Shown here: one piece after another, positions 1 through 64,000 of the stretch
How the letters are laid out: every line of letters begins with the position of its first letter
How positions within the stretch are numbered: position 1 is the first letter of the stretch
Assembly (NCBI GenBank): GCA_044892525.1
Contig: CM097886.1
Location: 45,012,001 to 45,076,000, forward strand
From: Schmidtea polychroa
Taxonomy: Eukaryota
Length of the DNA stretch: 64,000 nucleotides
Reading direction: 5' to 3'
Program-made: the position numbers and the translations under genes
Notes under the pieces: model-generated
Databases searched by the model: none
The model's input: only the letters and a program-made list of their open reading frames with translations
Told to the model about the DNA's origin: nothing

Positions 1-10
1 AAACGGTGGT

Positions 11-3000
11 ATGTATTCCCCAGAAGATCTAGAAACAGCACGACTTAACGTACTCTTCCCAGCCAGACGAGAATCCATTTTGTCAAATATGGTTACAATA
101 ACTGGGGGAACAAATTATCAATCAGGCCCGAATTACGAACTGCTATTATCGCCAGACCATTTTCAACAAGCTACGTCAAACATGATGAAAGCCATGTGGG
201 GAAGATTTTTAGTTTTTGGACAAATGATGGCCGGAATATTGGGGATCATACTCATAATTCAGATAGTCAGAGTAATACTAACACAAATGTTAGCTTGTTT
301 TGATATATACAAGCGAGAAAAGAAAGTAAATTGGAAAATGATAGTAGGCTTTCTACCATTCCTAGCTAAAACCATGGTGTTACATGGTCACTCAAAGGAC
401 ATTCACCGAATAAAACGATTAATTAAAATATTAACAAAGATTAAAGGAACCGACGAAGAAGTAGGCAGACGATTCCGGAAAGTAATGTACGATGAAGCAA
501 CAAGACGACAATTGAAAAAGAATAAGCCAAAATTTTTGGACCGATTTAGAAGTCAATCATCTAACAGCAATAGTGACGACGATGATAACGGGAACGATAA
601 ATGTATATATCCAAACAGAAACCCAAACGAAAAACCAATGGAAACAGCACCATATTGGGAGAAGGAAAAGACAAACACCTGGATCGCCAATGGAAGCTAT
701 ATACCGCCAGATATCGTGGGACCACAAGCAGCTTTGACCATGACACAAAATATGTATCCGCAATTACCGAGTCAACCAGGTATGCATTATATGCCAACAC
801 GACGTACCAAAAGTGTAGATCAAGCAGATGACGTAAGAACAATAGCAGCGATGAGTCTACCTGGAGGTCCAGCAGTAACAGTTATGATTCAAATCAATGG
901 TAAAGAAACCAATGCTATGATAGACACCGGAGCTAATGTATCAGCGATAGCGATTAATCAAATTCCCAGTAAGCACTGGAAGGATATCGAATCAACAACA
1001 ATCCACATCATAGCATGTAGTAAAGAAACAGTAGACGTGGTCGGAAGATGGTGGACTACATTGAGATACCAGGACAACGAAATTGAAACGTATTTGGCAG
1101 TAATACCAAAACTTAGCGTACCATGCATAATCGGAACGGATCTGATGCCAGAATTATTAAAAGAAGTGGTAATAGACTTAACAACCATGTGTCTAAAGGA
1201 CAAAACCGGTAGAATATGCAAAATGAATGCAGTAATCAGATGTCCAGAAAAAATAATAGTACCAGCGAAATCGCAGATGATTTGTCAGATAAAGGTGGAT
1301 ACGGGTATGGAAGGAGAAGTTATCTTTGAACCAAGCAAGTCATTCGAAAAGCGACGAGAGTTACCACTCGCAAGGGAAATAATCACAATAAACCAAGAAG
1401 GAGTGATACCGCTCAACATCACGAATTTCGAAGAGGAAGACAAAATCATTTATGAGAACGAAAAATTGGGAAGATTGACCCCAATGATGGACATAGAATT
1501 ACCGAAAGTGACCAACGAGATGATCAAAGATGATGAATTATGGACAATAGATAGTATGTTGTTGACGAATGATGAAAAGAAAAAATTGCACCGATTGTTG
1601 GTAGAATATAAAGATATATTCGCCATCTCAGATTTAGATTTGGGTACATGCGATGTTACCCTACATGCAATACCACTCATAGATGAAACTCCAATTGCAC
1701 TAAGACCATACAAGCTAGCAGAAATGCAAAAAGAAATAGCCGAAGCAGAAGTACAAAAGATGCTAGACGCAAAAGTAATCGAACCGAGTTGCTCACCCTG
1801 GCAATTCCCAGTGGTCATGGTAAAAAAGAAAGATGGCACCCAACGATTCTGTATCGATTATCGGAAGTTAAACGCAGTAACCAAGAGAGATACCTATCCA
1901 TTGCCGGACATCAATGAGATGTTATTGATATTGCAAGGGGCAGCATATTTTACTTCTTTAGATCTAAAAAGTGGATACTGGCAGATTAAAGTCAAAGATG
2001 AGGACAAAGAGAAAACAGCTTTCACGTTGGGACGAGATCTATATCAATTCAGGAAAATGCCATTCGGACTGACCAATGCACCAGCATCATTTCAACGGTG
2101 TATGAACTTTGTCACTCATGGAATCAAACAATGTATGGTATATATTGATGATTTACTAATCTATTCAGCGACATTTGAACAACATCTGGAAGATATCCGA
2201 AACGTATTTATTAGATTAAGACAGTGGAAACTCAAACTCAAACCATCAAAATGCGATTGGGCAAAGGAAAAAGTCACGTTTTTGGGACACATAGTGTCAG
2301 CTAAAGGAAAGGAGCCAGATCCAAGAAACATTGAGAAAATAAAAACATTTCCAGCACCGAAAACTGTCACCCAAGTTCAGGAATTTCTAGGATTATGCGG
2401 ATACTATCGCAAATTTATCAAAAATTATGCAGGAATTGCAAAACCAATCCAGGAATTAGTAAAGAAGGACATTTCGTTCATTTGGGGGAAGGAACAACAA
2501 GAGGCGTTTGAAACGCTGAGAGACAAACTAATCGAAGCACCTATCCTCGTACACCCAGATTTTAAGAAGCCATTTCTATTGGCAACGGATGCAAGCGGGT
2601 ACGTGGCAGGCGCGATTCTGGGACAATTAGACGACGAAGGTAAAGAAAGAGTAATTGGATACTACAGTCGAACATTCAAAAAGCACGAGAAGAACTATTC
2701 GGTAACAGAACGAGAAGCATTGGCTATAATACAGGCAATCAAACATTTTCGATATTTGTTATGGGGACATGAGATATGTATAACCACAGATCATCAACCA
2801 TTAGTGTGGTTAGGGCAACATAAAGAAGCGTCCAGTAGACTGATGAGATGGGCCATGCAATTGCAAGAATACTCCCCATTTATAAAATTCAAAGCGGGAA
2901 GAGCAAATGCCAACGCCGATTGTATGTCAAGATTTATTTTTCCAGATTTGGTGGATTCAGAAATGCAACGCATATGCTTAATAGTAGCGGAAGATTTGGA

Positions 3001-6000
3001 TTTCTGTCAATTGCGAAAGGACCAACAAGAGGACGCGGAATTAAAACAAATTATCGATTATGTAAAAACCGGAAAGACAGATGTATACGCGAAAGACCAA
3101 AAATTAAAAGAACATATGGATAAACACCGACACCGATATATTATAGAGAAAGATTGGTTGCTGATAATGGATGGGGAAAAACGATTAATGTGTATACCGG
3201 AAAACCGACGAAAAGAGTTACTAACGCAATATCACGATGGGAGATTGGGAGGACATATGTCATCGAAAAAGACGTTAGCAAGAATGAAACAGAAATATTT
3301 TTGGCCTACGTTAACGGAAGATGTAACCGAATGGGTAAAAAATTGTCTAACTTGTGCGACCAGGAAGAATACTGGATCGAAATGGAAAGCACCTTTAACG
3401 CCAATGCCAGTACCAATAGAACCAATGACGATGATATCTATGGACGTCGTCGGTCCATTACCGGAATCGGATAGAGGAAACGTTTATATTTTAGTGATTA
3501 CAGACTTTCTCACGAAATTTCCAGAAGCATTCGCGATGCCAGACCAAAAAGCTAAAACAATCGCAAAAATTTTGGTACAAGAGATATGTTGCCGATATGG
3601 AATACCAAAACAGATATTAACCGATCAGGGAACTAATTTTATGAGTGAGATAATGAGCGAAGTAACAAATTACTTCAAAATCGCAAAATTAAGAACATCA
3701 CCGTATCATCCTCAAACCAATGGGATGACGGAAAGATTTAATGGAACACTTATACAAATGTTATCAAACTACGTCGACCGTCACCAACGAGATTGGGACG
3801 AATATATAAACCTATGTCTTATGGCGTACAGAATGTCGATTCACGCATCAACGAAAATGAGCCCATTCAAATTAATGTACGGAAGAGAATGTAACATGCC
3901 AATGGACCTGGAATACCAACCACCGATATCGCAGTATATGGAGATCGATGATTATGTTACGAAATTCAAGGAAAGAATGCAAGAAATTTGGGAAACTGCG
4001 GGATTAAATATCAAGTTCTACCAGGAAAGTTATAAAGATTTACACGATCGAAAGAAAAACGTGAAGCAACATACGTTTCAAACAGGTGATTGGGTGATGA
4101 TCGAGACCCCAGAATTAATTCCCGGAACCACAAGAAAATTACAACGGAACGGAAAAGGGCCATATGAGATCCTATTTGTAGGCGAAACCAACGTTAGAGT
4201 GAAATTGATAAATAATCCATTCACCAGGCCAATATACGAAAACGTGGCACGATGCAAATCAATTCCAAAAACAGCCACCAGTCAACCAGAAGGCCGTACA
4301 TTAACCACACGTTCGCAAACCTACAGAATGAACATGATGCAACAACTCGCAGAACCTATCACGGGACGATTGGGCATACAACCATCGGAAGCCGAAAAAA
4401 TCGTACGAGAGGTAAAGATAAAATTACCCGGATGGGCAAAAGATCGATTAGATTTCGAAATATTAGGAGGATTATTGACGATGATCGAAAACTATGCAAA
4501 TAGAGAAAGGACACACCCATTATTGCGAGTAGTCAAAAGCCAATGGCCAATATTATTTACAATAACAGATCATTACGGAGACACACCATTACACAAACTC
4601 ATGAAAGTAGCTAACAACGAGCAAATACTAGAAACAATAGAAGCATTTCACGACTGCAAGCGATCAACAGAACAAGAAAATACCCAAGGTTACACACCAT
4701 TAATGATAGCAGCAAACAGAGGCAAAACAAAAGACATCATAACCGCATTACTTGATACTGGATCAAAAATAACTACACAAGATCGCGAGCGGAAAAACGC
4801 ACTACATCATGCTATCGAAGGGAAAAGTACCGAAGCGTTCACATCGTTGATGGAGTTACTATCATATGAGGACAATCAAGAAGTTGGAAACATGTATGAT
4901 GGATTATTAACAGCGATCAAAGAGAAACTGACAACAATTACAGGAGTATTAATCACTTGGAGAAACCCAATTAAAAATAATTATATGATCAACGTAAACG
5001 AAGCATTCACGAAAGGGGAGAACACGCTTATGAGAGAAGCTATGAAAGGACATCATTTATTCGAAATCCCGAATCAATTGTTAGAACGAGGGATAACATT
5101 CACAAATCATAAGGATGAGCAGTTATTAAAAAAGCGAATAGACGCATTCGAAAAATCAATATTCCAATTTACTAACCAAGTACGAAATAAATATTGGGAA
5201 ACGGTAAGTGTGTTATACACGATGGATACAATGAACAACATCCGCGAGAATTACCTGGATATTATCCAAATACTTACAGCAGAGCAACGAATCAATAATC
5301 CAAACGGAAAGAAAACGAAAATAAGGTATGGGAAATCAAGGGAACCAAAGTCGACAACGAACCAAACGGTCACAAACAACGTCATCGAAACAAAATCAAT
5401 GAGTGTAGATCAAGAGGCAATAATACGCAAAGCGAAAGAAGTATTCTTTGAAGAAATGCTAGAGTTGTCAGACGAAATAATATTGTCAAAAATAATAAAA
5501 GCCGTACACACATACGCAAGAGATCAAACCACGGGTTTAGATATCGGGAAAATCAAAACCTTCTTGCCTCGAGCATTTACGATGGTGACGAAAGATTCAA
5601 GAACACCATTACAACAAGCAATACTAGCTGCAAAAGAGAATAGAGCAATAACGATCATGAGAATCCTTAGGGATATGGGCGAGGAAACCAATACGAAAAA
5701 TGAACAAGGCGAAACCGCCATGATGTATGCAGCTATAACGAAAATACACCCAAAAACACTCCACGTCCTACATCAATCAGGATCGAGACTAGACGAAAAA
5801 TCAAACGAAGGGAACTCCACATTGGACTGGGCAACCATACAGCCTAATTTAGGGATGATCAGATTTATTTGCAAAAATGCGACAAAAGAAGAAGTTGAAA
5901 ATATATGCAGAAACACATCTCAATTTCAATGGAATACGGTACGGAAAAATCTAGAGGCAATGAAATTATTATTAACATGGAGAGTACCACAAAGTAGTAA

Positions 6001-7102
6001 ATATGCGATAAATGTAAACGAATTCTACGAAAACGGAGAAAACGCGATGATAAAGAATACATTAACTAAAGGGGGGACACCAAAAATTATTTTAATAGTA
6101 TTAAATAGAGAAGACCTAAAATTCACGCAAAATCAGAACGAGCAACAACGAATTGGGAAACATCGTCGTATTCAATTGAGAGAGTTAGTTAAAGAATGGA
6201 ATAGAAAGAGACATGCTGCAACAGGTAGAAAAGAGTTTGAATTCGAAGCAAAGTTAGCAAGAAACAGAGTGTTAACAGCATATCGCAGACTATTGAACGA
6301 TATAAATGTCGAGGACGACATTTTAAACGACAGCGGGGGAGATAAACACGGTGACAATGACGGAAAAGGCCGAAAGGAGGATAAAGGGAAAAGAGAACCA
6401 GAAGAGGATAAACCGGAAAACAAGGATTCAGGTACGAGAGGAGAGGGAAACAGCCCGGGAACCAAGACCAAAGAGGAGGAAAAACCGAATAATGGAAAAC
6501 AGAGGGTATGCCTACCTTTCACTAACAAAGAAATGGAAACAAATATGATCTTAATGATAATCATGCTAACCATGATAGAGTTAGTAAGAGCTCATGGAGG
6601 GACGAGAACGATGAAAGAAACTAAAGAAGCGGGGAATCAAGATAGCAAAGAGGAAGAACTAAAACAAGAAAAGAAAAAGCAAGCACAAGAGCAGCAGTGG
6701 GAAGAATGGGACCTAAAGGAAAGGTGCATACTAGGAAGATGTATGTCTAGAGCGTATCAGAGATTAGTACTGGTAAATGAGGACACAGAACCGATAACAG
6801 AAGTAAGAATACAAGAAGCATACCGAAATCGAGAAGGGAAGAGAATAACGAACGTTAAAGGAAAAGAGGTGCACCTAGGAAAAGGGGGTGAAGTAGTAAT
6901 AACGCAGCTCCAACCAAGAAAAGAGCACAAAGTCTGTATTTCAAGATTAGGACCAGGTGAAAGATGCCATCAATATGTGACGCAGCAGCAGCCCCCGAAA
7001 GAATGCACGGTTTGTATCTGGAGGAACGAATCAAAAAGGGAATGCCGACGATACCCGGGGAAAAGAGGGAAGAAAAGAAAAAACCACGACGAAAAGGACT
7101 AA
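11..7102 (+). CDS. pol: Polyprotein (5'-incomplete): Env C-terminus/TM - aspartic protease - RT - RNase H - integrase - ankyrin repeats - C-terminal membrane module
   Basis: TM FLVFGQMMAGILGIILIIQIV (~205-300); protease IDTGA (~920); RT SPWQFPVVMV, LDLKSGYWQ, MPFGL, YIDD (2141-2152); RNase H LATDAS, YSVTEREALA; IN H-x6-H..CLTC, MDVVGP, TDQG, GMTERFN, GPY motif; ankyrin-type GDTPLH, GYTPLMIAA, KNALHHA, RTPLQQA, GETAMMYAA. Confidence 0.95.
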   Translation: MYSPEDLETARLNVLFPARRESILSNMVTITGGTNYQSGPNYELLLSPDHFQQATSNMMKAMWGRFLVFGQMMAGILGIILIIQIVRVILTQMLACFDIYKREKKVNWKMIVGFLPFLAKTMVLHGHSKDIHRIKRLIKILTKIKGTDEEVGRRFRKVMYDEATRRQLKKNKPKFLDRFRSQSSNSNSDDDDNGNDKCIYPNRNPNEKPMETAPYWEKEKTNTWIANGSYIPPDIVGPQAALTMTQNMYPQLPSQPGMHYMPTRRTKSVDQADDVRTIAAMSLPGGPAVTVMIQINGKETNAMIDTGANVSAIAINQIPSKHWKDIESTTIHIIACSKETVDVVGRWWTTLRYQDNEIETYLAVIPKLSVPCIIGTDLMPELLKEVVIDLTTMCLKDKTGRICKMNAVIRCPEKIIVPAKSQMICQIKVDTGMEGEVIFEPSKSFEKRRELPLAREIITINQEGVIPLNITNFEEEDKIIYENEKLGRLTPMMDIELPKVTNEMIKDDELWTIDSMLLTNDEKKKLHRLLVEYKDIFAISDLDLGTCDVTLHAIPLIDETPIALRPYKLAEMQKEIAEAEVQKMLDAKVIEPSCSPWQFPVVMVKKKDGTQRFCIDYRKLNAVTKRDTYPLPDINEMLLILQGAAYFTSLDLKSGYWQIKVKDEDKEKTAFTLGRDLYQFRKMPFGLTNAPASFQRCMNFVTHGIKQCMVYIDDLLIYSATFEQHLEDIRNVFIRLRQWKLKLKPSKCDWAKEKVTFLGHIVSAKGKEPDPRNIEKIKTFPAPKTVTQVQEFLGLCGYYRKFIKNYAGIAKPIQELVKKDISFIWGKEQQEAFETLRDKLIEAPILVHPDFKKPFLLATDASGYVAGAILGQLDDEGKERVIGYYSRTFKKHEKNYSVTEREALAIIQAIKHFRYLLWGHEICITTDHQPLVWLGQHKEASSRLMRWAMQLQEYSPFIKFKAGRANANADCMSRFIFPDLVDSEMQRICLIVAEDLDFCQLRKDQQEDAELKQIIDYVKTGKTDVYAKDQKLKEHMDKHRHRYIIEKDWLLIMDGEKRLMCIPENRRKELLTQYHDGRLGGHMSSKKTLARMKQKYFWPTLTEDVTEWVKNCLTCATRKNTGSKWKAPLTPMPVPIEPMTMISMDVVGPLPESDRGNVYILVITDFLTKFPEAFAMPDQKAKTIAKILVQEICCRYGIPKQILTDQGTNFMSEIMSEVTNYFKIAKLRTSPYHPQTNGMTERFNGTLIQMLSNYVDRHQRDWDEYINLCLMAYRMSIHASTKMSPFKLMYGRECNMPMDLEYQPPISQYMEIDDYVTKFKERMQEIWETAGLNIKFYQESYKDLHDRKKNVKQHTFQTGDWVMIETPELIPGTTRKLQRNGKGPYEILFVGETNVRVKLINNPFTRPIYENVARCKSIPKTATSQPEGRTLTTRSQTYRMNMMQQLAEPITGRLGIQPSEAEKIVREVKIKLPGWAKDRLDFEILGGLLTMIENYANRERTHPLLRVVKSQWPILFTITDHYGDTPLHKLMKVANNEQILETIEAFHDCKRSTEQENTQGYTPLMIAANRGKTKDIITALLDTGSKITTQDRERKNALHHAIEGKSTEAFTSLMELLSYEDNQEVGNMYDGLLTAIKEKLTTITGVLITWRNPIKNNYMINVNEAFTKGENTLMREAMKGHHLFEIPNQLLERGITFTNHKDEQLLKKRIDAFEKSIFQFTNQVRNKYWETVSVLYTMDTMNNIRENYLDIIQILTAEQRINNPNGKKTKIRYGKSREPKSTTNQTVTNNVIETKSMSVDQEAIIRKAKEVFFEEMLELSDEIILSKIIKAVHTYARDQTTGLDIGKIKTFLPRAFTMVTKDSRTPLQQAILAAKENRAITIMRILRDMGEETNTKNEQGETAMMYAAITKIHPKTLHVLHQSGSRLDEKSNEGNSTLDWATIQPNLGMIRFICKNATKEEVENICRNTSQFQWNTVRKNLEAMKLLLTWRVPQSSKYAINVNEFYENGENAMIKNTLTKGGTPKIILIVLNREDLKFTQNQNEQQRIGKHRRIQLRELVKEWNRKRHAATGRKEFEFEAKLARNRVLTAYRRLLNDINVEDDILNDSGGDKHGDNDGKGRKEDKGKREPEEDKPENKDSGTRGEGNSPGTKTKEEEKPNNGKQRVCLPFTNKEMETNMILMIIMLTMIELVRAHGGTRTMKETKEAGNQDSKEEELKQEKKKQAQEQQWEEWDLKERCILGRCMSRAYQRLVLVNEDTEPITEVRIQEAYRNREGKRITNVKGKEVHLGKGGEVVITQLQPRKEHKVCISRLGPGERCHQYVTQQQPPKECTVCIWRNESKRECRRYPGKRGKKRKNHDEKD

Positions 7103-7537
7103 GAAGGAAAGCACAAGAAAACCGGCGAGGAAGCTCAGGACAACTATGTTTCGGAGGAAGAGATAGAAAAAATACAAAAGATGGCAAAGGAGGGTATGAA
7201 CGAGGAAATAGCAAGAATACGAGAGATGATGGAAGGAAATGGCAAAAGAGGAAACGAGAAAAGTACAGAAGCGATATCAACATTAACAAACACTGAAAAA
7301 CCAGAGAGTATAAGCGTGAAGCAGATGATGTGGATCAGTGGGATAATAATAACAGGGGCATTCCTAATCATAACGGGGGGAACAATAAAAATAATTAAAG
7401 GTAAACGACATCGCGGAGAACTAGAGATGACCCGAATCAGAAATTTCCAACATCGAGTGAAACGACCAAGTGATATCAAACCAGAACAGTGGGTGGAGGC
7501 CTGGAACGCTCAGCGCCCTCCAAACTCACGTATATAG
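7103..7537 (+). CDS. In-frame C-terminal continuation of the polyprotein (TM helix plus short tail), cut off in copy A by a GAA>TAA stop
   Basis: Same frame as 11..7102; copy B reads DEKDEGGKHKK through this position (ORF 38161..38721); TM MMWISGIIITGAFLIITGGTIKII. Confidence 0.8.
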   Translation, partial: EGKHKKTGEEAQDNYVSEEEIEKIQKMAKEGMNEEIARIREMMEGNGKRGNEKSTEAISTLTNTEKPESISVKQMMWISGIIITGAFLIITGGTIKIIKGKRHRGELEMTRIRNFQHRVKRPSDIKPEQWVEAWNAQRPPNSRI

Positions 7538-7697
7538 AAAGGAATATGACTGTATATAACTGTAAAAAGTAAGTATGTCTTATGTATATAACAGTACTAT
7601 ATCTTTATATAAGCGCGGTATCAATATTATACAATAACGGGAATCATAAAATAAAATTAAATTTAAATAAGAGTTGAAAAGTGTATATAAATTAAGA

Positions 7698-8057
7698 ATG
7701 GATCAAGGAAATAACGAAATGAACCACAACACAGTAACCGAAGAATTATGGAAGCAACAATGTGCCGTATTAGCACAATTAGTGTCCAATTTGCAAGAAC
7801 AAGGATTGACGATGCACAGAAACCTAATCGAGAGTATGAATAGAGGATTTAGTTATTTGAAGATAATTGAAGACCAGAGGTTAAAAATCGAACAAATGCA
7901 AAGAGAGATAGAGAGGATAACCCAATATAGCCGAAGACAGGAAATTGAGTTGGACAGAGTGATGGAGGAAGCAGAACAGACAGAAATAGAAGACTGGTCA
8001 GAATGGCTAATGAGTAGAGAGGAGGACGGACACGAAGCCGACTCTTCCGAACCATAA
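7698..8057 (+). CDS. Cargo ORF 1, small acidic coiled-coil protein (likely start MDQG at 7698; ORF track start 7674)
   Basis: Open and near-identical in copy B (37641..38024); heptad-like Q/E-rich helix. Confidence 0.7.
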   Translation: MDQGNNEMNHNTVTEELWKQQCAVLAQLVSNLQEQGLTMHRNLIESMNRGFSYLKIIEDQRLKIEQMQREIERITQYSRRQEIELDRVMEEAEQTEIEDWSEWLMSREEDGHEADSSEP

Positions 8058-8144
8058 ACCAAACCTAGCTTAAAAAATGTAAATAATTGTAATTAAAATA
8101 TCGAACCTGTATCGATAAGAACTATATGTATATATAATTATAGA

Positions 8145-9533
8145 ATGGATGAACGACAAAGAGAAGAGTTCAGAGAGATTGTCGAACAAGTCCGAAAATC
8201 TACAACGATCAAAATACACAAACATGTTATGTGCGGAATCTGTGAAAAGTTACTAAAAGAACCCCACCAAACCCAATGTGGATGCAGAGTATGTAAAGAA
8301 TGTATCAGTGAAGCAATAAAGAATAGACCACAGTGGTGCCCGGTGTGTAAAGAGACACTAATATCGAGTTTAAAAGACACTAACGAGGATAAAGCCGCAG
8401 TGAAAGACATGTTAAACACCAATCTGGGATGTAAAAATACCCCATGCGAATGGAAAGGAGTAATATGGAAAGTAGTGCAACATATGGGAGAATGTATGCA
8501 CAGAGTCGGCCAGTGTGAAAGGTGCCATAAAACCATTCGAGCAAGCGAAGAAAAAGAGCATCAAAGGCAGTGTGAAGAGAGATTAGAAAGATGTGAACAT
8601 TGTGGAGAAATAGATACGTGGAAAAATCTCATCATCAAACATCACAATGTCCAAGAGGAAAAGGTATGTGCAGAGTTCAGTGGGGAATGCCCAAACGGAT
8701 GTAACCAAGGGGAAATAATAAAGGTGGCACAGCATCTAAGGGAATGTGAAAAGAAAAGAATGACATGTGTACTAGGTAAATGGGGTTGTCAGAAACTACT
8801 ACACCGAGGGGAGTTACCACATCATTTAGTAGAAAATGCTTCAACCCACGCAGAAATGTGGTCGACTGCGTTACAAGAAAGGGAAGAGAAAGTAAAACAA
8901 ATGGAGATAGAGATAACATCGTTGAAAGTGTTAGTCAAAGAACTACTAGAAGAAAGGGAAGCGTTCGAAGAAGCCCGAGCAAACATAAAGATGCAAATAA
9001 ACCGAATAGAAATCAGTAATAATCAGGCCAAGGAGCTACATCAGAAAATACGGGAAATAAATCTAAATGAGATAACCCCAACAGCACCCTACATATGGAA
9101 AATAACGGGAGTAAAAGAAAGAATACGAAAAGCAAAAACCGGAGAAGAGACAAGAATAACAAGTCCTGCATTCCATTCTTGGAAAAATGGGTACAAAATG
9201 AAAATGAAGATATATCCCAACGGGGACGGAACCGGATTAGATACACACTTTTCGATTTTCTTTCTGTTATGTAAAGGGGAATACGACGACATAATAGAGT
9301 GGCCGTTCCAGGCAAAAATCGATATTGCACTAATGAATGACCGAAGCATCCACGAACAAAGCTTCAAGACAACTGGAAACCAAATGTGTTACCAGAGACC
9401 TACGGAAGAAGAAGGATCAGCAACAGGAGCACCTACGTTCATCCTACAACAAAAAGTAGAAGATATGGCAAGAAATGACACGGTGTATATCAGGATGACC
9501 GTGAGGAAAGAGGAGAAGGGTAGAACGGAGTAA
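8145..9533 (+). CDS. TRAF: TNF receptor-associated factor homolog (RING - TRAF zinc fingers - coiled coil - MATH), intronless
   Basis: RING CGIC-x11-CGC-x2-CKEC-x11-CPVC; TRAF zinc fingers (CKNTPCEWKG..H..EC, CERC..H..QCEERLERCEHC); MATH motifs YIWKI, SPAFHS..GYKMKMKIYPNGDG.G.DTHFSIFF.LCKGEYD..IEWPF, DTVYIRMTV. Confidence 0.95.
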   Translation: MDERQREEFREIVEQVRKSTTIKIHKHVMCGICEKLLKEPHQTQCGCRVCKECISEAIKNRPQWCPVCKETLISSLKDTNEDKAAVKDMLNTNLGCKNTPCEWKGVIWKVVQHMGECMHRVGQCERCHKTIRASEEKEHQRQCEERLERCEHCGEIDTWKNLIIKHHNVQEEKVCAEFSGECPNGCNQGEIIKVAQHLRECEKKRMTCVLGKWGCQKLLHRGELPHHLVENASTHAEMWSTALQEREEKVKQMEIEITSLKVLVKELLEEREAFEEARANIKMQINRIEISNNQAKELHQKIREINLNEITPTAPYIWKITGVKERIRKAKTGEETRITSPAFHSWKNGYKMKMKIYPNGDGTGLDTHFSIFFLLCKGEYDDIIEWPFQAKIDIALMNDRSIHEQSFKTTGNQMCYQRPTEEEGSATGAPTFILQQKVEDMARNDTVYIRMTVRKEEKGRTE

Positions 9534-9726
9534 CCAATCGAATAATGTTGTATATAATAATCTGTATATATCGGTGTATATAACCAATAAAATATTATAT
9601 AATAATAGTATGAAAACCCTAAATACGAAAACCCAAAAATGATGCGAAAATTTCCGAAGAACCCGTAACTAATGAATAAATTCTTTTTCCATAATAAAAA
9701 GATTAATCGATATCTATGATTTAGAG

Positions 9727-10782
9727 ATGACACAAGAGAAAATATCCGGAACTACGATAGCCCCAACCAATGCCAACAAAACACAAATTCCTCGAGAATA
9801 TAACGAAAAATGGAACAAAGTAATGTTCCAACTAACTAACCTCACCCGAAATCACATCGAAGAAGCTAGAGAGGATGAGAACAGTAAATACCAATGGCTA
9901 ATACACAATTTAAGAGCGGAAGCAGAAGCATGCAAAAGAGCATCAAAATGGGCGTCATTAGAAAATACCCGCCAAGAAGCGCACAGCCATTATTTAAAGC
10001 AGCTGGTGCAGGAAGCGAGAAAGAGGCTCACTGACGAAAACGCAAAACGCGAAGCGGAAAAGCAAATAGAAGGAAGGAAAATGATGCATTTATTGACAGA
10101 GGCCAGAAAATGGAAAAGACAAAATAGTGAAATGAAAAAAGAGATGAAAGAATTGCCCATGAGACTCGGATATGAAAGCGAACAGGGCAAATGGGAGGAA
10201 AATTTAATAATAAAGGAAGAACTGAAACGGTTGAGAAAGGTCGCCGCTCGAAGCCAAACATGGCAGATGAAGGCCATGGAGTTCGAACGACATTTGGCAA
10301 TAAAATGCGACATAAGAGAGCACGAGAATGCCGCAATGGAAGAGATGATAACCCAACAAGCAGGACGGGTTGTGGAATTAGTAAATCAGGTAGAAGAGAT
10401 GAAAAGAGACCTTAATGGATTACAAGGATCGCTGGAACAAAGAAACATGGTCCTAGCTGGAAAAAACAGAAAATTAGAAAACGAAAGGAAAATGTACACC
10501 GAAAATATCAAAAACTTGGAAATAGAGATTGAAAAATGGAAGGGCGACGAGAAAATCAAGGCCCTAGACAGACAAATAGAGATGAAAGACGAAGAGACAA
10601 GGTATCTCACCTACCTGCTCGACGAAGAGCTGAATATCACTCGAGCCCTAAGGGACGAAGTTAATGAATTGAGAGCTCAAATCCCCCAATATCACCTACC
10701 ATATGACCCTATTGCGATACAGTTGTATCCAGTGGTCGATAGTGATGAAGGTTACGTGGGCCAGGAGGAAACCTTCGTATAA
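9727..10782 (+). CDS. Cargo ORF 3, 351-aa long coiled-coil protein of unknown function
   Basis: Intact with identical length in copy B (29745..30800). Confidence 0.8.
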   Translation: MTQEKISGTTIAPTNANKTQIPREYNEKWNKVMFQLTNLTRNHIEEAREDENSKYQWLIHNLRAEAEACKRASKWASLENTRQEAHSHYLKQLVQEARKRLTDENAKREAEKQIEGRKMMHLLTEARKWKRQNSEMKKEMKELPMRLGYESEQGKWEENLIIKEELKRLRKVAARSQTWQMKAMEFERHLAIKCDIREHENAAMEEMITQQAGRVVELVNQVEEMKRDLNGLQGSLEQRNMVLAGKNRKLENERKMYTENIKNLEIEIEKWKGDEKIKALDRQIEMKDEETRYLTYLLDEELNITRALRDEVNELRAQIPQYHLPYDPIAIQLYPVVDSDEGYVGQEETFV

Positions 10783-10825
10783 GGTGATTAAAAAGATAAA
10801 AAACTAAAAATCGGGACGTATACCC

Positions 10826-10856
<31 letters not shown>

Positions 10857-10912
10857 AAAGTATTGTAAAAGTATTCAAGGGACTGTAACCCGAACTATTA
10901 AATTTTATATAA

Positions 10913-11656
10913 ATGTATATGTATAAGTCGCACTATAGTGCACCATTAACTGTACATATTATAGATATGAAAATCGAGGAAATAATAGAAATTATGAGCG
11001 ACGTAGAAGAGGGAGAGATTGAGGCAGAAACAACGGAAACACAAACGTTAAAGACCGAGTTACGGGAAGAGAAGTACGAAAACGAGAGACTGGTAAACAA
11101 GTATATAGAAGATCGGAAAATAATAAAGATATTAAAGAAAGAATGCAGAGTACTAGGGGAAGTAAAAAGAGAAGCAGAAGAGGAAAATAAACGACTTCAC
11201 GAACAGAGAAAACGAGGGAGAAATTGGGAGAAGATTGCGGAAGAATTATGGCAAGAAAGGGCCAGTAGAAAGGCAGACGAAGTGATTAGCGATTATTGGA
11301 AAACCGAGGCACGGAAATACCAAGAAAGCCTGAAGGAGTTACAACTCCAACTACACCAAAAACAAAGGGAATGCGAGATAATGAAAAAAATGAACAACAA
11401 ATACCAAGAAATCGATAACGGAGAAGACGAGGAAAGGGGAAATGATTTCTTACAAATACTAAACCATAAAAACCTGGAAAGAGCAACACAGGAAATAAAA
11501 GTGTTAAAAGGAAAAATAAAGTTCCTAGAACAACAGATAGACGAAAAAGATAAACAACTAGAAGTACTGCCAGAATTGAGAAAACGGGTAATAAAAGCGG
11601 AAACGGAAGTGATGAGAGCGTCTGAGAAAGCCCGTAAAAAGAAATCCCGACTATAA
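10913..11656 (+). CDS. Cargo ORF 4, coiled-coil protein (likely start MKIEE at 10967)
   Basis: Homologous open ORF in copy B (28875..29630); E/K-rich heptads. Confidence 0.75.
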   Translation: MYMYKSHYSAPLTVHIIDMKIEEIIEIMSDVEEGEIEAETTETQTLKTELREEKYENERLVNKYIEDRKIIKILKKECRVLGEVKREAEEENKRLHEQRKRGRNWEKIAEELWQERASRKADEVISDYWKTEARKYQESLKELQLQLHQKQRECEIMKKMNNKYQEIDNGEDEERGNDFLQILNHKNLERATQEIKVLKGKIKFLEQQIDEKDKQLEVLPELRKRVIKAETEVMRASEKARKKKSRL

Positions 11657-11710
11657 ATTAAAAAGGGTTAAGTGATGTAAATAAATGTATATAAAATGTG
11701 GTATATTAGT

Positions 11711-12362
11711 ATGTGGCCGGGAACAACCCTGATGACCCTAATGATGATAACGATAAACGAAATACCCATGCGGCAGTCAGCCCCAACACCCTGGGAGAAC
11801 CCCGAGAAACAGCAAAGCCGATTAATCAAACTGAAAAATGAAAGAAAACCCTCCAACAATATCCCGAAACAATGCTGGAACAAAGCCGTCTGGCAAAAGA
11901 CCCAAAGACAACTGAATCTGCAATCTCAAAGAATCGAACAACTTAAAACCCTCCTTCATGAACAAACCACCCAACAGTCTCCGAAAGAAACTCGTAAAGA
12001 AAGAAATAAAAGAAAGTCAAGCCCTATTCTATGTTACCATTAGTGAAACCATCCTCATCTGCGCGCTAATCATCTGGAAGACATATGATGTCTATCGAGC
12101 ATGGAATAGAACCCAACCACTATCCGAGAGACCCAAAAGAAAGAACCTACGATTCCGAAACGTATATAAACGAGCAGTACATTGGCAACAACCCAACCCA
12201 CTCGAGAAAATACAACAAAATCGGTCTTCTAATCAAATACCCGTTACAATCCAGCTCTCCACAGCAACAACCTCGACCAACCCTTCAAACCAGAATTCCA
12301 GAGATCCCCAAAAAGTAGTTAACCAGAACATTAGTAACATGTCGAACATTGAACTCCCGTGA
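11711..12362 (+). pseudogene. Cargo ORF 5, small predicted type I membrane protein (signal-like N-terminus, coiled coil, TM, S/T/P/Q tail), frameshifted near 11970-12000
   Basis: ORFs 11696..12043 and 11958..12362 join; TM ALFYVTISETILICALII matches YLLYVVIAETSLLCLITFL in copy B. Confidence 0.55.
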
Positions 12363-12900
12363 CAGTAATGTGATGTATATAATTCCGGTCACCCTAAGTG
12401 GCCACTGCTTGCTTATATTTGTCTTATTATCTGTTTAATTAAAGTATTAGTCAGTTAACTTATTTTATGTCTGTATGTATTTTGATTGTGGAAGTTTTGT
12501 GGTATAACAACAGAGGTATGATTAGAATGTATGACATTATGTGAATTGCGGGACGCAATTTTGATGGGTCCCCGAGTGATTTGTTGGGCTGAGCCGAAGG
12601 GTAGCTGGGAGATTAGGTCAAATGTACTAAAGTAAAATAAAGAAATAAAATAAACAAAGTTACGAACAAAATAGAATAGAACATAAGAAAACAATAATTA
12701 GAAAATAGGAATTAAAACAAAAAAATATAAAAATAAGAAAAATTAAAATAGGACAATAGAATGACGAAAAATAACGTAAAATATATTAGATAATAAGGAA
12801 AATAAATAAAAACATAATTTTAATCAAGAAAATAGGAAGAAATAACCCAAAAACAAGGAAAATAAATTAAATTAATAAAATAAGGCGGTATTCAATTCTG

Positions 12901-12933
12901 ATTGGTCCGCGTAAATAGAAAACTAATATATAA
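12901..12933 (+). promoter_or_regulatory. LTR core promoter: inverted CCAAT (ATTGG) plus TATA box
   Basis: ATTGGTCCGCGTAAAT..TATATAA conserved at 27625-27657 (-), in the solo LTR (-) and in variant form at ~21755-21787 (-). Confidence 0.7.
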
Positions 12934-13419
12934 GCAGACATTAAAATCATTATAATTACCGTTAATCCAACAACTACTATAGGTAAGTGTATTTTAATTA
13001 CCATTACCGTTAATCCAACAACTACTATAGAACTAGCGATTCACAGCAACATACACTGACTTACAGGATCATCACAAGGACTATTCCAAGACTCAAGAAA
13101 CTTCATCTAAATCTATATTCGATTCTAGTATTAATTAATTCTACTTAGTACTTTTCGACTCAGCCTATTTGAAACACTCGGTAAGGATTTTTGGATTTCT
13201 TATTTTGAATTTATAAGTAATGGTATAATCTAATTATAATTTAAATTTAAAGATCTTACCTTTTCTTTTCGTTTGATTTCAAGCATGTTATTTAATTTAA
13301 TGATATGGTTATTTAATAATAAATGATTTACTTTCTAGGAATTATTGATTTTCCTTTGATGAATTATTTTTATGAGTTATTATTATGTTAATTAAATTTT
13401 TGAGGAACGTGGCGTTGAG

Positions 13420-13545
13420 ATACTCTATGTCATGGTGTGAGGTGCCTTCGGGAGCTCCACCGGTGGACATAGGGTATTTCAATCACGCAGCTAGATTGGG
13501 CCGAAATGTGAGGGCTTCTTCACGGGTCCAATCGCTGAAGGTGCG
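13420..13545 (+). ncRNA. Conserved structured RNA element in the LTR (two long hairpins, one capped by C-UUCG-G)
   Basis: Stem ATACTCTATGTC/GACATAGGGTAT; homolog at 57890-58020 (-) shows compensatory and wobble changes. Confidence 0.6.
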
Positions 13546-15055
13546 ACCAAAATCTATAGGCAAATTGTGGCAGAAAATTGATAGTCAGATAGTGATTGAA
13601 AACAAAGATATGTAATAAATGAATCGGAGGATTCTTAGGTATTCGCGCAGTGATTGAGGGCGTCACACCATCGTCTCCAGATATCGTTTCCACTAAGCCA
13701 AATTTTCTCTATCATCGATGTAAGTTGTGTGTCAAACAATCGTTCGGACATTAGTGGGGCTATATGTGATATATCTTCGATGTTCATGCTTGCGCTCGGA
13801 ACCTATTCCTACAAATTTTCGGCCTATGACCTTTTGAACTGTTATTTCTTTCATCTAAAAGTTCTCTTGAAGACATAGTCGCAAGGAAGCTCAAAGTAGA
13901 TTGCTTCAGATAATTATTAGGATTATTCAAAATGACTGTTTACGAATAGATTGTAGAACCACGTAAAATTATTATTATTAAATATTATCATCTCTAGTTA
14001 GGTATTTGATGATGCATGTGATTAAATATTTATTTTAATGAATTTTGATCTTTTAGTGGGCTCTTAGATACGAAATTATTTCAATGGAAGAATGTTTTAA
14101 CAATTAAATCTCTATTTAAATCGACAATGTTCTTATTGGTAAAATATCAAATTTTCAAAGGAAATAGTCAGTATTTAGCTATGAATTAATAATAATTCCA
14201 GTGAACTTATATCGTTTTAGAGGTTTATTAGGTCGTGATGAATGTTATTGCACAGTAATTTAGATTTATGTTTTAGAACAAGTTTTTATTAATTATCCAC
14301 TGTTTTATTAAGTCGTTTAGGGTTAATAATCTATTTACTTGGTTTTGACAATGAAATATTTGAAATCTTTAGAGATAAATGATATCAAAGGTTATTTCTT
14401 TAAATTAGTTTATTTAAGAAGTTATTTTATTCATTGTGAGGATATCAGTGAAGGAAATTTATGATTTTAATTAGATTTCTAGAAATTAAATCGGTTAAAT
14501 ATCAGTTAATCTATTGAAGGAATATTGTTATCGGATGGATAAATGATATTTTGCTAAATTACCTTTGCTAAATATTATTTTAAATGACTAAAAATAACAA
14601 AATTAACCAATATTCATATATTTTTCCCACAAAATATCCATGTTTTGGTTACTCAAACATCTGAAATTTCTCGCAAAGATATATTACGTCTAATGATCAT
14701 CTAATTAAATTAGAAAAGAAATATAACCCTATATGAACATGTATTTTTAACTAATAAGCACCTTATTTGGTTAAATGATAACCATATTTCTATTATGACT
14801 CCTTTAAATATTTTTGCCTCGAACAAATTTACTCCAAATGATAAAGAATTTAAAATTATCAATGAATAATGACCATGTTTTTCTCATATTAATAACTATT
14901 GTAACGAACATTAGATGAATAAATTACCTTTTGCTTTAAATGTCTAAAAGGTTAACCAATAAATTAGTCGCTCGACATAAGTGTAAAGTTACATTTAAAA
15001 TATTCACGAATTTCTGATCATCTCACTAAATTACCTAAGAATTTCTAAATGATTA

Positions 15056-15149
15056 TTATACCCTTGCGACATGTTGAATGTGACCAGTACCCTTGCTGGT
15101 AATACCCATAGGGGGACAGAATATTTTGTCGGATGAACTCGAAGTATAT
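15056..15149 (+). repeat. ~95-bp dispersed repeat (TACCCTTGCGACATG...GACAGAATATTTTGTC), also at 16943-17034, 18907-18998 and 19850-19927; possible Helentron/DINE-like end
   Basis: Four near-identical copies with an internal palindrome GACAAAAT/ATTTTGTC; TATACCCTT start recalls DINE-1/HINE termini (inference). Confidence 0.6.
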
Positions 15150-17194
15150 GGTCTTTATTGATATATCAAAATACTGTTATTTATAAATTAACTAAAAAAT
15201 ACTATATTATTTTACTGAATGATAACTTAAATGTTTTTAATATACCTATTTCTAAAGTAAATCGACAGCTCAGACCAACAACATGTATGGATGACCACCC
15301 ATTGTTAATTTATTTCCAGTGTCACGTCCCTCAAAAATACCGTGAGTGTTTTAACAAAACTGAGCTAAAAGAAACTTTCCAGATAACAACTCACCTGAAT
15401 GTTTTGAACAAAAATGATCGAAATTGAGAACAAACGATTAGATGGCGATTAACTTCTGGCCACAACCCTAACAACATGAAAATTAAGATTTAATTATTGA
15501 ATTCGTTGTTCTCTGCCTGGAAATACTAACAGAATATTTTTTAATTCAAAGAATCTTCATTATAAATTTTTGAATTTAAAAAATTAAATGAAGGATATAT
15601 AAGTGTACATAAAATTATAATATTATATAAAATTATACTATATAATAATATTAATGTTTAAATATGCTTAAATAACTAAATTGTTTAAATATTTTTAAAT
15701 AACTAAATTTAAATTATTTAAATAAACTTTTCATATAACTTTATTTCTTTCGTTTTAGTATCCATAAAGTAAGTATATAAAGAATTTACTACAATATTTT
15801 AATTATTTTACTTAGTAATGAAGAAAATGAATTATATAATTATGAAGAAGATAAACCAGAAAAAATAGTGAAACACTAAAAGACTTATGTTCTGGATTTA
15901 GAGATTTCTTATTAAAACATGAATTATTGGATTATGGGGAAGATGACCAGACAAAATGGTGAAACACTAAAGGAGTTATAGTTCCGGATTTCTTAAATGA
16001 ATTAGCTGATTGTGGGTGTCCTTCAACATGAATGTTTACTTATCAGACTTAAATTATGTAAACTTTCAACGAATGTCAAAAAAAATGGGAAAAATCGATG
16101 TTTTAGCAATTAAGTAAAGTACTCGTCATACCTGAAGAATATTATTATTAATGTAAGACATGAATTAATTCTTTAAAATATATGTATTATATTTAGGTAT
16201 CTGTGTTTTATGGTGGGAAATGACATGGAAAAAGTATACCACAAATAACAGTTGACTAATTTATCAAGCCTGTGACGATAAAATGTTAGATAATGTAAGT
16301 TAATTGCTTTTAAATCAATATAAATTTTGGCAATGATAGTTGACGCCGCATCAGAAACTAAGAAATACGTCCAATTTGCAAGATGTATTCCAAATGGCCC
16401 GATGGAGATGATAATTTTGAGATAGATTACCAGCAGAAGAGCGAGAAAAATTTGTAAATTAAATATAAAAGGGTTGGGTGGGTCCTCTTTATCCCTTAAT
16501 TAATATATATTTACAAGCTGATCGTCGTGGTAGGCGGTTGTAATCCAACTAGTGGGAGGCCTCTGTAAATATATATTGTTGTTAGTGAAAACATTAATTA
16601 ATTTGGTTATAGTGCCAATGACGCATGCATTTTGTAATGTATTTTTATACGTTTCGAATGTGCTGGTAGTTGACTACCCATGCTAGGCGTAATGTTCCGT
16701 ACGGAAAGCTATAATGCCCAGGTTCTTTTGACCCCACTTGGGGGATGCACAGACGACCCTTGTGGACGCGAACAAATATCCACCGTGTCTTTCAGGCACA
16801 GATATTTGGTCACTGCTCATTAGACCTGGCAATACTAAATGCATAAACTTTGCCTTGTCCTCTCTTGTCTTGATTTTTATAGTTTAAATAATTATTAAAA
16901 ATAGTATGTGTGATAAGTTTTATTTACTAACCTTAATTAATTTACCCTTGCGACATGTTGAATGTGACCAGTACCCTTGCTGGTAATACCCATAGGGGGA
17001 CAGAATATCTTGTCGGATAGACTAGGAGTATATACATCCATTTTAAAAAGGTATGTGTATATAGAATGTATGTATAAAATTATCACTCCTTATTGACAAT
17101 TTCCTGTAAAGGCAAACACAGAATACTGCAAACATATAATAATTCTCTACCCCATAACTTAGTGTGTAAAAATTATTTTAAGTTTTTGACTAAT

Positions 17195-17195
<1 letters not shown>

Positions 17196-17259
<64 letters not shown>

Positions 17260-17607
17260 TAATAATAATAATAAAGTTCAAAGGGTTGTATATGTGTGTA
17301 GAAAATATTTTAGGTTTTCACTAATATTGATAATAATTGTTAATGGGTTGTGTGTGTGTGTAAAAATATTTTATGTTTTTGACTAATATTTGCAATAATA
17401 ATAATAATAATAATAATAATAAAGTTTAATGGGTCGTGTAAAAAATATTTTAGGTTTTTCACTAATATTTGCGTTAATAATAATAATGTTTAATGGATTG
17501 TGCATGTGTGTGTGTGTAAAAATATTTTATGTTTTTAATATTGATAATAATAATAATAATGGTTGATGGGTTGTGCGTGTAAACCATATTTTAGATTTTT
17601 CTTTACC

Positions 17608-17659
<52 letters not shown>

Positions 17660-17660
17660 T
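17196..17660. repeat. (AAT)n microsatellite arrays (also ~18880-19040)
   Basis: Long pure AAT runs at 17196-17274, ~17394-17420 and 17608-17660. Confidence 0.95.
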
Positions 17661-18117
17661 TGATTAAAACTTTGAAAATAATTTGAAAATAAATCTTTGA
17701 AAATAATACTTTGAAAAATATTCGATGAAAAGTTCCTGAAATAATCATGAAAATGTTGAAAATCGTGAAAATATTGAAAATGTAGAAAATTATTAAAATA
17801 ATCATGCAAATGATGAAAATGTTGAAAATCAAGTAATTGACGTAGAAATTAAGTTTTATGAATATTTAAGTAAATAATAATAATGAAACTTCTAAATTAA
17901 AATAATAATTAGAACTTTGCAAATAATAATAAAAATAATAATAATAATTCTTTGAAAATAATTCTTTGAAAATAATACTTTGAAAAATATTTGATGAAAA
18001 TGTTCCTGAAATAATCATGAAAATGCTGAAAAGCATGAAATGGACGTAGAAATTAGGTTTTATGAATATTTGCAAATTATAATAATAATAATAAGAAGAA
18101 GAATTTTCATAATAACT

Positions 18118-18253
18118 NNNNNNNNNNNNNNNNNNNNNNNNNNNNNNNNNNNNNNNNNNNNNNNNNNNNNNNNNNNNNNNNNNNNNNNNNNNNNNNNNNN
18201 NNNNNNNNNNNNNNNNNNNNNNNNNNNNNNNNNNNNNNNNNNNNNNNNNNNNN
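18118..18253. other. Assembly gap (others at 19928-20127 and 60673-60814)
   Basis: Runs of N. Confidence 1.
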
Positions 18254-18569
18254 AAATAATAATTTTGAAAATAACATCTTCCGCGCGGGCATTAATATCT
18301 TTCCCAATAATAATGATAAATTAAATTATTGCGTAATCGATAATTAAACCAAAAAATAATATAATCAACGATTTAAACAAAATTAAATTATTACATAATT
18401 GATAATTTAAACAAAAATTATTATTGCATAATCAACGATTTAAACAATATTAAATTATTAAGTAATCGATAATTAAAAAAAAAAAAAAATTATTAAGTAA
18501 TCGATAATTAAAACCAAAATAAAAATATTATCATATAATCAACGATTTAAACAAAACTAAAATAAAATA

Positions 18570-18865
18570 ATAATATGACCTTGAAATAATAATATTTTGA
18601 AAAATAATAATATGACCTTGAAAATAATAATATAACCTTGAAAATAATAATATGACCTTGAAAATAATAATATTTTGAAAAATAATAATATGACCTTGAA
18701 AATAATAATATGATCTTGAAAAATAATAATATGATCTTGAAAAATATAATAATATTTTGAAAAATAATAATATGACCTTGAAAATAATAATATTTTGAAA
18801 AATAATAATATGACCTTGAAAATAATAATATTTTGAAAAATAATAATATGACCTTGAAAATAATG
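18570..18865. repeat. Minisatellite of 18-21-bp units (AATAATAATATGACCTTGAAA / AATAATAATATTTTGAAA)
   Basis: Directly visible tandem units. Confidence 0.9.
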
Positions 18866-19007
18866 AAGTTATATTAATGTTATAATAATAATAATAATAA
18901 TATTAATACCCTTGCGACATGTTGAATGTGACCAGTACCCTTTCTACAAATACACATAGGGGGACACAATATTTTGTCGGATAAACTCGGACTATATAGA
19001 TTAATAC

Positions 19008-19057
<50 letters not shown>

Positions 19058-19134
19058 TTGATTAAAACTTCGAAAATACTAATTTTGAAAATAACATTTT
19101 CCGCGCGAGCGGTAATATCTTTCCCAATAATAAT

Positions 19135-19385
19135 GATAAATTAAATTATTACGTAATCGACAATTAAATCCAAAAATATTTCATAATCAACGATTTAAAC
19201 AAAATTAAATTATTACGTATTCGATAATTAAAACAAAAAATAAAAATATTATTATATAATCAACGATTTAAACAAAATTAAATTATTACGTATTCGATAA
19301 TTAAAACAAAAAATAAAAATATTATTATATAATTAACAATTTAAACAAAATTAAATTATTACGTATTCGATAATTAAAACAAAAA
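19135..19385. repeat. Tandem ~70-bp AT-rich repeat (related copies 18320-18560)
   Basis: Recurring TTTAAACAAAATTAAATTATTACGTATTCGATAATTAAAAC. Confidence 0.85.
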
Positions 19386-20169
19386 TAAACCGCTGGAACA
19401 AAAATAGATGTCTTTGTTACTAAAAATAGAATGACCTTGGCGAGTCATCGGATCAATGATCGGATCAAAAATGTTACTAAAAATATATTCAAAATGTTAC
19501 TAAAAATAGATGTCTTTGTTACTAAAAATAGAACGACCTTGATGATTCAGCGACTGAGTCATGGTCTTTGTTTAAATTACCTTGGTAATTAAAACTTGAT
19601 GATAATAATAATAATAATATTTATAATAATAATATTAATACTATATATTAATATATCCCATGGGTGCGTCATTGTCTTTCTTCAAAAAATAAATGAGTCA
19701 TCGATGAGTACTTTTGTATTGCCGTTTGTTTTCAAACAATATTGCTGCGAATAGTAGTACATCAATATTTAGTTTACCTTTGTTAATTTTACATTATTTT
19801 ATTGTTTAAATAAATGTATGTTTTGTTGATTTGCTGATTTGTTGATTTGTTGAGCGTGACCAGTACCCTTGTGAGCATTACCCATAGGGGGACAAAATAT
19901 TTTGTCGGATAGACTCGGAGTATATAGNNNNNNNNNNNNNNNNNNNNNNNNNNNNNNNNNNNNNNNNNNNNNNNNNNNNNNNNNNNNNNNNNNNNNNNNN
20001 NNNNNNNNNNNNNNNNNNNNNNNNNNNNNNNNNNNNNNNNNNNNNNNNNNNNNNNNNNNNNNNNNNNNNNNNNNNNNNNNNNNNNNNNNNNNNNNNNNNN
20101 NNNNNNNNNNNNNNNNNNNNNNNNNNNTAATAACAAGATATATGGCTCATTCGAAAGGCCTTGGATTAA

Positions 20170-20492
20170 ATGACCTTGAAAATTTTTATGACTCATCGGA
20201 TGAGTCACATGACCTTGAAAATAACCTTGATGAGTCATAGTATGAGTCATACGACCTTGAAAATGACCTTGATGAGTCATGGACTTTGTTTAAATGACCT
20301 TGGAAAAAATTTTTTGACCTTGATGAGTCATATTATGAGTCATATGGCCTTGAAAATGACCTTGGTGAGTCATAGGATGAGTCATATGTCTTTGTTTAAA
20401 TGACCTTGAGAAATTTGATGAGTCAGAGGATGACTCATGGTCTTTGTTTCAATGACCTTGATGAGTCATATGTCTTTGTTTAAATTTGACCT
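20170..20492. repeat. Minisatellite built from TGAGTCA and TGACCTTG motifs
   Basis: 12 TGA(G/C)TCA heptamers between 20189 and 20468, interleaved with TGACCTTG. Confidence 0.9.
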
Positions 20493-20999
20493 TGAAAAAA
20501 ATGTACTTTTAGACTTAGAATATTTTTGAAAATCTTTTCGACGGGGGGGGATGGGGGGTACTGTGCTAGCGGTGCCCTGTGCCAGCGGTGCCCAATCCAT
20601 CTACTCTAGTTAAAAGTGCAAATCAGCTGTCGGCAATTAGGTTGGCTTGGGCGGGGTAGGTCTATCTATACAGAAAATTGGATTTTGTTCTAGCTGTCTC
20701 GATCCAGGGGTATCCTCTGTCACATGATTGGTCGAAAAAGCCTAGATGGTACCCCTTATGATAGATTCAACATGGTTTGAAGTGCTACTATTTTTATCCT
20801 ATCAGACTAATTCATAAAAACAGGTTTTCGGTGGGAGTAGAATATTACCACTTTGCATGAAATTTCCAAACGACACTAAGATCTTATGAGAAAAGTTCGT
20901 AATAGTTCGGATTACCGTTTTTGAGATGCAAGAGGTGATACTGGAAGTAGTTCTCAGAAGATCTGTAGTGATGAAGGGTGATACTTCGAGTATGACAGT

Positions 21000-22086
21000 T
21001 TTCCAGAAGGCCGATAGAACGAGAGTTGTTTAACGTGCGATTTTCGGCTCCATTAGTCATTGCGATGGTTCAGTCATATAAGTGGCATTTTGATAATTGC
21101 ACCCATTTCAGCTGTAGTAACCTTTTCCTTTCTGTTAGAGTCTTTGTCTTCCATCTCCTGTGGCGACAGATCAGTGGGGAAACCCCCACAATGACCCGAT
21201 CCCAGCCACTACGATGCTGAAGAATCATCCGACTTTCTGGAAAGAGGAACAACTGGTGTCCCTCGAGCTGTGGCCAGCTGAACATCAGCGTCGTGGAATG
21301 TATACAAAATCATTAAAACATACTTTGCTACGCTGCTAAATTCCTTGCATATACCAAGATTAAAATTCAAATTATAAATGGATCATTAAAAATTTATTTA
21401 CTAAAAGGTTATGTTAACTTGATAAATAAATAGTGGCGAGCAAAGAAAAGACGATCTTTATCAAACATTTAATTTAGAATAAATTATTCATGTTAAATAT
21501 AATACTCCAAGATAAAAATTTTACTTTCTATAACTGCAAAATGTTGCTTCTCGAAAAATCTTTCAAATCTTTGAGTCCTCGCGTGATCTGTTGTCGAAAT
21601 GAATTGGTTCGGAATTAATTCTTAATGGTCGCTGATTGAATCCTTGGATGCTAGAAATGCCTTAATATTGTTCTGGGTTGAATTGAATGTATGCAAAAAT
21701 TTACCTTAATATTGTTCTGGGTTAACATTGAAAATTTTATTTCAGTGTTTCCTTTATATACCTAATTGTGAATGTGTGCGGACCAATCAAAATCGAGGCG
21801 CTTAATTTCTCTGTTTTTCGTTAATTTTCCTATTGTTTCTTTATTTTTTATTTATTTTCTTATTAATTATTTATTTTTATGTTATTTTGCTATTTTTCTC
21901 GGTTTTCTTATCTTGATTTTTTATTTTTTGTTTTAATTCTCTCTGTTTAATTTATTATTATCTATTTATGGTATTTATTTTTACTAATTATTAATTTATT
22001 TTCCTAATTTATTTATGATCTTTATATTGTTTCCTAGTGTTTTTCCTCTGATTTTAGGTTATCTCGTTTTTCATTTCAGCCCAACA
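21000..22086 (-). mobile_element. Partial LTR of a third related giant-Gypsy lineage (LTR-C), with a probable decayed 3' internal region on its right
   Basis: Starts TGTTGGGCTGA at 22086; ATTGGTCCGC plus TATATAA; duplicated AACCCAGAACAATATTAAG around GTAAAT; purine-rich AGGGGAATCAGGAAG just upstream. Left boundary not defined. Confidence 0.7.
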
Positions 22087-23319
22087 CTAACTTCCTGATT
22101 CCCCTAAGCTAGGTTTCTTTGTGTCCTAGCCGAGACAGAATGCCCCTTTGCTCTGATTTTGCCATTCCTTATATACTCTTTGAAATCGGGATGACAAATG
22201 GTTATTGACGAGCCAATCTCTTTTTCTTGACATTCGACTCCACATATCTACTTCGGCTGTCACCCAGAATGGTCTTACGAAAAAAATAATATATGGCCCG
22301 CCCGGGCCTTTCGACATGCACTATCCTTTTCTTGATCTTATCCCACTAATCATTGTGACAAGATGATTGGCTTTCTCTTTATTTTTCTCTTTGCTTACCC
22401 AGCTCAGGATTTCTTTTTACTAGCTAATTAATTAATTTCATTTTCTTGTTTTTCATCTTACTAGCACTCTGAAAATTCCGTTATCACAATGTTATTCCTC
22501 GCTACCTGGTACACCGATGACCAATTTTCCAGACATTAATTCGAATTTATAAATCTTTTATCGATTTTCCACAGTTCACATTTTTTGTGCTTTTCTCATT
22601 TATTGATGTATCTTCTCGAGCCATACTGTTCATTTTATTTTTTTGCCTTGTCACTTCTCTCCTAGACCAGTCTTACACATCTCTAACTGCAATTATAATT
22701 TTAATTTTAATTATTTTACAACCTCAACACTACGTTGTTTCATAGATTTTATTATCTAATTACTATGTTTTGTCAAGTTAATTTTTAGCTAATGTAACTC
22801 TTCAAATTAAACTATTATTTAATTTCTATTAGTTACTTGGCAACCATGATTCGCCATTTTTATAGAATATTCTAGTTTTCTATTCATTGCTATGGTAAAT
22901 ATTTTATTCCTACTTTATTTTCTAATGTTATCTTGTGGAAATCTTGCTAATTCCCATTCTTATCTCCTCACCGACAATAATTTAAATAGGCTATTATATT
23001 TGTATTTTGATCGGATTTTATAGAAAATTCTTGCTTTTATTTCATATTATTTTATTTTTGTGTAGTGAACTCTATTTACTTGTCTATTTGATGTTTGTAC
23101 GTTTTTGATTTTGACTCAACTTAATGTTATGTCCCGACGCCTGGCATTCACGATTTAATAACTTGGGCTCGAAATCAGTTTTTGCTTAACAGAATGGATA
23201 TTCTGTAAGAACATATGTAACGAGTGAAACAAATTTTGGAGAAAGATCTTAATTTATCGAGACAAATAAAATTTAGAATTTCAGTATTTCATATGGCAGA
23301 AATTAAAGAATGGCTGGAA

Positions 23320-23647
23320 GATCAAGGCTCATGCTTCTTTCCATTGAGATTATCATTGATTTCTGCTAATTTCTTATCCACACCATCCAGTGCATTCCTA
23401 AATTTAATTAAAAACTCTTACTGTAACATTATCGATATTATCTATTCTAAAGTTTCATTGCTGTCAGTCACTTGACCAACTTCATCGACTAAGCCTTCTT
23501 GTGCGGCATCTCGGCACTGCTCCATTCTAGGTCTTTCTAAACGGTTCTCCAGGCGCGTTTGTGTCAATTTTGCACTTGGGATCTTTGCTCTAGCGGCTTC
23601 TTCTAAGGCTTTAATGTCATCAATAATTCTTCTCGTTCTTTTTCTGT
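23320..23647 (-). pseudogene. Tektin (TEKT2-like) exon relic
   Basis: TTTTCAG acceptor then DDIKALEE..AKLTQTRLENRLERPRMEQCRDAAQEGLVDEV, matching the tektin TRLE.R..RP..ELCRD..Q.GL.DEV signature; 1-nt frameshift and in-frame TAG. Confidence 0.7.
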
Positions 23648-24620
23648 CTGAAAACATGAAGGAAAATTATTAATTTTAACCCTTTAAGTGTCGAATTAAA
23701 TTTCATAAAAAGTCAGAAAATGTGTCAATTATCCGTCAAAAAAAGTTAAAGATATAAATGTGATTTGAAAATTTGAAACACGTGTAGTATATTTAAAAAA
23801 AAATTTCCCCCAAATGGTTGTTAAAAGTAGAAATAAAGGCCTATTCAGTAGTATTCGGATTTATCCGAGACACAGGTACGCACACGCAGACAGTCGAACA
23901 CCTGTGAAAGTAGACTACCGTACATGCTCGACTATAAGTAGATTTAAGTATAAGTCGAAACATAAAATCGAAATTATTAAATAAAAGGTTAATATCTACT
24001 TTTAATAAAATAATTACCAACATGTTAATAGAAATTAATAACTTTGGTTCATAACTTCCGGTTTGTATAGTACAAAAATAGTGAGTATATTAACAAATCA
24101 ATTACCTGTCATCATGTTGAAACGATGTTTGAAATATGAGCCATAGTGATGAGATTCAAGGAGAGTTGTATGTAATTATTGTGTCCATATTCTTCGTTTA
24201 TGCATTGCTTGATATATTATTTTTTTGTCGGAAGTTTGGGTAAGCTATATTAAAGATATTTGCAGTCGGTGCATGAAATAGAATATTGTAGAAGTTGGTG
24301 GGTTACAGGTTATCTAAGTTTCTACCTACTCGTGCTGTTTCCAGCGTAACCCAGAATACAATTGACAGCTGACCACTTGATACCCGTCGAGCAATAAACG
24401 TTGTAACTGTATCAAGAGTTTGAGTACTAGCAAAAAGTGAGCATGCTTAGCATACTATAATTGTCTAGCACCCACTGGGGTTCACGGACTGCCGATAGAA
24501 GGCTTATGCCCGATTTCTCTAGGTCCCCGTTATGACAATTGACGTTATTGAATAATCAGAATACCCGAACGCTAACATAACAACATTTTTTATTTCGGAT
24601 CACACAATTCGTGTCGGAGT

Positions 24621-25858
24621 TCATGTTCTGGTAGACTCCTTCGGGTTAGCCACCGGTAAGGTCGGTTGAAGTGGTGTTTGAGCCAGGTTGGCTTGTCTTA
24701 TCTTAGCCCGTGCAGCCTTACCCGGCCAAATCCTCTTCCTGGGGGGATCGAAGATACGACCTCCGTCGGCTTGTGGAGTAATTCGCTCAAAGGTCGAATC
24801 TTGGAGATTACCTCTTGATCGATAGCTTGTTGATGTATCCGGGTCTCCAGCTTCTTCACCCTCAGACGGAGAGCTCGCAATTCGACTTGGTCTTGAGCGC
24901 TCTGCAATTGTAATTGCGAGATCAGTTTCAAGCGCTTCTTCATCACTGCTGGCGGGAACCAAGTGCTTTCAAAGTTTCGGCAGATGGCCTTGATTCGCAT
25001 CAGTTTGGCTCTATATTCTTCCGCCTGTCTTTGCGCTCGTTCCTTGTCCGTCCGCATATCCTTCAGGAGCTTTAATACTAAAACGAATACAAAATAAATG
25101 ATGTCTTTTCGTACTTTCGTCAAGCGACCACGCCCTATTGCTACAACCATCGCAGTAGGTTCGATCACCAAGCCGCAACCTCGTATCAATGCGCACTTAA
25201 ACCCCGATTTAGCCCTATGAGCTTCACCAAACGTTAGGAAATTGGTAAGAAGAAGCAAAAATATGAAACAATACCACTTTATACATAAATTATTAAAAAA
25301 TCAAGACAATCAAATTAAGGTTGTATTAAGCATCACTCAATTGATTCACATTAAGAAGGTGCATTCAAGTACAGTTCAACCACAGGGTGCTATTATTCAG
25401 CCCAACCGTTGCCTTGCTTGTAACGGACAGTCTTTTCGCAGACGCCCTCGTTTTCGGGGTTGATTTGGGCCTCGCGGTGGACTCCTTGGGCGTTCCATGC
25501 CACGGCGGATGGCGCCTGTCCGCTCAGGGTAGCACTGAGACCGTGCATAACCGTCGACGTCCTCTAGTTCACCGGCCAGGGTTGCGCTTTCGAGCCGTTG
25601 TAACCGATCCATGGCTTCCTTGACATCCTCGAAGGCTTCGATAAGAGCGAGGGAGGTAGCATTGATTGAGGGTTCCGCTTTTGGAATCACCGGAACCACA
25701 TTCTGGTAAGTCCAATCGTGGATCTTATACCAGATCCATCTGGATTTTAGCCGAGTCATCTCTTCTTCTCGGTCCGGGTTGATGAAATCTTCTGCCCCTC
25801 GAGGCTCGAGTCGGTTGGAGAGGCTGGCCTGCGCTCTTCGTTGTCTTGTGTCGTGCAT
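24621..25858 (-). CDS. LTR-D-encoded gene, probably multi-exon or decayed; partly homologous to 55427..56293
   Basis: ESTWFPPAVMKKRLK vs EGTWFSPARMKEIQK; acceptor TTTTATTATCATAG 2 nt before the ATG at 25858; further CTAAC..CATAG and TTTTAG acceptor-like sites. Confidence 0.5.
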
Positions 25859-26839
25859 GCCTATGATAATAAAAGGAACGTTAAATGATCCTTGCTTTCC
25901 CGTCTATGTTTGGTTACTCCCGGACGTTTGAGTACACCGTTACAATTTAAAGTCCCACATGACATGCACCCACAGTCATATGCAATTGCATCAATTTATT
26001 ATATGTGTCCCACGATTGGTTTTATTCATTGGCATAGTACTTCGTGTTACTGATTAAAGCTTCCCATAAACTTTTCATATTTAATTTCTTAACTATCGGG
26101 ATTTCCCTACGGGTAGATACCGAAACCATAAAGTACTTTAAAATTCAACTAAATTTTAAATTTAATTCTTAGTTTAACTATCGATCCTTTAATAACGGTT
26201 TCACTTTTTTGAAAATAATAATATGGAAAGAAATTACTACATGATATGCTATGCAAATCTTATTTATTAATTAGTAGGACTTTAGGAGTTGTTGCATTAG
26301 AGCTACAATTAAATTAAAAAAAAATTTGTTATAATCAATGAAAGTACCCCAATGCCGCTAAATTTAAATTTAAAAAATTAGAATATATAAGGTTTTATGA
26401 AATATTTCTATTACTATTTTAAAAATTTAATCTTAAATATATATAAAGTTAATTATAATATTAATTAATGTGAAATAAATTATCATTTTTAGAAGTCTTT
26501 ATCGACAAACATAACCGGGTTAGAGTGGAATTAACGTTAATATCGTCGCAGCTGACAAATGATTAGCAAATGAAAGCGGAGTGATAAATGAACAGCCTCA
26601 CACTAATGGCATTAAAAAATTAAATATACAATTATTATCATTATTCTTCAGGATGGCATCTAACAACTTCTCTACAGAAACCCGATAAATTAAGATCTCT
26701 CGCGAATGGAAAGAATTATACCAAGTTTAGAAGAAGATAAATGACTATTCAAAAATTATTTTACAAAATATAAATTTTGTTATTTATTCGTTAGTTTTTT
26801 TTGATTTCTATGTATTTTCCCCCGGTGTTGCTAGAATCG

Positions 26840-27250
26840 TATGAATGTATATGGTTGAATGTATATGTCATCATTGAACACCAATAGTTCGTGGCGACCT
26901 CTGATTATGAAAAACTATAATTTTAGTGAATGTAGGTTCGTAGACCCGTTCTTTTGTGTATGAGAATGATTTTAGGTTGGAAACAAGGCTGGTCAACGTC
27001 GCGAGCTATATACGTCTACGACGACGTTGATCACTCTTGTTCAGCATAAATCATAATGAAATACAAAACAAAAAAAATAAATAAGAGGTTGACTCAATTA
27101 TAATACATTTAATAAAACATGGGGCGATCATAAATAAAATATATACCCATTTTTGCATGTGCAAGTACACGTGTATGTATTGATGCATTAAAACAAACTC
27201 GAATTCCTTTTATTCTATAATTTTCTATTTTTGATATTTTTAATGGCAAT
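26840..27250. repeat. 411-bp direct repeat, copy 1 (copy 2 at 53850-54260)
   Basis: Identical apart from one substitution seen; brackets copy B. Confidence 0.95.
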
Positions 27251-28219
27251 CAAATTTATTAATCGGGATCAAGTGAAAAGAAAAGATCAAATGTAACTTA
27301 AAATTTTAATTATTTAATAAATATACATAGTTATTGTTACTTCAAAAAATTAAGAATAACAAATGAATACAATCTCTTACTGTCACGTTAGGCTGAATCG
27401 AAATATAAGGCTCGTCTTTTCTAAAATAGTCAACTGGTGTCGAAGCTGGTAGTCGGTTTTATGAGGTTCTCGAGTAGTTTCTCTGAATTTATTGAAGGTT
27501 TTCTGGTCCTAGAGTCAGTCCTGTAATGTTTTTTCAAATTAACACTCACGATACTTATGCTAAAATTTCTTTACCTGTAATGTTTTTTCAAATTAACACT
27601 GATTTTTATGATTTTGGCGTTGGTTTATATACTAATTTTTCATTTACGCGGACCAATCAAAATTGAGTACCGCTTATTTTATTAAATTAATTTGTTTTTT
27701 CCTATTTCTTTGGGTATTTTACTTATTTCCCTATTTTTATTATATCTTTTATTTATTTCCTAAATTCCTTATTATTTATTGCGTTTCCGGTATCTTATTC
27801 ATTATGTTATTACTTTATTTTTTTAATTTTTATTTTTTGTTTTAGTTTTTATATCTTATTTATGGTTTATTTTATGTCTTGATTTATTTATTCCTAAAAT
27901 TGGTGGTCTTATTTTATTTTATTCGCCTCTTATCTATCTTATTTTTCGACGATCATTTTTTCCAATTCAGCCCAACAAATCACTCGGGGACCCATCAAAA
28001 TTGCGTCCCGCAATTACATACTTACTTCATTCATTCATAAAAAGAAAAATAAAATAACCACAACATCATATACAATAAATTTATTAGTAAGATAAAGGTC
28101 AAAATAGGACCAAGCAAGTATCACTTATGGTTATAGGTTATATACACAGAAGTTCACACCAGATAATGTTTTACAGTTCACACTAGATAATGTTTTAAAT
28201 CAGTACTTGCATTGTTTTA

Positions 28220-28838
28220 TTACTCTGCTGACTCTGACTGGGGTTGTTGGTACATTTTAGGCTCGATGTTGTAGTAGGCCGGACGACTGGTTGATGGTTT
28301 GGGAGATTCTTGGTTGGTTAATCTGAGTGGACTTGTATTTTGAGTGATGTTAGAAAGTTCGACCGAATTTTTCTGGGTGGCTTTGGATTTCGGTTGTTGG
28401 CATTTTTTCTTGAATTCGAGGATTTCTAAGAAGGTTATTAGACATAATAGGCTTGTTTCGGCGATCACCACATATAGAAGGTAGTGGGTGTCGCTTTGTT
28501 CTGGGGATTTTTCGAGTTTTTCAGGTTCGGAATTTTCCTGTCGTATTTGCACTTCTAGTTGATCCAGGTGATGGATTTGTTCTATCATCACCTTATTTAT
28601 TTTTCTACACAGGAGGTTTCCTTGGCACATTACTCGGATATTGTCGATGTAGGTTCGGGTTGAACGGATGTTGTCTATGATTTTGCTCTTTACCATGGTA
28701 TGGCATCTCGGTTTTCTTTCTTCGGTGATCTCGGAGGCTATCTATTTGGGGGTTACTCTGTGGCTTGCTCATCAGATTGTTAGCCAGTATTATCAAGGTG
28801 ATTGTCACTCCCCACCGCATTATACTGTTATACATCAA
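28220..28838 (-). pseudogene. Cargo ORF 5 of copy B (signal-like N-terminus, coiled coil, TM), frameshifted near 28700
   Basis: MRWGVTITLIILANNL N-terminus and YLLYVVIAETSLLCLITFL TM; positional homolog of 11711-12362. Confidence 0.5.
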
Positions 28839-28874
28839 ACATTTAATTTATTTACAATTGTCGACGTTCTTTTG

Positions 28875-29630
28875 TTAATCGTCTTTCTTTTGGGGATCGT
28901 TTTCGGTGATTCTCATTAGGGTGGTCTCTGCCTTAATGACCCTATATCTCAACTCAGGTAGCATTGCTAACTGTCGGTCTTTTTCACGGGTTTCTCTCCT
29001 TAAATGTCTGATTTCTTTTTTCAAGCGTCTACTTTCCTCCTTTTTCTTTTCAAGGTTTCTTTTTAGTTCAATTTGTAGGAAGTCTTGTTCGTTTTCTTGC
29101 AGGTAATTTTGTTGTTGATGTTCTCTTTCTATCTCTCTATATTTGTGGATCCACTTCCTCATTTCTTTACTTTCCCGTTGGTTTTCTTCCAGTTGTTGTT
29201 TTAATTTATTTATTGCTGTTTGGCGTTCCTTCGCCTCACCTTTCCAATAATCCTCAATTACTTCTTCTGCTTTAAGGCTTGCTCTTTCTTTCCATAATTC
29301 TCCCGCTATCTTTTCCCAGTTTTTTCCTCGCTTCCTTTGTTCCTGAAGCCATTCGTTTTCCTCTTCCGTTTCTCTTTTTATTTTCCCCAACGCTTCACAC
29401 TCTTTCTTTAACACCTTTATCATTTTACGGTCTTCCAGGTATTTGTTTATTAATCTCCCGTTTTCATACTTCTCTTCCCGTAACTCTGTCTTTAGCGTTT
29501 GTGTTTCAGTTGTTTCTGCTTCGATCTCTCCTTCTTCTACGTCGCTCATAATTTCTATTATTTCCTCGATTTTCATATCTATAATATGTACAGTTAATGG
29601 TGCGCTATAGTGCGACTTATACGTATACAT
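28875..29630 (-). CDS. Cargo ORF 4 of copy B
   Basis: N-terminal half nearly identical to 10913..11656. Confidence 0.75.
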   Translation of the reverse strand: MYTYKSHYSAPLTVHIIDMKIEEIIEIMSDVEEGEIEAETTETQTLKTELREEKYENGRLINKYLEDRKMIKVLKKECEALGKIKRETEEENEWLQEQRKRGKNWEKIAGELWKERASLKAEEVIEDYWKGEAKERQTAINKLKQQLEENQRESKEMRKWIHKYREIEREHQQQNYLQENEQDFLQIELKRNLEKKKEESRRLKKEIRHLRRETREKDRQLAMLPELRYRVIKAETTLMRITENDPQKKDD

Positions 29631-29744
29631 TTATATAAAATTTAATAGTTTGGGTTACAGTCCCTTGGATACTTTTACAATACTTTAATTTTTTTGTTTG
29701 GGATATACGTCCCGGTTTTTAGTTTTTTATCTTTTTATCCACCC

Positions 29745-30800
29745 TTATACGAAGGTTTCCTCCTGGCCTACATAACCTTTATCACTATCAACCGCGGGAT
29801 GTAACTGTATCGCAATAGGGTCGTATGGTAGGTAATATTGGGGAATTTGGGCTATCAACTCATTAATTTCGTCTCTTAGAGCTCGAGTGATGTTCAGCTC
29901 TTCGTCGAGAAGGTAGGTGAGGTACCTTGTCTCTTCGTCTTTCATCTCTATTTGTCTATCTAGGGCCTTGATTTTCTCGTCGCCCTTCCATTTTTCAATT
30001 TCTATTTCCAAGTTTTTGATATTTTCGGTGTACATTTTCCTTTCGTTTTCTAATTTTCTGTTTTTTCCAGCTAGGACCATGTTTCTTTGTTCCAGCGATC
30101 CTTGTAATCCATTAAGGTCTCTTTTCATCTCTTCTACCTGATTTACTAATTCCACAACCCGTCCTGCTTGTTGGGTTATCATCTCTTCCATTGCGGCATT
30201 CTCGTGCTCTCTTATGTCGCATTTTATTGCCAAATGTCGCTCAAACTCCATAGCCTTTGTTTGCCAGGTTTGACTTCGGGCGGCGACCTTTCTCAACCGT
30301 TTCAATTCTTCCTTTATTATTAAATTCTCCTCCCATTTACCTTGTTCGCTTTCATATCCGAGTCTCATGGGCAATTCTTTCATCTCTTTTTTGATTTCAC
30401 TGTTTTGTCTTTTCCATTTTCTCGCTTCTGCCACTAAGTGCATCATTTTCCTTCCTTCTATTTGCTTTTCCGCTTCGCGCTTGGTGTTCTCATCGGTAAG
30501 TCTCTTTCTCGCTTCCTGCACTAGCTGCTTTAAATAGTGGCTGTGCGCTTCTTGGCGGGTATTTTCTAGTGACGCCCATTTTGATGCTCTTTTGCATGCT
30601 TCTGCTTCCGCTCTTAAGTTGTGTATTAACCATTGGTATTGACTATTCTCATCCTCTCTAGCTTCTTCGATGTGATTTCGGATGAGATTAGTTAGTTGGA
30701 ACATTACTTTGTTCCATTTTTTGTTATGTTCTCGGGGAATTTGTGTCTTGTTGACATTGGTTTGGGCTATCGCAGTTTCGGTTAGTTTCTCTTGTGTCAT
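29745..30800 (-). CDS. Cargo ORF 3 of copy B (351 aa)
   Basis: Near-identical to 9727..10782. Confidence 0.8.
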   Translation of the reverse strand: MTQEKLTETAIAQTNVNKTQIPREHNKKWNKVMFQLTNLIRNHIEEAREDENSQYQWLIHNLRAEAEACKRASKWASLENTRQEAHSHYLKQLVQEARKRLTDENTKREAEKQIEGRKMMHLVAEARKWKRQNSEIKKEMKELPMRLGYESEQGKWEENLIIKEELKRLRKVAARSQTWQTKAMEFERHLAIKCDIREHENAAMEEMITQQAGRVVELVNQVEEMKRDLNGLQGSLEQRNMVLAGKNRKLENERKMYTENIKNLEIEIEKWKGDEKIKALDRQIEMKDEETRYLTYLLDEELNITRALRDEINELIAQIPQYYLPYDPIAIQLHPAVDSDKGYVGQEETFV

Positions 30801-31132
30801 CTCTAAATCATAGACATCGATTAATCTTTTTATTATGAAAAAGGAATTTATTCATTATTTACTGTTTCTTTGGAAATTTTCGCATCATTTTTGGGTTTTC
30901 GTATTTAGGGTTTTCATACTTGTTAAATAAAACTAGAAGTCGAATTCAAATTATATTCAAAAATTATAACAATATCGGTTTGACTAAACAAATCATTAAA
31001 TTGACGATTAAGCATTTCTAAATAACAATAATAATTATGTACGCCATAATATAATACGAATATAATACTTTAATATATGTATATGTTAATTTCTTAATAG
31101 TAATAATTCAGATGTAATTTATTATTATAATA

Positions 31133-34100
31133 TTATATTGTGCTAATAATTAAATCTTCCTCACATCCCCCCTGTTTAAAAGGCTTTAGCCATTCTACAT
31201 TTCGAATCATTGTTTTACCTTCTTTATCCATAAGTTCGTAACTTCTATCATGTAGTTTTTTTATCACTCGAAAAGGTCCTCTGTATCTATCATCTTCTTT
31301 TTTTCTTGTGTCTATCTTTACTAAAACGTTGTCATCTATTTTAAATTCTCTATTAATTCTATCTGCGTTTCTGTACTTAACATTTCTTTGCTTTTCTTGT
31401 ATCTCTTCAATGATTCTAATTCGGTCATTAGTAACTTCCTTTTTGTTTTGCCATTCTCTTGTTATTCGAAACCCAAATACTATTTCCGCTGGACTTTTCC
31501 CTAATGTACTTTGTACGGTTGCGTTCAAAGCAAATTCAATTTCTGGTAATACCTCTACCCAATTGCTTTTTAATCTATCTTTAATTGAGGTACTCATGAA
31601 ATCTCTTATTGTTCGAAATTGCCGTTCTATTAATCCATTTGCACTATGATGGTATGGACTTGAAAATTGAAGCATTATGTTATGGGTTTTAGCTAATTCT
31701 TTCATCACACCTGATTCAAATGTCTTCCCACAATCTACTTGAATTATCCTAGGAGAACCGTATTTTAGAATCCAAAATTTCATTATTGTGTCCGCTGTTG
31801 TTTTCTCATCTTGCTTAGAAACAGCTGTAAGAGAAATATATCGAGTGCACATATCAATAATTCCTAAAATATACTTTTTCCCATGTACACTTGTTTTCAA
31901 AGGTCCACAAAAATCTATAGCAATTGTTTCAAACGGTTTCGACACTTCCGTTTTTAGTATAGTTTCCTTTGTTTTAGTTGTTAGTGTTTTTCTTTTTTGA
32001 CATAATTCACAATTTTGAATAATTTCTGTAGTTATCATTTGTAATTCATCCATGTCATAATTTACTTTTATGTAGTCAATCACTTTTTTGCAACCTGCGT
32101 GGCATAGGATTTTATGCATTTCTTTGATAAATTTTTCGCGATTGTTTTTAGGAATCCAAATTTTATTTTCTTTTGTCATGATAACATCATCATCAATCTT
32201 AAATTTAGTTTTTACATTTTTCATGATTAATTCTTTTTGATTTTCTATCTCAACATTACCCTTTTGCCAAATCACACCTTGCTTAACAGCTGTCATTGTT
32301 AAAAGTCTTGTTTTCATTTTTTCTGTTTTAGGATTTTCATGAACTTCCATACATTGAGTACATCGTCCACACTTATCTCGGGATAATGCATCTGCATTGG
32401 TATGTTCCATACCTTTTCTAAATGAAATATCCATATCCAAACTGCTAAGAAAATTTATCCAAGTTTGGAATTGTGCCGTGATTGGCTTTTTTGTTGCCAT
32501 CATGAATGTTATTGCTTTATGGTCCGTTCTTAATTTAAATTTTTTCCCATACAAATAATGTTTAAAATGTTGAGTAAAATAATAAATGGCCAATAACTCC
32601 TTCCTTGTTATACAATAACCTATTTCATGCTTATTCATTGAATGCGAACCATATGCAATTACTCGCTCATGTCCCTGTTCGTCTAACTGTGATAAAACCG
32701 CACCAATTGTGTCAAAACTTGCATCAGTGTCCAAAATAAATTCTTTCTGAAAGTTAGGGTATATTAATACTGGTGTTTTCGATAATGCATTTTTTAATTC
32801 TTCAAATGCTTCTTCACATTTTTCTGACCATATAAGTTTTTCATTAGTCGTACCACATATAGACTCTAATATTCGTGAAAACATTGAATAATTTTTTATA
32901 AATTTTCTATAATAATTACACAACCCCAAAAAACTTCTTAGTTGTTTCAAACATTGAGGTCTTACAAAATTTTTAATTGCTTCAATTTTATTTTCATCCA
33001 CTTTCACACCTTCATTATTAATTATATGGCCTAAAAATTTTGTCTCATTTGTTAAAAATATACATTTTTCTGGATTTACTCGTAATCCCGCTTCCTTAAT
33101 TTTCATTAATACTTCATTTATTCTTTTAAAATGCTCTTCTTTATTTGTAGAAAATATTAATATGTCATCCAAATATACAATAGCTGTATTCCACAGAAGT
33201 TTTCCTAAAACCATATTCATTAGTTTTTGAAATGTAGCCGGTGCCGCAGCAATTCCAAAAGGCATTCTATTAAAACAGTACTGTCCGCTCCTTGTTGAAA
33301 ATGCGGTTTTTTCTTGTGAATTATTTGTTAACTCCACTTGATAATATGCACTTCCAAGATCTATAGTACTAAAAAACTTGGATCCATTGAGTGAATCTAA
33401 CATTTGTTCAATATTAGGCATTGGAAATATTTGTCTTTCTGTTATTTTATTTAGGTTTCTAAAATCCAAACACAATCTGATGTCATTCTTTTCTTTTTTC
33501 CAAACACATACCAATGGAGTATTCCAACTCGAATCACATTTCCTAATAATACCATTTTCTTCCAAATTTTTTATAGCTTCCTCAATTTTTTCTTCTAAAT
33601 GAGCCGGTTGTCGTCTAGGGTTCATGTAAATTGGGCCCTCAGTAGTTTTGATTTCGTGCCATAATAAATCTGTTTTTCCAATGTCCCATTTATCAGCCAT
33701 AAAAACTTCTTTATTTTCATTAATTATCTGATACATTTTATCTCCTTTTTTTAAATCAAATAATTTTATTGCTCGACTAAATCTTTTCTCATCATTATAT
33801 GAGTTGCTAAATCTTGCCTCAATATTACAAATTTCATTAAAATTATTTTCTATTTCCGTATTTTCAGTTATACTATCGTTTATTTTCATTAACTTGATGT
33901 TGAATTGACGAAGTAAATCTATCCCACCAATAATTGACGGTGAAACCTTTTTAACAACAACAAAAATCACATTCTCTTCTTTGTTACCGATTTGAATCTT
34001 CAATTTAACATTGCCAAATGTTTCCAATGGACTGCCATTTGCACACCAAATTCCTTCATTGTGAGGTTTAATATCTATCTCACCTATTTCTTTGATGATC

Positions 34101-34378
34101 GAGCTATCTATTACATTCATTCTAGCCCCCGTATCCAATAGACAATGTTTGAAATAAATCCTATTAATCCCAACTATTACGCTTGGTCTTCCACCCATCT
34201 TATCATATACAATTTCTAAATCGTCATTTAAAACAGAAATATTATTTATATGTTTATCCAATGTTTCGTCATAAACAAACCTTTTACTGCTATTTATTAA
34301 TTTTGCCTCACAAATACTTATTATCTTCTTACAATTCTGATCACATTTATTTTCAATTACATTAATTTTATCACGCAT
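31133..34378 (-). CDS. pol: Pol of the nested Gypsy (PR-RT-RH-IN); ORF runs through the PPT into the 3' LTR
   Basis: LDTGA, YLDD, LDTDAS, HKILCH..CELC, IDFCGP, VDCG, GLIERQFR, RGPF. Confidence 0.95.
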   Translation of the reverse strand: MRDKINVIENKCDQNCKKIISICEAKLINSSKRFVYDETLDKHINNISVLNDDLEIVYDKMGGRPSVIVGINRIYFKHCLLDTGARMNVIDSSIIKEIGEIDIKPHNEGIWCANGSPLETFGNVKLKIQIGNKEENVIFVVVKKVSPSIIGGIDLLRQFNIKLMKINDSITENTEIENNFNEICNIEARFSNSYNDEKRFSRAIKLFDLKKGDKMYQIINENKEVFMADKWDIGKTDLLWHEIKTTEGPIYMNPRRQPAHLEEKIEEAIKNLEENGIIRKCDSSWNTPLVCVWKKEKNDIRLCLDFRNLNKITERQIFPMPNIEQMLDSLNGSKFFSTIDLGSAYYQVELTNNSQEKTAFSTRSGQYCFNRMPFGIAAAPATFQKLMNMVLGKLLWNTAIVYLDDILIFSTNKEEHFKRINEVLMKIKEAGLRVNPEKCIFLTNETKFLGHIINNEGVKVDENKIEAIKNFVRPQCLKQLRSFLGLCNYYRKFIKNYSMFSRILESICGTTNEKLIWSEKCEEAFEELKNALSKTPVLIYPNFQKEFILDTDASFDTIGAVLSQLDEQGHERVIAYGSHSMNKHEIGYCITRKELLAIYYFTQHFKHYLYGKKFKLRTDHKAITFMMATKKPITAQFQTWINFLSSLDMDISFRKGMEHTNADALSRDKCGRCTQCMEVHENPKTEKMKTRLLTMTAVKQGVIWQKGNVEIENQKELIMKNVKTKFKIDDDVIMTKENKIWIPKNNREKFIKEMHKILCHAGCKKVIDYIKVNYDMDELQMITTEIIQNCELCQKRKTLTTKTKETILKTEVSKPFETIAIDFCGPLKTSVHGKKYILGIIDMCTRYISLTAVSKQDEKTTADTIMKFWILKYGSPRIIQVDCGKTFESGVMKELAKTHNIMLQFSSPYHHSANGLIERQFRTIRDFMSTSIKDRLKSNWVEVLPEIEFALNATVQSTLGKSPAEIVFGFRITREWQNKKEVTNDRIRIIEEIQEKQRNVKYRNADRINREFKIDDNVLVKIDTRKKEDDRYRGPFRVIKKLHDRSYELMDKEGKTMIRNVEWLKPFKQGGCEEDLIISTI

Positions 34379-34680
34379 CTAATTACAATCATTAATATCA
34401 GTTTTATCTCTTACGTCATATATAATCTTACTGTTACTCTGATTATCTTCCTTTATTACATCATATTTTTTTAATTTACTTTTCACGTTTTTAATACTAT
34501 CTTCTAAAATTACATCTGATTTAAATCTAATATTTTTTACCTTTAAATTTGATTTAGATATACTGTCTAAATTATTATTACTACTTTTAAAATTATACAT
34601 ACTGTCTAAATTACTATTACTATTATTATTAAAAAATATACTATACTTATCTTGGCGCACACAATCATCATTATTACCTT

Positions 34681-35844
34681 TTAATGCATGGCTCCTATCA
34701 TCTCGCCTAATGATGGAGCCCTCCCATTTGGGTGTCCATCACTTCGGGTAGACTGAGAATCCTCCGCTTCGTTTCCGCGGTCTTCCATAGCTGCCACTCT
34801 TCCATCGGCATATCTGTCTTGATATCGTCTGTTATCCTCGTAATTTCTAGATTGGTTTCTTCCTGATGATCGTGTGTCTGCTGTTCCCCAACATTGAAAC
34901 CGCAAATGACCACGTTTTCCACATCCTGAGCATGAAATCGATGGACATTCTCCCCGGTGATGGCCAGATTCCTTACAAGCGTTGCATCTCAATTCTGAAT
35001 TTATCTTGTTATTTTTACATTCTCTAATCATGTGTCCTTCTTTTCCACATCCATAACACTTCTTTTTTGGGCATTCTCGACTCGAATGTCCTAGTTCTTG
35101 ACAATTCCAACATGTAACAACGCGACTTCCACTTGCTCTGTTGTCTCTATGGTAATACTGTTGATTAGTATTCCTTCCAGAATCGAAGCTTTGAGCGTGC
35201 GGAATAGAATTGAATCTTGGTTCAAAATTTCGTCTTTCTTGAACATTCGAAAAATTGCGTTGTCGATCTTGTATATCGGCAAATCCTTGTCGTTTCTTTA
35301 TTACGTTTGCGAACGTTTCTTTTCTTTGCATAACTGCAATACTAGAAACTTCAATGTTGATAGCATCAACTTTACGAATTACGTCCTTGATCTCTTCGAC
35401 TTTTAAAGCATCTCGCATCTTGATCTCTTTTTGGATTTCTTTGTCTTTGACACAATGTATCAAAAAATAAGCGACTAATTCGTTTTTATCCCACTTGTGT
35501 TTCAATACTTTGTCGACCATTTTCTCAATCTTTTCGAAAAACACTGGCGCTGCATCGTTATCTTTCTCATAATTGTATAAGTTCAGAAAATCGCCTATCA
35601 GTGTTGACGGCTTCTTGAAAGCTTCTCTGAGTCTATCTTCAAAATTAATAAATTTGACATCGACGGCTTCATAAATCGGTAAAATATCTCTTGAAATAAG
35701 GCATTTTATCATCATATTTTGGTTATCTTGATCTAACCCACATAACTGAAAATATCGCTTACATTCTTCAATGAAAGTTTCGATTTCGTGTCTTCCGTCG
35801 TAAACATCCGGAATCATCTTATTCACTATTGCCAGGGTCGCCAT
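34681..35844 (-). CDS. gag: Gag of the nested Gypsy with four CCHC zinc knuckles
   Basis: CWNC..GH..REC, CYGC..GH..REC, CNAC..GH..GEC, CSGC..GH..FQC. Confidence 0.95.
   Translation of the reverse strand: MATLAIVNKMIPDVYDGRHEIETFIEECKRYFQLCGLDQDNQNMMIKCLISRDILPIYEAVDVKFINFEDRLREAFKKPSTLIGDFLNLYNYEKDNDAAPVFFEKIEKMVDKVLKHKWDKNELVAYFLIHCVKDKEIQKEIKMRDALKVEEIKDVIRKVDAINIEVSSIAVMQRKETFANVIKKRQGFADIQDRQRNFSNVQERRNFEPRFNSIPHAQSFDSGRNTNQQYYHRDNRASGSRVVTCWNCQELGHSSRECPKKKCYGCGKEGHMIRECKNNKINSELRCNACKESGHHRGECPSISCSGCGKRGHLRFQCWGTADTRSSGRNQSRNYEDNRRYQDRYADGRVAAMEDRGNEAEDSQSTRSDGHPNGRAPSLGEMIGAMH
34690..34732 (-). promoter_or_regulatory. -1 ribosomal frameshift signal of the nested Gypsy
   Basis: Slippery C CCA AAT in the gag frame (34732-34726), 5-nt spacer, hairpin GGCTCC-ATCAT..ATGAT-A-GGAGCC; the -1 frame is open into 34379..34660. 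Confidence 0.75.
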
Positions 35845-36166
35845 GTTAAATAAAACTAGAAGTCGAATTCAAATTATATTCAAAAATTATAACAATATCG
35901 GTTTGACTAAACAAATCATTAAATTGACGATTAAGCATTTCTAAATAACAATAATAATTATGTACGCCATAATATAATACGAATATAATACTTTAATATA
36001 TGTATATGTTAATTTCTTAATAGTAATAATTCAGATGTAATTTATTATTATAATATTATATTGTGCTAATAATTAAATCTTCCTCACAATACTATTATTA
36101 TATAATATTTTATTGGTTATATACACCGATATATACAGATTATTATATACAACATTATTCGATTGG

Positions 36167-37555
36167 TTACTCCGTTCTACCCTTCTCCTCTTTCCTCACG
36201 GTCATCTTGATATACACCGTGTCATTTCTTGCCATATCTTCTACTTTTTGTTGTAGGATGAACGTAGGTGCTCCTGTTGCTGATCCTTCTTCTTCCGTAG
36301 GTCTCTGGTAACACATTTGGTTTCCAGTTGTCTTGAAGCTTTGTTCGTGGATGCTTCGGTCATTCATTAGTGCAATATCGATTTTTGCCTGGAACGGCCA
36401 CTCTATTATTTCGTCGTATTCCCCTTTACATAACAGAAAGAAAATCGAAAAGTGTGTATCTGATCCGGTTCCGTCCCCGTTGGGATATATCTTCATTTTC
36501 ATTTTGTACCCATTTTTCCAAGAATGGAATGCAGGGCTTGTTATTCTTGTCTCTTCTCCGGTTTTTGCTTTTCGTATTCTTTCTTTTACTCCCGTTATTT
36601 TCCATATGTAGGGTGCTGTTGGGGTTATCTCATTTAGATTTATTTCCCGTATTTTCTGATGTAGCTCCTTGGCCTGATTATTACTGATTTCTATTCGGTT
36701 TATTTGCATCTTTATGTTTGCTCGGGCTTCTTCGAACGCTTCCCTTTCTTCTAGTAGTTCTTTGACTAACGCTTTCAACGATGTTATCTCTATCTCCATT
36801 TTTTTTACTTTCTCTTCGCTTTCTTGTAACGCAGTCGACCACATTTCTGCGTGGGTTGAAACATTTTCTACTAAATGATGTGGTAACTCCCCTCGGTGTA
36901 GTAGTTTCTGACAACCCTATTTACCTAGTACACATGTCATTCTTTTCTTTTCACATTCCCTTAGATGCTGTGCCACCTTTATTATTTCCCCTTGGTTACA
37001 TCCGTTTGGGCATTCCCCACTGAACTCTGCACATACTCTCTCCTCTTGGACATTGTGATGTTTGAGGGTGAGATTTTTCCACGTATCTATTTCTCCACAA
37101 TGTTCACATCTTTCCAATCTCTCTTCACACTGCCTTTGATGCTCTTTTTCTTCGCTTGCTCGAATAGTTTTATGGCACCTTTCACACTGGCCGACTCTGT
37201 GCATACATTCTCCCATATGTTGTACTACCTTCCATATTACTCCTTTCCATTCGCATGGGGCATTTTTGCATCCCAGGTTGGTGTTTAACATGTCTTTCAC
37301 TGCGGCTTTATCCTCGTTAGTGTCTTCTAAACTCGATATTAGTGTCTCTTTACACACCGGGCACCACTGTGGTCTGTTCTTTATTACTTCACTGATACAT
37401 TCTTTACATACTCTGCATCCACATTGAGTTTGGTGAGGTTCCTTTAACAACTTTTCACATATTCCGCACATAACATGTTTGTGTATTCTGATCGTTGTAG
37501 ATTTTCGGACTTGCTCGACAATCTCTCTGAACTCTTCTCTTTGTCGTTTATCCAT
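36167..37555 (-). pseudogene. TRAF: TRAF homolog of copy B, one in-frame nonsense (TGG>TAG at 36917-36919)
   Basis: Near-identical to 8145..9533. Confidence 0.92.
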
Positions 37556-37640
37556 TCTATAATTATATATACATATAGTTCTTATCGATACAGGTTCGAT
37601 ATTTTATTTACAATTATTTACATTTTAAGCTAGGTTTGGT

Positions 37641-38024
37641 TTAGGGTTCGGAAGAGTCGGCTTCGTGTCCGCTCTCCTCTCTATTCATTAGCCATTCCGA
37701 CCAGTCTTCTATTTCCGTCTGTTCTGCTTCCTCCATCATTCTGTCTAGTTCAATTTCCTGTCTACGGCTATATTGGGTTATCCTCTCTATCTCTCTTTGC
37801 ATTTGTTCGATTTTCAACCTCTGGTCTTCAATTATCTTCAAATAACTAAATCCTCTATTCATACTCTCGATTAGGTTTCTGTGCATCGTCAATCCTTGTT
37901 CTTGCAAATTGGACACTAATTGTGCTAATACGGCACATTGTTGCTTCCATAATTCTTCAGTTACTGCATTGGGATTCATTTCGTTATTTCCTTGATCCAT
38001 TCTTAATTTATATACACTTTTCAA
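37641..38024 (-). CDS. Cargo ORF 1 of copy B
   Basis: Near-identical to 7674..8057. Confidence 0.7.
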   Translation of the reverse strand: MKSVYKLRMDQGNNEMNPNAVTEELWKQQCAVLAQLVSNLQEQGLTMHRNLIESMNRGFSYLKIIEDQRLKIEQMQREIERITQYSRRQEIELDRMMEEAEQTEIEDWSEWLMNREESGHEADSSEP

Positions 38025-38160
38025 CTCTTATTTAAATTTAATTTTATTTTATGATTCCCGTTATTGTATAATATTGATACCGCGCTTATATAAAGATATA
38101 GTACTGTTATATACATAAGATATACTTACTTTTTACAATTATATACAGTCATATTCCTTT

Positions 38161-41100
38161 CTATATACGTGAGTTTGGAGGGCGCTGAGCGTTCCAGGCC
38201 TCCACCCACTGTTCTTGTTTGATATCACTTGGTCGTTTCACTCGATGTTGGAAATTTCTGATTCGGGTCATCTCTAGTTCTCCGCGATGTCGTTTATCTT
38301 TAATTATTTTTATTGTTCCCCCCGTTATGATTAGGAAGGCCCCTGTTATTATTATCCCACTGATCCACATCATCTGCTTCACGCTTATACTCTCTGGTTT
38401 TTCCTTGTTTGTTAATGTTACTATTGCTTCTGTACTTTTCTCGTTCCCTCTTTTGCCATTCCCTTTCATCATCTCTCGTATTCTTGCTATTTCCTCGTTC
38501 ATACCCTCCTTTGCCATCTTTTGTATTTTTTCCATCTCTTCCTCCGAAACATAGTTGTCCTGAGCTTCCTCGCCGGTTTTCTTGTGCTTTCCTCCTTCGT
38601 CCTTTTCGTCGTGGTTTTTTCTTTTCTTTCCTCTTTTCCCCGGGTATCGTCGGCATTCTCTTTTTGATTCGTTCCTCCAGATACAAACCGTGTATTCTTT
38701 CGGCGGCTGCTGCTGCGTCACATATTGATGGCATCTCTCACCTGGTCCTAATCTTGAAATACAGACTTTGTGCTCTTTTCTAGGTTGGAGCTGCGTTATT
38801 ACTACTTCACCACCTTTTCCTAGGTGTACCTCTTTTCCTTTAACGTTCGTTATTCTCTTCCCGTCTCGATTTCGGTATGCTTCTTGTATTCTTCTGTTAT
38901 TGGTTCTGTGTCCTCATTTATCAGTACTAGTTTCTGATACGCTCTAGACATGCATCTTCCTAGTATGCACCTTTCCTTTAAGTCCCATTCTTCCTTTAAA
39001 TCCCACTGCTGCTCTTGTGCTTGCTTTTTCTTTTCTTGTTTTAGTTCATCCTCTTTGCTATCTTGATTCTCCGCTTATTTGGTTTCTTTTATCGTTCTCG
39101 TCCCTCCATGAGCTGTTACTAACTCTATCATGGTAAGCATAATTATCATTAATATCATATTTGTCTCTATTTCTTTGTTAGTGAAAGGTAGGCATACCCT
39201 CTGTTTTCCATTATTCGGTTTTTCCTCCTCTTTGGTCTTGGTTCCCGGGCTGTTTCCCTCTCCTCTCGTACCTGAATCCTTGTTTTCCGGTTTATCCTCT
39301 TCTGGTCTCTTTCTATTCCATTCTTTAACTAACTCTCTCAATTGAATACGACGATGTTTCCCAATTCGTTGTTGCTCGTTCTGATTTTGCGTGAATTTTA
39401 GGTCTTCTCTATTTAATACTATTAAAATAATTTTTGGTGTCCCCCCTTTAGTTAATGTATTCTTTACCATCGCGTTTTCTCCGTTTTCGTAGAATTCGTT
39501 TACATTTATCGCATATTTATTATTTTGTGGTACTCTCCATGTTAATAATAATTTCATTGCTTCTAGATTTTTCCGTACCGTATTCCATTGAAATTGAGAT
39601 GTGTTTTTGCACATATTTTCAACTTCTTCTTTTGTCGCATTTTTGCAAATAAATCTGATCATTTCCAAGTTTGGCTGTATGGTTGCCCAGTCCAATGTGG
39701 AGTTCCCTTCGTTTGATTTGTCGTCTAGTCTCGATCCTGATTGATGTAGGATGTGGAGTGTTTTTGGGTGTATTTTCGTTATAGCTGCATACATCATGGC
39801 GGTTTCGCCTTGTTCATTTTTCGTGTTGGTTTCCTCGCCCATCTCCCCAAGGATTCTCATGATCGTTATTGCTCTATTCTCTTTTGCAGCTAGTATTGCT
39901 TGTTGTAGAGGTGTTCTGGAATCCTTTGTTACCATCGTAAATGCTCGAGGCAAGGTTTTGATTTTCCCGATATCTAAACCCGTGGTTTGATCTCTTGCGT
40001 ATGTGTGTACGGCTTTTATTATTTTTGACAATATTATTTCGTCTGACAGCTCTAGCATTTCCTCGAAGAATACTTCTTTTGCTTTGCGTATTATTGCCTC
40101 TTGATCTATACTCATTGATTTGGTTTTGATGACGTTGTTTGTGACCGTTTGGTTCGTTGTCGACTTTGGTTCCCTTGATTTCCCATACCTTATTTTCGTT
40201 TTCTTTCCGTTTGGATTATTGATTCGTTCCTCTGCTGTAAGTATTTGGATAATATCCAGGTAATTCTCGCGGATGTTGTTCATTGTATCCATCGTGTATA
40301 ACACACTTACCGTTTCCCAATATTTATTTCGTACTTGGTTAGTAAATTGGAATATTGATTTTTCGAATGCGCCTATTCGCTTTTTTAATAACTGTTCATC
40401 TTTATGATTTGTGAATTTTATCCCTCGTTCTAGTAATTGATTCGGGATTTCGAATAAATGATGTCCTTTCATAGCTTCTCTCATCAGCGTGTTCTCTCCT
40501 CTCGTGAACGCTTCGTTTACGTTGATCATATAATCATTTTTAATTGGATTTCTCCATGTAATTAATATTCCGGTAATTGTTGTCAGTTTTTCTTTGATCG
40601 CTGTTAACAATCCATCGTACATGTTTCCGACTTCTCGATTGTCCTCATATGATAGTAGTTCCATCAATGACGTGAACGCCTCGGTACTTTTCCCTTCGAT
40701 AGCATGATGTAGTGCATTTTTCCGCTCGTGGTCTTGTGTAGTTATTTTTGATCCAGTATCAAGTAATGCGGTTATAATGTCTTTGGTTTTGCCTCTGTTT
40801 GCTGCTATCATTAATGGTGTGTAACCTTGGTTGTTTTCTTGTTCTGTTGATCGCTTGCAGTCGTGAAATGCTTCTATTGTTTCTAGTATTTGCTCGTTGT
40901 TACCTACTTTCATGAGTTTGTGTAATGGTGTGTCTCCATAATGATCTGTTATTGTAAATAATATTGGCCATTGACTTTTAACTACTCGCAATAACGGATG
41001 TGTCCTCTCTCTGTTCGCATAATTTTCGATCATCGTCAATAATCCTCCTAATATTTCGAAATCTAATCGATCTTTTGCCCATCCAAGTAATTTTATCTTT

Positions 41101-44068
41101 ACCTCTCGTACGATTTTTTCCGCTTCCGATGGTTGTATGCCCAATTTCTGTTTCATTCTTGCTAACGTCTTTTTCGATGACATATGTCCTCCCAATCTCC
41201 CATCGTGATATTGCGTTAGTAACTCTTTTCGTCGGTTTTCCGGTATACACATTAATCGTTTTTCCCCATCCATTATCAGCAACCAATCTTTCTCTATAAT
41301 ATATCGGTGTCGGTGTTTATCCATATGTTCTTTTAATTTTTGGTCTTTCGCATATACCTCCGTCTTTCCGGTTTTTACATAATCGATAATCCGTTTCAGT
41401 TCTACGTCTTCTTGTTGGTCCTTTCGCAATTGACAGAAATCCAAATCTTCCGCTACTATTAAGCATATGCGTTGCATTTCTGAATCCACCAAATCTGGAA
41501 AAATAAATCTTGACATACAATCGGCGTTGGCATTTGCTCTTCCCGCTTTGAATTTTATAAATGGGGAGTATTCTTGCAATTGCATGGCCCATCTCATCAG
41601 TCTACTGGACGCTTCTTTATGTTGCCCTAACCACACTAATGGTTGATGATCTGTGGTTATGCATATGTCATGTCCCCATAGTAAATATCGGAAGTGTTTG
41701 ATAGCTTGTATTATAGCCAATGCTTCTCGTTCTGTTACCGAATAGTTCTTTTCGTGCTTTTTGAATGTTCGACTGTAATACCCGATTACTCTCTCTCTTT
41801 TCCTTCATCGTCTAATTGTCCCAGAATCGCGCCTGCCGCGTACCCGCTTGCATCCGTTGCCAATAGAAATGGCTTCTTAAAATCTGGGTGTACGAGGATA
41901 GGTGCTTTGATTAGTTTATCTCTCAGCGTTTCAAACGCCTCTTGTTGTTCCTTCCCCCAAATGAACGAAATGTCCTTCTTTACTAATTCCTGGATTGGTT
42001 TTGCAATTCCTGCATAATTTTTGATAAATTTGCGATAGTATCCGCATAATCCTAGAAATTCCTGAACTTGGGTGACAGTTTTCGGTGCTGGACATGTTTT
42101 TATTTTCTCAATGTTTCTTGGGTCTGGCTCCTTTCCTTTAGCTGACACTATGTGTCCTAAAAACGTGACTTTTTCCTTTGCCCAATCGCATTTTGAAGGT
42201 TTGAGCTTGAGTTTCCATTGTCTTAATCTAATAAATACATTTCGGATATCCTCCAGATGTTGTTCGAATGTCGCTGAATAGATTAGCAAATCATCAATAT
42301 ATACCATACATTGTTTGATTCCATGAGTGACGAAGTTCATACACCTTTGAAATGATGCTGGTGCGTTGGTCAGTCCGAATGGCATTTTTCTGAACTGATA
42401 TAGATCTCGTCCCAGCGTGAAAGCTGTTTTCTCTTTGTCCTCATCTTTGACTTTAATCTGCCAGTATCCACTTTTTAGATCTAAAGAAGTAAAATATGCT
42501 GCCCCTTGCAACATCAATAACATCTTATTGATGTCCGGCAATGGATAGGTATCTCTCTTGGTTACTGCGTTTAACTTCCGATAATCGATACAGAATCGAT
42601 GCGAGCCGTCTTTCTTTTTTACCATGACCACTGGGAATTGCCAAGGTGAGCAACTCGGTTCGATTACTTTTGCGTCTAGCATCTTTTGTACTTCTGCTTC
42701 GGCTATTTCTTTTTGCATTTCTGCTAGCTTGTATGGTCTTAATGCAATTGGAGTTTCATCTATGAGGGGTATTGCATGTAGGGTAACATCGCATGTACCC
42801 AAATCTAAATCTGAGATGGCGAATATATCTTTATATTCTACCAACAATCGGTGCAATTTTTTCTTTTCATCATTCGTCAACAACATACTATCTATTGTCC
42901 ATAATTCATCATCTTTGATCATCTCGTTGGTCACTTTCGGTAATTCTATGTCCATCAATGGGGTCAATCTTCCCAATTTTTCGTTCTCATAAATGATTTT
43001 GTCTTCCTCTTCGAAATTCGTGATGTTGAGCGGTATCACTCCTTCTTGGTTTATTGTGACTATTTCTCTTGCGAGGGGTAATTCTCGTCGCTTTTCGAAT
43101 GATTTGCTTGGTTCAAAGATAACTTCTCCTTCCATACCCGTATCCACCTTTATCTGACAAATCATCTGCGATTTTGCTGGTACTATTATTTTTTCTGGAC
43201 ATCTGATTACTGCATTCATTTTGCATATTCTACCGGCTTTGTCTTTTAGACACATGGTTGTTAAGTCAATTACGACTTCTTTTAATAATTCTGGCATCAG
43301 GTCCGTTCCGATTATGCATGGTACGCTAAGTTTTGGTATTACTGCCAAATACGTTTCAATTTCGTTGTCCTGGTATCTCAATGTAGTCCACCATCTTCCG
43401 ACCACGTCTACTGTTTCTTTACTACATGCTATGATGTGAATTGTTGTTGATTCGATATCTTTCCAGTGCTTACTGGGGATTTGATTAATCGCTATCGCTG
43501 ATACATTAGCTCCTGTGTCTATCATAGCATTGGTTTCTTTACCATTGATTTGAATCATGACTGTTACTGCTGGACCTACAGGTAAACTCATCGCTGCTAT
43601 TGTTCTTACGTCATCTGCTTGATCTACACTTTTGGTACGTCGTGTTGGCATATAATGCATACCGGGTTGACTCGTTAATTGCGGATACATGTTTTGTGTC
43701 ATGGTCAAAGCTGCTTGTGGTCCCACGATATCTGGCGGTATATAGCTTCCATTGGCGATCCAGGTATTTGTCTTTTCCTTTTCCCAATATGGTGCCGTTT
43801 CCATTGGTTTTTCGTTTGGGTTTCTGTTTGGATATAGACATTTATCGTTCCCGTTATCATCGTCGTCACTATCGCTGTTAGATGATTGGCTTCTAAATCG
43901 GTCCAAAAATTTTTGCTTATTCTTTTTCAATTGTCGTCTTGTTGCTTCGTCGTACATTACTTTCCGGAATCGTCTGCCTACTTCCTCGTCGGTTCCTTTA
44001 ATCTTTGTTAGTATTTTGATCAATCGCTTTATCCGATGGATGTCTTTTGAGTGACCATGTAATACCAT
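38161..44068 (-). pseudogene. pol: Pol-ankyrin-membrane-module part of the copy B polyprotein, decayed
   Basis: GA slippage at ~41790; in-frame 1,074-bp deletion of the integrase core (equals A 3296-4369); 186-bp deletion (A 6212-6397); GAA>TAA at 39075; indels near 38900. Confidence 0.92.
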
Positions 44069-45951
44069 GTTTTTGCTAAAAATGGTAAAAAGCCTACTAT
44101 CATTTTCCAGTTAACTTTCTTTTCCCGCTTGTATATATCAAAACAAGCTAACATTTGTGTTAGTATTACTCTGACTATCTGAATTATGAGTATGATCCCT
44201 AATATCCCGGCCATCATTTGTCCAAAAACTAAGAATCTTCCCCCCATTGCTTTCATCATGTTTGACGTGGCTTGTTGAAAATGATCTGGCGATAATAGCA
44301 GTTCGTAATTCGGGCCTGATTGATAATTTGTTCCCCCAGTTATTGTAACCATATTTGACAAAATGGATTCTCGTCTGGCTGGGAAGAGTACGTTAAGTCG
44401 TGCTGTTTCTAGATCTTCTGGGGAATACATACCACCGTTTGACACGTCTATAGGTTTGAAATCCAGCTCTGTGGCGAGTTCTATTAATCCAAATTTCTTG
44501 GGCTCCTCGGATATGGTTTTTCCCGGTAACATCATCCATTTCCCATCGGGTCTTTCATACAAAGGTCCGTATGCATTAGAACAGTTAAAGAGATTTGGGT
44601 AGAAACCCACTGGATTCATAATTCTCGTGACTGGTTGGACGAATCGATTTTGTCCTTTATAACGGATTTCTAATTCATTTGCACATCTCTTTTCGGGTAG
44701 TATGGATTTTTCTGGCATTCGTGCATACGTCTTGGTACACTGGTATGTGTACATCACTTCTCCTACCATTCTACCAAAATGTCCGTCTGGTAGTGGGAGT
44801 GAGGGCATCGTGTTATCTGGGTGCGTTATCGCAATAGCTAGCTTTGTTTTCAATATTTCTTTATTCAATGAACAATCGTTTTGTATCAGATCGTAATATA
44901 CTTTTTGCAAGGTCGTTTGTCCGCGATGAAATAGAAAATCCATTTTATTATTTGCATATAAGTATAGTTTTACGTCCTCCGTTGCTATCTTTCCCACTGC
45001 TCTATCGATTATTTGTCTCGACATATAGATACCTGCGTAATTGGTTTTATATACTATACTGTCACATTTGGTGGTTTCTTTCTCTTTGATAAATCTCATA
45101 CCTAGATCTGGATCGTCTGTGATTAATGCTGTTGGTGTCTTCTGCGTTGAAAGTCTCTTTTCTCTGGGAGATGGTGGCATTGGTTTTCCATTTCGCATTC
45201 TCACTCTGTCGTTTCCATCCTCGTCGTTCTCGTTCTCATAAATTTCTCCTTTTACTTCATTGAACAAAGCACCTTTTAACAGTTGGAGTCGGCATTTTTG
45301 GGTATTAGCTTCATAGATTATAGTTGATACTCCTGTCCTGCATACGTTTTCTGTAGCTCTACACGCTGGGTTGGTCTTCATTTGGTAATTATTTGCGTCA
45401 AATTGCGCTTCGTATTCCTTTAGTTCAACCGTATAGGACTCGATTACTACTACTCCCGATATTACCTCGCCTCGGATCGTATACGTACCTCCGTTACATG
45501 ACCCATCTGATGATTTTACTTTTCCGGATACGTAAACACTTTCGGTTTTAATCATTCCAGTTTGTCCGTGAATCGTCACCCCGTTATGCATTTTTAGCGC
45601 TCCGGTTCTAAATAGCTCTTTACAGTCCTCTCGTTGTATTGATACGATTTCTTTATCCAGACCGGGTAGTATAAGAGTCGAATACGAATATTGTCCACAG
45701 TAATATGCGAGTACCTTTTTTGATACTACGCATTCCCTTGCTTGCGTTCTGATGAAATCTGATTCTTGATATACATGGTAAGTAACTTTTGTTCTTACTA
45801 TGTCTAATTTGTTGGGTGATGCTTGTCTGCATTCTTCTATGTCTCTCAATGAGTATTTATCTCTCATTATCATATTATCACAATCGTAGATGGTAAAACC
45901 CGTTGCTCCACTTGTGCACAACATCCATATCATCATAGTCATCATTAACGA
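44029..45951 (-). CDS. env: Envelope glycoprotein, chuvirus-G-like (class III fusion family), with internal signal peptide, furin site and C-terminal TM
   Basis: Signal SLMMTMMIWMLCTSGATG/FTIYDC; motifs YYCGQYS, DGSCNGGTY, YLYANNKMDFL, GEVMYTYQC, FVQPVTRI, GGMYS..L..AR..VLFP, FG..AGILGI match my recollection of chuvirus-type glycoproteins; REKR at 45154-45165. Confidence 0.82.
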   Translation of the reverse strand, partial: SLMMTMMIWMLCTSGATGFTIYDCDNMIMRDKYSLRDIEECRQASPNKLDIVRTKVTYHVYQESDFIRTQARECVVSKKVLAYYCGQYSYSTLILPGLDKEIVSIQREDCKELFRTGALKMHNGVTIHGQTGMIKTESVYVSGKVKSSDGSCNGGTYTIRGEVISGVVVIESYTVELKEYEAQFDANNYQMKTNPACRATENVCRTGVSTIIYEANTQKCRLQLLKGALFNEVKGEIYENENDEDGNDRVRMRNGKPMPPSPREKRLSTQKTPTALITDDPDLGMRFIKEKETTKCDSIVYKTNYAGIYMSRQIIDRAVGKIATEDVKLYLYANNKMDFLFHRGQTTLQKVYYDLIQNDCSLNKEILKTKLAIAITHPDNTMPSLPLPDGHFGRMVGEVMYTYQCTKTYARMPEKSILPEKRCANELEIRYKGQNRFVQPVTRIMNPVGFYPNLFNCSNAYGPLYERPDGKWMMLPGKTISEEPKKFGLIELATELDFKPIDVSNGGMYSPEDLETARLNVLFPARRESILSNMVTITGGTNYQSGPNYELLLSPDHFQQATSNMMKAMGGRFLVFGQMMAGILGIILIIQIVRVILTQMLACFDIYKREKKVNWKMIVGFLPFLAKTWYYMVTQKTSIG

Positions 45952-46069
45952 ATTTATTGATGCTTTTCTGCTTGCGGGATCTTTCATCGGTAGTTCCCAT
46001 TCTAGTTCATTTAACAGCTTTTTCAATCTAACTTGCATCGATCTTTCTTGCTCATTTTTTCGTGGCGCT

Positions 46070-46518
46070 TGTATCAGTCTTTTCCATCCTCCGGCACGAA
46101 TAATATGTGGTTCAATAGTATTCTCTATGATTGAAACGGTCATTTCCACATGATTTGCAAACTGTTTATTTGGTATTTTCCTCGCAGCCAGTCCCATCAA
46201 ATTATACATCAAATACGTGATTACCACTAGATGATGTTCGTCATCATTTGCATTTGTCGTGAGCTGTTCAATCACTCTCTTCGTTTCATCCCAATCCGTT
46301 TTGGTGGTTTTCGTTTTCTCTTTGATTAACTTTGGGATTATCCCCGAAACGATGTGCCATAATTGTCTAGCTTCCGTACTGGCTACTTTCCGTTGCCACA
46401 AACGTCTAAGTTGTGGGTTTGTTATTATTAACATATCTTTGATCAATTCTCGTATCCATTTTTCTCCTCTTTCGATCGTTGGTTGGGCTTCCTTTAGATC
46501 CCATACTATTTTATCCAA
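46070..46518 (-). CDS. Bcl-2-like helical domain (degenerate BH1, recognisable BH2) immediately before the Env signal peptide
   Basis: VIEQL..helix..IENTIEPHIIRAGGWKRL parallels VVEELF..NWGR..LNRHLHTWIQDNGGWDAF. Confidence 0.5.
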
Positions 46519-46779
46519 TTTTTATAATCGGACTTGCCCTTGTTCTTGCTTTAATTGTTCTTTGGTTTTGAACTCAGACTTTTCTCCTTGTTTCTTAGGT
46601 CTTCCTTTTGCCCGTTTTTCCATCATCGTTCCGGCTTCTCTGGTATTTTCGTAATTCGGATTTCTTTCGTTATCCGTTCTGGGTAATGAGCTATCGTTAT
46701 TTCTTAGCCACTCATTCCATTCATCTATTATTTTATCGGTTTGACCTTCTGGTGTTACTTTCGTTGGTTCTCTTTGCTT

Positions 46780-49227
46780 CTAGAATTGTTCATCCGTTTC
46801 GGTTTCCGTAGTATTGTCGATGATTTCTTTGATGTTTAGTTTCGTTGGTTGTTGATAACTTGTTGATGGCTGGTTATTAGTCCACATTTCGGCTCCTGTC
46901 GGCCATCTTACTAATAGCGGTGATCTTTCTCCTGGTTCATCGTCACTATCTTCGAGGATAATCTCTTCAACTTCTTCAGTTTCATTAGATTTACTTGGTG
47001 CTTTGTTCGGACTTGGAGTACTCAAACTGCCTTTTGTTGGTTTAGTAATTTTACTTTTCCTTTTTAACGGTTTCCCCAACGTTTCTGCCATCGTTAATAC
47101 ATTTGTCTCTTCCAATCTCATGGGTGTTATTCCGACGTCTGCATTATCGTCTAGTGATTTTCCTTGCAGTTGTAGATGGAAAGGAGTTTCGTATGCCAAT
47201 TTCTTTTTTAATTCCCTGATTTTGGTGGTTGGGTGTACTTCTACTTCCTCAACATTCTTATCTGGGTATTTGATTCGGATTCGGTATCTCTCTTGGGTAT
47301 CTTGTGACCACTCATGGTTTCGCCACTTCCCGATAATTTGCTCCAGTTGTTCCGGGTACCATTCGTTGTATTGTCGGTATTCTTCTATAGTTTTTACTAT
47401 CTCTCTCAGATAATGGATATTATCCGATATTTTTAAAATGAAGTTAGCTAATGTTATTACTTGTCGTTTTTGATTTTTCGCTCCCTTTATTAGGATATCG
47501 CCTAATTGCTTATATCTTTCTCTCTCTTCTCGTTCTCTTGCTTCCGTCGCTTCCTCGCCGTCCATATCAGCATATTCACGTTCCTTTTTCCTCATTGCAT
47601 GAATATGTCTTGCTTCATTTTCGCTTTCTGATGTGACATCCGTCTCGCCTTCGTCATCTGATGTCTGTTCCCTTGCTTCCTCTTCATATTCTGGAGGTTC
47701 CTCTTCTTCTTCCTCCGATTCACTTTCTGTCTCACCAATGTCTGTTTCTACGAAGATTCCTTTCCGGATTTCCCATTCCTTATTTTCTGCATTCCACACT
47801 CTTTCCCATGGGGTTCGTCTGCAGGATCTGGTACTTAGTTTCGTGATTTTTCCTTGTAGTTCTTTTTCTTTTAACCATTGTTGGTGGATTTCAATTATTT
47901 CTGTAGATTTTTGATATAACGTTTTCATCCGGTCTCGTATTTCTTTTTGATAGGTTACATCTCTTGTTCGAAATTCATCCATTGGTACTATCCTGATTAT
48001 CTGATGATTGTCCCACATACCCATTTCGCTTAACGAGGTGTCGTCTTCCGCTCGTAATATTATTTTATCGTACATCATGACTACATCATCCACCATACCA
48101 TCACTACTTTCGCTACGTACCTTTTCCGTTATCTCTTGGTTTATCTTTGATACCAAGTCATCCACTGTACTCTGATTGCTCATTTTTATTCGTCGTTTTT
48201 CTTCGTTCGGTAACCATATGGTTATTTCCAACCTCTGTGGCTGGGTTTCTTTTAACCTTCCATATTTGTGGATCAAATTTATGGTTCTCCAATCACTCAT
48301 CCGGAGCATTTCTGTATCTCGCAATCGGCTCATTAGTTCGTACATGGCTGGGGCTCGTCTGGTGATGAGTAAATCCCAGTTGTCTTCTACTTGTTCTTGA
48401 ATTTGTTTGATCAGCTTATCCAGGTTTCGTCTCAGAGTACATTGTTTTATTTGTTCTAATTTCAATTTGATATTAAAATCATATTCTGCCTTGGCATCTT
48501 TAGCCCAATCGTAAAGGTTGGCTGGTTGTTTTTCTTTATGCAACTTCACTATTTGCGTTTCTCCTGGCCATATTAGTGCATCTACTAAGTGCATATCTGG
48601 TTTGATCTGTTCTCCTTGGTATTGATACAGATATTCTTTCTTTCTCGAACTTCCCAAATGTTCTCGTATCCAATCGAAAAGTTCGTCGGTGACTGTACTT
48701 TTGATCCACATTCTTTCAAGTCCTCTGCTCGTTCTGATTTTTATTACATACCGCGTGGTATCGGCCTGCTTCATTTTTTCCATATACTTTTTTATAATTG
48801 ATTTTTCCTCGTTTGGTATTAAATCTTTCTCGTTTCCTTCCAATTTCATCACTTTTTGTACGAATCGCCTGAATGGTATTACATCGATGAACTCTTGGTT
48901 TCTCACTACCACCGGGAGTATTTCGGCTACCTGTTTTATCGCTTCCTCCCTTGCTTTTCTCAACTTTATTTCGATATCCTCGTCTTCACTTCCACTGGTT
49001 ATCTCGCTTTCGCTTTCTTCCTCTTTGATTTCCCCTTTCGGAGGTTCGCTTATTTCGTTTAGCTGTAGTATTTCTCCACCCAAACTGCTCACATAGTCTT
49101 CGTCTGAGGACGACGTACCTTTTGTCCTTTTCATCATGTTGATTCGCAAATTTCTCATCCTAGGTACTCTCTTTAGTTTTCTATTTTCGAATATCGTTGT
49201 TTCTTCTGATTCCGATTCTTGTAGCAT
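46780..49227 (-). CDS. Polyprotein segment between Gag and Env with three ubiquitin-like domains and acidic linkers
   Basis: UBL-like units at ~48540-48750, ~47985-48232 and ~47090-47287 (e.g. IRIKYPDKNVEEVEVHPTTKIRELKKKL..LQLQGKSLDD); same frame as env across stops at 46780 and 46522. Confidence 0.65.
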   Translation of the reverse strand: MLQESESEETTIFENRKLKRVPRMRNLRINMMKRTKGTSSSDEDYVSSLGGEILQLNEISEPPKGEIKEEESESEITSGSEDEDIEIKLRKAREEAIKQVAEILPVVVRNQEFIDVIPFRRFVQKVMKLEGNEKDLIPNEEKSIIKKYMEKMKQADTTRYVIKIRTSRGLERMWIKSTVTDELFDWIREHLGSSRKKEYLYQYQGEQIKPDMHLVDALIWPGETQIVKLHKEKQPANLYDWAKDAKAEYDFNIKLKLEQIKQCTLRRNLDKLIKQIQEQVEDNWDLLITRRAPAMYELMSRLRDTEMLRMSDWRTINLIHKYGRLKETQPQRLEITIWLPNEEKRRIKMSNQSTVDDLVSKINQEITEKVRSESSDGMVDDVVMMYDKIILRAEDDTSLSEMGMWDNHQIIRIVPMDEFRTRDVTYQKEIRDRMKTLYQKSTEIIEIHQQWLKEKELQGKITKLSTRSCRRTPWERVWNAENKEWEIRKGIFVETDIGETESESEEEEEEPPEYEEEAREQTSDDEGETDVTSESENEARHIHAMRKKEREYADMDGEEATEAREREERERYKQLGDILIKGAKNQKRQVITLANFILKISDNIHYLREIVKTIEEYRQYNEWYPEQLEQIIGKWRNHEWSQDTQERYRIRIKYPDKNVEEVEVHPTTKIRELKKKLAYETPFHLQLQGKSLDDNADVGITPMRLEETNVLTMAETLGKPLKRKSKITKPTKGSLSTPSPNKAPSKSNETEEVEEIILEDSDDEPGERSPLLVRWPTGAEMWTNNQPSTSYQQPTKLNIKEIIDNTTETETDEQF

Positions 49228-49315
49228 TTGGTGGTTTAACTGACTGATTTGCTCCTTGTTTTGGTTGTTTCCCTCTTTTATTCTTATTTCCGTTTCTTCA
49301 TGTTTCTTTTCTATT

Positions 49316-50740
49316 TTATCTTTTATCTTTTTCCAGAATATTTTCTGAATTCTCTGGTTTCCTTTTAAAATCGTGGTTGAATTCTGTTTTCATTTCCGTT
49401 GTTGTTTCTTTTACCTTTTCTGGTTCCGTCATGGGTACTACCCTTGGGTTTTTCCCGTAATTGTAGCAATACTGGCTTTTCAGGTCTTTTACTAACTTCA
49501 TCATATTTATTCGCAATGGTTGTTCTTGGCGTTGTTGGTTGCGTTCTTGTTTTATCCTCTCTTCCTCGGCCTGCAGTCTTTGCCATTCTTGTACATGTTG
49601 ATGTACTTCATAATTGTTGAGATTTTCGGTACTCCTCATCATACGTATATTCTGGGTTTGTTGTGGTGCTGATTCTGGTCTTGGTCTCATCATTTGTTGC
49701 ATCATCTGTTTCATCTGCGAGATTTCCTGCATAACGTTCATTTGGTTTCCTTCGCTAGGGTTACTTTGTCGTTGCGGATTCGCCATATAATTATTATTTC
49801 GCTGTGGTGGTCGTTGTTGTTGACCCCTTTCTCGGCAATCTCTGGAGATGTGACCTGGCTGACCACAGTTAAAACAACCTCGCAATTGGCATACATTTTC
49901 GGTATGTCCACGCCGTCCGCAACGATTACAATTTGAATTTCTATAGCAATCTCTGTCCCAGTGTCCTGATTTACCGCATGTTCGGCACTGCTTGTTATCG
50001 TTCATATTTCGTCAATTATTAAAATTGTTCTCATTATTCAGGTTGTTACGATTACCATTATTCCCATTTGATCGTCCTTGTGGTGGTTTAAAAATTTGAT
50101 GCGCTCCTGGTATGAATTGATTCATTTTTGGTTCCTGGTTGTTATTATCTCCATTATCCGTTTTTACTTTGGCTGTCGCTATCCTCCCATCCTCTTGCAT
50201 GATGTTCATTTGTGCTGGGAGGTGGAGTTCGCACCTCGTAGCCCAATCTATGGCCTCTTCTAACGTTGTACACATCTGACAGCCTACAGATGCTCTTACT
50301 TCTTCTCGGCGTAATCCCTCTATGAAATAACCGATCAAATTTTCTTCTGGTAATTTCCCATTCATTGCTTTCTTTGCCAATCTCCGCAATTCGCTGGCAT
50401 ATAACGTAATGGATTCATTTGCTCTTTGTTTCCTATTTGCTAGTTCGCCGAGTGCTTGATTTATTGGTTTGCTAGCTCCGAAAGTTTTCTTCAGGAATGT
50501 TTTGATATCGTCCCATTTATCTAATTTCGTATTTCTTTCTTTAGCCTCTAAATATACTTCTAATGCGCTATCGCACAAAAACAACGGCATCCTTTTACTA
50601 ACTGCTTCGGATGTCCATCCGCACACATCGATATAAACTTCGAAGTTGGTTATGAACGTTGCTAACTTGTTTGCATTTCCGTTGAACGGTTCTCCTCTGA
50701 ACTTCTCTTTGTACTCGTCGGTTTTTACGACATTCGTCAT
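49316..50740 (-). CDS. gag: Gag of the giant element: capsid-like domain (50012..50740) plus three CCHC knuckles (49316..50005), split by one in-frame TGA
   Basis: EPFNGN..FITNFEVY..GW, ELANRKQRANESI..YASELRRLA, FIEGL; CRTC..GH..RDC, CNRC..GH..NVC, CFNC..GH..RDC; a 7-bp GATAAAA duplication at ~49315-49328 breaks the frame to the next segment. Confidence 0.9.
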
Positions 50741-52116
50741 GATTGGTGTTCTAGATTCGTCTGTTTCTTTTAAATTGTCTAACGATGTGACTAAACTTTG
50801 GGCTGATAATTCCTCGGTTGACGTTGCTAAACTATTAGTGATGTCGGACAGACTTTCTCTGCTTCGAGATCGACTAGGGGTGTATCCGAGATTTTCTTGG
50901 TCAAATATAGGTACTTGATTGGTTCTTCTTGATCCTTGTGATATTCCTCTTTGATGTTTAATAGATCGTCCTCTTTTGAGTTGTTGTAATTCGTCTCCTG
51001 AAAATAATACGTCTCCTGGCTTACTTGAAGATCTAAAATTGGGTTTATCCGTGATTCCTTTCTTACGCTTCTTGGTAATTAGCGGCTACTGAATTGGACG
51101 AGTTCGGTTCTGATTGTGTTTCCTTCGATAAGTATTCTGTATGAATCTGCGACTGTGATTCTGAGGAGATTTACTAGTCCTTGACAGATGGCTGCTAATA
51201 CTATGAGATTGAATATATCGGTGATTCGTTCGAAGTTGGAGATGTCGCTATCTGTATCTTCTTCCGTCCTGGAGTCTTCCGGTTGCTGGGTTTCTCGGTG
51301 CGGGTTCTGAATGGATTTGTTCTTGGTCGATTGTCGATTTTTTCGAATTCCTTTTGTGCAGGTTCTGGATTGGCTTGATTGGCTGACTTGATTTGATATC
51401 TAAAATGAAAAAATGATCTCGTGTTGCATTTGCTTACACGACTTCATCATTCTTTCAACAACATTCGAACACAGACACCTTTTAGGTTTCTGTTTGTGCT
51501 TCCCTTATTTTTTTTTTTTTTTTGCAATTACCTCCGCGGGTTATAATTTTCCATCAGCCCGTATTTTTCGTCGATTTTAAATTATCTATATGGGGTAGTA
51601 ACAATCATCTATAAAGTCGTAATAATTATCTATTCGTTATCAATTATAATATAAATAGGTCGTTGTCGGTCTCTGCTTATTACCCCCCTTCGTTTTCCTA
51701 TTCCTTTTGCGCGGTTGTCGCTGTTTTACTTTTCGTATTTACTATTATCTCACTCGGTTCTACTCTAGAACCAATAAAATATATTTTCCCGCTTCACCCA
51801 AAAAAATATTATTCCGTAGAGTTTCTCTGCTTCACTGGGGTCCCTTTAATTAGTTAGTTACTTTCCTCTTCTACTCGTTATCGTCATTTCACCTATTCTT
51901 TATTTTCCATTATCTTTTAATTCATTTCCTTCTTCCCTTTCCTTTTCCGTTATAATCTTATTATCTTTTCCACGAGCTCGTTTATTTCCTCTCTAAACTC
52001 AAATTTTCGTAATTACCTTCTATTTTTTCTAGCTAGCTTTAATATTCCATTTCACTAGTAATTTAAATATTATCTCATTGTAGCTTAACTGCTATCTCTC
52101 GCTTTTCTAGGCCTTT

Positions 52117-52330
52117 ACGACTGGCTGGCACTATTCAACAGCTCAATCTTCTTCTCTCTGATCGGTTGGACTTTTCACAACTCTACCTTACGACTGGCTG
52201 GCACTATTCAACAGCTCAATCTTCTTCCTTCTGATCGGTTGGACTATTCAACAACTCGATCTCACGACTGGCTGGCACTATTCAACAGCTCAATCTTCCT
52301 CCTTGTCCGGCTGGACTATTCGACAGCTCG
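52117..52330. repeat. Three tandem 73-74-bp repeats in the element leader
   Basis: ACGACTGGCTGGCACTATTCAACAGCTCAATCTTC at 52117, 52190 and 52264. Confidence 0.92.
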
Positions 52331-52869
52331 GCTTCAATATTCCCCGCTCTGCATGCTTCTACTTCTCTTCTCCTCTTTTACTCTAGTTTACCATTTTCTC
52401 TATCTACTTTTAATTTGTCGACTTAATCTTTACCGCTTGGGAGTGTTTCCCCTTTCCCCCCTTGCTCAAAACGCACGACGATCGCGATGATCCATTTCTA
52501 CATTGGCATGGTGATCAGTCATGCCGCAGAAACTTCTCATCATATGCGATGGTACCCCGCCCTACGCTTCTTACTTGGGTTGATCGGTTATCCTCTCCCC
52601 ACGGTTCTTAAAATAAAACGTACCGCCCGAAGGTGGCCCGGTTTGTACCCTTGCAGCCTATATTGGGACTAACTCCACGTTATTTTACACTTTCTTTCAC
52701 TTGATCCCAAAACAAAATAAACCTGAAACTAAAACGATAACTACTCAATTCATAACCAGATTTTATTCAATCATAAAATAAATAACAATTAAGATTATCA
52801 TGATATTTCACATCAAAATTACATTTGTTCATTTCTAGTTGTCAGTAACAATTTGATGTTCATAACCGT

Positions 52870-53412
52870 TCATTCACCATAATAAACCATATGGGCTTCC
52901 TTTATTTCATATTTGCACAACGTGCATCTTTTTAAGTCTTTTACACATTCCTCACAGTGACTGAGGTGTCCACAAGGCAAGAATAGTACGCGGATAGGAC
53001 GAAGTTTACACGCAAGACAAGTTCGTAGTAGGGTCAGTTTTTCTTGTATTTTTCGCTCGATTGTATCTGATATTGTATTTAATGGATCTTTTATACGTTG
53101 ATAATCAAGATTTAATGTTGGGTGGTTCAATCTCTCTTGATACCACTGATACACGGTTTCAGGGTTTATCTTCCCATCTGGGTGACTTAGTCCTGTGGCT
53201 AATAACATGTGGTTGGGGACGACTGGTGTTTGTCCGATTGCTTGGAGTAGTATGATGTTAATTCTTTCTCTCTTTTGTCTCAGTGTTTTAAGGGAGTCAT
53301 TCTCGAGGTTTATGAAGTTGATTAATTGTTGTATCTGGTCCACGAATTCTGTCATGTCTATTAGAAAAAAAAAATGTTTTAGTAATATATTACTAATTAG
53401 TGGTGGCTTCAT
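52870..53412 (-). CDS. RING-HC E3 ligase-like protein with IAP/MDM2-type C-terminal RING, no BIR (likely start MTEF at 53355)
   Basis: CLAC-x11-CGH-x3-CEEC-x6-CTLC, VLFLPCGH, RING at the extreme C-terminus; lies inside the element, 3' of the PBS. Confidence 0.85.
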   Translation of the reverse strand: MKPPLISNILLKHFFFLIDMTEFVDQIQQLINFINLENDSLKTLRQKRERINIILLQAIGQTPVVPNHMLLATGLSHPDGKINPETVYQWYQERLNHPTLNLDYQRIKDPLNTISDTIERKIQEKLTLLRTCLACKLRPIRVLFLPCGHLSHCEECVKDLKRCTLCKYEIKEAHMVYYGE

Positions 53413-53644
53413 TACACTTTCCCCTTTTAAGTTATTATTAATTATTTTACTTTCCTCTTAGTTCCCTTCTATTATTAGTTTTGCTTTATTTATTTTTAAT
53501 TTTATCATTATCTAGGTTCCCATTTCCCTCTACTCTGTTTATACTATTATTCAATAAACGCCATTCAATTTGCATTCGTCAAATCAATCAAATTCAAAAA
53601 AAAATCCTGGTGAATCTCACGTTATTCAATCAAAATTTCAATCT

Positions 53645-53664
53645 AAATCCCGGCTGAGCCCCCA
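53645..53664 (-). other. Primer binding site, tRNA-Pro
   Basis: TGGGGGCTCAGCCGGGATTT, 7 nt after the LTR end; complementary to a tRNA-Pro-type 3' end (AAATCCCGGnnGAGCCC-CCA). Confidence 0.88.
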
Positions 53665-53849
53665 AAAATCATGTTGGGGTTACACCTCGGCTGACTACTC
53701 TACCATATTGTCTGGTCTAAGGGTTGATTGTCCATCTCGAATAAAATGTGCCGCCGCTTTGTCAACCTGGAGTGAAACCCTACATAACTTTCTTCCAGCA
53801 TAGTGCCCGTGAATTACTTCACGTTGGTACTGCACTATGCCGGCGAGTA

Positions 53850-54803
53850 TATGAATGTATATGGTTGAATGTATATGTCATCATTGAACACCAATAGTTC
53901 GTGGCGACCTCTGATTATGAAAAACTATAATTTTAGTGAATGTAGGTTCGTAGACCCGTTCTTTTGTGTATGAGAATGATTTTAGGTTGGAAACAAGGCT
54001 GGTCAACGTCGCGAGCTATATACGTCTACGACGACGTTGATCACTCTTGTTCAGCATAAATCATAATGAAATACAAAACAAAAAAAATAAATAAGAGGTT
54101 GACTCAATTATAATACATTTAATAAAACATGGGGCGATCATAAAAAAAATATATACCCATTTTTGCATGTGCAAGTACACGTGTATGTATTGATGCATTA
54201 AAACAAACTCGAATTCCTTTTATTCTATAATTTTCTATTTTTGATATTTTTAATGGCAATTTTTGTGCCATAATTTTTGTTTTTAAATTTTTATTCTCTA
54301 ATTATTTTTTTGCTAAATTTACCTCCATGATGGATTTGGAACGGTTCCAGAACATTCCATATTGATTTTAATTTTATTTTTATTTTAATGATGTTTTTCC
54401 TAATTTCTCTTTAAGAATTTTTATTTTTATAGCTAATTTACTTTATTTTGATTACTTTTATTGTTTTATATGGCTTTCATGATGCTTATCGCTATTCTTA
54501 TGAAATGTTCTGGGATTTTCTAGAATTTTTCAATGTTTTACCATCTTTCTAAGCTATTCGAGTCTGTTTTTTGTAATTTTGTGTTTCGTTGCTATTTTTG
54601 AGTTAGTTTCTTGCACTACTTGCGTTTGTATTATTTTATTTAATTTCTGTGTTTCTATTTTTTGTTGTTTTTCTCTTAATTAATATTGTTTATTTGGTAT
54701 ATTTTTCTATTTAATTGGACTTATTGCTATTTGCGTGCTATGTACCTACGCACCTTAGTCACAATTTAGAGTTTTGGGTCTAGAAATTATTTCTAGCCCA
54801 ACA
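53850..54803 (-). mobile_element. LTR lineage D, 5' part
   Basis: Starts TGTTGGGCTAG at 54803; followed on + by AAGT, matching the 4 nt before 24296. Confidence 0.8.
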
Positions 54804-55426
54804 AAGTTTATATTTTGCAAAATTTTGACAGAAGTATACTTTATTTCGATTTTTATTTAACTAGTTGAAATGTGATTTTGCTTGAATAATGATGACAACT
54901 AAAATAAACAATAGGGTTTAATATTGTTGGGGTTACACCTCGGCTGACTACTCTACCATATTGTTTGGTCTAAGGGTTGATTGTCCATCTCGAATAAAAT
55001 GTGCCGCCGCTTTGTCAACCTGGAGTGAAACCCTACATAACTTTCTTCCAGCATAGTGCCCGTGAATTACTTCACGTTGGTACTGCACTATGCCGGCGAG
55101 ACGCCAGCAAGCAGGTGAGCTTCTGCCTTAAAACTACTCCTTGCTGAGGCCTCGACTTCCCATTCCTGACTGCCGATAGAAGGGCTTACGTCCATTTCAT
55201 TACACCACCGGTTGCCAGAATTCTACGAGAATAAATCGGGGATTATTCGTTAACTCTCGAAGACGCTATATTCAACTTATTTAATTAAAATCTGACAGTT
55301 TATAAACGGAAGTAAGTAAACGACGAAATTTATTAGTATTCAATATTAATACACAAGGAGTTAATCGTACACATCACGAGTGTTCGTGGAGAAAAAGAAA
55401 TGTCACAATAAATGCGATACGACTTC

Positions 55427-56293
55427 CTAACGGACTTCATGAATCTCATGTTCCCATTCGGTGTCGGCGAGCAACTCGTCCAGATCAAAGAATTCGGAGG
55501 CATTTTCCTCCCATGTCACGCCAGCCGCCGAGATGATGCGCGCTGGGGCCCCTATTGTCAAGTCGATGGACACTCGAGAACTACCACCGCCAGTAGAGTC
55601 TTCTATTGATAGGAGGCTTGGCTTGGTGGACGCACGCTCACGCTGCCTCCGCTTTCGTTCCGCACGCGATAATTGTTTGCGCTTGGGTTTGCTCGTAGTT
55701 GTGGTGGTTTGAAGCGCAGTGGGTATAGAGATGTTAGCAGCTGAAGTCTTGCTAGTACCCGGGAGGACAACGTCCGGTCGCCCAGGTGAAAGTTCGGTTT
55801 CCACGCAGTCTCGACACGGTCTCTTGAACGGCGGAGATGGATCCGAGGAAGGGTTGTGATGAGGCGGAAAGATGTTATCGGCCTCTTCGATAGGAATCTG
55901 CACTATTTTCCGGGTTGTAGCCGCCTGCACGTAGACTTTGTGCAGTGCCTCTGACTGTTCTTTGATGAGACTTCTTTGGGCACGGCTCTCAGATATTAGC
56001 GCGTCCCGGCAATGCTCGCTACGATCGAGCTTCTTTTGGATCTCTTTCATCCGAGCGGGACTAAACCATGTCCCTTCTAGCTCATCTATCTTCTTTTTGT
56101 AACGTCCAATCTGGGTTTGCAGATCTTTGATGATGGCGTTTTTATCCGCACAAGAGAAGCACGGACGTAACGCAGGTTTGGTAGTTGGTATCATGCTCGC
56201 TATAAAGAATGAGGTTAAGACGTAATCTGTACATGGTTGAAGAAAATACGTGGAATACGAATAATCGACTGCCCGTGGATATTCAGCCATCAA
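55427..56293 (-). CDS. LTR-encoded protein (CxxC, coiled coil, basic NLS-like stretch, acidic/aromatic C-terminus); likely start MIPT at 56194
   Basis: 288-codon ORF inside the LTR; homolog in LTR-D; acceptor CTTAAC..TTCTTTATAG just upstream of that ATG. Confidence 0.65.
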   Translation of the reverse strand: MMAEYPRAVDYSYSTYFLQPCTDYVLTSFFIASMIPTTKPALRPCFSCADKNAIIKDLQTQIGRYKKKIDELEGTWFSPARMKEIQKKLDRSEHCRDALISESRAQRSLIKEQSEALHKVYVQAATTRKIVQIPIEEADNIFPPHHNPSSDPSPPFKRPCRDCVETELSPGRPDVVLPGTSKTSAANISIPTALQTTTTTSKPKRKQLSRAERKRRQRERASTKPSLLSIEDSTGGGSSRVSIDLTIGAPARIISAAGVTWEENASEFFDLDELLADTEWEHEIHEVR

Positions 56294-57889
56294 ACAACAA
56301 TGAATGTCCTTACTCGTCGATTTTGATTATGTACAAAATTACTTAATTCCCTTAAATGATACCAGTTTGACGGATAAAATTCTTTACCTAACTGAACTAT
56401 GCTGATTTGACGAATGCAATTCGATTAATACAGGTTCAGGGATACCTTTACTAATCCTAAAATTTCTCCTACCAATCGGAATTCCATTTATGATCAAAAA
56501 TTGCGCGACCTCGACGCTAACGACCTTCCCAACGCTCTTGCCCCCTTCACCCACTCATATGATATTATAGGTGGTGGTTTGAGGATCGATGATATTTAGT
56601 AAAATATTAGAATAATAATAATAATAATATAATGATGTTTAATGAAAACTTTGATACATTATTTATCGTGCTTTGTTGAAGATTCTTACGATTATTTAAA
56701 TGGGCTACTGAACGAAATTGTTAGTATTATCTGTAAGCCTAATTTAAATCATGCTAATTTTCTAAAACATAAATAATTTATAACTAATTTAAGAGTGCGA
56801 TTTGTGATCGTAATCAGGATTATAATTATCTGGTGATTATTCCATAATTAGTCTAGACCAAATCTTTATCCAGTAGTATGTGGGAAGCGATAGCTTGAAT
56901 ACAATAGTCTCAGACCAGTTGCTATCTAACATGTTTCTCCGTCATTATCTCGCAGAGAGGAAAAATTACTATCAGTATGACATATGGCCAAGTTTGTTGC
57001 TGATGATATTTATGCGAATGTTCTCCATGTCAGTGTGTGGTGTCATGCATTATGTGAACTCTCGTATGTTTGCCGTATCAATGTGAATTTGCGTGTGGTT
57101 GTTTATTACTTGAAATGAATTTTGGATTTTATCGCACTTGCTGCTAATTCCATCAACATCCCGCTACTCATATGTTATCCGATACTCATTGTGCGGTGGA
57201 TTATGTAGATTTCCTCATGCTACTGCTGATGTTTCTCAATATGAAGTTAAACTCAAAATTGAACTTTTAGTGGAATTCCTGACGATCAATAAGAAGGTAA
57301 TGAAGAAAACTACATTCGACCCCTCTCGGTACTACACTGAAAATTTGGATTTTACTCATTGGATTCGTGAATTTCGCAACTATGCCTTAGACATTGCCTG
57401 TTCGATCTCTGGGGAAGGTATGGCATTGAACTAGTTTTTTCTTTGTATAAAATAAATTTTGTTGAATTGAATTTAGAGATATTTCGTAATTCTGTAAATA
57501 TTTTTGGGAATTAATTAATTGTTGGGATTCGCTACCATATGTACTCTCGACCGATTTATCAAAATTAATTATGGGTGAAAAAATACGATAGACTACATTC
57601 ATGGAGTTCTGGCAGCTGAAAGTCACAGGATCTAATTTTCGTAAAATTATGCATTCAGGTGATGTAGGTTATGAAATGACACCAATTTTTAGACGAATTT
57701 ACTGACTAATTATATGACAATTTTCTGACAACTAAGATGTGATAAAGTTCAAGAAAACGAACCGATGAGCTAATAGCGTGACCCCCTCAATCACCGTGCG
57801 AATTGTCAAAAATGCATCCATTTATACATCTGTCTTTTCAATCACTGCCTAACTACGGTTTTCCTAGAGCAATCTTTTCATAGAATTTA

Positions 57890-58020
57890 GTCGCACCTTC
57901 AGCGATTGGACCCGTGAAGAAGCCTTCACATTTCGGCCCAATCTAGCTGCGTGATTGAAATACTCCATGTCCACCGGCTGAGCTCCCGAAGGCACCTCAT
58001 ACCATGACATGGAGTATCTC
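57890..58020 (-). ncRNA. Conserved structured RNA element, solo-LTR copy
   Basis: Perfect 12-bp stem ATACTCCATGTC/GACATGGAGTAT, CC-UUCG-GG loop, second hairpin GATTGGGCC..GTGAAG-GCTT-CTTCAC..GGTCCAATC. Confidence 0.6.
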
Positions 58021-58934
58021 AACTCCACGTTACTCGTTACTTTGAACAGCATAAAAATATACTTCATAAAAATAATCATAAGAATTGCCAAATCATATCG
58101 AATTAATGACTTTAGATTTTTAAACCAGTTAATTTATCAAATTTATTAATCGGGATCAAGTGAAAAGAAAAGATCAAATGTAACTTAAAATTTTAATTAT
58201 TTAATAAATATACATAGTTATTGTTACTTCAAAAAATTAAGAATAACAAATGAATACAATCTCTTACTGTCACGTTAGGCTGAATCGAAATATAAGGCTC
58301 GTCTTTTCTAAAATAGTCAACTGGTGTCGAAGCTGGTAGTCGGTTTTATGAGGTTCTCGAGTAGTTTCTCTGAATTTATTGAAGGTTTTCTGGTCCTAGA
58401 GTCAGTCCTGTAATGTTTTTAGAAATTAACACTCACGATACTTATGCTAAAATTTCTTTACCTGTAATGTTTTTTCAAATTAACACTGATTTTTATGATT
58501 TTGGCGTTGGTTTATATACTAATTTTTCATTTACGCGGACCAATCAAAATTGAGTACCGCTTATTTTATTAAATTAATTTGTTTTTTCCTATTTCTTTGG
58601 GTATTTTACTTATTTCCCTATTTTTATTATATCTTTTATTTATTTCCTAAATTCCTTATTATTTATTGCGTTTTCCGGTATCTTATTCATTATGTTATTA
58701 CTTTATTTTTTTAATTTTTTAATTTTTATTTTTTGTTTTAGTTTTTATATCTTATTTATGGTTTATTTTATGTCTTGATTTATTTATTCCTAAAATTGGT
58801 GGTCTTATTTTATTTTATTCGCCTCTTATCTATCTTATTTTTCGACGATCATTTTTTCCAATTCAGCCCAACAATATTATAATTAATTTTCATAATGATG
58901 AATAGTCGCCGAGTCCGTCTGCAATTCTCCCATA

Positions 58935-59700
58935 TGGTGGGTTACAGGTAGTCAAATATTTTACCCTTTCGTACTGTTTCCAGCGTGACCCAGAATACAA
59001 CCTTGTTTTACCAATTGTTACCCGATGAGTGATCATCGTTGGTAATGTATCAAGTGGGTGAGTGCTCGCAAAAAGCGAGCGCACAGTTCGCACTATAATT
59101 GTTGGGCACTCCACGTACTATCGATAGAAGATATACGTCCGATTTGTTCTGGTCCCTTGACTCTATTGTTTTCCCAAGTTCCATAATTCTTCCACTCAAA
59201 CTCATCAAACTAACATACATCACATATTCATGATTGATAATCGATAAAATAAAATCGTGAAATATGATAATGATGATGATAATAATAATAGTAATAATAA
59301 TCAAAATGATAATAATAATACTAAATAATTATTAATAATAATAAAAGCAATAAATAATCTTGAAATACTAATAATAATTCAATAATTAAAAATTTCTCAT
59401 TGCAAAGGCATCTCTATTCAAGATTATTTATATTATTTTTTTCCGTTTTCGCTTATTTTGGAGATGGTATTGGTGGTTTACAGGTAAGCATAGATTTTAC
59501 CTATTCGTGCTGTTTCCAGCGTAACCCAGAATACAATCGTGTGTTACCGCTTGATACCCGTTGAGTGATTAACATTGGTACTGTATCAAGTGGGTGAGTA
59601 CCCGCAAAAAGTGAGAATACCTTTGTATACTTTAATTGTCAAGTACTCGGGAGGGTCCACGGACTGCTGATAGAAGGCATATGTCCGATTATTGACTGGT
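58935..59700 (-). repeat. Two degenerate LTR-end relics of the D type (58935-~59150 and 59471-~59700)
   Basis: TGGTGG(G/T)TTACAGG..GCTGTTTCCAGCGTAACCCAGAATACA..GATAGAAG shared with 24296-24510. Confidence 0.75.
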
Positions 59701-60176
59701 ACCTATCCTACTTACCACTTTTCTCGATGATTTGGCTCTTGTTATTGTTCTTTCCATTAACTAAGGATCTAATGAACCTTATGACTAATATAGTCGTTGA
59801 CCATACCGGTGTACGACTGAATGTGTCCGCTCTTACCCATCGGTTTACTTATCGATTTTAGTCCATCAGCATATTGTTGATCGCCCATCCTGTCTCAAAC
59901 ATATTCACACCCCACATACTTACATATACACACAACCATTCATAGATGCATCAAATCATTATAAGCAAACTACACCTGTTCTGTATACGCTCTCACGATT
60001 TATTGTGTTCAAGGAAATCATCTTGCGTTTCATTGATTAAACTTTTCTATCTTTAGTTTCTTCCTAAAACTTTTCATATTTAGAATTTTAAATCATCTGA
60101 TCCCCTCCAAGCAGATGCCCAAACGAGTTAATTAAAATTTCACCAAGTTTATACACTAATTGACTCATCAGGAATT

Positions 60177-60464
60177 TTAAAAACAAATAAAAAGAAAAAA
60201 ATAATACAATGAGGTTTCGGTTTTTCTGCTGATCTGCTTGACGATCAGTAATTCGACCAGCACTTCTTGTCTTGAAGTAGACATTTGTACCAATTTAAAA
60301 TATTTATCGCATTCTTTACTGAATGTTTCAACATCATCTCCTCTATGACAATCGTTTGGAAATAGCTTCTTTATGAAGAATTCAAGAGACGTGGTCGACA
60401 TATTAGAAGTTGCTAACACATCTTGTAAATTATTTTTTAAATCCTGTTCAAAAGTTAACGTCAT
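60177..60464 (-). pseudogene. gag: Gypsy gag relic related to the nested element
   Basis: KLFPNDCHRGDDVETFSKECDKYFKL vs KMIPDVYDGRHEIETFIEECKRYFQL. Confidence 0.6.
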
Positions 60465-61230
60465 AATTCCAAGTATTTATTTAATGAAATATTGTATAAT
60501 TTTCAAACAAATTTTCAGCGTTGAATAAATCATTTCGATATTTTAAATATATTTACTTAAAAATTACTTAAAAGTTTGTTTAAAAAATATGCGATTTGGT
60601 ATACAACTAAAGTGGCCAGTAGAAGAGGTCGAGAAAACGCAGCAAGGATATTTAAGTATTGAAGCCAAATTGNNNNNNNNNNNNNNNNNNNNNNNNNNNN
60701 NNNNNNNNNNNNNNNNNNNNNNNNNNNNNNNNNNNNNNNNNNNNNNNNNNNNNNNNNNNNNNNNNNNNNNNNNNNNNNNNNNNNNNNNNNNNNNNNNNNN
60801 NNNNNNNNNNNNNTTATTGAAATTTTATTGCGACTTATGATACTTTAAAATATTTATAATGATTGGTGTCATGTGTTGCTACTTGAACTAAAATAGTTCA
60901 ATATATACTGATATTAACGATAACGTTGTTAATATCATATTCAAACTGAGTTTATTAAACATAAAATTGTTAATCTTAAAAGACAAAGAGAAATTTATTA
61001 ACCTTCGTACTAGTATAATAGAGTAGTTAAGGAATGTTTTGTATGACAATTCAAATTTCGTTAGAACTATTGAATATATTTTTATTAGCAAATAAACAAT
61101 GTAGAACTTCCAGAAAAAATAAAATACCACTAATTTATATAGAAAATCAAATTTTTAAAATATTAGAGGCCAATTTTTACAACATAGTTTATTCTGAAGA
61201 TATTATTAAAGTAAATATAATGAATGTTAA

Positions 61231-61876
61231 CCCCTTTACCGGTAGACCCGAGGATACACGTCAAGCTGAAACCGGCTGATAACCGGTAGACCCGAGTTAA
61301 CTCGTTTTATATATTTGAAAGCGTACTGCAGCACGGTAGACCCGAGTATACTCGGCTAAACGTAAATACGTCGTTCTAGGTCATTTAGAAACATCAAACC
61401 ATAATAACCATGAGGGCAAGAATGTATGGCAGGGCTTAACAAAATAAAAAATTATACAAAAAACATTTCCCATGAAATTTCAGAAAACGTTTCAAACCTC
61501 AATGTAGCTGTATTACGACATCGCTATAGGCTAAATCATCACAACAACTATTATTATGCTGTTCTAGTGTGTCAGATAAATAAAATTGAAGATTTTACAA
61601 AATAATTCTTACAAAAGGTTGGAGCAAAAGACACAAAAACTTACAAAACAATTGTTCATCTTATTCAGTACCTTGTTATCCACTACTCATTACTTTACAA
61701 CAATATTAAAAACTGCTTTATTTGTTATTAATTAGTTAACTGTTATTCGTTATTAGTTGTTCGTTATTGTTGATAAGGATGTTTGAAAAATAATTAAAAG
61801 ATTAATTTTTTTATAGCCGCAAATAAAGTCGCCAATTAAGGGTCGATTTCAGAAAAAAAAGTTGACGGTAAAGGGG
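61231..61876. mobile_element. piggyBac-like non-autonomous MITE
   Basis: TIRs CCCCTTTACCG / CGGTAAAGGGG flanked by TTAA on both sides. Confidence 0.85.
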
Positions 61877-62199
61877 TTAAGAGAATTATCATACAATATT
61901 ATGATAATAGATCAATTTTTTTCTAAATAACACAAATTTATATATAACTTTTATCCAATTTCACCACTAATTTTTACCCATTGAATTTATTAAAAAGAGC
62001 TTGAAGAGTATAAATCAGTAATATATCGATGTTTTTGATATTCACGAATTTTCACCACTGAGTTTTTTCCAGTGAAAATTCAACAAGTTCAATCGCACAA
62101 ATAATCAATATATGAACATATTTAGTATTACAATCCATTTGTTAAAAGGTTTAACAGAAAGTATTTAAATTAAACTTAAAATAAAAAAGTAATTATTAC

Positions 62200-63001
62200 C
62201 TGTTTGCAATTACTCAATTCGTCTCGATACTTCCGGATTGTCATGTGCATATCACCAAATAAATCTGGAGAAAAATCCCAATCGCAAACTGTTTTCTCTT
62301 CTTTCACCATAGATGAACATTTTACCCGTGACAACTTCTAATAAATTATTTATTATCTGAAAAACGAATAATGGATTTTCACTTCGGTTAATAAATCCAT
62401 CTGGGATTTCATAATAATTTCTTTGTCATTGTAATTAGCCAATTCTGCAGATTTCTCACCAAGTTCATTTTCTAATTGTCTTATCACAATTTCTGCTTCA
62501 TGATATTTTGATCTATATCGATCGTTTTCTGTTTTCAATCGGCTCAGCTAATGAAATAATTTTTTTAAATATTTGCAAAAAAAGTCAAGACTGATTTATA
62601 TTTAAATAAATATAATATTAAAGATTAAAAACATCTTTGGTCAATTTATCTGATTCCTGTGGAGTGGGAAGAACATTTATGTATTGATTAGCTACTCGAT
62701 AACGTTCTTCCAGTTTTCTAAGTTCTTCTTTCAAATTCTTATTTTCAGAAACTTGATCAGTAACCATAGCTTTGTATTTTCTCAACTACGGAAACTTTAG
62801 CTTGAAAATTAATAAATCTCACATACTTCTTCATCTAACCGATAATAATTTTTAATTATATCATCTTTTTCCTTTTTCAATTGATAAATAGAGTTTTTTA
62901 AATCATTATTTTCATAATAAAGCAACTAAAATAAAGTTAAATTTACAAATTTATTATTATTTACGTCTATTTGCTCAGAATTTGTAGACTTGTCTGAAGA
63001 T
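62200..63001 (-). CDS. Five internal exons of a host coiled-coil gene (weak resemblance to CEP85-like centrosomal proteins)
   Basis: GT..AG introns of ~40-90 nt joining in frame: LLYYENND..KLLS / LRKYKAM..LPTPQESDKLTKD / LSRLKTEN..DLLTE / KLSRVK..NCKQ. Confidence 0.75.
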
Positions 63002-64000
63002 CTATAAAAATAAATTGATAATATAATTAAAAAATATATATGGAAGAAAACTCAGAATTTTGAAGCTCTTGGTTAGGATAAATCATTACAATACGTTATA
63101 CTAATTTTTTTATAAAAATCAGTTTTATAAAGTTTAAAATTATAATTATTTTGAGTATATTGAAACAAAAGTGTATAATATTAATAACATTTAAAAAATG
63201 TTTTTACAGAAAATAAAAATAAAAATTTTAGAATACTTAATAGCTTTTGTGTTTTTTGTATTAATAATGAAAGAAATTTATCTATAGAAATCATTAACGC
63301 GTTTAGCGAAAACAGGGCTGTTCTTAATATGTAAATTAGAGTTTAAGAATGGTTGCATAGAGCATATGTGCAAAATTTTGCCTAAAAATCCACGAAGTTT
63401 TAACACTAAAAGTGACAGTATCTTTAGAATGAAACTTTCGACACGTATAGAGCAACAGACACCTGTTTTTGATAACAAGTTAAACGTTGTTTATCATAAA
63501 AATGAATTATTAGTCTAAATGAACAATGACAATTATAAATTATAATATAGTTCTATTTGAATACTAAAGTGTAAAAATATAAAATATAGTTATTAAAGTT
63601 TAAAGCCAAAGTTCTATTTTTTATAATCAATTCTTTTTTATTTGTTTTAGAATCCATGTCATCCCCTATGTGTATATTTGATTTTAAATTTTATAAGAAA
63701 ATAATTATTAATTTTTAAAAGCCATGCATGGAAGATCACATTGGTATGTGTTTAGCATGTGGATTTAATTGCGACGCCTACATTTACCATCTGCTGCATC
63801 TCAGAGTTATATTGAAGCCATTTGCCTAATGCTATAGTTATTAGAATTTTAATTCTAATTTAAATACTAATTGTTATGTCTACTAGTTATGTTTTTGATA
63901 CATTTTATTTATAATTATTCTAACTCGAGCTGGAAATGTCTTAACAACATTTATTTGGTATTTTATTTAATTTTTACTAGGTGGTTTAGTAAACTTTTTA

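Follow-up and report, generated by a model that had tools for sequence, protein, structure and literature searches.

An env gene read in frame between gag and pol has already been described in planarians. Arkhipova and Yushenova (2019, PMC6431247) reported it for the Burro elements, and the accessible text of that paper presents Burro and GYPSM1 as high-copy elements near 30 kb in size, with one ORF of about 4,900-5,100 aa and with ubiquitin/SUMO-like, Bcl-2-like, dUTPase-like and BIR domains. Transcripts of Burro elements occur in planarian tissue and increase when PIWI is knocked down (PMC8532177); the words 'particles' and 'virus-like' do not occur in the accessible text of that report. GAG-ENV-POL errantiviruses with an HSV/gB-type Env are known from Platyhelminthes, Nematoda and Bryozoa (Chary and Hayashi 2026, PMC13524379), where the terms 'in-frame', 'fused', 'single ORF' and 'fibronectin' are absent from the accessible main text on ORF order. 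The gag-env-pol layout is known from Burro and from these errantiviruses, and the novelty that a sequence-only reading of the present locus had implied for it falls to the 2019 publication.

Two broken copies in the window

We analysed 64,000 nucleotides of the Schmidtea polychroa genome (the window), which hold two broken copies of one element, copy A on the plus strand and copy B on the minus strand. Copy A presents a single open frame of 2,366 codons (2-7099, +), confirming that the end of Env and its transmembrane segment are in frame with PR-RT-RH-IN. The frame begins in the C-terminal part of a class III (gB/chuvirus-like) Env ectodomain and its membrane-proximal region (2..223; PF24664 fusion glycoprotein end, E 5e-17 on aa 2-104), passes a predicted transmembrane segment, TM1 (224..301; KD19 peak 2.53, kept in 17 polyprotein rows), and continues through the Env tail (302..841) into the aspartic protease (881..1156; RVP, PF00077 E 4e-10). 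Reverse transcriptase and RNase H (1820..2872; RVT_1, PF00078 E 6e-36, and PF17917 E 1e-38), the integrase zinc finger and core (3194..3712; PF17921 E 7e-21, PF00665 E 9e-13) and an ankyrin-repeat region fused after the integrase (4502..6001; PF12796 E 4e-17) follow in the same frame, which a stop closes at 7,100-7,102. The earlier count of 2,508 codons for 11-7534 is right, but it runs through this stop.

Downstream of the long frame, copy A carries a separate TRAF-like accessory ORF with RING and MATH matches (8097..9533, +; PF21355 E 3e-26, PF00097) and two more accessory ORFs, charged and coiled-coil-like by composition, with no Pfam match above the cut-off (9676..11656, +, from the ORF list). 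The 3' LTR lies at 12582..13973 (+) and matches its partner, which lies some 12.7 kb before the first base of the window, over 1,402 columns (L002:7131-8484; 5 mismatches, 3 gaps). Copy A is bounded at both ends by a 1.35-kb direct repeat that begins TGT, and measures about 26.6 kb from outer LTR end to outer LTR end; by eye, no LTR 3' end, primer-binding site or target-site duplication could be made out. A first-look search returned 329-843 candidate places in the genome depending on the query, which are candidates and not copy numbers; the element is young and high-copy.

Copy B supplies the upstream half. On the minus strand it holds a Gag capsid and three CCHC knuckles with one internal stop (49319..50740; PF03732 E 7e-12, PF19259, PF00098), a broken accessory region in which putative ubiquitin/SUMO-like and Bcl-2-like segments lie (46000..49389), a predicted internal signal-like segment, SP1 (45898..45951), an unbroken Env ectodomain with TM1 (44140..45897; PF24664 E 2e-70, pN/pS 0.01), and fragments of pol, the ankyrin region and the C-terminal membrane cassette (38161..44110), without an integrase core. 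No matrix-like region precedes the capsid in its Gag, the first Met standing 13 residues before the capsid motif. In-frame stops break the copy at 50,012-14, 46,780-82 and 46,522-24; its frame also shifts near 49,320-49,390 and near 44,068. The latter shift belongs to the junction at which the two copies had been reported to differ, located here at 365-377 in A and 44,076-44,065 in B; the earlier count also holds that some 2,100 codons separate the gag Met of B from the start of A. The upstream flank of copy A has two gag breaks identical to those of copy B, and its long ORF, flank included, reaches 3,635 codons. Since these breaks sit in a stretch that is almost identical between A and B, the two copies are not independent.

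We place the window family with Burro by layout and domains, not by sequence identity to a numbered Burro. According to the accessible text of PMC6431247, the two share three CCHC knuckles in Gag, an env read in frame after gag and before pol, PR-RT-RH-IN, ankyrins, a region with putative ubiquitin/SUMO-like and Bcl-2-like segments, RING and TRAF/MATH cargo, a size here of about 27 kb and hundreds of candidate places. Burro1 ORF1 measures 4,873 aa against 4,617 aa here; TRAF/MATH lies inside ORF1 in Burro1 and on a separate downstream ORF in the window family, where both TRAF and RING are on accessory ORFs. The Burro env was likened to gypsy Env and mononegavirus glycoproteins, while the window Env matches PF24664, and the accessible text names neither signal segments nor a C-terminal membrane cassette for Burro. 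In our Pfam search of the window, the ubiquitin/SUMO-like match stayed below the cut-off (PF11976, E 0.001) and no Bcl-2, dUTPase or BIR match was returned; phmmer of the Bcl-2-like segment against PDB found no relative, the label being taken from PMC6431247. The Ty3/gypsy (Metaviridae-like) traits found are the Pol order PR-RT-RH-IN, a Ty3-type capsid and long terminal repeats.

With the HSV/gB-type errantiviruses the window family shares gene order and a gB-type class III Env (PMC13524379). Over the Env stretches shown there and compared by eye, a second family in the same genome is almost letter-identical to Smed_errantivirus_2 and a third resembles Smed_errantivirus_1. A search of the accessible supplements with two Env motifs did not find the window family itself; the nearest row there is Smed_errantivirus_5, one of six Smed errantiviruses listed, about half identical by eye.

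One reading frame under purifying selection

A polyprotein of about 4,600 aa had been pieced together from copies A and B. Other copies bear it out, even though copy A itself is broken upstream: four of nine contain an uninterrupted ORF of 4,732 codons from capsid to C-terminus, whose first Met, at codon 116, gives 4,617 aa, and in 7/9 the frame is single from integrase to the last transmembrane segment. The larger census used the best-scoring copies, a choice that favours young ones and takes in a few neighbouring duplicates. Capsid/gag to RT was one ORF in 20/32 copies picked by env and 14/20 picked by RT, env to PR in 29/32 and 19/20, and the Bcl-like segment to env in 29/32 and 18/20, respectively. 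Env was at full spacing in 20/20 RT-picked copies, indicating that few young copies lack env. Outside the window family, capsid to RT was one ORF at 16/50 loci of the two other families in the same genome and env to RT at 32/53 loci with both matches, and six database proteins, at 37-39% identity in Env, have Env joined to PR, RT and IN in one chain.

The breaks and ends of ORFs among env-picked copies are scattered and do not cluster, which argues against programmed stopping or frameshifting at the junctions, and the other copies rule out that the fusion in copy A is a read error, a private event or chance. Nor do the gag breaks shared by A and B look programmed, since the surrounding stretch is nearly identical in both and capsid to knuckle is open in 31/32 others.

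Purifying selection acts on every part of the polyprotein, with pN/pS of shared variants between 0.01 and 0.09 across all 11 segments (0.09 in the ankyrin region). The Env tail is conserved as strongly as Pol (0.04 for TM and tail). The copies share a single frame, one domain order and four conserved hydrophobic segments.

Hydrophobic segments and predicted topology

The Env is, by its PF24664 match (E 2e-70), a probable gB-type class III fusion glycoprotein; phmmer of Env against PDB found no relative. Stand-alone chuvirus-like glycoproteins of the same Pfam family (Monjiviricetes_fusion), 600-720 aa long and 20-28% identical to the window Env, share its N-terminal signal region, TM and post-TM helix. 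Unlike the window Env, which is embedded in a polyprotein, they are separate and have short tails. The signal-like segment proposed inside the chain before Env is present: a hydrophobic SP1 stretch precedes a [YF]DC motif in 18/18 polyproteins, and 77/90 stand-alone homologues begin no more than 60 residues from this place. Most of the rows compared have small residues a few positions ahead of the motif, as is expected of a cleavage site.

Behind TM1, a weaker conserved hydrophobic helix lies inside the Env tail (332-382 in copy A, +; KD19 1.31). It scores KD19 0.8-1.6 across rows, below TM1 in 16/17 and equal in one, contains Lys and Pro, and is preceded by a loop that is strongly basic in the window family; it could alter membrane parity. 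Immediately 5' of PR stands a putative protease-site-like motif (842..859, +), its pattern recurring at the CA/NC, RH/IN and IN/ANK boundaries, which suggests that the tie to Env would be a precursor state.

The sequence-only account had missed a second cassette of signal, ectodomain and TM after the integrase, which is predicted to end the polyprotein and is under purifying selection. In copy A (+) it comprises a predicted signal-like segment, SP2 (6545..6592; KD19 1.59, its position matching family 2 and homologues), a predicted lumenal ectodomain (6593..7324), which the stop at 7,100-7,102 breaks, and a predicted TM2 with a short basic tail at the end of the long ORF (7325..7537; KD19 1.73, pN/pS 0.08). 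SP2 and TM2 follow integrase in the window family, family 2, 6/6 homologues and P0013, and would make Pol a cytosolic loop anchored at both ends. We did not find this cassette in the openly accessible literature that we searched.

In relatives, we assign the second ectodomain an FN3 fold with moderate confidence. Atlas calls it FN3 (0.93, ten of ten family hits; Atlas recognition is low, 1548), a profile of segments chosen around the motif finds FN3 in PDB at best E 2.5e-4, and a structural model with mean pLDDT 53.5 does so at best E 1e-6 (Z 8.9). A search for short proteins related to this ectodomain yielded two. In the window family the domain is only weakly FN3-like: one candidate unit near 6,719-6,990 (+) is suggested by motif and position, with no Pfam match and no usable Atlas hit. 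Alignment of the homologue ectodomain profile by hhalign gave a probability of 0.5% with the window domain and 1.3% with family 2, whose ectodomain gave no usable single-sequence fold (pLDDT 33).

The flavivirus-like topology proposed from sequence is plausible, on the basis of hydropathy and parity. Net charge is more positive before SP1 in 5/7 cases, before SP2 in 5/7 and after TM2 in 6/7, with the window family's own SP2 running counter to the charge rule. At TM1 it is more positive before than after in 5/7, so that a cytosolic tail gains no support from it. Env has fewer glycosylation sequons than expected (11 vs 19.9), the second ectodomain mildly more (28 vs 19.7), and Pol stands at 70 vs 58.7. 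The sequon counts and the TM1 charge bias, uninformative or contrary, add no support for the topology.

Proposed packaging of Pol through Env and its alternatives

By layout and domains the element is a Burro-type giant Ty3/gypsy retroelement, a GAG-ENV-POL errantivirus, and we consider it likely that its 4,617-aa chain crosses the ER membrane four times, with Pol as a cytosolic loop between TM1 and SP2. Its single ORF begins with Gag and accessory domains, goes on to a class III fusion glycoprotein, Pol and ankyrins, and ends in a predicted C-terminal membrane protein. SP1 would send Env into the lumen and leave the Gag precursor tail-anchored, the anchor replacing the missing matrix domain; TM1 would return the chain to the cytosol, SP2 would direct into the lumen an ectodomain that is small and probably FN3-like, and TM2 would end this second surface protein with a short cytosolic tail. 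Signal peptidase may then release three products in a ratio of about 1:1:1 in one membrane patch: Gag-accessory-SP1, Env-Pol-SP2 and the second surface protein. Particles would bud there, and the element protease would free CA, NC, PR, RT and IN at the boundary motifs, including the one immediately before PR. Env would serve fusion, and the second surface protein attachment or signalling. A 1:1 ratio of Gag to Pol is unusual among retroviruses. The Gag arrangement would resemble, by analogy, hepatitis C virus core-E1, in which the capsid precursor ends in the signal segment of the glycoprotein, signal peptidase cuts and the enzymes lie downstream in the cytosol (PMC5402940, accessible text). 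There is no homology, the window family having a class III fusogen and PR-RT-RH-IN; unlike in HCV, its enzymes would need packaging and are followed by a second membrane protein.

Were SP1 an uncleaved or late-cleaved signal anchor, Gag-SP1-Env-TM1-Pol would be one hairpin chain during assembly, and Pol would be tied to Gag via the lumenal Env loop until maturation. Among the 18 SP1 segments, that of the window ranks lowest in hydrophobicity (KD11 2.05), some gB-type ectodomains in the accessible text of PMC13524379 lie between two TM domains and not behind a signal peptide, and HCV offers the analogy that budding persisted with core-E1 cleavage blocked (PMC5402940). The cleavage-site-like small residues and the N-terminal position of the same segment in stand-alone homologues nevertheless make such an anchor unlikely. 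A tethered N-terminus might also get in the way of the trimerisation that class III fusogens undergo. Rather improbable, in our view, is that the single genomic ORF gives rise to several messages, splicing or internal starts yielding Gag alone and an env-less Gag-Pol for intracellular movement, with Env-Pol as a minor product. This would remove the stoichiometry problem, and in run X2 a contig joint of low depth leaves out 44,108-45,911, almost exactly the part that encodes the Env ectodomain and TM. However, a single contig carries this joint, with some 0.1% of the local depth, in a run whose type is not given, and its ends are not GT-AG. The excess of RT over env in the first-look search (843 vs 547) also fits, although these are candidates and not copy numbers, and RT is common to other families. 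Env at full spacing in every RT-picked copy and a tail as conserved as Pol speak against several messages.

Very improbable is a product in which the post-TM1 helix is a true second span, or another threading misplaces Pol in the full-length chain, or in which a programmed stop or frameshift acts at the junction and the in-frame state is incidental. The helix is kept in polyproteins and stand-alone homologues, the charge bias at TM1 does not help a cytosolic tail, and breaks at the junction or close to it occur in copy B and in a few others. Against this stand the low score of the helix relative to TM1, its Lys and Pro and the basic loop before it, as well as the unclustered breaks and the in-frame state of the large majority of copies. 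In addition, RT and IN must act in cytosol and nucleus.

Beyond the four-pass chain, it is possible, though we hold it doubtful, that the element represents a second design of enveloped retrovirus: a four-pass polyprotein cut by signal peptidase, a matrix-less, tail-anchored Gag, a class III fusogen with Pol on its tail, a distinct FN3 protein for attachment that ends in a PDZ-type tail, Pol entering particles only via Env, 1:1:1 assembly at the ER and two-glycoprotein entry as in herpesviruses. Signal peptidase cleavage and the packaging of Pol through Env are putative steps; the layout itself is already in print. The present analysis adds a copy census and selection data to a known system; the expression of Burro elements in planarian tissue means that native material for proteomics and microscopy exists (PMC8532177). 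If the four-pass topology is true, packaging of Pol via Env would account for the retention of env in all young copies sampled, and a reverse-transcribing element would package its enzymes through its envelope protein and carry a second surface protein, a departure from the Gag-Pol rule.

Two copies of one element in the window

The window contains two copies of one Burro-type gag-env-pol LTR retroelement, copy A running from base 1 on the forward strand and copy B inverted, which are about 96–97% alike across their common coding parts in a within-window comparison. Window positions 2-7099, in copy A, form a single open frame of 2,366 codons, in which Pfam matches follow the order end of the PF24664 fusion glycoprotein, protease, RT, RNase H, integrase and ankyrins. 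The front part of copy B lies in pieces, a capsid with three CCHC knuckles being followed by an extended accessory region and then by Env, which is itself unbroken (PF24664, E 2e-70); three in-frame stops and two frameshifts interrupt this copy. The strings quoted for the A/B junction by the sequence-only reading are both present in the window and its codon counts are correct, but a stop at 7,100-7,102 interrupts copy A, whose upstream flank is likewise broken. Two gag breaks are common to A and B and represent one event, since they are located in a stretch where the copies are nearly identical.

The terminal repeats of copy A, which spans about 26.6 kb, show 5 substitutions and 3 gaps across 1,402 columns; the insertion is young. 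Throughout gag, A and B are almost identical (L001:3,450-6,126, in the part of copy A upstream of the window, against window 51,250-48,584); outside gag they differ by 2-5%, by more in the leader and by 11-28% in the downstream ORFs and LTRs. This patchy identity points to recombination or gene conversion. Contigs of sequencing run X2 contain a 52-base skip at 51,122-51,173 (reverse strand), with GT-AG ends on the sense strand of the element, which is possibly a leader intron or a deletion variant.

The LTR structure of copy B is rearranged; its 3' terminal region (26,840-27,978) matches 53,850-54,260 and 58,136-58,874 on the 5' side (98.5% and 99.8%), and the window also holds a 176-bp direct repeat at 53,672-53,847 and 54,925-55,100. 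Copy B also harbours, behind its TRAF ORF, a small gypsy element that lacks env, identified by Pfam matches and repeats (30,921-36,088, with gag at 34,681-35,868 and pol at 31,133-34,378, all reverse strand); this nested element has two identical LTRs of 245 bp each and is a very recent insertion. Upstream of gag in the same copy are an ORF whose product has an IAP-type RING finger at its C-terminus (52,870-53,457, reverse strand; PF13920, E 6e-11) and, on the upstream side of the copy, a 299-aa ORF with no Pfam match (55,427-56,326, reverse strand), which is probably another accessory gene and has a counterpart upstream of copy A (L002:9,793-9,998, 75% alike across 206 bases). AT-rich tandem and satellite-like repeats occupy 16,900-20,500 between A and B. 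Downstream of a copy of family 3, one of two other families of this genome with a related Env, a 486-aa ORF (L118, 77-1,534 of the reversed stretch, reverse strand) carries a motif that we take to give it the look of a DEDD-type exonuclease.

One reading frame from Env to Pol

The single frame from env to Pol is a real feature. Our census drew on several samples, all of which over-represent young copies; some of the rows are neighbouring duplicates. The env-protease junction of copy A was compared with its nine best matches (A itself excluded), four of which carry one 4,732-codon ORF, whose first methionine at codon 116 leaves 4,617 aa. TM and protease share a frame in eight of these nine. A mid-env sample, chosen to avoid selection on the junction, comprised 32 of the 40 best matches, self and seven loci already sampled being excluded: one ORF spans capsid to RT in 20, env to protease in 29 and the Bcl-like region to env in 29, and the ORF ends lie at scattered positions. 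From the RT top 40, 20 of the 21 additional rows were examined; env was present at full spacing in all 20, with capsid to RT open in 14 and env to protease in 19. A PF24664 profile search, in which 68 of 2,580 candidates were scored and 60 loci examined, yielded the two other families, at about 45% Env identity; among loci carrying both matches, capsid to RT is open in 16/50 and env to RT in 32/53. For variants common to several copies, pN/pS is 0.01-0.09 in all 11 segments, including 0.04 in the Env tail and 0.08-0.09 in the C-terminal cassette (the latter from 9 copies only).

A sequence search returned 963 Env relatives among cluster representatives, the top ranks being mostly polyproteins or fragments and stand-alone glycoproteins of ~650 aa lying lower down. 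In six database proteins of 2,855-4,029 aa, at 37-39% Env identity, a single chain combines Env with RT, RNase H, integrase and two or three protease-like domains. Aspartic-protease-like domains number two or three in each of P0001, P0002, P0003, P0005, P0006 and P0010, and in several of these homologues one such domain lies C-terminal of integrase, at the place taken by ankyrins in the window family.

The layout is already known: an env in frame between gag and pol was reported in 2019 for planarian Burro elements (PMC6431247), and PMC13524379, which cites Sacco 2022, lists for Nematoda, Bryozoa and Platyhelminthes GAG-ENV-POL elements whose Env is gB-type. Among the supplement rows of the latter work, family 2 matches Smed_errantivirus_2 almost exactly by eye, a likeness that indicates a planarian host, and the window family is nearest to Smed_errantivirus_5, yet distinct from it. 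According to PMC8532177, Burro transcripts are present in tissues. A search of open-access journal articles, figure supplements aside, found neither the four-segment topology nor the FN3 cassette considered below.

Predicted topology and second surface protein

All 18 polyproteins examined have a hydrophobic segment directly before the conserved [YF]DC motif that opens Env, and this motif lies at most 60 residues from the methionine in 77 of 90 stand-alone homologues (median 25). Because the segment, SP1, occupies the same place relative to [YF]DC as the N-terminus of those homologues, we predict it to be a retained signal region. A weaker conserved helix lies C-terminal of TM1, the predicted Env transmembrane segment. 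Behind integrase, the predicted order is a signal-like segment (SP2), an ectodomain and a last transmembrane segment (TM2). Integrase to TM2 is in one frame in seven of nine window-family copies, and the cassette recurs in family 2 (4/4 stretches), in six of six homologues and in P0013, less clearly in P0020. Charge bias agrees with the prediction at SP1 (5/7), SP2 (5/7, the window's own excepted) and TM2 (6/7) and does not agree at TM1; sequon counts added no support for the predicted parity. The simplest parity would place Gag in the cytosol, Env in the lumen, Pol in the cytosol, the second ectodomain in the lumen and the tail in the cytosol.

Against FN3 clusters in the Atlas, the ectodomain of family 2 scores 0.93 with low recognition, ten of ten family hits being of this kind, and a profile built from nine repeat units chosen by hand matches neogenin, Tie2 and fibronectin (best E 2.5e-4). 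The P0002 ectodomain was modelled (mean pLDDT 53.5), and the model matches tandem FN3 structures at E 1e-6 and a single FN3 domain at a best Z of 8.9 (rmsd 3.1 over 82 residues). No FN3 match was obtained for the window family's own ectodomain by Pfam, Atlas or hhalign; its likeness consists of position and one motif only. Six of nine C-termini (window, family 2, P0001, P0002, P0005 and P0157) end in S/T-x-V/L/I, which we take to be the class I PDZ-binding pattern; P0003, P0006 and P0013 lack it.

Proposed delivery of Pol through Env

The reading that we favour, with somewhat better than even confidence, is a four-pass polyprotein in which the signals are cleaved and Pol is delivered through Env. 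A chain in which SP1 stays uncleaved and forms a hairpin seems unlikely to us. Messages that skip env are less probable still. In run X2, a lone contig joint of low depth omits 44,108-45,911, nearly the whole Env ectodomain and TM, and may stem from a single env-deleted copy. A different threading of the chain, or a programmed break, we consider very improbable.

The capsid begins 13 residues past the first methionine, too close for a matrix domain to fit in between, and the predicted SP1 could therefore act as the membrane anchor of Gag. PMC5402940 describes the E1 signal as the membrane anchor of HCV core. Under the four-pass reading, the Gag precursor would be held in the membrane by SP1 in place of a matrix domain, Env would be lumenal, Pol would return to the cytosol behind TM1, and the second ectodomain would be lumenal behind SP2, with a short cytosolic tail. 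What we presume to be the protease-site pattern is present at the CA/NC, pre-protease, RNase H/integrase and integrase/ankyrin boundaries, so Pol would be cut from Env at maturation; in this putative processing, the element's own protease would free it.

Follow-up and report, generated by a model that had tools for sequence, protein, structure and literature searches.

TRAF-domain cargo in Burro, a giant Gypsy LTR retrotransposon of planarians, has reportedly been in print since Jurka 2007. The accessible part of PMC6431247 describes Burro with MATH_TRAF_C, BIR, ankyrin, ubiquitin-like, BCL2-like and env motifs, and a Dugesia tigrina element that has MATH on an upstream accessory ORF; the excerpt of PMC11410931 only mentions Burro. 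In the literature searched, which was in part available as excerpts and did not include Grohme 2018 and Lee 2026 (both may show the ORF), we found neither a complete RING-TRAF accessory gene after pol in Burro nor intronless planarian TRAFs, the only related statements being those on MATH_TRAF_C in PMC6431247. The Burro1 IAP (B-IAP; Lee et al. 2026 Dev Cell) protects stem cells, according to the available portion of the citing paper PMC13465017. BURRO1 is transcribed upon SMEDWI-2 loss, and BURRO1 RNAi did not rescue smedwi-2 animals (PMC8532177, excerpt); the failed rescue bears on another question, yet shows no simple BURRO1 phenotype. As for the hosts, knock-down of Smed-TRAF-2A/B is lethal and raises cell death (PMC7586133, excerpt), planarian transcriptomes contain 121 MATH domains (PMC6109357, excerpt), and the planarian TRAF expansion has been called unresolved (PMC8807557, excerpt).

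We analyzed a window of 64,000 nucleotides, meaning the whole stretch of Schmidtea polychroa DNA under study, which carries two such elements, A on the plus strand and B on the minus strand. Judged by their domains and gene order, both are planarian Burro-type giant Gypsy LTR retrotransposons. As in Burro, an LTR-bounded unit above about 25 kb contains protease, reverse transcriptase (RT), RNase H and integrase followed by ankyrins, with an env-like region between gag and pol. The following features were located.

11..7102, plus strand: end of the env-like region of element A, then protease, RT, RNase H, integrase and ankyrin repeats, in one frame (Pfam)
7698..8057, plus strand: 119-aa accessory ORF between pol and TRAF (dN/dS 0.125)
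8138..8143, plus strand: TTATAG directly 5′ of the TRAF ATG, a possible splice acceptor
8145..9533, plus strand: full-length TRAF accessory ORF of element A, 462 aa, intact (ORF list, Pfam, model)
8232..8348, plus strand: RING domain, aa 30-68, with eight Cys ligands (Pfam zf-C3HC4, E 2e-4)
8430..8849, plus strand: zinc-finger region, aa 96-235, with 20 ligand positions as in other TRAFs (alignment)
8838..9065, plus strand: coiled-coil helix, aa 232-307 (AlphaFold model, 76 residues, pLDDT about 90)
9090..9503, plus strand: MATH / TRAF-C domain, aa 316-453 (Pfam E 8e-26 and 3e-26; fold match)
9586..9591, plus strand: AATAAA, 53 nt 3′ of the TRAF stop, a possible polyadenylation signal
9727..10782, plus strand: 351-aa coiled-coil-like accessory ORF (dN/dS 0.08)
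10913..11656, plus strand: 247-aa coiled-coil-like accessory ORF
12582..13973 (approximate ends), plus strand: 3′ LTR of element A, whose 5′ LTR lies about 12 kb upstream of the window
26840..27978, minus strand: 3′ LTR of element B
30921..36088, minus strand: unrelated 5.2-kb Gypsy element nested in element B, with identical 245-nt LTRs and an ATACT target-site duplication
36167..37555, minus strand: TRAF copy B, with an in-frame stop at codon 213
44029..50740, minus strand: gag, zinc knuckles, ubiquitin-like region and Monjiviricetes-type fusion glycoprotein of element B, 5′ of pol, in Burro order
52870..53412, minus strand: 180-aa ORF with an IAP-type RING (zf-C3HC4_3, Pfam), ahead of gag
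53850..58874, minus strand: 5′ LTR of element B in two pieces (53850-54260 and 58136-58874), split by a 3.9-kb insert

The two LTRs of element A, 95.5% identical to each other, delimit about 26.6 kb, and the frame preceding its TRAF (2363 aa) opens with the final part of a Monjiviricetes-type fusion protein. Element B extends over 26840-58874, its two inserts included, and the pieces of its 5′ LTR are 99.8% and 98.5% identical to its 3′ LTR. Pfam detected no MATH or BIR in the element ORFs of the window other than the TRAF, and no BIR in the 180-aa RING ORF. Neither Pfam nor a PDB sequence search matched a BCL2-like motif before env; by eye, a BH2-like motif can be made out at the start of ORF 46434-44029.

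Several further observations concern the structure of these elements. From gag to TRAF, elements A and B are 96-98% alike, compared with 92% for the 351-aa ORF, 81% for the 247-aa ORF and about 70% for the LTRs, a contrast suggesting mosaic, recombinant lineages. A run of about 28 A (10826-10853), present in A and absent from B, sits just after the 351-aa ORF, near where the identity falls. Contigs of two sequencing runs jump from about 8098 to 11701 (window 8076-11740), and in two runs contigs connect 11656 back to 8076, so that variants without, or with a duplicated, block of TRAF plus the two coil ORFs seem to exist. Pairs of TRAF copies lie about 26.2 kb apart on the same strand at G000:C4 46.26/46.28 Mb and 69.87/69.89 Mb and at G000:C2 177.70/177.73 Mb; at about one element length, these are probably tandem elements or local duplications. 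The nested Gypsy element (30921-36088) is young, carries gag and pol ORFs, and begins 78 nt after the stop of TRAF B, before the next accessory ORF. In both copies, at matching places, the capsid ORF is followed by a stop and the zinc-knuckle ORF by a frame change (window 50012-50005 and 49316-49227; L043:4898-4905 and 5594-5683), where the Burro1-type family described below has one long frame; the breaks could be family-specific recoding or a shared defect. A small RING ORF ahead of gag is found in both families (52870-53412, minus strand; L043:1602-2087; L090:7991-8473) and resembles the RING of the Burro1 IAP, without its BIR. The insert in the 5′ LTR of element B (54261-58135) contains a 287-aa ORF (55427-56290) that is related both to the leader region of element A (L043:2-708) and to 24698-25150; these are probably pieces of related Burro leaders. 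Between the elements lies a host tektin exon (23445-23666, minus strand; PF03148, E 8e-17), found when 71 of the 105 short frames of the window were scanned.

Next, we analyzed the TRAF ORF of element A. Its 462 codons contain no intron and no stop. A sequence-only reading of this DNA had proposed a complete RING-zinc finger-coiled coil-MATH protein as element cargo, intact in A, and this was borne out by Pfam, by the alignment of ligands, by the structural model and by the position between the LTRs, after pol. RING plus zinc fingers, a coiled coil and a C-terminal MATH place the protein with the TRAF2-6 type. The MATH domain scored 92.7 bits with PF21355 and 91.3 bits with PF22486. The zf-TRAF profile of Pfam gave no score in the 462-aa protein; 20 finger ligands align with those of other TRAFs, and 18 of them are invariant across 61 copies. 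An AlphaFold model built on a 30-row alignment (mean pLDDT 87.5, pTM 0.45) showed RING, fingers, helix and MATH. The top Foldseek folds for this model were TRAF1/2/3 domains (E 5e-18 for TRAF3), and a phmmer search of PDB sequences matched the C-terminal domains of TRAF1/2/3 (E 3e-27) as well as RING-finger structures of TRAF6/5/2 (E 3e-13 to 3e-9). Copy B is 97.6% identical to copy A and carries a single in-frame stop.

The RING ligands of the element A TRAF are C30, C33, C45, C47, C50, C53, C65 and C68. As the sequence-only reading had noted, CGC (8277-8285 in A) replaces CGH in both copies. The canonical C3HC4 RING has His as the fourth ligand; here this position is Cys47 in all 61 copies, and the other seven cysteines are kept in 61/61 as well. 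Also conserved are I32 (61/61), P66 (60/61) and K69 (59/61), which correspond to positions of the E2 face of RINGs. Short A/T-rich spacers separate the accessory ORFs, and in both families an A/T-rich AG similar to TTATAG occurs a few bases 5′ of the ATG in most of them. Contigs of presumed-RNA runs covered the TRAF region in part, with diverged copies, and a control stretch did not confirm that these runs were RNA.

We then asked how the TRAF is distributed and how it evolves. A DNA search, in which the best 40 of 359 candidates were scored, gave full-length matches at 94% identity or more in all 40. With the N-terminal 131 aa as query, there were at least 150 copies at 89% identity or more among the best 150 of 1045 candidates; 123 of these 150 lay in a 478-codon open frame without stop and 14 in frames below 450 codons. 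A 26-nt RING pattern had 114 matches in the genome and its control none. Unbroken ORFs were found in 39 of 41 copies of a first sample and at 16 of 20 loci of a second, fractions that are upper bounds since both samples consist of best-scoring matches, which favours intact copies. All 20 loci of the second sample had pol domains upstream and the 351-aa ORF downstream.

The dN/dS ratio was 0.144 over 741 pairs of the 39 intact copies and 0.131 over 210 pairs of the second, more diverged sample. Variants common to at least two copies had a ratio of 0.155, compared with 0.268 for private variants (Fisher p 0.043). By part, dN/dS was 0.09 for the RING, 0.135 for the fingers, 0.15 for the coil and 0.11 for MATH, and the proportion of variable positions was 17-22% in RING, fingers and coil and 41/143 in MATH. 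Among the neighbours, RT, RNase H and integrase showed 0.011-0.02 and the ankyrins 0.14; these values exclude saturated pairs (19/190 for RT and RNase H, 18/171 for ankyrin, 37/210 for the small ORF, 20/210 for the 351-aa ORF; no pair was saturated for integrase or TRAF). We considered and dropped the idea of positive selection acting on the MATH groove, since dS is also highest in MATH and its dN/dS is 0.11. The sequence-only reading had named a TRAF limited to the two window copies and evolving neutrally as the outcome that would speak against it; far more copies were found, at dN/dS 0.13-0.15. These ratios indicate that the element TRAF is under purifying selection in at least 150 copies. 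Such selection shows that the gene helps the element, not how it does so.

A search with the MATH profile, in which the best 150 of 1551 candidates were scored, showed frames of 4791 codons and of 487 codons and led to a second, Burro1-type family. In this element, read in four stretches, a MATH domain lies inside the polyprotein, and pol is followed by a small ORF, a full TRAF of 474 aa, a 392-aa BIR-RING IAP and coiled-coil ORFs. At least 150 copies of this TRAF were found at 97% identity or more among the best 150 of 1034 candidates. The gene order is common to both families, the TRAF occupies the same slot after pol, and the 351-aa ORF of element A has a homologue downstream in the Burro1-type element. 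Identity between the families decreases from RT (92%) over RNase H (87%) and integrase (80%) to the small ORF (31%; the 119-aa ORF of element A) and the TRAF (29%); the gap between integrase and TRAF may be reconciled by the roughly tenfold higher dN/dS of the TRAF.

The two element TRAFs formed a clade (98/93 with LG+G4 on 55 rows; 97/97 with a mixture model on 28 rows), and this pair nested within the planarian TRAFs (100/99 and 96/97), although both are long branches that share an A-rich bias. Placed alone in quick trees, each fell beside the same host group (SH-aLRT 83 and 92). In a MATH-only tree of 34 rows the two were united at 93/73, and the polyprotein MATH joined them at 93/87. The nearest named proteins are triclad TRAFs, and no host gene is closer than about 30% identity. 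The third-position T content is 0.16 in the element TRAF, 0.18 in pol and 0.30-0.44 in host TRAFs, so the codon make-up is that of the element and unlike that of host TRAFs, which suggests an old residence. Trees and gene order together point to a single old capture from the planarian Cys-RING TRAF subfamily as the likely origin. Two separate captures into the same slot are a lesser possibility, left by the long biased branches and by 29% TRAF identity as against 92% for RT. The polyprotein MATH of the Burro1-type element (L087:4466-4966) has a host-like groove, unlike that of both accessory TRAFs, and 45% identity to the host TRAF L075; the two element MATH domains possibly have different partners.

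Two features flagged by the sequence-only reading proved to be traits of the host. Set against a host gene in the window that it described as intron-rich, it had taken the lack of introns as a sign of mRNA capture, a reasoning that did not survive the comparison with host genes. In the host, at least nine TRAF genes belonging to the same subfamily, outside any Burro (pol-TRAF-coil) arrangement, run in a single coding frame, which is compatible with introns in untranslated regions. Among them, L075-L080, L092 and L121 encode everything from RING through MATH in a single frame of 330-487 codons, with nine distinct motifs. Some of these genes have Burro fragments within 30 kb, but not in pol-TRAF-coil order. 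Because the nearest host TRAFs are single-frame and a close parent is absent, intron loss is not demonstrable for the element TRAF, and only the fact that its carrier is a retroelement makes capture through an RNA step likely. In both trees L075 falls with Dugesia japonica TRAF2A, and a published Smed-TRAF-2A/B primer matches it with one mismatch, the published primers having no exact match in the 131 loci. On this evidence L075 is likely the orthologue of the essential Smed-TRAF-2A/B.

The reading had likewise presented the His-to-Cys change as a variant of the element. Cys is the fourth ligand in all 24 distinct host RING motifs (23 CGC, 1 CSC), a count that rests on one spacing pattern and would miss other spacings. 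In a protein library, 91 of 150 matches had the RING pattern, with His in 64, Cys in 8 and other residues in 19; among the Cys proteins are TRAF-2 and -5 of Dendrocoelum lacteum and TRAF3-like proteins of crinoids and starfish. Five further CGC proteins overlooked by the pattern were visible in the sequences, and Dendrocoelum lacteum TRAF-4 also has Cys. The cysteine is therefore a trait taken over from the host subfamily, with nothing special about the element copy.

The host genome also has a large tandem TRAF array on contig C2 (G000:C2, about 1-5 Mb and 105-124 Mb; L051-L074 and L115-L120), to which many of the top MATH profile matches belong. Its genes are shorter and intron-bearing, with Cys RINGs and with RING and MATH in separate frames. 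In the MATH-only tree, eight array genes and L092 formed a clade (99/96) apart from the element sequences, and six 10-kb array stretches showed host-like flanks and no Burro context. Element-borne copies had been suggested to inflate the apparent TRAF expansion. As regards counting this holds, since at least 150 plus at least 150 copies in two families inflate genomic counts; as an explanation of the expansion the element fails, the host array being its own clade. From the copy counts and the tree, then, element copies inflate genomic TRAF counts and did not found the host array. With several hundred element loci and few distinct proteins, genomic counts should be inflated far more than transcript counts. 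That element copies seeded the host expansion, as the dominance of hundreds of element-borne TRAF and MATH sequences in genome searches might suggest, is thus very improbable, given the separate clade, the split frames and the flanks of the array.

The reading that we lean towards is that the TRAF is a long-standing accessory gene, likely captured once, and that its protein likely functions as both TRAF adaptor and ubiquitin ligase, shifting host signalling to survival. A host-derived TRAF would have been captured once by an ancestor of Burro-type elements and kept as an accessory gene. It may be expressed from its own spliced or subgenomic mRNA, as the AG before the ATG and the AATAAA after the stop suggest. 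By analogy with its family, the protein would trimerise via the coiled coil and MATH, and its eight cysteines would bind zinc, for which there is a precedent in CNOT4. Its partner set may differ from that of host TRAFs, as several groove-lining MATH residues do: KTT stands for K/RPD, Q413 for Ser and GS for NI of the host and vertebrate pattern, and between subfamilies M414 varies as M/I/L, C415 as C/A, Q417 as Q/R and S425 as S/A. The groove positions are assigned after TRAF2 structures. Host death and immune signalling would then be tilted to the survival of the carrying cell, an output suggested by taking the essential host TRAF-2A/B and the IAP of Burro1 as analogues. Since the window family has no BIR-IAP ORF beside its TRAF, the TRAF does not need an IAP neighbour.

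The sequence-only reading had also suggested that element copies could act as decoy or dominant adaptors. In favour of a decoy or dominant-negative TRAF, which would associate with host TRAF trimers or receptors and stop their signal instead of passing it on, are the coiled coil and MATH fold, both retained in the model and in the Foldseek matches, and the groove-lining residues that differ from the host and vertebrate pattern. However, RING and fingers, needless for a mere blocker, are the most constrained (dN/dS 0.09 and 0.135), the invariant RING ligands argue against a dead-ligase version, and CGC is the host state, not a lesion; we regard such a decoy as rather unlikely. A ligase directed at the element's own needs would ubiquitinate a host restriction factor or element proteins, so that particles assemble or silencing is evaded, and would hardly affect cell survival. 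It would suit an element that also encodes a fusion glycoprotein, ubiquitin-like domains and a further RING, and a groove remodelled and varying between subfamilies would fit a changing target. We consider such a ligase improbable, though worth keeping in mind: the low dN/dS and highest dS of MATH make this variation fit deeper or recombinant lineages, not positive selection, and other Burro cargo is death-related (PMC6431247, accessible part). A recent neutral passenger, that is, a processed host mRNA picked up by chance, would account for the absent introns and the broken copy B. It is scarcely credible in view of the dN/dS values, the same slot in a second family, the distance to any host gene and the fully element-like codon usage.

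If the favoured reading of a working, pro-survival adaptor and ligase is extended, the Burro TRAF would become a second host-control gene: a full ligase with a re-shaped groove, in several hundred intact copies of two families, that would make up a real share of stem-cell TRAF signalling and form, with the IAP, part of the survival and immune circuit of the host. We regard this larger picture as doubtful, albeit conceivable. The kind of finding is in itself unsurprising, TRAF-domain cargo in Burro being known and the two flagged features being host traits. The planarian TRAF expansion can nevertheless be split in two, a true host expansion (single-frame genes plus the tandem array) and one old lineage that elements carry in several hundred copies. 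Counts, RNAi design and read mapping must separate host from element TRAFs, and a full TRAF beside the Burro1 IAP is the obvious next cargo gene to study, given the reported role of the IAP in stem cells.

Compared with described systems, the window element resembles Burro/GYPSM1, as far as the partly available descriptions go, in its size of about 27 kb, gag zinc knuckles, a ubiquitin-like region, an env-like fusion protein placed between gag and pol, ankyrins after integrase and coiled-coil and RING accessory ORFs, and its RT is 92% identical to that of a Burro1-type copy. In Burro1/GYPSM1, according to those descriptions, the published MATH lies within the polyprotein, whereas the window family has a separate complete TRAF gene downstream of pol; the window family lacks both the MATH in a polyprotein of ~4,870 aa and the BIR ORF, which the second family has. 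Burro1 B-IAP is likewise a host-derived cell-death regulator kept as an accessory gene, and in the Burro1-type copy the IAP ORF directly follows the TRAF. B-IAP has a reported stem-cell function, at least in the excerpts available, whereas that of the TRAF is predicted here, and the window family has no IAP. The C4C4 RING of CNOT4/Not4, which binds two zinc ions and an E2 (PMC4431670, excerpt), has eight Cys at zinc-ligand positions as in the element TRAF; the protein is unrelated and serves as a precedent only. Vertebrate TRAF2/3/5 share the domain order and MATH fold and differ in the His fourth ligand (C3HC4), a longer coiled coil and a serine-rich groove. The planarian host TRAFs (Smed-TRAF-2A/B, Dugesia japonica TRAF2A, and Dendrocoelum lacteum TRAF-2, -4 and -5) have the same length, domain order and CGC RING, belong to the same clade at about 30% identity, and run in a single coding frame in the genomic copies read. 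They differ in occurring singly or in small clusters without pol, in T-rich third positions, and in a groove nearer the vertebrate pattern. As far as the literature searched and its excerpts go, what reaches beyond the published MATH_TRAF_C cargo is a full RING-TRAF accessory gene downstream of pol in two families.

Follow-up and report, generated by a model that had tools for sequence, protein, structure and literature searches.

A rearranged copy of a young Burro-type Ty3/gypsy element in Schmidtea polychroa and the probable host targets of its accessory proteins

Introduction

Why would a retrotransposon of about 30 kb carry proteins that resemble regulators of ubiquitination and cell death, and is the copy that raises this question a single unit? 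The question comes from a window of 64,000 nucleotides of Schmidtea polychroa (GenBank assembly GCA_044892525.1, contig CM097886.1, positions 45,012,001 to 45,076,000), to which all coordinates refer. A preliminary description had read it as one enveloped Gypsy element with a kit for manipulating cell death and NF-kB signalling. The reading favoured here is that the window holds, beside part of a second copy (copy A), a dead copy (the window copy) of a young, ~30-kb Burro-type Ty3/gypsy element. The element's accessory proteins, which are under selection, probably target the ubiquitin and stress or death signalling of the host and keep the producing cell alive and permissive. Assignment to Ty3/gypsy follows from the PR-RT-RH-IN order, TG...CA LTRs, a tRNA primer site and a short target duplication. 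Features of the window are collected in Table 1.

Table 1. Features of the window, from the solo LTR downwards on the reverse strand, with copy A last
Feature	Position	Strand	Remarks
Solo LTR, 3,949 bp, TGTTGGG...CCCAACA	54925..58873	-	4-bp target duplication ATAT on both sides
Promoter-like block ATTGG - TATATAA - initiator-like TCAGT	58485..58545	-	~330-390 bp into LTR; predicted function
LTR-borne ORF	55427..56326	-	255 aa from Met at 56194
Flanking DNA, unrelated dispersed repeats	53848..54924	.	1.08 kb
LTR 3' remnant, last 176 bp	53672..53847	-	1 mismatch to solo LTR
Primer-binding site, tRNA-Pro(TGG)	53645..53664	-	7 bp behind LTR end
Upstream RING ORF, 161 aa	52870..53355	-	C-terminal cIAP/XIAP-type RING
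gag, Retrotrans_gag, three CCHC knuckles, ORF1 start	49316..51085	-	interrupted by stop in window copy
ORF1 region with ubiquitin-like domains	46780..49389	-	third at about 47080-47290
Divergent Bcl-2-like domain	46070..46521	-	BH2-like 'IEPHI...GGW' retained, BH1 NWGR motif missing
Class III (PF24664) fusion glycoprotein, C-terminal membrane segment	44130..45950	-	in ORF1 between gag and protease
Protease, RT, RNase H, integrase zinc finger	41150..44110	-	integrase core deleted in window copy
Ankyrin repeats, two clusters, generic, pol end	39075..41150	-	E 4e-20
ORF1 end: hydrophobic signal-like segment, Cys-containing stretch, membrane segment	38161..39200	-	
Orphan ORF, 119 aa	37641..38000	-	sister-family homolog, 29%
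TRAF: RING, zinc fingers, coiled coil, TRAF1/2/3-type MATH	36167..37555	-	open (462 aa from Met) in copy A
Nested ordinary Ty3/gypsy element, 5,168 bp	30921..36088	-	245-bp identical LTRs, 5-bp duplication AGTAT
Orphan coiled-coil-like ORF, 351 aa	29745..30800	-	sister-family homolog, 33%
Orphan coiled-coil-like ORF, 233-251 aa	28875..29630	-	
Orphan ORF, one membrane segment	28220..28830	-	219 aa in other subtype; frame shortened in window copy
LTR 5' remnant, first ~730 bp	27249..27977	-	98.5% to solo LTR, 2 mismatches, 2 gaps
Copy A, 3' half of second family copy, other LTR type	1..13700	+	opposite orientation

The ORF1 polyprotein

The Gag with three CCHC knuckles was confirmed. Of the three ubiquitin-like domains proposed next to it, the third is firm, with a ubiquitin fold by VIA (Z 9.8, rmsd 1.8 A over 73 residues), but the first two are weak, showing only a beta-beta-alpha-beta pattern at a pLDDT of about 50 or less. 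The Pfam score of the third falls below the cut-off, and PDB searches with sequence profiles of the ubiquitin-like regions found nothing. For the proposed Bcl-2-like domain, a profile of six sequences from three families gives a weak but specific match to Bcl-xL (E 0.008) and the BH2-like motif is present, but NWGR is absent and Pfam has no match for the domain in the window. Its single-sequence model is poor (pLDDT 44; Bcl-2 proteins at ranks 3-6, E about 0.7-0.9), a representative search with the region returned 0 matches and an Atlas search no usable one. The domain may be seated in the membrane through the hydrophobic segment ahead of Env, whose hydrophobicity lies below the cut-off.

The fusion glycoprotein was confirmed at E 2e-70 (PF24664). 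Between protease and RT lies a conserved segment of ~110 aa, at the site of the Burro dUTPase-like segment, with no Pfam or PDB match. The ankyrins are fused to integrase as described, sharing its frame in copy A, but the label 'IkB-type' is not supported: they form two short generic clusters, and IkB is absent among their 48 PDB matches at E <= 1e-6. Judging by its predicted segments, the end of ORF1 is likely a second small membrane protein.

Separate ORFs and LTR signals

The IAP-type RING of the upstream ORF is well recognised (Pfam E 6e-11; best PDB matches cIAP2, cIAP1 and XIAP, E 9e-10). The ORF has no BIR domain and is thus not an IAP by definition, only the bearer of an IAP-type RING. 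The TRAF was described as complete, which is true of its four parts (RING, zinc fingers, coiled coil and MATH) but not of the window copy, where an in-frame stop occupies 36917-36919. RING and MATH are recognised at E 4e-27, and the MATH is closest to TRAF1/2/3 (E 3e-27), with TRAF6 much weaker; the RING shows Cys at a position where the usual pattern has His. A protein database search with the MATH region gave no match at E <= 1e-10. Because the MATH tree is mostly unresolved, no host donor can be named for this TRAF. The several orphan ORFs of the preliminary description are also present.

A pyrimidine-AG lies at most 3 bases from the first or second Met in 10/14 accessory ORFs of this family and its sister, compared with 11% of ATGs overall, a count that allows two Mets per ORF, has a coding-rich background and includes homologous ORFs that are not independent. 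Contigs from presumed-RNA runs cover the element and contain no splice joints, and contigs of this kind cannot show transcription. In the LTR, ATTGG and TATA are retained in 5/6 aligned rows (the remaining row was cut at the wrong place), and three of those five have a donor-like AG/GTAAAG ~25 bp past the promoter-like block. The LTR-borne ORF, ~249 aa in the family's other LTR type, matches no known family and gave no usable match in an Atlas search.

A young family under purifying selection

The family has at least 150 TRAF matches in the genome; all 150 that were scored are 86-100% identical, and about 133 of them (counted by eye) keep an open frame of 478-483 codons. Presence of the cargo in other copies had been set as a test, and it was found in all 14 sampled units with colinear gene order, a proportion that overstates uniformity, as these units were chosen as top matches with both RING and TRAF. 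LTR pairs of the sampled units are 99.4-100% identical, ORF1 is uninterrupted across 4,730-4,732 codons in 8/14 and the TRAF is open in 13/14, and other family copies are also flanked by 4-bp target duplications. Total length is ~29.8-30.5 kb with LTRs of 3.95-4.2 kb. The earlier estimate of ~29.7 kb agrees with 12 single copies in that range and with one naturally occurring copy that has the same type of LTR, at 29,822 bp. The family is young, high-copy and recently active.

The cargo is under purifying selection. Pairwise dN/dS is 0.12 for the RING, 0.06-0.10 for the ubiquitin-like domains, 0.10 for the Bcl-2-like domain, 0.03 for env, 0.06-0.13 for the TRAF and 0.09-0.10 for the orphans, compared with 0.05 for RT; ankyrin pN/pS is 0.14 with an identity filter applied. 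Neutral evolution, the other outcome that would have spoken against the earlier proposal, is thus not seen, with most values at 0.03-0.14. The 219-aa membrane ORF is weakly constrained (0.33-0.44). For the LTR ORF, pN/pS across 28 LTRs is 0.23; mean dS was saturated in the pairwise dN/dS run for this ORF and the last ORF. Selection of this kind means that the cargo is of use to the element, and leaves the kind of use unspecified.

What the cargo may do

In the favoured reading, transcription would start ~385 bp into the LTR, and one polyprotein of 4,600 aa would carry Gag, Ubl, Bcl-2-like, Env, PR, RT, RH, IN, ankyrin and a small membrane protein, to be cleaved by the element's own protease and signal peptidase. 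The small ORFs would be expressed from spliced (or trans-spliced) RNAs, with an acceptor ahead of each start codon. The TRAF and the IAP-type RING would engage the host's TRAF/TAK1/TBK1 and caspase pathways, either by ligating ubiquitin or as decoy adaptors. Their target would not be the classical NF-kB/IkB switch, and the NF-kB wording of the preliminary description is unsupported: the ankyrins are generic, and S. mediterranea is reported, in the available part of PMC13563047, to have no clear NF-kB homolog. A genome search for Rel domains gave no match, but neither did its control, so it carries no weight. An effect of the cargo proteins on the host is likely. Counting against this explanation, the smedwi-2(RNAi) phenotype was no better after BURRO1 RNAi, according to the available part of PMC8532177.

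The strongest competitor, though an unlikely one, is that the cargo is used within the life cycle of the element itself, to assemble particles, in membrane traffic, to turn over proteins or for ankyrin-directed integration targeting, and not to influence host survival or immunity. The Ubl, Bcl-2-like and ankyrin modules belong to the Gag-Env-Pol polyprotein, the generic ankyrins come after integrase, the Bcl-2-like domain has lost BH1, and purifying selection fits equally well. However, TRAF and IAP-type RING are separate ORFs from signalling-type families, the sister family adds a BIR protein, and assembly alone does not readily account for the capture of several regulators of death and ubiquitination together. 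The present data narrow the proposed host manipulation to a few constrained, separately encoded ORFs (TRAF, RING, LTR ORF and three orphans), which can be assayed singly.

A bolder and rather doubtful extension would make Burro-type elements complex, still-spreading invertebrate retroviruses with a spliced accessory programme: with an LTR-encoded protein at both RNA ends, an IAP ligase lacking BIR and a whole TRAF whose more than 130 open copies would suffice to outnumber host TRAFs, they would shift how stem or gut cells of planarians signal stress and death.

Rearrangement of the locus

The window copy is a dead, rearranged member of its family. The single PBS-to-LTR unit described earlier does contain a PBS and a 3,949-bp LTR, but these do not form one LTR-to-LTR unit: this LTR was rejected as the element's 5' LTR, as ATAT on both flanks is a target duplication that marks it as a solo LTR, and 1.08 kb of unrelated repeats lies between. 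The internal part is instead bounded by LTR remnants (the 3'-terminal 176 bp on one side, the 5'-terminal ~730 bp on the other) and flanked by a 411-bp duplication, in which 53850-54260, the final part of the flanking repeat DNA, recurs at 26840-27250. The PBS (53664-53645) matches the same genome's tRNA-Pro(TGG) over 20 bases at its 3' end. ORF1 is split into at least 7 stop-free pieces and, compared with copy A, the window copy lacks ~1.07 kb (including the integrase core) and a further 0.18 kb. Repetition of the downstream part in copy A was borne out at 89-97% identity. The nested small Gypsy encodes a gag of 395 aa and a pol of 1,081 aa, outside the cargo set.

An assembly error behind the solo LTR, the 411-bp duplication and the clipped LTRs is improbable. 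The region is highly repetitive, and none of the listed contigs from four public runs bridges the junction at 53848, although these runs may come from other individuals and contigs speak to presence only. Against an error stand the clean target duplication around the solo LTR, junctions with 2-bp microhomology and a 2-3-bp insert, and LTR remnants slightly unlike the solo LTR, as expected for two LTRs of one insertion.

Host TRAF genes

Passive capture of host DNA or domesticated host genes, with the reported planarian TRAF expansion being these elements, is very improbable: element TRAFs number in the hundreds, 4/20 fetched zf-TRAF loci are element-type and TRAF, ankyrin and E3 domains are abundant in piRNA-degraded planarian mRNAs (available part of PMC6824462), but low dN/dS excludes neutral passengers, the cargo travels with young LTR pairs, and an expansion consisting mainly of element cargo is rejected by the 16/20 loci of other types, which show no more than about 32% identity and many of which are clustered on chromosomes. 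Neither the window nor 80 loci match any of three published Smed-TRAF primers at <=4 mismatches. Planarian TRAF, IAP, Bcl-2 and ankyrin gene counts and RNA-seq may nevertheless be inflated by element copies.

Comparison with known elements

The earlier reading of the element as retrovirus-like and its link to Burro are right. In the RT tree, the family is sister (100/100; RT 88% identical) to a BIR-bearing family of the same genome, about 35.9 kb long with 5.2-kb LTRs, a BIR ORF and MATH inside ORF1. This sister shows the published Burro1/GYPSM1 hallmarks (MATH in ORF1, BIR); it also has a separate TRAF ORF downstream of pol, 30% identical to the family's TRAF.

Known members are Burro1/GYPSM1 and Burro-2, -3 and -4 of Schmidtea mediterranea and a Burro-like element of Dugesia tigrina (Jurka 2007 and Grohme 2018, via the available part of PMC6431247). 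That part of Arkhipova and Yushenova 2019 (PMC6431247) lists MATH/TRAF, BIR, ankyrin, BCL2-like, Ubi/SUMO and in-frame env as Burro cargo and proposes that Burro elements meddle with apoptosis and ubiquitination, so the cargo set is not new. Shared features are a length of about 30 kb, long LTRs, one ORF1 of 4,600-5,100 aa, a Gag with three CCHC knuckles, Ubi/SUMO-like, BCL2-like, ankyrin, TRAF/MATH and RING domains, and env in frame between gag and protease, the Burro env matching mononegavirus-type fusion proteins. Unlike Burro1/GYPSM1 as described, the family has no MATH in ORF1 and no BIR ORF; its four-part TRAF has an ORF of its own beyond pol, on the downstream side, and its LTRs are shorter than those of the local Burro1-like family (4.0-4.2 against 5.2 kb). 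By published description it is a Burro-type giant Gypsy, and it may be Burro-2, -3 or -4 or the counterpart of one in a related species.

Among the Burro literature found, only PMC6431247 describes the cargo, and its section 7 text, figure aside, has no mention of LTR ORF, acceptor sites or selection. Selection data, stand-alone TRAF, BIR-less RING, LTR ORF and acceptor-like sites do not appear in the literature found, although Grohme 2018 may describe the family, the downstream TRAF and the LTR ORF. The kind of element is already known, and its proposed host manipulation, for which the literature searched contains no test, has been called deserving of experimental confirmation.

Among six S. 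mediterranea env rows in the available part of PMC13524379, the closest is Smed_errantivirus_5 (GAG-ENV-POL, HSV/gB-type), which shares the gene order. The family is distinct from it because only 83/158 env residues are identical, by eye and in the compared part; as this is the best match, identity with any of Smed_errantivirus_1-6 was rejected. The sister family matches Smed_errantivirus_6 at 114/158 residues. The available main text of PMC13524379 has no mention of Bcl, TRAF, ankyrin or Burro. Env is intact and strongly constrained in the family.

Complex retroviruses and large DNA viruses carry comparable accessory genes, such as MMTV sag, HIV nef, foamy-virus bel/bet, baculovirus IAP and the poxvirus Bcl-2-fold signalling inhibitors. 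Like them, the family has accessory ORFs beside or within the LTR and captured death and signalling regulators. Unlike them, it combines a Ty3/gypsy pol with cargo that is partly fused into the polyprotein, and its LTR ORF follows the predicted start site instead of lying in U3.

Layout of the two copies

One family is present in the window as two copies, A and B, delimited by self-comparison and lists of reading frames. Within copy B, Pfam matches follow the order RING, gag with CCHC knuckles, a weak ubiquitin-like match, PF24664 fusion glycoprotein (E 2e-70), protease, reverse transcriptase (RT), RNase H, integrase zinc finger, ankyrin repeats (E 4e-20), and TRAF RING and MATH (E 4e-27). The preliminary description had placed these domains in a single unit from primer site to LTR, but copy B is not one provirus. 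ATAT on each side of the outermost LTR marks it as a solo LTR, after which come 1.08 kb of unrelated repeats, an LTR tail (last 176 bp), the primer site, the internal region and an LTR head (first ~730 bp).

Coordinates of features in the window
Feature	Position	Strand	Remarks
Copy A	1 to ~13,700	+	3' half of element
Copy B	27,249-58,873	-	self-comparison, frame lists
Solo LTR	58,873-54,925	-	3,949 bp; ATAT both sides
Nested ordinary Gypsy	30,921-36,088		second gag-pol, between TRAF and next ORF
Near-identical tract of copy B	50,800-48,600		2.2 kb; 99.6-100% identical to adjoining inverted copy A (its 5' part), including the same gag break
Tandem repeat	52,115-52,330		73-74-bp unit in leader between RING and gag; copy number differs among elements
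Old LTR fragment	21,560-22,020		related family; ATTGG-TATA-initiator block retained

The 411 bp preceding the LTR tail are found again behind the LTR head of copy B, where a microhomology of 2 bp and a very short insert mark the junctions. From this layout we infer that the element either was excised when its LTRs recombined and then re-inserted nearby, or arose through a template switch; a mis-assembly is improbable. ORF1, the giant frame that opens with gag, is split into at least seven pieces in copy B and has lost the integrase core; a stop interrupts TRAF. This copy is also a mosaic, as its LTR, RING and last ORFs are 94-99.7% identical to one subtype. Copies A and B differ in LTR type despite their near-identical tract, which likely reflects gene conversion between neighbouring copies. 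The nested Ty3/gypsy element, with identical 245-bp LTRs, a 5-bp duplication, and open gag and pol, is very young; its RT is 38% identical to that of the window family and forms a separate branch in the RT tree.

The family across the genome

The family is abundant in this genome. DNA searches gave at least 40 matches each for TRAF (40/40 scored at 95-100%) and RING (40/40 at 84-100%), while protein searches gave at least 150 for TRAF (150/150 at 86-100%), some 133 of them, counted by eye, with an open 478-483-codon frame. The genome also contains decayed copies of TRAF that share 45-73% identity with the window family's and point to older waves or further families.

Twelve single elements and one tandem pair (14 units), chosen as top matches holding both TRAF and RING, were fetched. 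Gene order was colinear in all 14, and their span of ~29.8-30.5 kb bears out the ~29.7 kb initially reconstructed. LTR pairs were 99.4-100% identical, ORF1 ran without a stop over 4,730-4,732 codons in 8/14 units, and the TRAF frame was open in 13. At least two LTR types, ~70% alike, occur on internal regions that are 93-98% alike. In the tandem pair, the middle LTR is held in common, the period is 26,284 bp and the LTRs are 100% identical. The primer site is a 20-base match to this genome's tRNA-Pro(TGG); this pattern has 1,580 exact matches genome-wide, and a long tandem array of tRNA-Pro(TGG) genes, of 475-bp period, lies on contig C1 near 130.9 Mb.

Cargo and selection

The RING is nearest to those of cIAP/XIAP, with no BIR domain beside it in the window family, and MATH is of the TRAF1/2/3 type, the TRAF6 match being far weaker. 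Modelling gives the third ubiquitin-like domain a predicted ubiquitin fold; the first two are only suggested. For the Bcl-2-like domain, a three-family profile matches Bcl-xL (E 0.008), and all 60 listed matches are Bcl-xL or Bcl-2; a BH2-like motif is kept and the BH1 NWGR is absent. Seven near-identical strong Bcl-2 matches cluster within 0.9 Mb on contig C4 (89.9-90.8 Mb).

Pairwise Nei-Gojobori ratios (dN/dS, but pN/pS for ankyrin and the LTR ORF) between natural copies, whose pairs are not independent, were 0.05 for RT, 0.03 for env and 0.06 for gag. Values for the cargo were 0.06-0.10 (ubiquitin-like), 0.10 (Bcl-2-like), 0.12 (RING), 0.06 and 0.13 (TRAF), 0.09-0.10 (119-, 351- and 251-aa orphans), 0.14 (ankyrin), 0.18 (ORF1 tail), 0.23 (LTR ORF) and 0.33-0.44 (last ORF). 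The most distant single pairs agree with these overall values. These values show that the cargo does not travel as a neutral passenger.

A genome search for zf-TRAF gave 87 matches, many clustered. Of 20 loci fetched, four were element-type and 16 at most ~32% identical, and the MATH tree identified no host donor for the element TRAF. Its capture is old, and the host TRAF expansion is largely separate. Host TRAF-like clusters, distinct from the element TRAF, lie on contigs C1 (68-77 and 258-268 Mb) and C2 (1-4 Mb).

NF-kB had been proposed as a target. This is not supported, since the ankyrin repeats are generic and, according to the available text of PMC13563047, S. mediterranea has no clear homolog of NF-kB. 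Likelier targets would be the TBK1 response, which works in that species with TRAF induction (same text), the TAK1/p38 module described in part of PMC7958881, and two host TRAFs linked to cell survival in an excerpt of PMC7586133.

Predicted expression

The LTR types share a conserved ATTGG-TATA-initiator block, situated ~330-390 bp from the LTR start. Transcription would start there, placing the LTR ORF downstream of the start site. Of the accessory ORFs, 4/7 in the window family and 6/7 of those shown for its BIR-bearing sister family have a pyrimidine-AG no more than 3 bases from their first or second Met, against a background of 55/502 and 57/523 ATGs; two ORFs missing it have AAG instead or an acceptor 9 bases upstream. 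As a sequence pattern, this excess suggests that accessory ORFs may be expressed from spliced or trans-spliced messages.

Relationship to Burro elements

The window family is a real, well-supported Burro-type family, represented here by a dead copy. In the RT tree it is sister to a Burro1-like family of the same genome (RT 88%, support 100/100), which has at least 150 BIR matches, MATH inside ORF1, a BIR ORF, 5.2-kb LTRs and a length of ~35.9 kb. Upstream, this sister family carries a RING and, downstream, a TRAF of 487 codons homologous to that of the window family; it has two MATH domains, one in ORF1 and the other in the separate TRAF. Three more orphan ORFs are present, and its LTR bears a small ORF without detectable relation to the window family's. 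Among six S. mediterranea rows from the supplement of PMC13524379, the window family's env is nearest Smed_errantivirus_5 (83/158 by eye) and the sister family's Smed_errantivirus_6 (114/158). On these identities, the host may be related to S. mediterranea. A compact relative (RT 51% identical) has a 3,053-codon gag-Ubl-Bcl-2-like-env-pol frame and an env resembling Smed_errantivirus_3.

In the available portion of PMC6431247, Burro/GYPSM1 exceeds 30 kb and has a 4,873-aa ORF1, a Gag with three knuckles, an in-frame env like mononegavirus fusion proteins, and MATH_TRAF, Ubi/SUMO, BCL2-like, dUTPase-like, BIR and ankyrin domains; it is proposed there as possibly meddling with apoptosis and ubiquitination. 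By this published description, the sister family has the Burro hallmarks of MATH in ORF1, BIR and >30 kb. Excerpts of other papers report that BURRO1 RNA rises upon PIWI knockdown (PMC8532177) and mention Burro and TRAF expansion (PMC11410931 and PMC6109357). The cargo set and the apoptosis/ubiquitin hypothesis are thus already published for Burro. The selection data, LTR ORF and acceptor pattern, not found in the literature searched for Burro names, cargo and splice acceptors, are modest additions to these known elements.

Follow-up and report, generated by a model that had tools for sequence, protein, structure and literature searches.

The 64,000-nucleotide stretch of Schmidtea polychroa DNA analysed here (the window) contains what is most probably the envelope (Env) domain of a Ty3/Gypsy element that is young, of Burro type and 30 kb in length; this domain is encoded in frame within one giant polyprotein, is predicted to adopt a class III fold and is likely to carry the element's particles between cells. 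The assignment to the Burro type is made by layout: elements of this type measure about 30 kb and have a single polyprotein of about 4,700-5,100 aa with Env between a BCL2-like domain and the protease (PR), and the element here agrees with this, its BCL2-like domain being suggestive only. Burro/GYPSM1 elements are planarian LTR retrotransposons, giant and Gypsy-like (Jurka 2007 and Grohme 2018, summarised in Arkhipova & Yushenova 2019, PMC6431247). That 2019 paper already placed an Env in frame between their BCL2 and protease domains and reported that the env region matches fusion glycoproteins of mononegaviruses (PMC6431247). The two share a length of about 30 kb with LTRs, a giant polyprotein (4,873 aa in Burro, a 4,732-codon frame here) and Gag, CCHC knuckles, putative Ubi/SUMO-like and BCL2-like parts, Env, PR-RT-RH-IN, ankyrin and MATH/TRAF domains. 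They differ in the place of MATH, which here belongs to a TRAF-like ORF of its own after the polyprotein; the S. mediterranea element has it within ORF1, and the D. tigrina element in an ORF further upstream. Moreover, the frames scanned here gave no Pfam match to BIR or dUTPase. The Burro Env was likened in 2019 to the gypsy (F-like) Env (PMC6431247), whereas the model obtained here is class III. In S. mediterranea, BURRO1 is released from repression when PIWI is knocked down (PMC8532177).

In the window copy (minus strand, as are all coordinates below unless stated) Env belongs to a frame of 830 codons from stop to stop (44029-46521) that comprises a putative Bcl-2-like domain, an internal signal-like segment, the class III ectodomain and a transmembrane segment (TM). 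No stop interrupts the ectodomain, as the sequence-only reading had noted, and the frame starts 190 codons further 5' than the 45951 given there, the added part being the Bcl-2-like domain and linkers. That reading had taken env for a stand-alone ORF. It looks like one because the window copy is broken: an in-frame stop (46522..46524) lies upstream of the Bcl-2-like domain, whereas in 24 of 27 gap-free sister copies the frame stays open for 224 codons ahead of the signal segment, and a frameshift at approximately 44069..44074 splits Env from pol at a place across which 27/27 gap-free sister copies are open. Broken in several places, this copy is unlikely to be able to make Env or Pol, and its 830 codons are a fragment of a single polyprotein. 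In the sister copies Env is instead an internal domain, in frame inside a Gag-Ubl-Bcl2-Env-PR-RT-RH-IN-ankyrin polyprotein of ~4,700 aa; the frame around it has 4,732 codons in 44 of 77 scored copies and at least 2,900 in 74 of 77. The family numbers at least 104 copies, and all four full-length copies checked (29.8-30.2 kb) have TG...CA LTR pairs that are 99.9-100% identical and 4-bp target duplications. The family is very young and recently amplified.

Ahead of Env, Gag capsid and CCHC knuckles (49316..51085; Pfam and ORF reading) occupy two frames split by a stop at 50012-50014, followed by a part of the polyprotein with weak ubiquitin/SUMO-like matches (46780..49389; Rad60-SLD E 0.0011, below cut-off) and by the Bcl-2-like helical domain (46063..46449, residues about 25-153). 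The latter is suggestive only: its Pfam Bcl-2 match is below cut-off (E 0.09/0.055), homologue P0009 gives E 0.00096, and structure comparison (VIA) of a model with mean pLDDT 54 has BHRF1 as its best match (Z 7.7, below 8; rmsd 4.6; 129 aligned), Bcl-2 proteins making up most of the longest structural alignments listed for this low-confidence model. After Env, Pfam places protease, reverse transcriptase and the start of RNase H at 41786..44110, and the remaining RNase H, an integrase zinc finger and ankyrin repeats follow at 39075..41804, although this copy has lost the integrase core through a deletion with its break near 41144. The PR-RT-RH-IN order, the Ty3-type Gag, RH and IN profiles and the TG...CA LTRs with target duplication identify a Ty3/Gypsy element with Env preceding PR-RT-RH; both the Gypsy host and the position upstream of pol had been correctly recognised from the sequence. 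A Bel/Pao host was rejected, the matches listed for the frames scanned including no Bel/Pao marker such as DUF5641. Neither a domesticated host gene nor a free endogenous chuvirus fragment fits, since Env sits in a multi-copy LTR element and in frame with pol.

Profile searches agree with the earlier assignment to a chuvirus-type rather than a baculovirus-F-like family. Pfam PF24664 (Monjiviricetes fusion glycoprotein) matches Env with E 2.4e-70 (237.7 bits, the family cut-off being 27), phmmer finds named chuvirus glycoproteins (Tacheng tick virus 4, E 1.5e-35; Wufeng shrew chuvirus 6, E 1.3e-30), and no F-type (baculovirus-F-like) Pfam profile was found in the window frames at E up to 0.1. 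Against the PDB, a single-sequence search found nothing (best E 1.6) and a profile search only weak herpesvirus gB matches (best E 0.05). The predicted ectodomain model (pLDDT 88) has a gB/G-like fold with a beta-rich fusion domain nested in the chain. Its central helix of 48 residues (model residues 311-358; 44824..44967) is the kind of element that forms the trimer core of class III proteins. Every one of the 38 PDB matches listed by Foldseek is a herpesvirus gB (best E 2.8e-13), with TM only 0.36-0.45 and rmsd of at least 9 Å; one prefusion gB is listed, at TM 0.26, and the model is closer to the postfusion structures. The overall class III fold, as predicted, is common to both, whereas identity to gB is 8-11% and no gH/gL-like partner is known here. 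In BFVD, G proteins of chu-like and related viruses rank first (E 1e-34, TM reaching 0.69), with xinmo-, qin- and nyavirus G proteins also present and 9 of 50 rows without a name. The structure comparison places Env with gB and chuvirus-type G proteins, so that the class III fold first suggested from the sequence is now also predicted from the model; a class I or II fusogen, including a baculovirus-F-like errantivirus Env, was rejected on these model matches and the lack of an F-type Pfam match. The closest predicted structures are G proteins of Jingchuvirales/Monjiviricetes (Tacheng tick virus 4, Wenling crustacean virus 14; TM 0.64-0.69), which have the same Pfam family and the same 14 cysteines but differ in being stand-alone viral genes with about 20-27% identity and a much shorter loop at the place where Env holds REKR.

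The ectodomain (44227..45897; gB-like, Monjiviricetes-type by Pfam, alignment and predicted model) is preceded by an internal signal-peptide-like hydrophobic segment (45898..45957) with small residues at its end, where cleavage may occur, and a conserved YDC motif right after, and is followed by a transmembrane anchor (44152..44223, hydropathy). The signal segment was judged by hydropathy, where its peak is modest (1.49), and by alignment; in the alignment the same arrangement ahead of YDC/FDC is present in 11/11 retroelement-type relatives printed and in 2/2 stand-alone G proteins. An N-terminal signal, a lumenal ectodomain and a single C-terminal TM, as read from hydropathy and alignment only, would fit class III fusion proteins. 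All motifs listed in the sequence-only reading were located in the frame (830-aa numbering: YYCG 273, DGSCNGGTY 339, REKR 453-456, YANNK 522, GEVMYTYQC 587, FVQPVTRI 627, GGMYS 696, FGQMMAGILGI 766), the pattern FG..AG.LGI being one residue short as written there. The frame has one N-glycosylation sequon, N646, and all 14 ectodomain cysteines are conserved in 93-100% of covering rows of a 116-sequence alignment.

The acidic/Pro/basic loop (45142..45240; low confidence, model pLDDT about 62, and alignment) had been described as a furin loop. Its REKR (45154-45165) fits R-X-K/R-R in an exposed loop and is carried by 30/30 family copies, but the conservation among relatives that would be expected of furin-primed envelopes is absent: R-X-K/R-R occurs at this position in 0/19 close relatives covering the loop and 1/90 distant ones, and the minimal R-X-X-R in 3/19 close relatives. 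By eye, REKR is also missing from all six published S. mediterranea rows (PMC13524379), and furin sites are not always conserved in gB-type Env (PMC13524379). Because it is fixed in the family yet missing from close relatives, REKR is only a candidate furin site, specific to this element family.

If Env is a particle-borne fusogen, its production could proceed as follows. The Gag, Ubl and Bcl-2-like part would be translated in the cytoplasm, after which the hydrophobic segment before YDC would act as an internal signal sequence and thread the ectodomain into the ER lumen, its N-terminus being freed by signal peptidase. The TM would halt transfer and bring the chain back to the cytoplasmic side, where PR-RT-RH-IN would be made; the cytoplasmic parts would then be cut by the element's protease, and Env would trimerise and enter particles as they bud. 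The exposed REKR loop may be nicked by furin, although fusion is probably independent of nicking because relatives lack the motif. We offer only tentatively a bolder extension, a currently active enveloped class III flatworm 'retrovirus' in which one chain threaded through the membrane would yield Gag, Env and Pol in equal numbers. The tail anchor of the Bcl-2-like domain, tethering Gag, and the signal peptide of Env would be the same hydrophobic segment; a second membrane protein at the end of the chain, a segment with no Pfam match above noise and no Atlas match, would be the attachment partner; and furin priming would be newly gained in the family. Such retroelements could perhaps be a reservoir or donor of the fusogen and not only recipients, a possibility for which the deep split from chuvirus G leaves room.

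Among family copies Env has a pN/pS of about 0.02-0.05, indicating strong purifying selection. For this estimate loci were picked by a 24-nt DNA word, giving 30 copies, of which two were excluded for 1-bp gaps and one for a rearrangement. Shared variants in the 27 gap-free copies are 77 synonymous and 5 non-synonymous (pN/pS 0.018), counts that are not fully independent because the copies are related by descent; these loci replace an earlier count of 80 synonymous to 2 non-synonymous, which was biased because loci had been ranked by protein identity. The two halves of the ectodomain have pN/pS of 0.047 and 0.022, against 0.11-0.14 in three of four flanking stretches of the same chain and 0.048 in the short Bcl2-signal linker. 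Such constraint, as read from coding variants, shows that Env matters to the element, which does not in itself demonstrate a role as an entry fusogen. Env could be kept for an intracellular job, such as anchoring Gag/Pol to membranes, ER budding or fusing neighbouring cells, rather than for infection through free particles: whatever the role of the ectodomain, the polyprotein would be held to a membrane on both sides of it by the signal segment and TM, and gB-type fusogens need a trigger, none being known for such elements (PMC13524379). We consider this unlikely, since the most constrained part tested is the whole lumenal ectodomain, not the anchors alone, and retroelements and viruses have the 14 cysteines in common.

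It is quite unlikely, too, that a Gypsy element captured a chuvirus glycoprotein independently and fairly recently and carries it as an env gene of its own. Among named viral proteins, the two chuvirus glycoproteins found by phmmer are indeed nearest. However, the sister-copy frames show that Env is not a separate gene, its identity is about 20-27% to viral G as compared with 26-42% to Env-Pol polyproteins, and the BFVD matches extend beyond chuviruses. In an Env tree (FastTree, midpoint root, 89 rows including two named chuviruses; 8/97 rows dropped for coverage <75%: P0011, P0016, P0020-P0024, P0059), all nine Env-then-Pol chains and the query form a 16-row clade (SH-like 99), and both named chuviruses fall outside it, on the other side of the tree. 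The single Bel/Pao-type copy in the tree (P0074, DUF5641-bearing, with the glycoprotein after an integrase-side domain) lies deep on the virus-like side and not with the query, which would suit an independent capture and upholds, for this one copy, the separation from Bel/Pao-borne glycoproteins. Because Env groups with other Env-Pol polyproteins and stands away from both the chuviruses and the Bel/Pao copy, recent capture is unlikely, and the association of gB-type Env with such elements has been argued to be ancient (PMC13524379). A chuvirus as the specific source, as first proposed, is not borne out by a deep clade of its own, the low identity to viral G and a tree without a true root. Mosquito Bel/Pao elements (Anakin) reportedly carry a chuvirus-like glycoprotein (Dezordi et al. 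2020); the same glycoprotein family thus sits there on an LTR retrotransposon of another superfamily than the Gypsy element here. That Env might be a passenger, open only because a stop or frameshift there would cut off pol, is extremely improbable: its in-frame position would shield it from nonsense changes, but the missense constraint (120 synonymous and 14 non-synonymous distinct variants in the ectodomain), with pN/pS lower than in most flanking parts, goes unexplained and largely refutes it.

The capture is neither new nor surprising, as the in-frame layout is in print for Burro (PMC6431247) and the Env type for HSV/gB-type GAG-ENV-POL 'errantiviruses' of Platyhelminthes, published in 2026 (Chary & Hayashi, PMC13524379), a paper whose main text does not contain the words 'polyprotein', 'ankyrin' or 'Burro'. 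Smed_errantivirus_5 (PMC13524379) has a Ty3/Gypsy pol, a gB-type Env before pol and the same cysteine pattern, and Env matches its domain I-II row (supplement file 3) at 102 of 187 ungapped positions (55%, hand count). The nearest of the six S. mediterranea elements has about 55% Env identity by eye, and the family here is distinct. As a discovery our result adds little; as material it is useful. More than 100 near-identical copies and an Env pN/pS in the range given above are good indirect evidence that a gB-type Env still works for these elements, whose mode of cell entry is stated to be unknown (PMC13524379), and a young, constrained family makes that question testable in the host through Env cleavage products and particles.

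The window holds further parts of the family. A complete 3.95-kb LTR (TG...CA; 54925..58873), flanked on both sides by ATAT, contains a 299-codon ORF; an accessory RING-finger ORF (52870..53457, Pfam) lies between LTR and gag, and a partial LTR, its first ~728 bp, is at the element's 3' end (27250..27977). The accessory TRAF-like gene (RING, coiled coil, MATH; 36167..37603) has an in-frame stop in this copy and 478 unbroken codons in the second copy of the family (1..13973, plus strand), whose stop-free frame 2-7102 covers the Env C-terminus, TM, PR, RT, RH, IN and ankyrin. An unrelated 5.2-kb Gypsy element with identical 245-bp LTRs and no env match is nested at 30921..36088. A word-indexed protein search, whose length range is too short for fused forms, gave only two relatives; among 16 long or fused phmmer matches scanned (P0005-P0014, P0017-P0020, P0023, P0041), ten have a protease or pol domain after Env, and one of these ten is the short chain of P0041.

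The glycoprotein lies in a minus-strand frame (44029-46521) that runs for 830 codons from stop to stop with no internal stop, and the motifs on which a sequence-only reading had based its call of a chuvirus-like class III fusion protein are located at residues 273, 339, 522, 587, 627, 696 and 766. The frame matches the Pfam profile Monjiviricetes_fusion (E 2.4e-70), and among 1.84 billion representatives searched there were 1,013 matches at E ≤ 0.001; of 20 that were looked up, most are nameless, and two that bear virus names are glycoproteins, one from Tacheng tick virus 4 and one from Wufeng shrew chuvirus 6. Each of the 14 cysteines of the ectodomain is conserved in 93-100% of aligned rows. 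The ectodomain model, computed from 97 sequences (mean pLDDT 88.3, pTM 0.69), is rich in beta structure in its N-terminal half and includes a helix of 48 residues. All 38 PDB rows listed for it by Foldseek are herpesvirus gB, the top one with E 2.8e-13, TM 0.43 and rmsd 11.9 Å; prefusion HCMV gB gave a TM of 0.26. In BFVD the top rows (best E 1e-34, TM up to 0.69) are G proteins of Monjiviricetes type, among them chu-like, qin-related and xinmovirus ones. Since the listed PDB rows are all gB and the top BFVD rows of Monjiviricetes type, the ectodomain has viral glycoprotein matches and falls outside the class I and II fusogens, so the original call withstands this comparison. The Env feature is real and its fold was correctly named, in a system that is already known; the glycoprotein family extends beyond chuviruses.

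The host is, as claimed, a Ty3/Gypsy element, with gag and PR-RT-RH around the Env frame, but the supposed novelty of a Gypsy capture upstream of pol does not survive the published record in PMC6431247 and PMC13524379. The first describes Burro (Arkhipova & Yushenova 2019), with the same layout, as the first example of an env lying in frame between gag and pol, with env matching mononegavirus fusion proteins and with Ubi/SUMO, BCL2, ankyrin and MATH domains. The second (Chary & Hayashi 2026) reports that Gypsy elements with a gB-type Env occur across animals and that in Nematoda, Bryozoa and Platyhelminthes the order is GAG-ENV-POL, and it describes six elements of S. mediterranea as well as a chuvirus-like Bel/Pao glycoprotein adjoining Gypsy pol; by hand count, its Smed_errantivirus_5, a gB-type GAG-ENV-POL element, equals the window Env at 102 of 187 positions. 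Such resemblances to planarian elements suggest that the host animal is a planarian too. The older view underlying the claim is that of PMC10084718, whose account of arthropods gives no clear Gypsy capture. Knockdown of smedwi-2 de-represses BURRO1 (PMC8532177).

Independence of the capture was upheld in part. In a FastTree phylogeny of 89 rows (8 others left out for low coverage), the query falls within a 16-row clade (support 99) containing all nine Env-then-Pol chains, and both named chuviruses, a beetle-genome copy and a DUF5641-bearing Bel/Pao-type copy lie on the opposite side. This agrees with an Env lineage distinct from that of the mosquito Bel/Pao capture, but because the tree is midpoint-rooted and 75 rows are unlabelled, it shows neither a recent capture nor the direction of one.

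In the window element, Pfam matches follow the order gag, CCHC knuckles, a weakly ubiquitin-like region, the Env frame, PR-RT-RH, an integrase zinc finger, ankyrin repeats and a TRAF-like accessory gene. The second copy (1-13973, plus strand) holds the Env C-terminus, TM, PR, RT, RH, IN and ankyrin in a single frame, and its 5' part, beside the window, is stop-free from the Ubl-side region through a Bcl-2-like domain and on into Env. Genome-wide, 77 copies scored among 2,784 candidates are all 99-100% identical; a 4,732-codon frame, which by arithmetic on the window pieces would extend from gag to the C-terminal membrane segment, holds Env in 44 of them, and in 74 the frame is no shorter than 2,900 codons. 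An env 24-nt word occurs 104 times (control 0), with env unbroken in 26 of the first 30 places. Among gap-free copies, the 187 codons 3' of the TM are open in 27 of 27 and the 224 codons upstream in 24 of 27. The window copy has stops at 46522-46524 and, in gag, 50012-50014, frameshifts near 46780, 44070 and 41790, and no integrase core; set against these open sister copies, it is thus a damaged member. In all four full-length copies checked (29.8-30.2 kb), the TG...CA LTRs measure 3.8-4.2 kb and are 99.9-100% identical, and there are 4-bp target duplications, so insertion was very recent.

The window copy is also rearranged (26840-58873, minus strand). A full LTR (54925-58873, minus strand) has ATAT at both flanks, and about 1.1 kb past it come the last 176 bp of an LTR, the internal region and the first ~728 bp of an LTR, and a 411-bp direct repeat (53850-54260 = 26840-27250) lies on either side of this unit. 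These pieces are ~99% identical to the full LTR, other family LTRs being 72-82% alike; LTR-LTR excision and local reinsertion of the circle may have produced this arrangement.

In the signal-to-TM stretch of copies picked by DNA word, 77 of the shared variants are synonymous and 5 non-synonymous (pN/pS 0.018), and of the private ones 58 are synonymous and 11 non-synonymous, with one stop (0.052); these counts are descriptive, as the copies have common descent. By region, the ratio is 0.047 and 0.022 in the two halves of the ectodomain, 0.048 in the short linker preceding the signal, 0.13 in the Bcl-2-like domain, and 0.11 and 0.14 in the outer linkers. Judged by these variants, Env is clearly not a passenger.

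The proposed furin loop was borne out only as a candidate. REKR (residues 453-456) sits in a weakly modelled loop (pLDDT about 62) some 60 residues N-terminal of the central helix; some herpesvirus gB proteins are cleaved at a similar place. It is kept in all 30 family copies, with 6 synonymous and 0 non-synonymous loop variants (small numbers), but R-X-K/R-R is missing there from all 19 close relatives and occurs in 1 of 90 distant ones in the alignment. By eye, the six S. mediterranea rows in PMC13524379 have none at this position. REKR is thus a candidate lineage-specific furin site.

An internal hydrophobic segment with a small-residue end precedes the YDC motif in the window family and in all 11 retroelement-type relatives printed, and a TM follows the ectodomain. 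Acting as a signal, the segment would bring the ectodomain into the ER, where signal peptidase would free it and the TM would stop transfer; the protease would process the cytoplasmic parts of the polyprotein, Env would form trimers, and particles would bud and enter other cells. Weak Bcl-2-like character is seen in the 190 residues preceding the signal. Because Bcl-2 proteins end in a C-terminal tail anchor, we hypothesize by analogy that the signal segment could also tether the Gag half to membrane. A narrow literature search found neither this shared signal/tail-anchor idea nor a selection test on this Env. After the ankyrin repeats, a possible second surface protein (6545-7534, plus strand; broken counterpart near 38161-39150, minus strand) consists of a further signal-like segment, a domain that contains cysteines, and a TM, and has no Pfam or Atlas match.

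The element carries a full TRAF-like accessory gene (RING, coiled coil, MATH), seen at 8097-9533 (plus strand) and 36167-37603 (minus strand), as well as a RING ORF at 52870-53457 and several coiled-coil ORFs belonging to no known family. An ORF of about 300 codons inside the LTR (55427-56326, minus strand), with no family match above noise, is also open in a diverged LTR variant (L011, 2-706; 68% DNA identity). LTR subfamilies (L012-L020 against the window LTRs) are 20-30% apart, whereas Env differs at ~2 of 558 residues, which suggests that LTRs are swapped or turn over fast inside one family. A nested, young 5.2-kb Gypsy element (30921-36088, minus strand) has two LTRs of 245 bp that are identical, and its gag and pol frames are open, the pol frame without an env match. 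Several relatives (P0005-P0008) have two aspartyl-protease-like stretches C-terminal of Env, and the window family one. Another homologue (P0010, HBK71150.1), an Env-PR-RT-RH-IN polyprotein, is catalogued as a Flavobacteriaceae MAG protein, probably through eukaryotic contamination.

Follow-up and report, generated by a model that had tools for sequence, protein, structure and literature searches.

Layout of the Element and Position of the RING Gene

The window, a 64,000-nucleotide stretch of Schmidtea polychroa DNA, contains an open frame at 52870 to 53412 on its minus strand that encodes 180 amino acids when counted from the first ATG; the parts of the RING-bearing element and the lone LTR described below lie on the same strand. 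A sequence-only reading had assigned this whole frame to an accessory gene inside a retroelement. The frame is open as described, but the conserved gene begins at ATG 53355 and spans 52870 to 53355 (161 amino acids plus stop). The longer form was dropped because the upstream in-frame ATG is present in just 18/60 copies, and its 19 additional codons (53356 to 53412) are unconserved and probably belong to an intron or leader. The conserved protein consists of an N-terminal helical region without a named family (residues 1 to 110, 53026 to 53355; helices 3-15, 22-39, 48-57, 65-77, and 79-110), an IAP/IDOL-like C3HC4 RING core (C113, C116, C128, H130, C134, C137, C144, and C147; 52915 to 53019), and a C-terminal tail (52873 to 52914) with an invariant Tyr158 at the position of the aromatic residue found in IAP RING tails.

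The RING open reading frame (ORF) is internal to the element, as had been proposed, since it sits between a perfect tRNA-Pro primer-binding site (PBS) and gag and occupies the same place in other copies. The PBS had been read correctly: positions 53645 to 53664 are a 20-nt exact complement of the 3' end of tRNA-Pro(TGG) plus CCA, compared with the tRNA genes of the same genome (ARAGORN). It begins 7 nt after the LTR end (gap 53665 to 53671), and that 5' LTR is a remnant of which the last 176 nt are left (53672 to 53847). The tRNA-Pro(TGG) genes form a 475-nt tandem array elsewhere in the genome (G000:C1:130.90-130.95 Mb; L196), and the tRNA-Pro(TGG) pattern occurs 2212 times, a large pool of primer tRNA.

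The first piece of the polyprotein, gag (Retrotrans_gag, 50012 to 50740), lies 2129 nt past the RING stop. It is followed by a broken polyprotein (39075 to 50005) with CCHC knuckles, a SUMO-like stretch (a weak Pfam match), a Monjiviricetes-type fusion glycoprotein, PR-RT-RH, a partial integrase, and ankyrin repeats. The order of gag, CCHC, SUMO-like, fusion protein, and PR-RT places env between gag and the protease, and in a neighbouring copy of the family the end of env and pol share one frame (11 to 7102). Besides ankyrin, the element carries MATH/TRAF cargo as a separate ORF (36167 to 37555), here in two pieces, one with RING and zinc fingers (36917 to 37555) and one with coiled coil and MATH (36167 to 36844). 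The TRAF that the sequence-only reading had attributed to the element is thus real, split in this copy and whole in the neighbouring one (8145 to 9533). Next come an unrelated 5.2-kb gypsy element nested in this one, whose two 245-nt LTRs are identical (30921 to 36088), further frames without Pfam matches, and the 3' LTR, of which the initial ~730 nt are left (27249 to 27977). No BCL2-like domain was matched by Pfam in the ORF pieces scanned. The RING-bearing copy is broken at several points. A second member of the family, 89-97% alike, reaches into the window with its 3' part (1 to 13666, plus strand) and has its RING ORF outside it, 8.4 kb to the left; a lone full-length 3.9-kb LTR of the same family, with ATAT on both sides, lies at 54925 to 58873. 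Tandem copies of the RING ORF are 26.2-26.3 kb apart, consistent with an element of ~30 kb. Both LTRs of the RING-bearing element are cut complementarily and flanked by 99.8%-identical 411-nt stretches (26840 to 27250 and 53850 to 54260), an arrangement that looks as if a one-LTR circle had inserted aberrantly and duplicated a large stretch of target.

Domain Content and Predicted Fold

A Pfam scan of the 180-amino-acid form found a single domain, zf-C3HC4_3 (residues 130 to 172, E 4.8e-11). No BIR domain was detected by Pfam in the RING ORF, its structure model has only helices before the RING, and comparison of the BIR-RING protein of this genome with the window gave the RING of ORF 52870-53412 as the sole match, in agreement with the earlier statement that a BIR is lacking. 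The best sequence matches among solved structures were the RINGs of cIAP2, cIAP1, XIAP, and BIRC7 (E 9e-10 to 2e-6), with IDOL next; those of MDM2 and MDM4 were marginal and far weaker. Of the initial label of a C-terminal "IAP/MDM2-class" RING, the IAP half is the one that sequence and fold matches favor. A word-seeded homolog search with the 161-amino-acid protein yielded 20 candidates, none of them significant, and a profile search of 1.84 billion representatives yielded one full-length homolog, unnamed and nearly identical to the sister-family ORF described below; its other matches covered mainly the RING.

The best of five structure models (pLDDT 89.8; the other four, 64-69) consists of five helices followed by the RING. 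In this model the RING and the helix preceding it are predicted to superpose on IDOL, cIAP, XIAP, and BIRC7 with an rmsd of ~1 A over ~60 residues. Viral fold matches were to RINGs of baculovirus IAP and of large DNA viruses, and were confined to, or lay mainly in, the RING. The N-terminal 110 residues, modeled at a pLDDT of 60.7, matched just common helical bundles (Z at most 7.6). A UBA origin of the middle helices was considered and rejected, since these helices did not match the UBA-like stretch of the BIR-RING gene and no UBA was found among the fold matches of the low-confidence N-terminal model. The protein thus resembles cIAP1/2, XIAP, BIRC7, and IDOL/MYLIP in its C3HC4 spacing, preceding helix, aromatic C-terminal tail, and modeled RING fold, and differs from them in having no BIR, CARD, FERM, or UBA match and in its atypical E2-facing residues.

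Conservation of the RING Gene among Copies

A genome search with the RING ORF gave at least 150 matches at 73-100% identity (best 150 of 3586 candidates scored), in line with the expectation that the gene would be present in other copies, and we compared a sample of 60 distinct places (62 loci minus two duplicates). The 486-nt frame was without indels in all 60 copies and intact in 57, and a PBS-like motif was located no more than 450 nt upstream in 56. In each of the 12 loci fetched at 10 kb, an LTR with its own ORF was followed by the RING ORF and then, 2.1-2.6 kb later, by gag; the PBS pattern was found in 11 of these 12. The RING is thus not that of a neighbouring host gene, an outcome that would have refuted the sequence-only reading.

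The median dN/dS of the RING ORF was 0.10 (range 0.05-0.18) for 36 pairs drawn from 9 representatives, which are non-independent and in many of which dS is near saturation, often >1. By part, it was 0.07 for the RING and 0.11 and 0.15 for the N-terminal parts. For six pairs, the coding sequence was 76-91% alike versus 56-72% for the leader. Seven of the zinc ligands were invariant in 60/60 copies and the eighth was kept in 59/60. These results demonstrate that the RING ORF is a working part of the family under purifying selection, and its copies at the same place together with this selection show that it is neither a host neighbour nor a relic.

Relationship to Burro1 and to a Sister Family

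Burro1/GYPSM1 of Schmidtea mediterranea has been described as a ~30-kb gypsy element with long LTRs, the order gag-SUMO-like-env-PR-RT-RH-IN-ankyrin, TRAF/MATH cargo, and accessory ORFs tied to ubiquitin and apoptosis, in a text that cites Jurka 2007 and Grohme 2018 (PMC6431247). Compared by this published description, the RING-ORF element shares its giant size, a 3.9-kb LTR, the polyprotein order, and the ankyrin and TRAF/MATH cargo. Unlike Burro1/GYPSM1, the RING-ORF family lacks MATH matches in its polyprotein and a BIR gene in both window copies, and section 7 of PMC6431247 mentions no RING ORF standing alone between the PBS and gag. At the level of the RT, the family shares 88-89% identity with a Burro1-like sister family in the same genome. 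By these sequence comparisons the element is assigned to a Burro-type giant gypsy family that is not Burro1 itself, since the BIR cargo is absent. The planarian Burro elements are the apt comparison rather than ORF1 of plant Ogre elements, which had been invoked at first: the likeness to Ogre ORF1 is positional only, and the Pfam scan gave no match to an Ogre family.

In the sister family, MATH lies inside the polyprotein, as in Burro1, and a whole TRAF ORF follows pol (L098, L100, L102, L061, and L063); the tRNA-Pro primer site is the same. A separate 160-amino-acid ORF was found between this PBS and gag in 3/3 sister elements followed upstream, and at least 150 matches to it were found at 94-100%. 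It aligns with the RING protein without gaps (43/151 identical, 28%, E 7e-23) and has an AG directly before its ATG in 20/20 loci. Between the two families the RT is 88-89% identical, gag ~50%, and TRAF 29%, so that the RING ORF has diverged in the manner of other cargo.

A BIR search of the genome gave at least 150 matches, mostly to ORFs of 392-393 amino acids with BIR and RING, and in two sister-family elements followed, such an ORF lay directly after the TRAF ORF, 3' of pol. IAP and TRAF cargo in Burro is already in print (PMC6431247 and PMC13465017), and Burro1 is reported, in a text that cites Lee et al. 2026, to protect planarian stem cells via B-IAP, a protein with RING and BIR (PMC13465017). 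The 392-amino-acid BIR-RING ORF is likely the counterpart of B-IAP. The RING ORF is not B-IAP but a second IAP-type RING gene common to both families, because the sister family has its homolog plus the separate BIR-RING gene. RING ORF and B-IAP are alike in being element-borne, in their C-terminal IAP-type RING, and in an acceptor-like AG just before the ATG; they differ in that B-IAP has BIR and RING, with its likely counterpart 3' of pol, while the RING ORF has 161 amino acids, no BIR, and a place 5' of gag. A RING ORF standing alone in this position, between PBS and gag, is not described in the literature that we searched, which did not include Grohme 2018 and Lee 2026, either of which may show the ORF in its text, figures, or supplements. 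In Burro-type elements, strong selection thus maintains a second IAP-type RING, and one high-copy family has that RING alone. Experiments directed at "the RING" or at element transcripts may consequently touch two different genes.

We asked how the two RING genes are related by building RING-only trees (45 and 36 rows, ~65 columns). The two upstream, pre-gag RINGs joined each other (support 87/79 and 89/66), and the BIR-RING gene grouped with two host-like RING exons (100/99 and 94/91), apart from the upstream RINGs. In the AU test, a single clade of the upstream RINGs and the BIR-RING gene was not rejected (p 0.065, or 0.13 with the host-like exons added), so an old duplication linking the RING ORF and the BIR-RING gene is possible. 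These data also bear on whether the RING ORF could be a passively carried remnant, decayed or truncated, of either B-IAP or a host IAP. Its RING does resemble that of the BIR-RING gene and the AU test tolerates one clade, but the similarity is confined to 44 RING columns, both genes coexist in the sister family, and the best trees set them apart. The selection signal, with dN/dS at ~0.10, refutes passivity, and we consider this origin highly improbable.

Expression of the RING Gene

Translation of the RING ORF by plain scanning is argued against by the leader, in which a median of 7 ATGs lie between the PBS and the start. The sequence-only reading had pointed to a strong splice acceptor 2 nt before ATG 53355. 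The motif is there, ten T followed by CTAATAG (53358 to 53374), and a YAG occurs at -5 to -3 of the ATG in 60/60 copies. Use of this candidate acceptor is supported by that conservation and by a splice from an LTR donor in one probable RNA run: two contigs of the run have the LTR near a GTAAG donor joined to an acceptor before the LTR's own ORF (GT..AG, 2124 nt skipped), and the joints listed for the DNA-like run do not include it. No joint onto the RING acceptor itself was present among the 15 of 48 joints listed for the probable RNA run. The probable RNA run covers the RING ORF, and its variants are those of one subfamily at 15/15 listed sites. Most long loci have GTAAG sites ~600 nt inside the LTR, and those of the window are at 58267 and 27380. 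The 5' LTR remnant of the window copy is without this donor, and the lone upstream LTR, 1.1 kb off and in the same orientation, has one (58267). From these sequence features it is likely that an LTR transcript is spliced onto the RING acceptor; the GTAAG donor would then join the site 2 nt before the ATG and skip the leader with its many upstream ATGs.

The LTR itself contains a sense ORF of ~250 amino acids (55427 to 56290 in the lone LTR; L065:4553-5317 and 11 other long loci) that is 59-96% conserved across subfamilies, has no Pfam family above the cut-off, and has before its ATG the acceptor used in the probable RNA run. A faintly similar LTR ORF is present in the sister family. We considered whether splicing might fuse the LTR and RING ORFs and set this aside, as the former ends in a stop of its own and the latter has an ATG that is conserved in the 60 copies. 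Further accessory ORFs in the two families (L033:1273; window 37555 and 30800) have an AG 0-2 nt before the ATG, which suggests one splicing scheme for all cargo genes.

Chemistry of the RING and Its Possible Functions

The eight zinc ligands are in place in the RING fold, in the sequence as well as in the model. Tyr158 was kept in 60/60 copies, and the corresponding aromatic tail residue mediates dimers of IAP RINGs. The E2-facing residues are atypical. At C+2, two residues after the first Cys, 58/60 copies have Ala or Ser, compared to Ile, Val, or Met in 118/143 database RINGs; the second-loop Pro is absent in 59/60; and the linchpin position is Lys in 48, Arg in 10, and Thr in 2. By its position, the C+2 residue would be the equivalent of BRCA1 I26, a hydrophobic E2 contact in other RINGs, and BRCA1 I26A is deficient in E2 binding (PMC8647010). 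In the sister-family RING, Ile at C+2 is combined with the absence of the second-loop Pro and an Asp linchpin in 20/20. The E2 face of the BIR-RING gene is canonical (Met/Pro/Arg in 27/27). The proposal of an "E3 ligase" is therefore plausible but weakened by the atypical E2 face. Because of these residues, either a weak or partner-dependent ligase or a decoy has to be considered.

As a decoy, the protein would be a catalytically poor scaffold that pairs with host IAP RINGs or, in the sister family, with B-IAP, as MDM4 does with MDM2, and so tunes their activity or stability. Each family has its own departure from the canonical E2 face (Ala/Ser at C+2 in the RING-ORF family, the Asp linchpin in the sister family, and Ser in 24/24 Polinton-type RINGs, for which see below), and the zinc ligands and tail aromatic are kept all the same. 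According to PMC12326332, Arg is the preferred linchpin of a model RING, Glu, Ala, and Tyr are least active, so that acidic and Ala linchpins fall at the low end, and heterodimers with an inactive scaffold RING are known. However, the linchpin is Lys or Arg in 58/60 copies, non-canonical linchpins also occur among the 143 database RINGs (Asp in 11, Asn in 9), and the conserved 110-residue N-terminal domain suggests substrate recruitment. We regard the decoy as unlikely, though it is the next best reading after the one favored below.

The sequence-only reading had reasoned that the RING protein partners the element TRAF, as cellular IAPs partner TRAFs, forming a mobile TRAF-IAP-like signaling ligase. 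Both families carry a TRAF and a RING gene, which are equally diverged between the families (29% and 28%), although this is expected from shared descent alone. The RING-ORF family has no BIR-IAP, so there is no other element-borne IAP to partner its TRAF, and the N-terminal helices could pack on the coiled coil. On the other side, cIAPs bind TRAF through the BIR domain, which the RING protein lacks, and in the sister family the gene adjoining TRAF is a different, BIR-bearing IAP. The rationale from cellular IAPs was thus found to be weak and does not carry over. Complex prediction with three TRAF coiled-coil/MATH chains and the RING protein scored 0.00 twice, without controls, and is uninformative either way. 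We judge such a partnership improbable.

The reading that we favor, tentatively and at slightly less than an even chance, is that of a conserved, BIR-less accessory gene encoding a helical bundle plus RING, which is expressed from a spliced LTR transcript and whose product forms a RING dimer that ubiquitinates host proteins weakly or in dependence on a partner. That the gene acts in some manner on the host ubiquitin protein-tagging system is likely. Under the favored reading, Tyr158 of the tail would drive dimerization in the manner of IAP RINGs, the substrate or partner would be chosen by the N-terminal bundle, the dimer would ubiquitinate a host target, and the element might benefit from a host cell that is alive and permissive during its expression. 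With its small size, a coding part free of introns, and an intact frame in most copies, the gene lends itself to direct tests of ligase activity, dimer partners, and knock-down.

Similar RING Genes in Polinton-Like Elements

A weaker profile match led to a third group in the genome, with at least 150 matches, made up of BIR-less frames of ~180 amino acids that combine a helical region with a RING. These frames lie next to protein-primed polymerase genes (Pfam DNA_pol_B_2) in four loci (L101, L155, L158, and L164) and near an adenovirus-type protease in a fifth (L159), and on the basis of these neighbours we place the RING frames of several long loci within Polinton-like elements. Others are in inverted pairs or 1-kb tandem arrays with no polymerase or protease genes in view, and for 3/7 ORFs scanned, two resembling Polinton polymerases and one resembling a capsid protein, Pfam gave no polymerase or capsid match. 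One tandem array holds dozens of copies at a period of ~1 kb (G000:C1:8.68-8.73 Mb; L152-L154), and the large inverted pairs are 6-12 kb apart. No description of Polinton-borne, BIR-less RING look-alikes was found in the literature searched.

Like the RING ORF, these Polinton/Maverick-like ORFs have a helical region, an IAP-type RING at the C terminus, and no second-loop Pro; unlike it, they are carried by DNA elements with a protein-primed polymerase and an adenovirus-type protease. Their proteins are colinear with the Burro-type RING proteins over 149 columns and group with them (support 91/76). When the N-terminal parts alone were compared, the match had a probability of 1%, in the same register, and 1/30 column shuffles scored higher. 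Kinship of the two kinds of RING gene is suggestive only.

The Polinton-type ORFs bear on a further explanation, in which the RING protein serves the element's own cycle by attaching ubiquitin to Gag or to the polyprotein with the envelope, so as to direct sorting, processing, or budding. The element does carry a fusion glycoprotein and SUMO-like domains, and the RING gene is the first gene after the PBS in both families. Polinton-like DNA elements, however, have similar RING ORFs and no Gag, which would point to a host target if these ORFs are true relatives. A role in the element's own cycle seems quite improbable to us. A broader scenario, which we think rather unlikely, is that the BIR-less helical-RING genes are an old lineage, found only in mobile elements and exchanged between giant retroelements and Polinton-like elements, whose products are dimer-forming decoys or tuners of host IAP ligases; they would be a second arm of cell-death control beside B-IAP in Burro and the sole IAP-type gene in the RING-ORF family. 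A true link to the Polinton-borne ORFs would mean that host-control cargo is common to retroelements and DNA elements.

The AAT-rich middle of the window itself contains repeats at 15052 to 15149, 16936 to 17033, 18900 to 18997, and 19828 to 19925 that match the flanks of Polinton-type RING ORFs at 78-94% over 100-160 nt. These mid-window repeats are probably Polinton terminal sequence.
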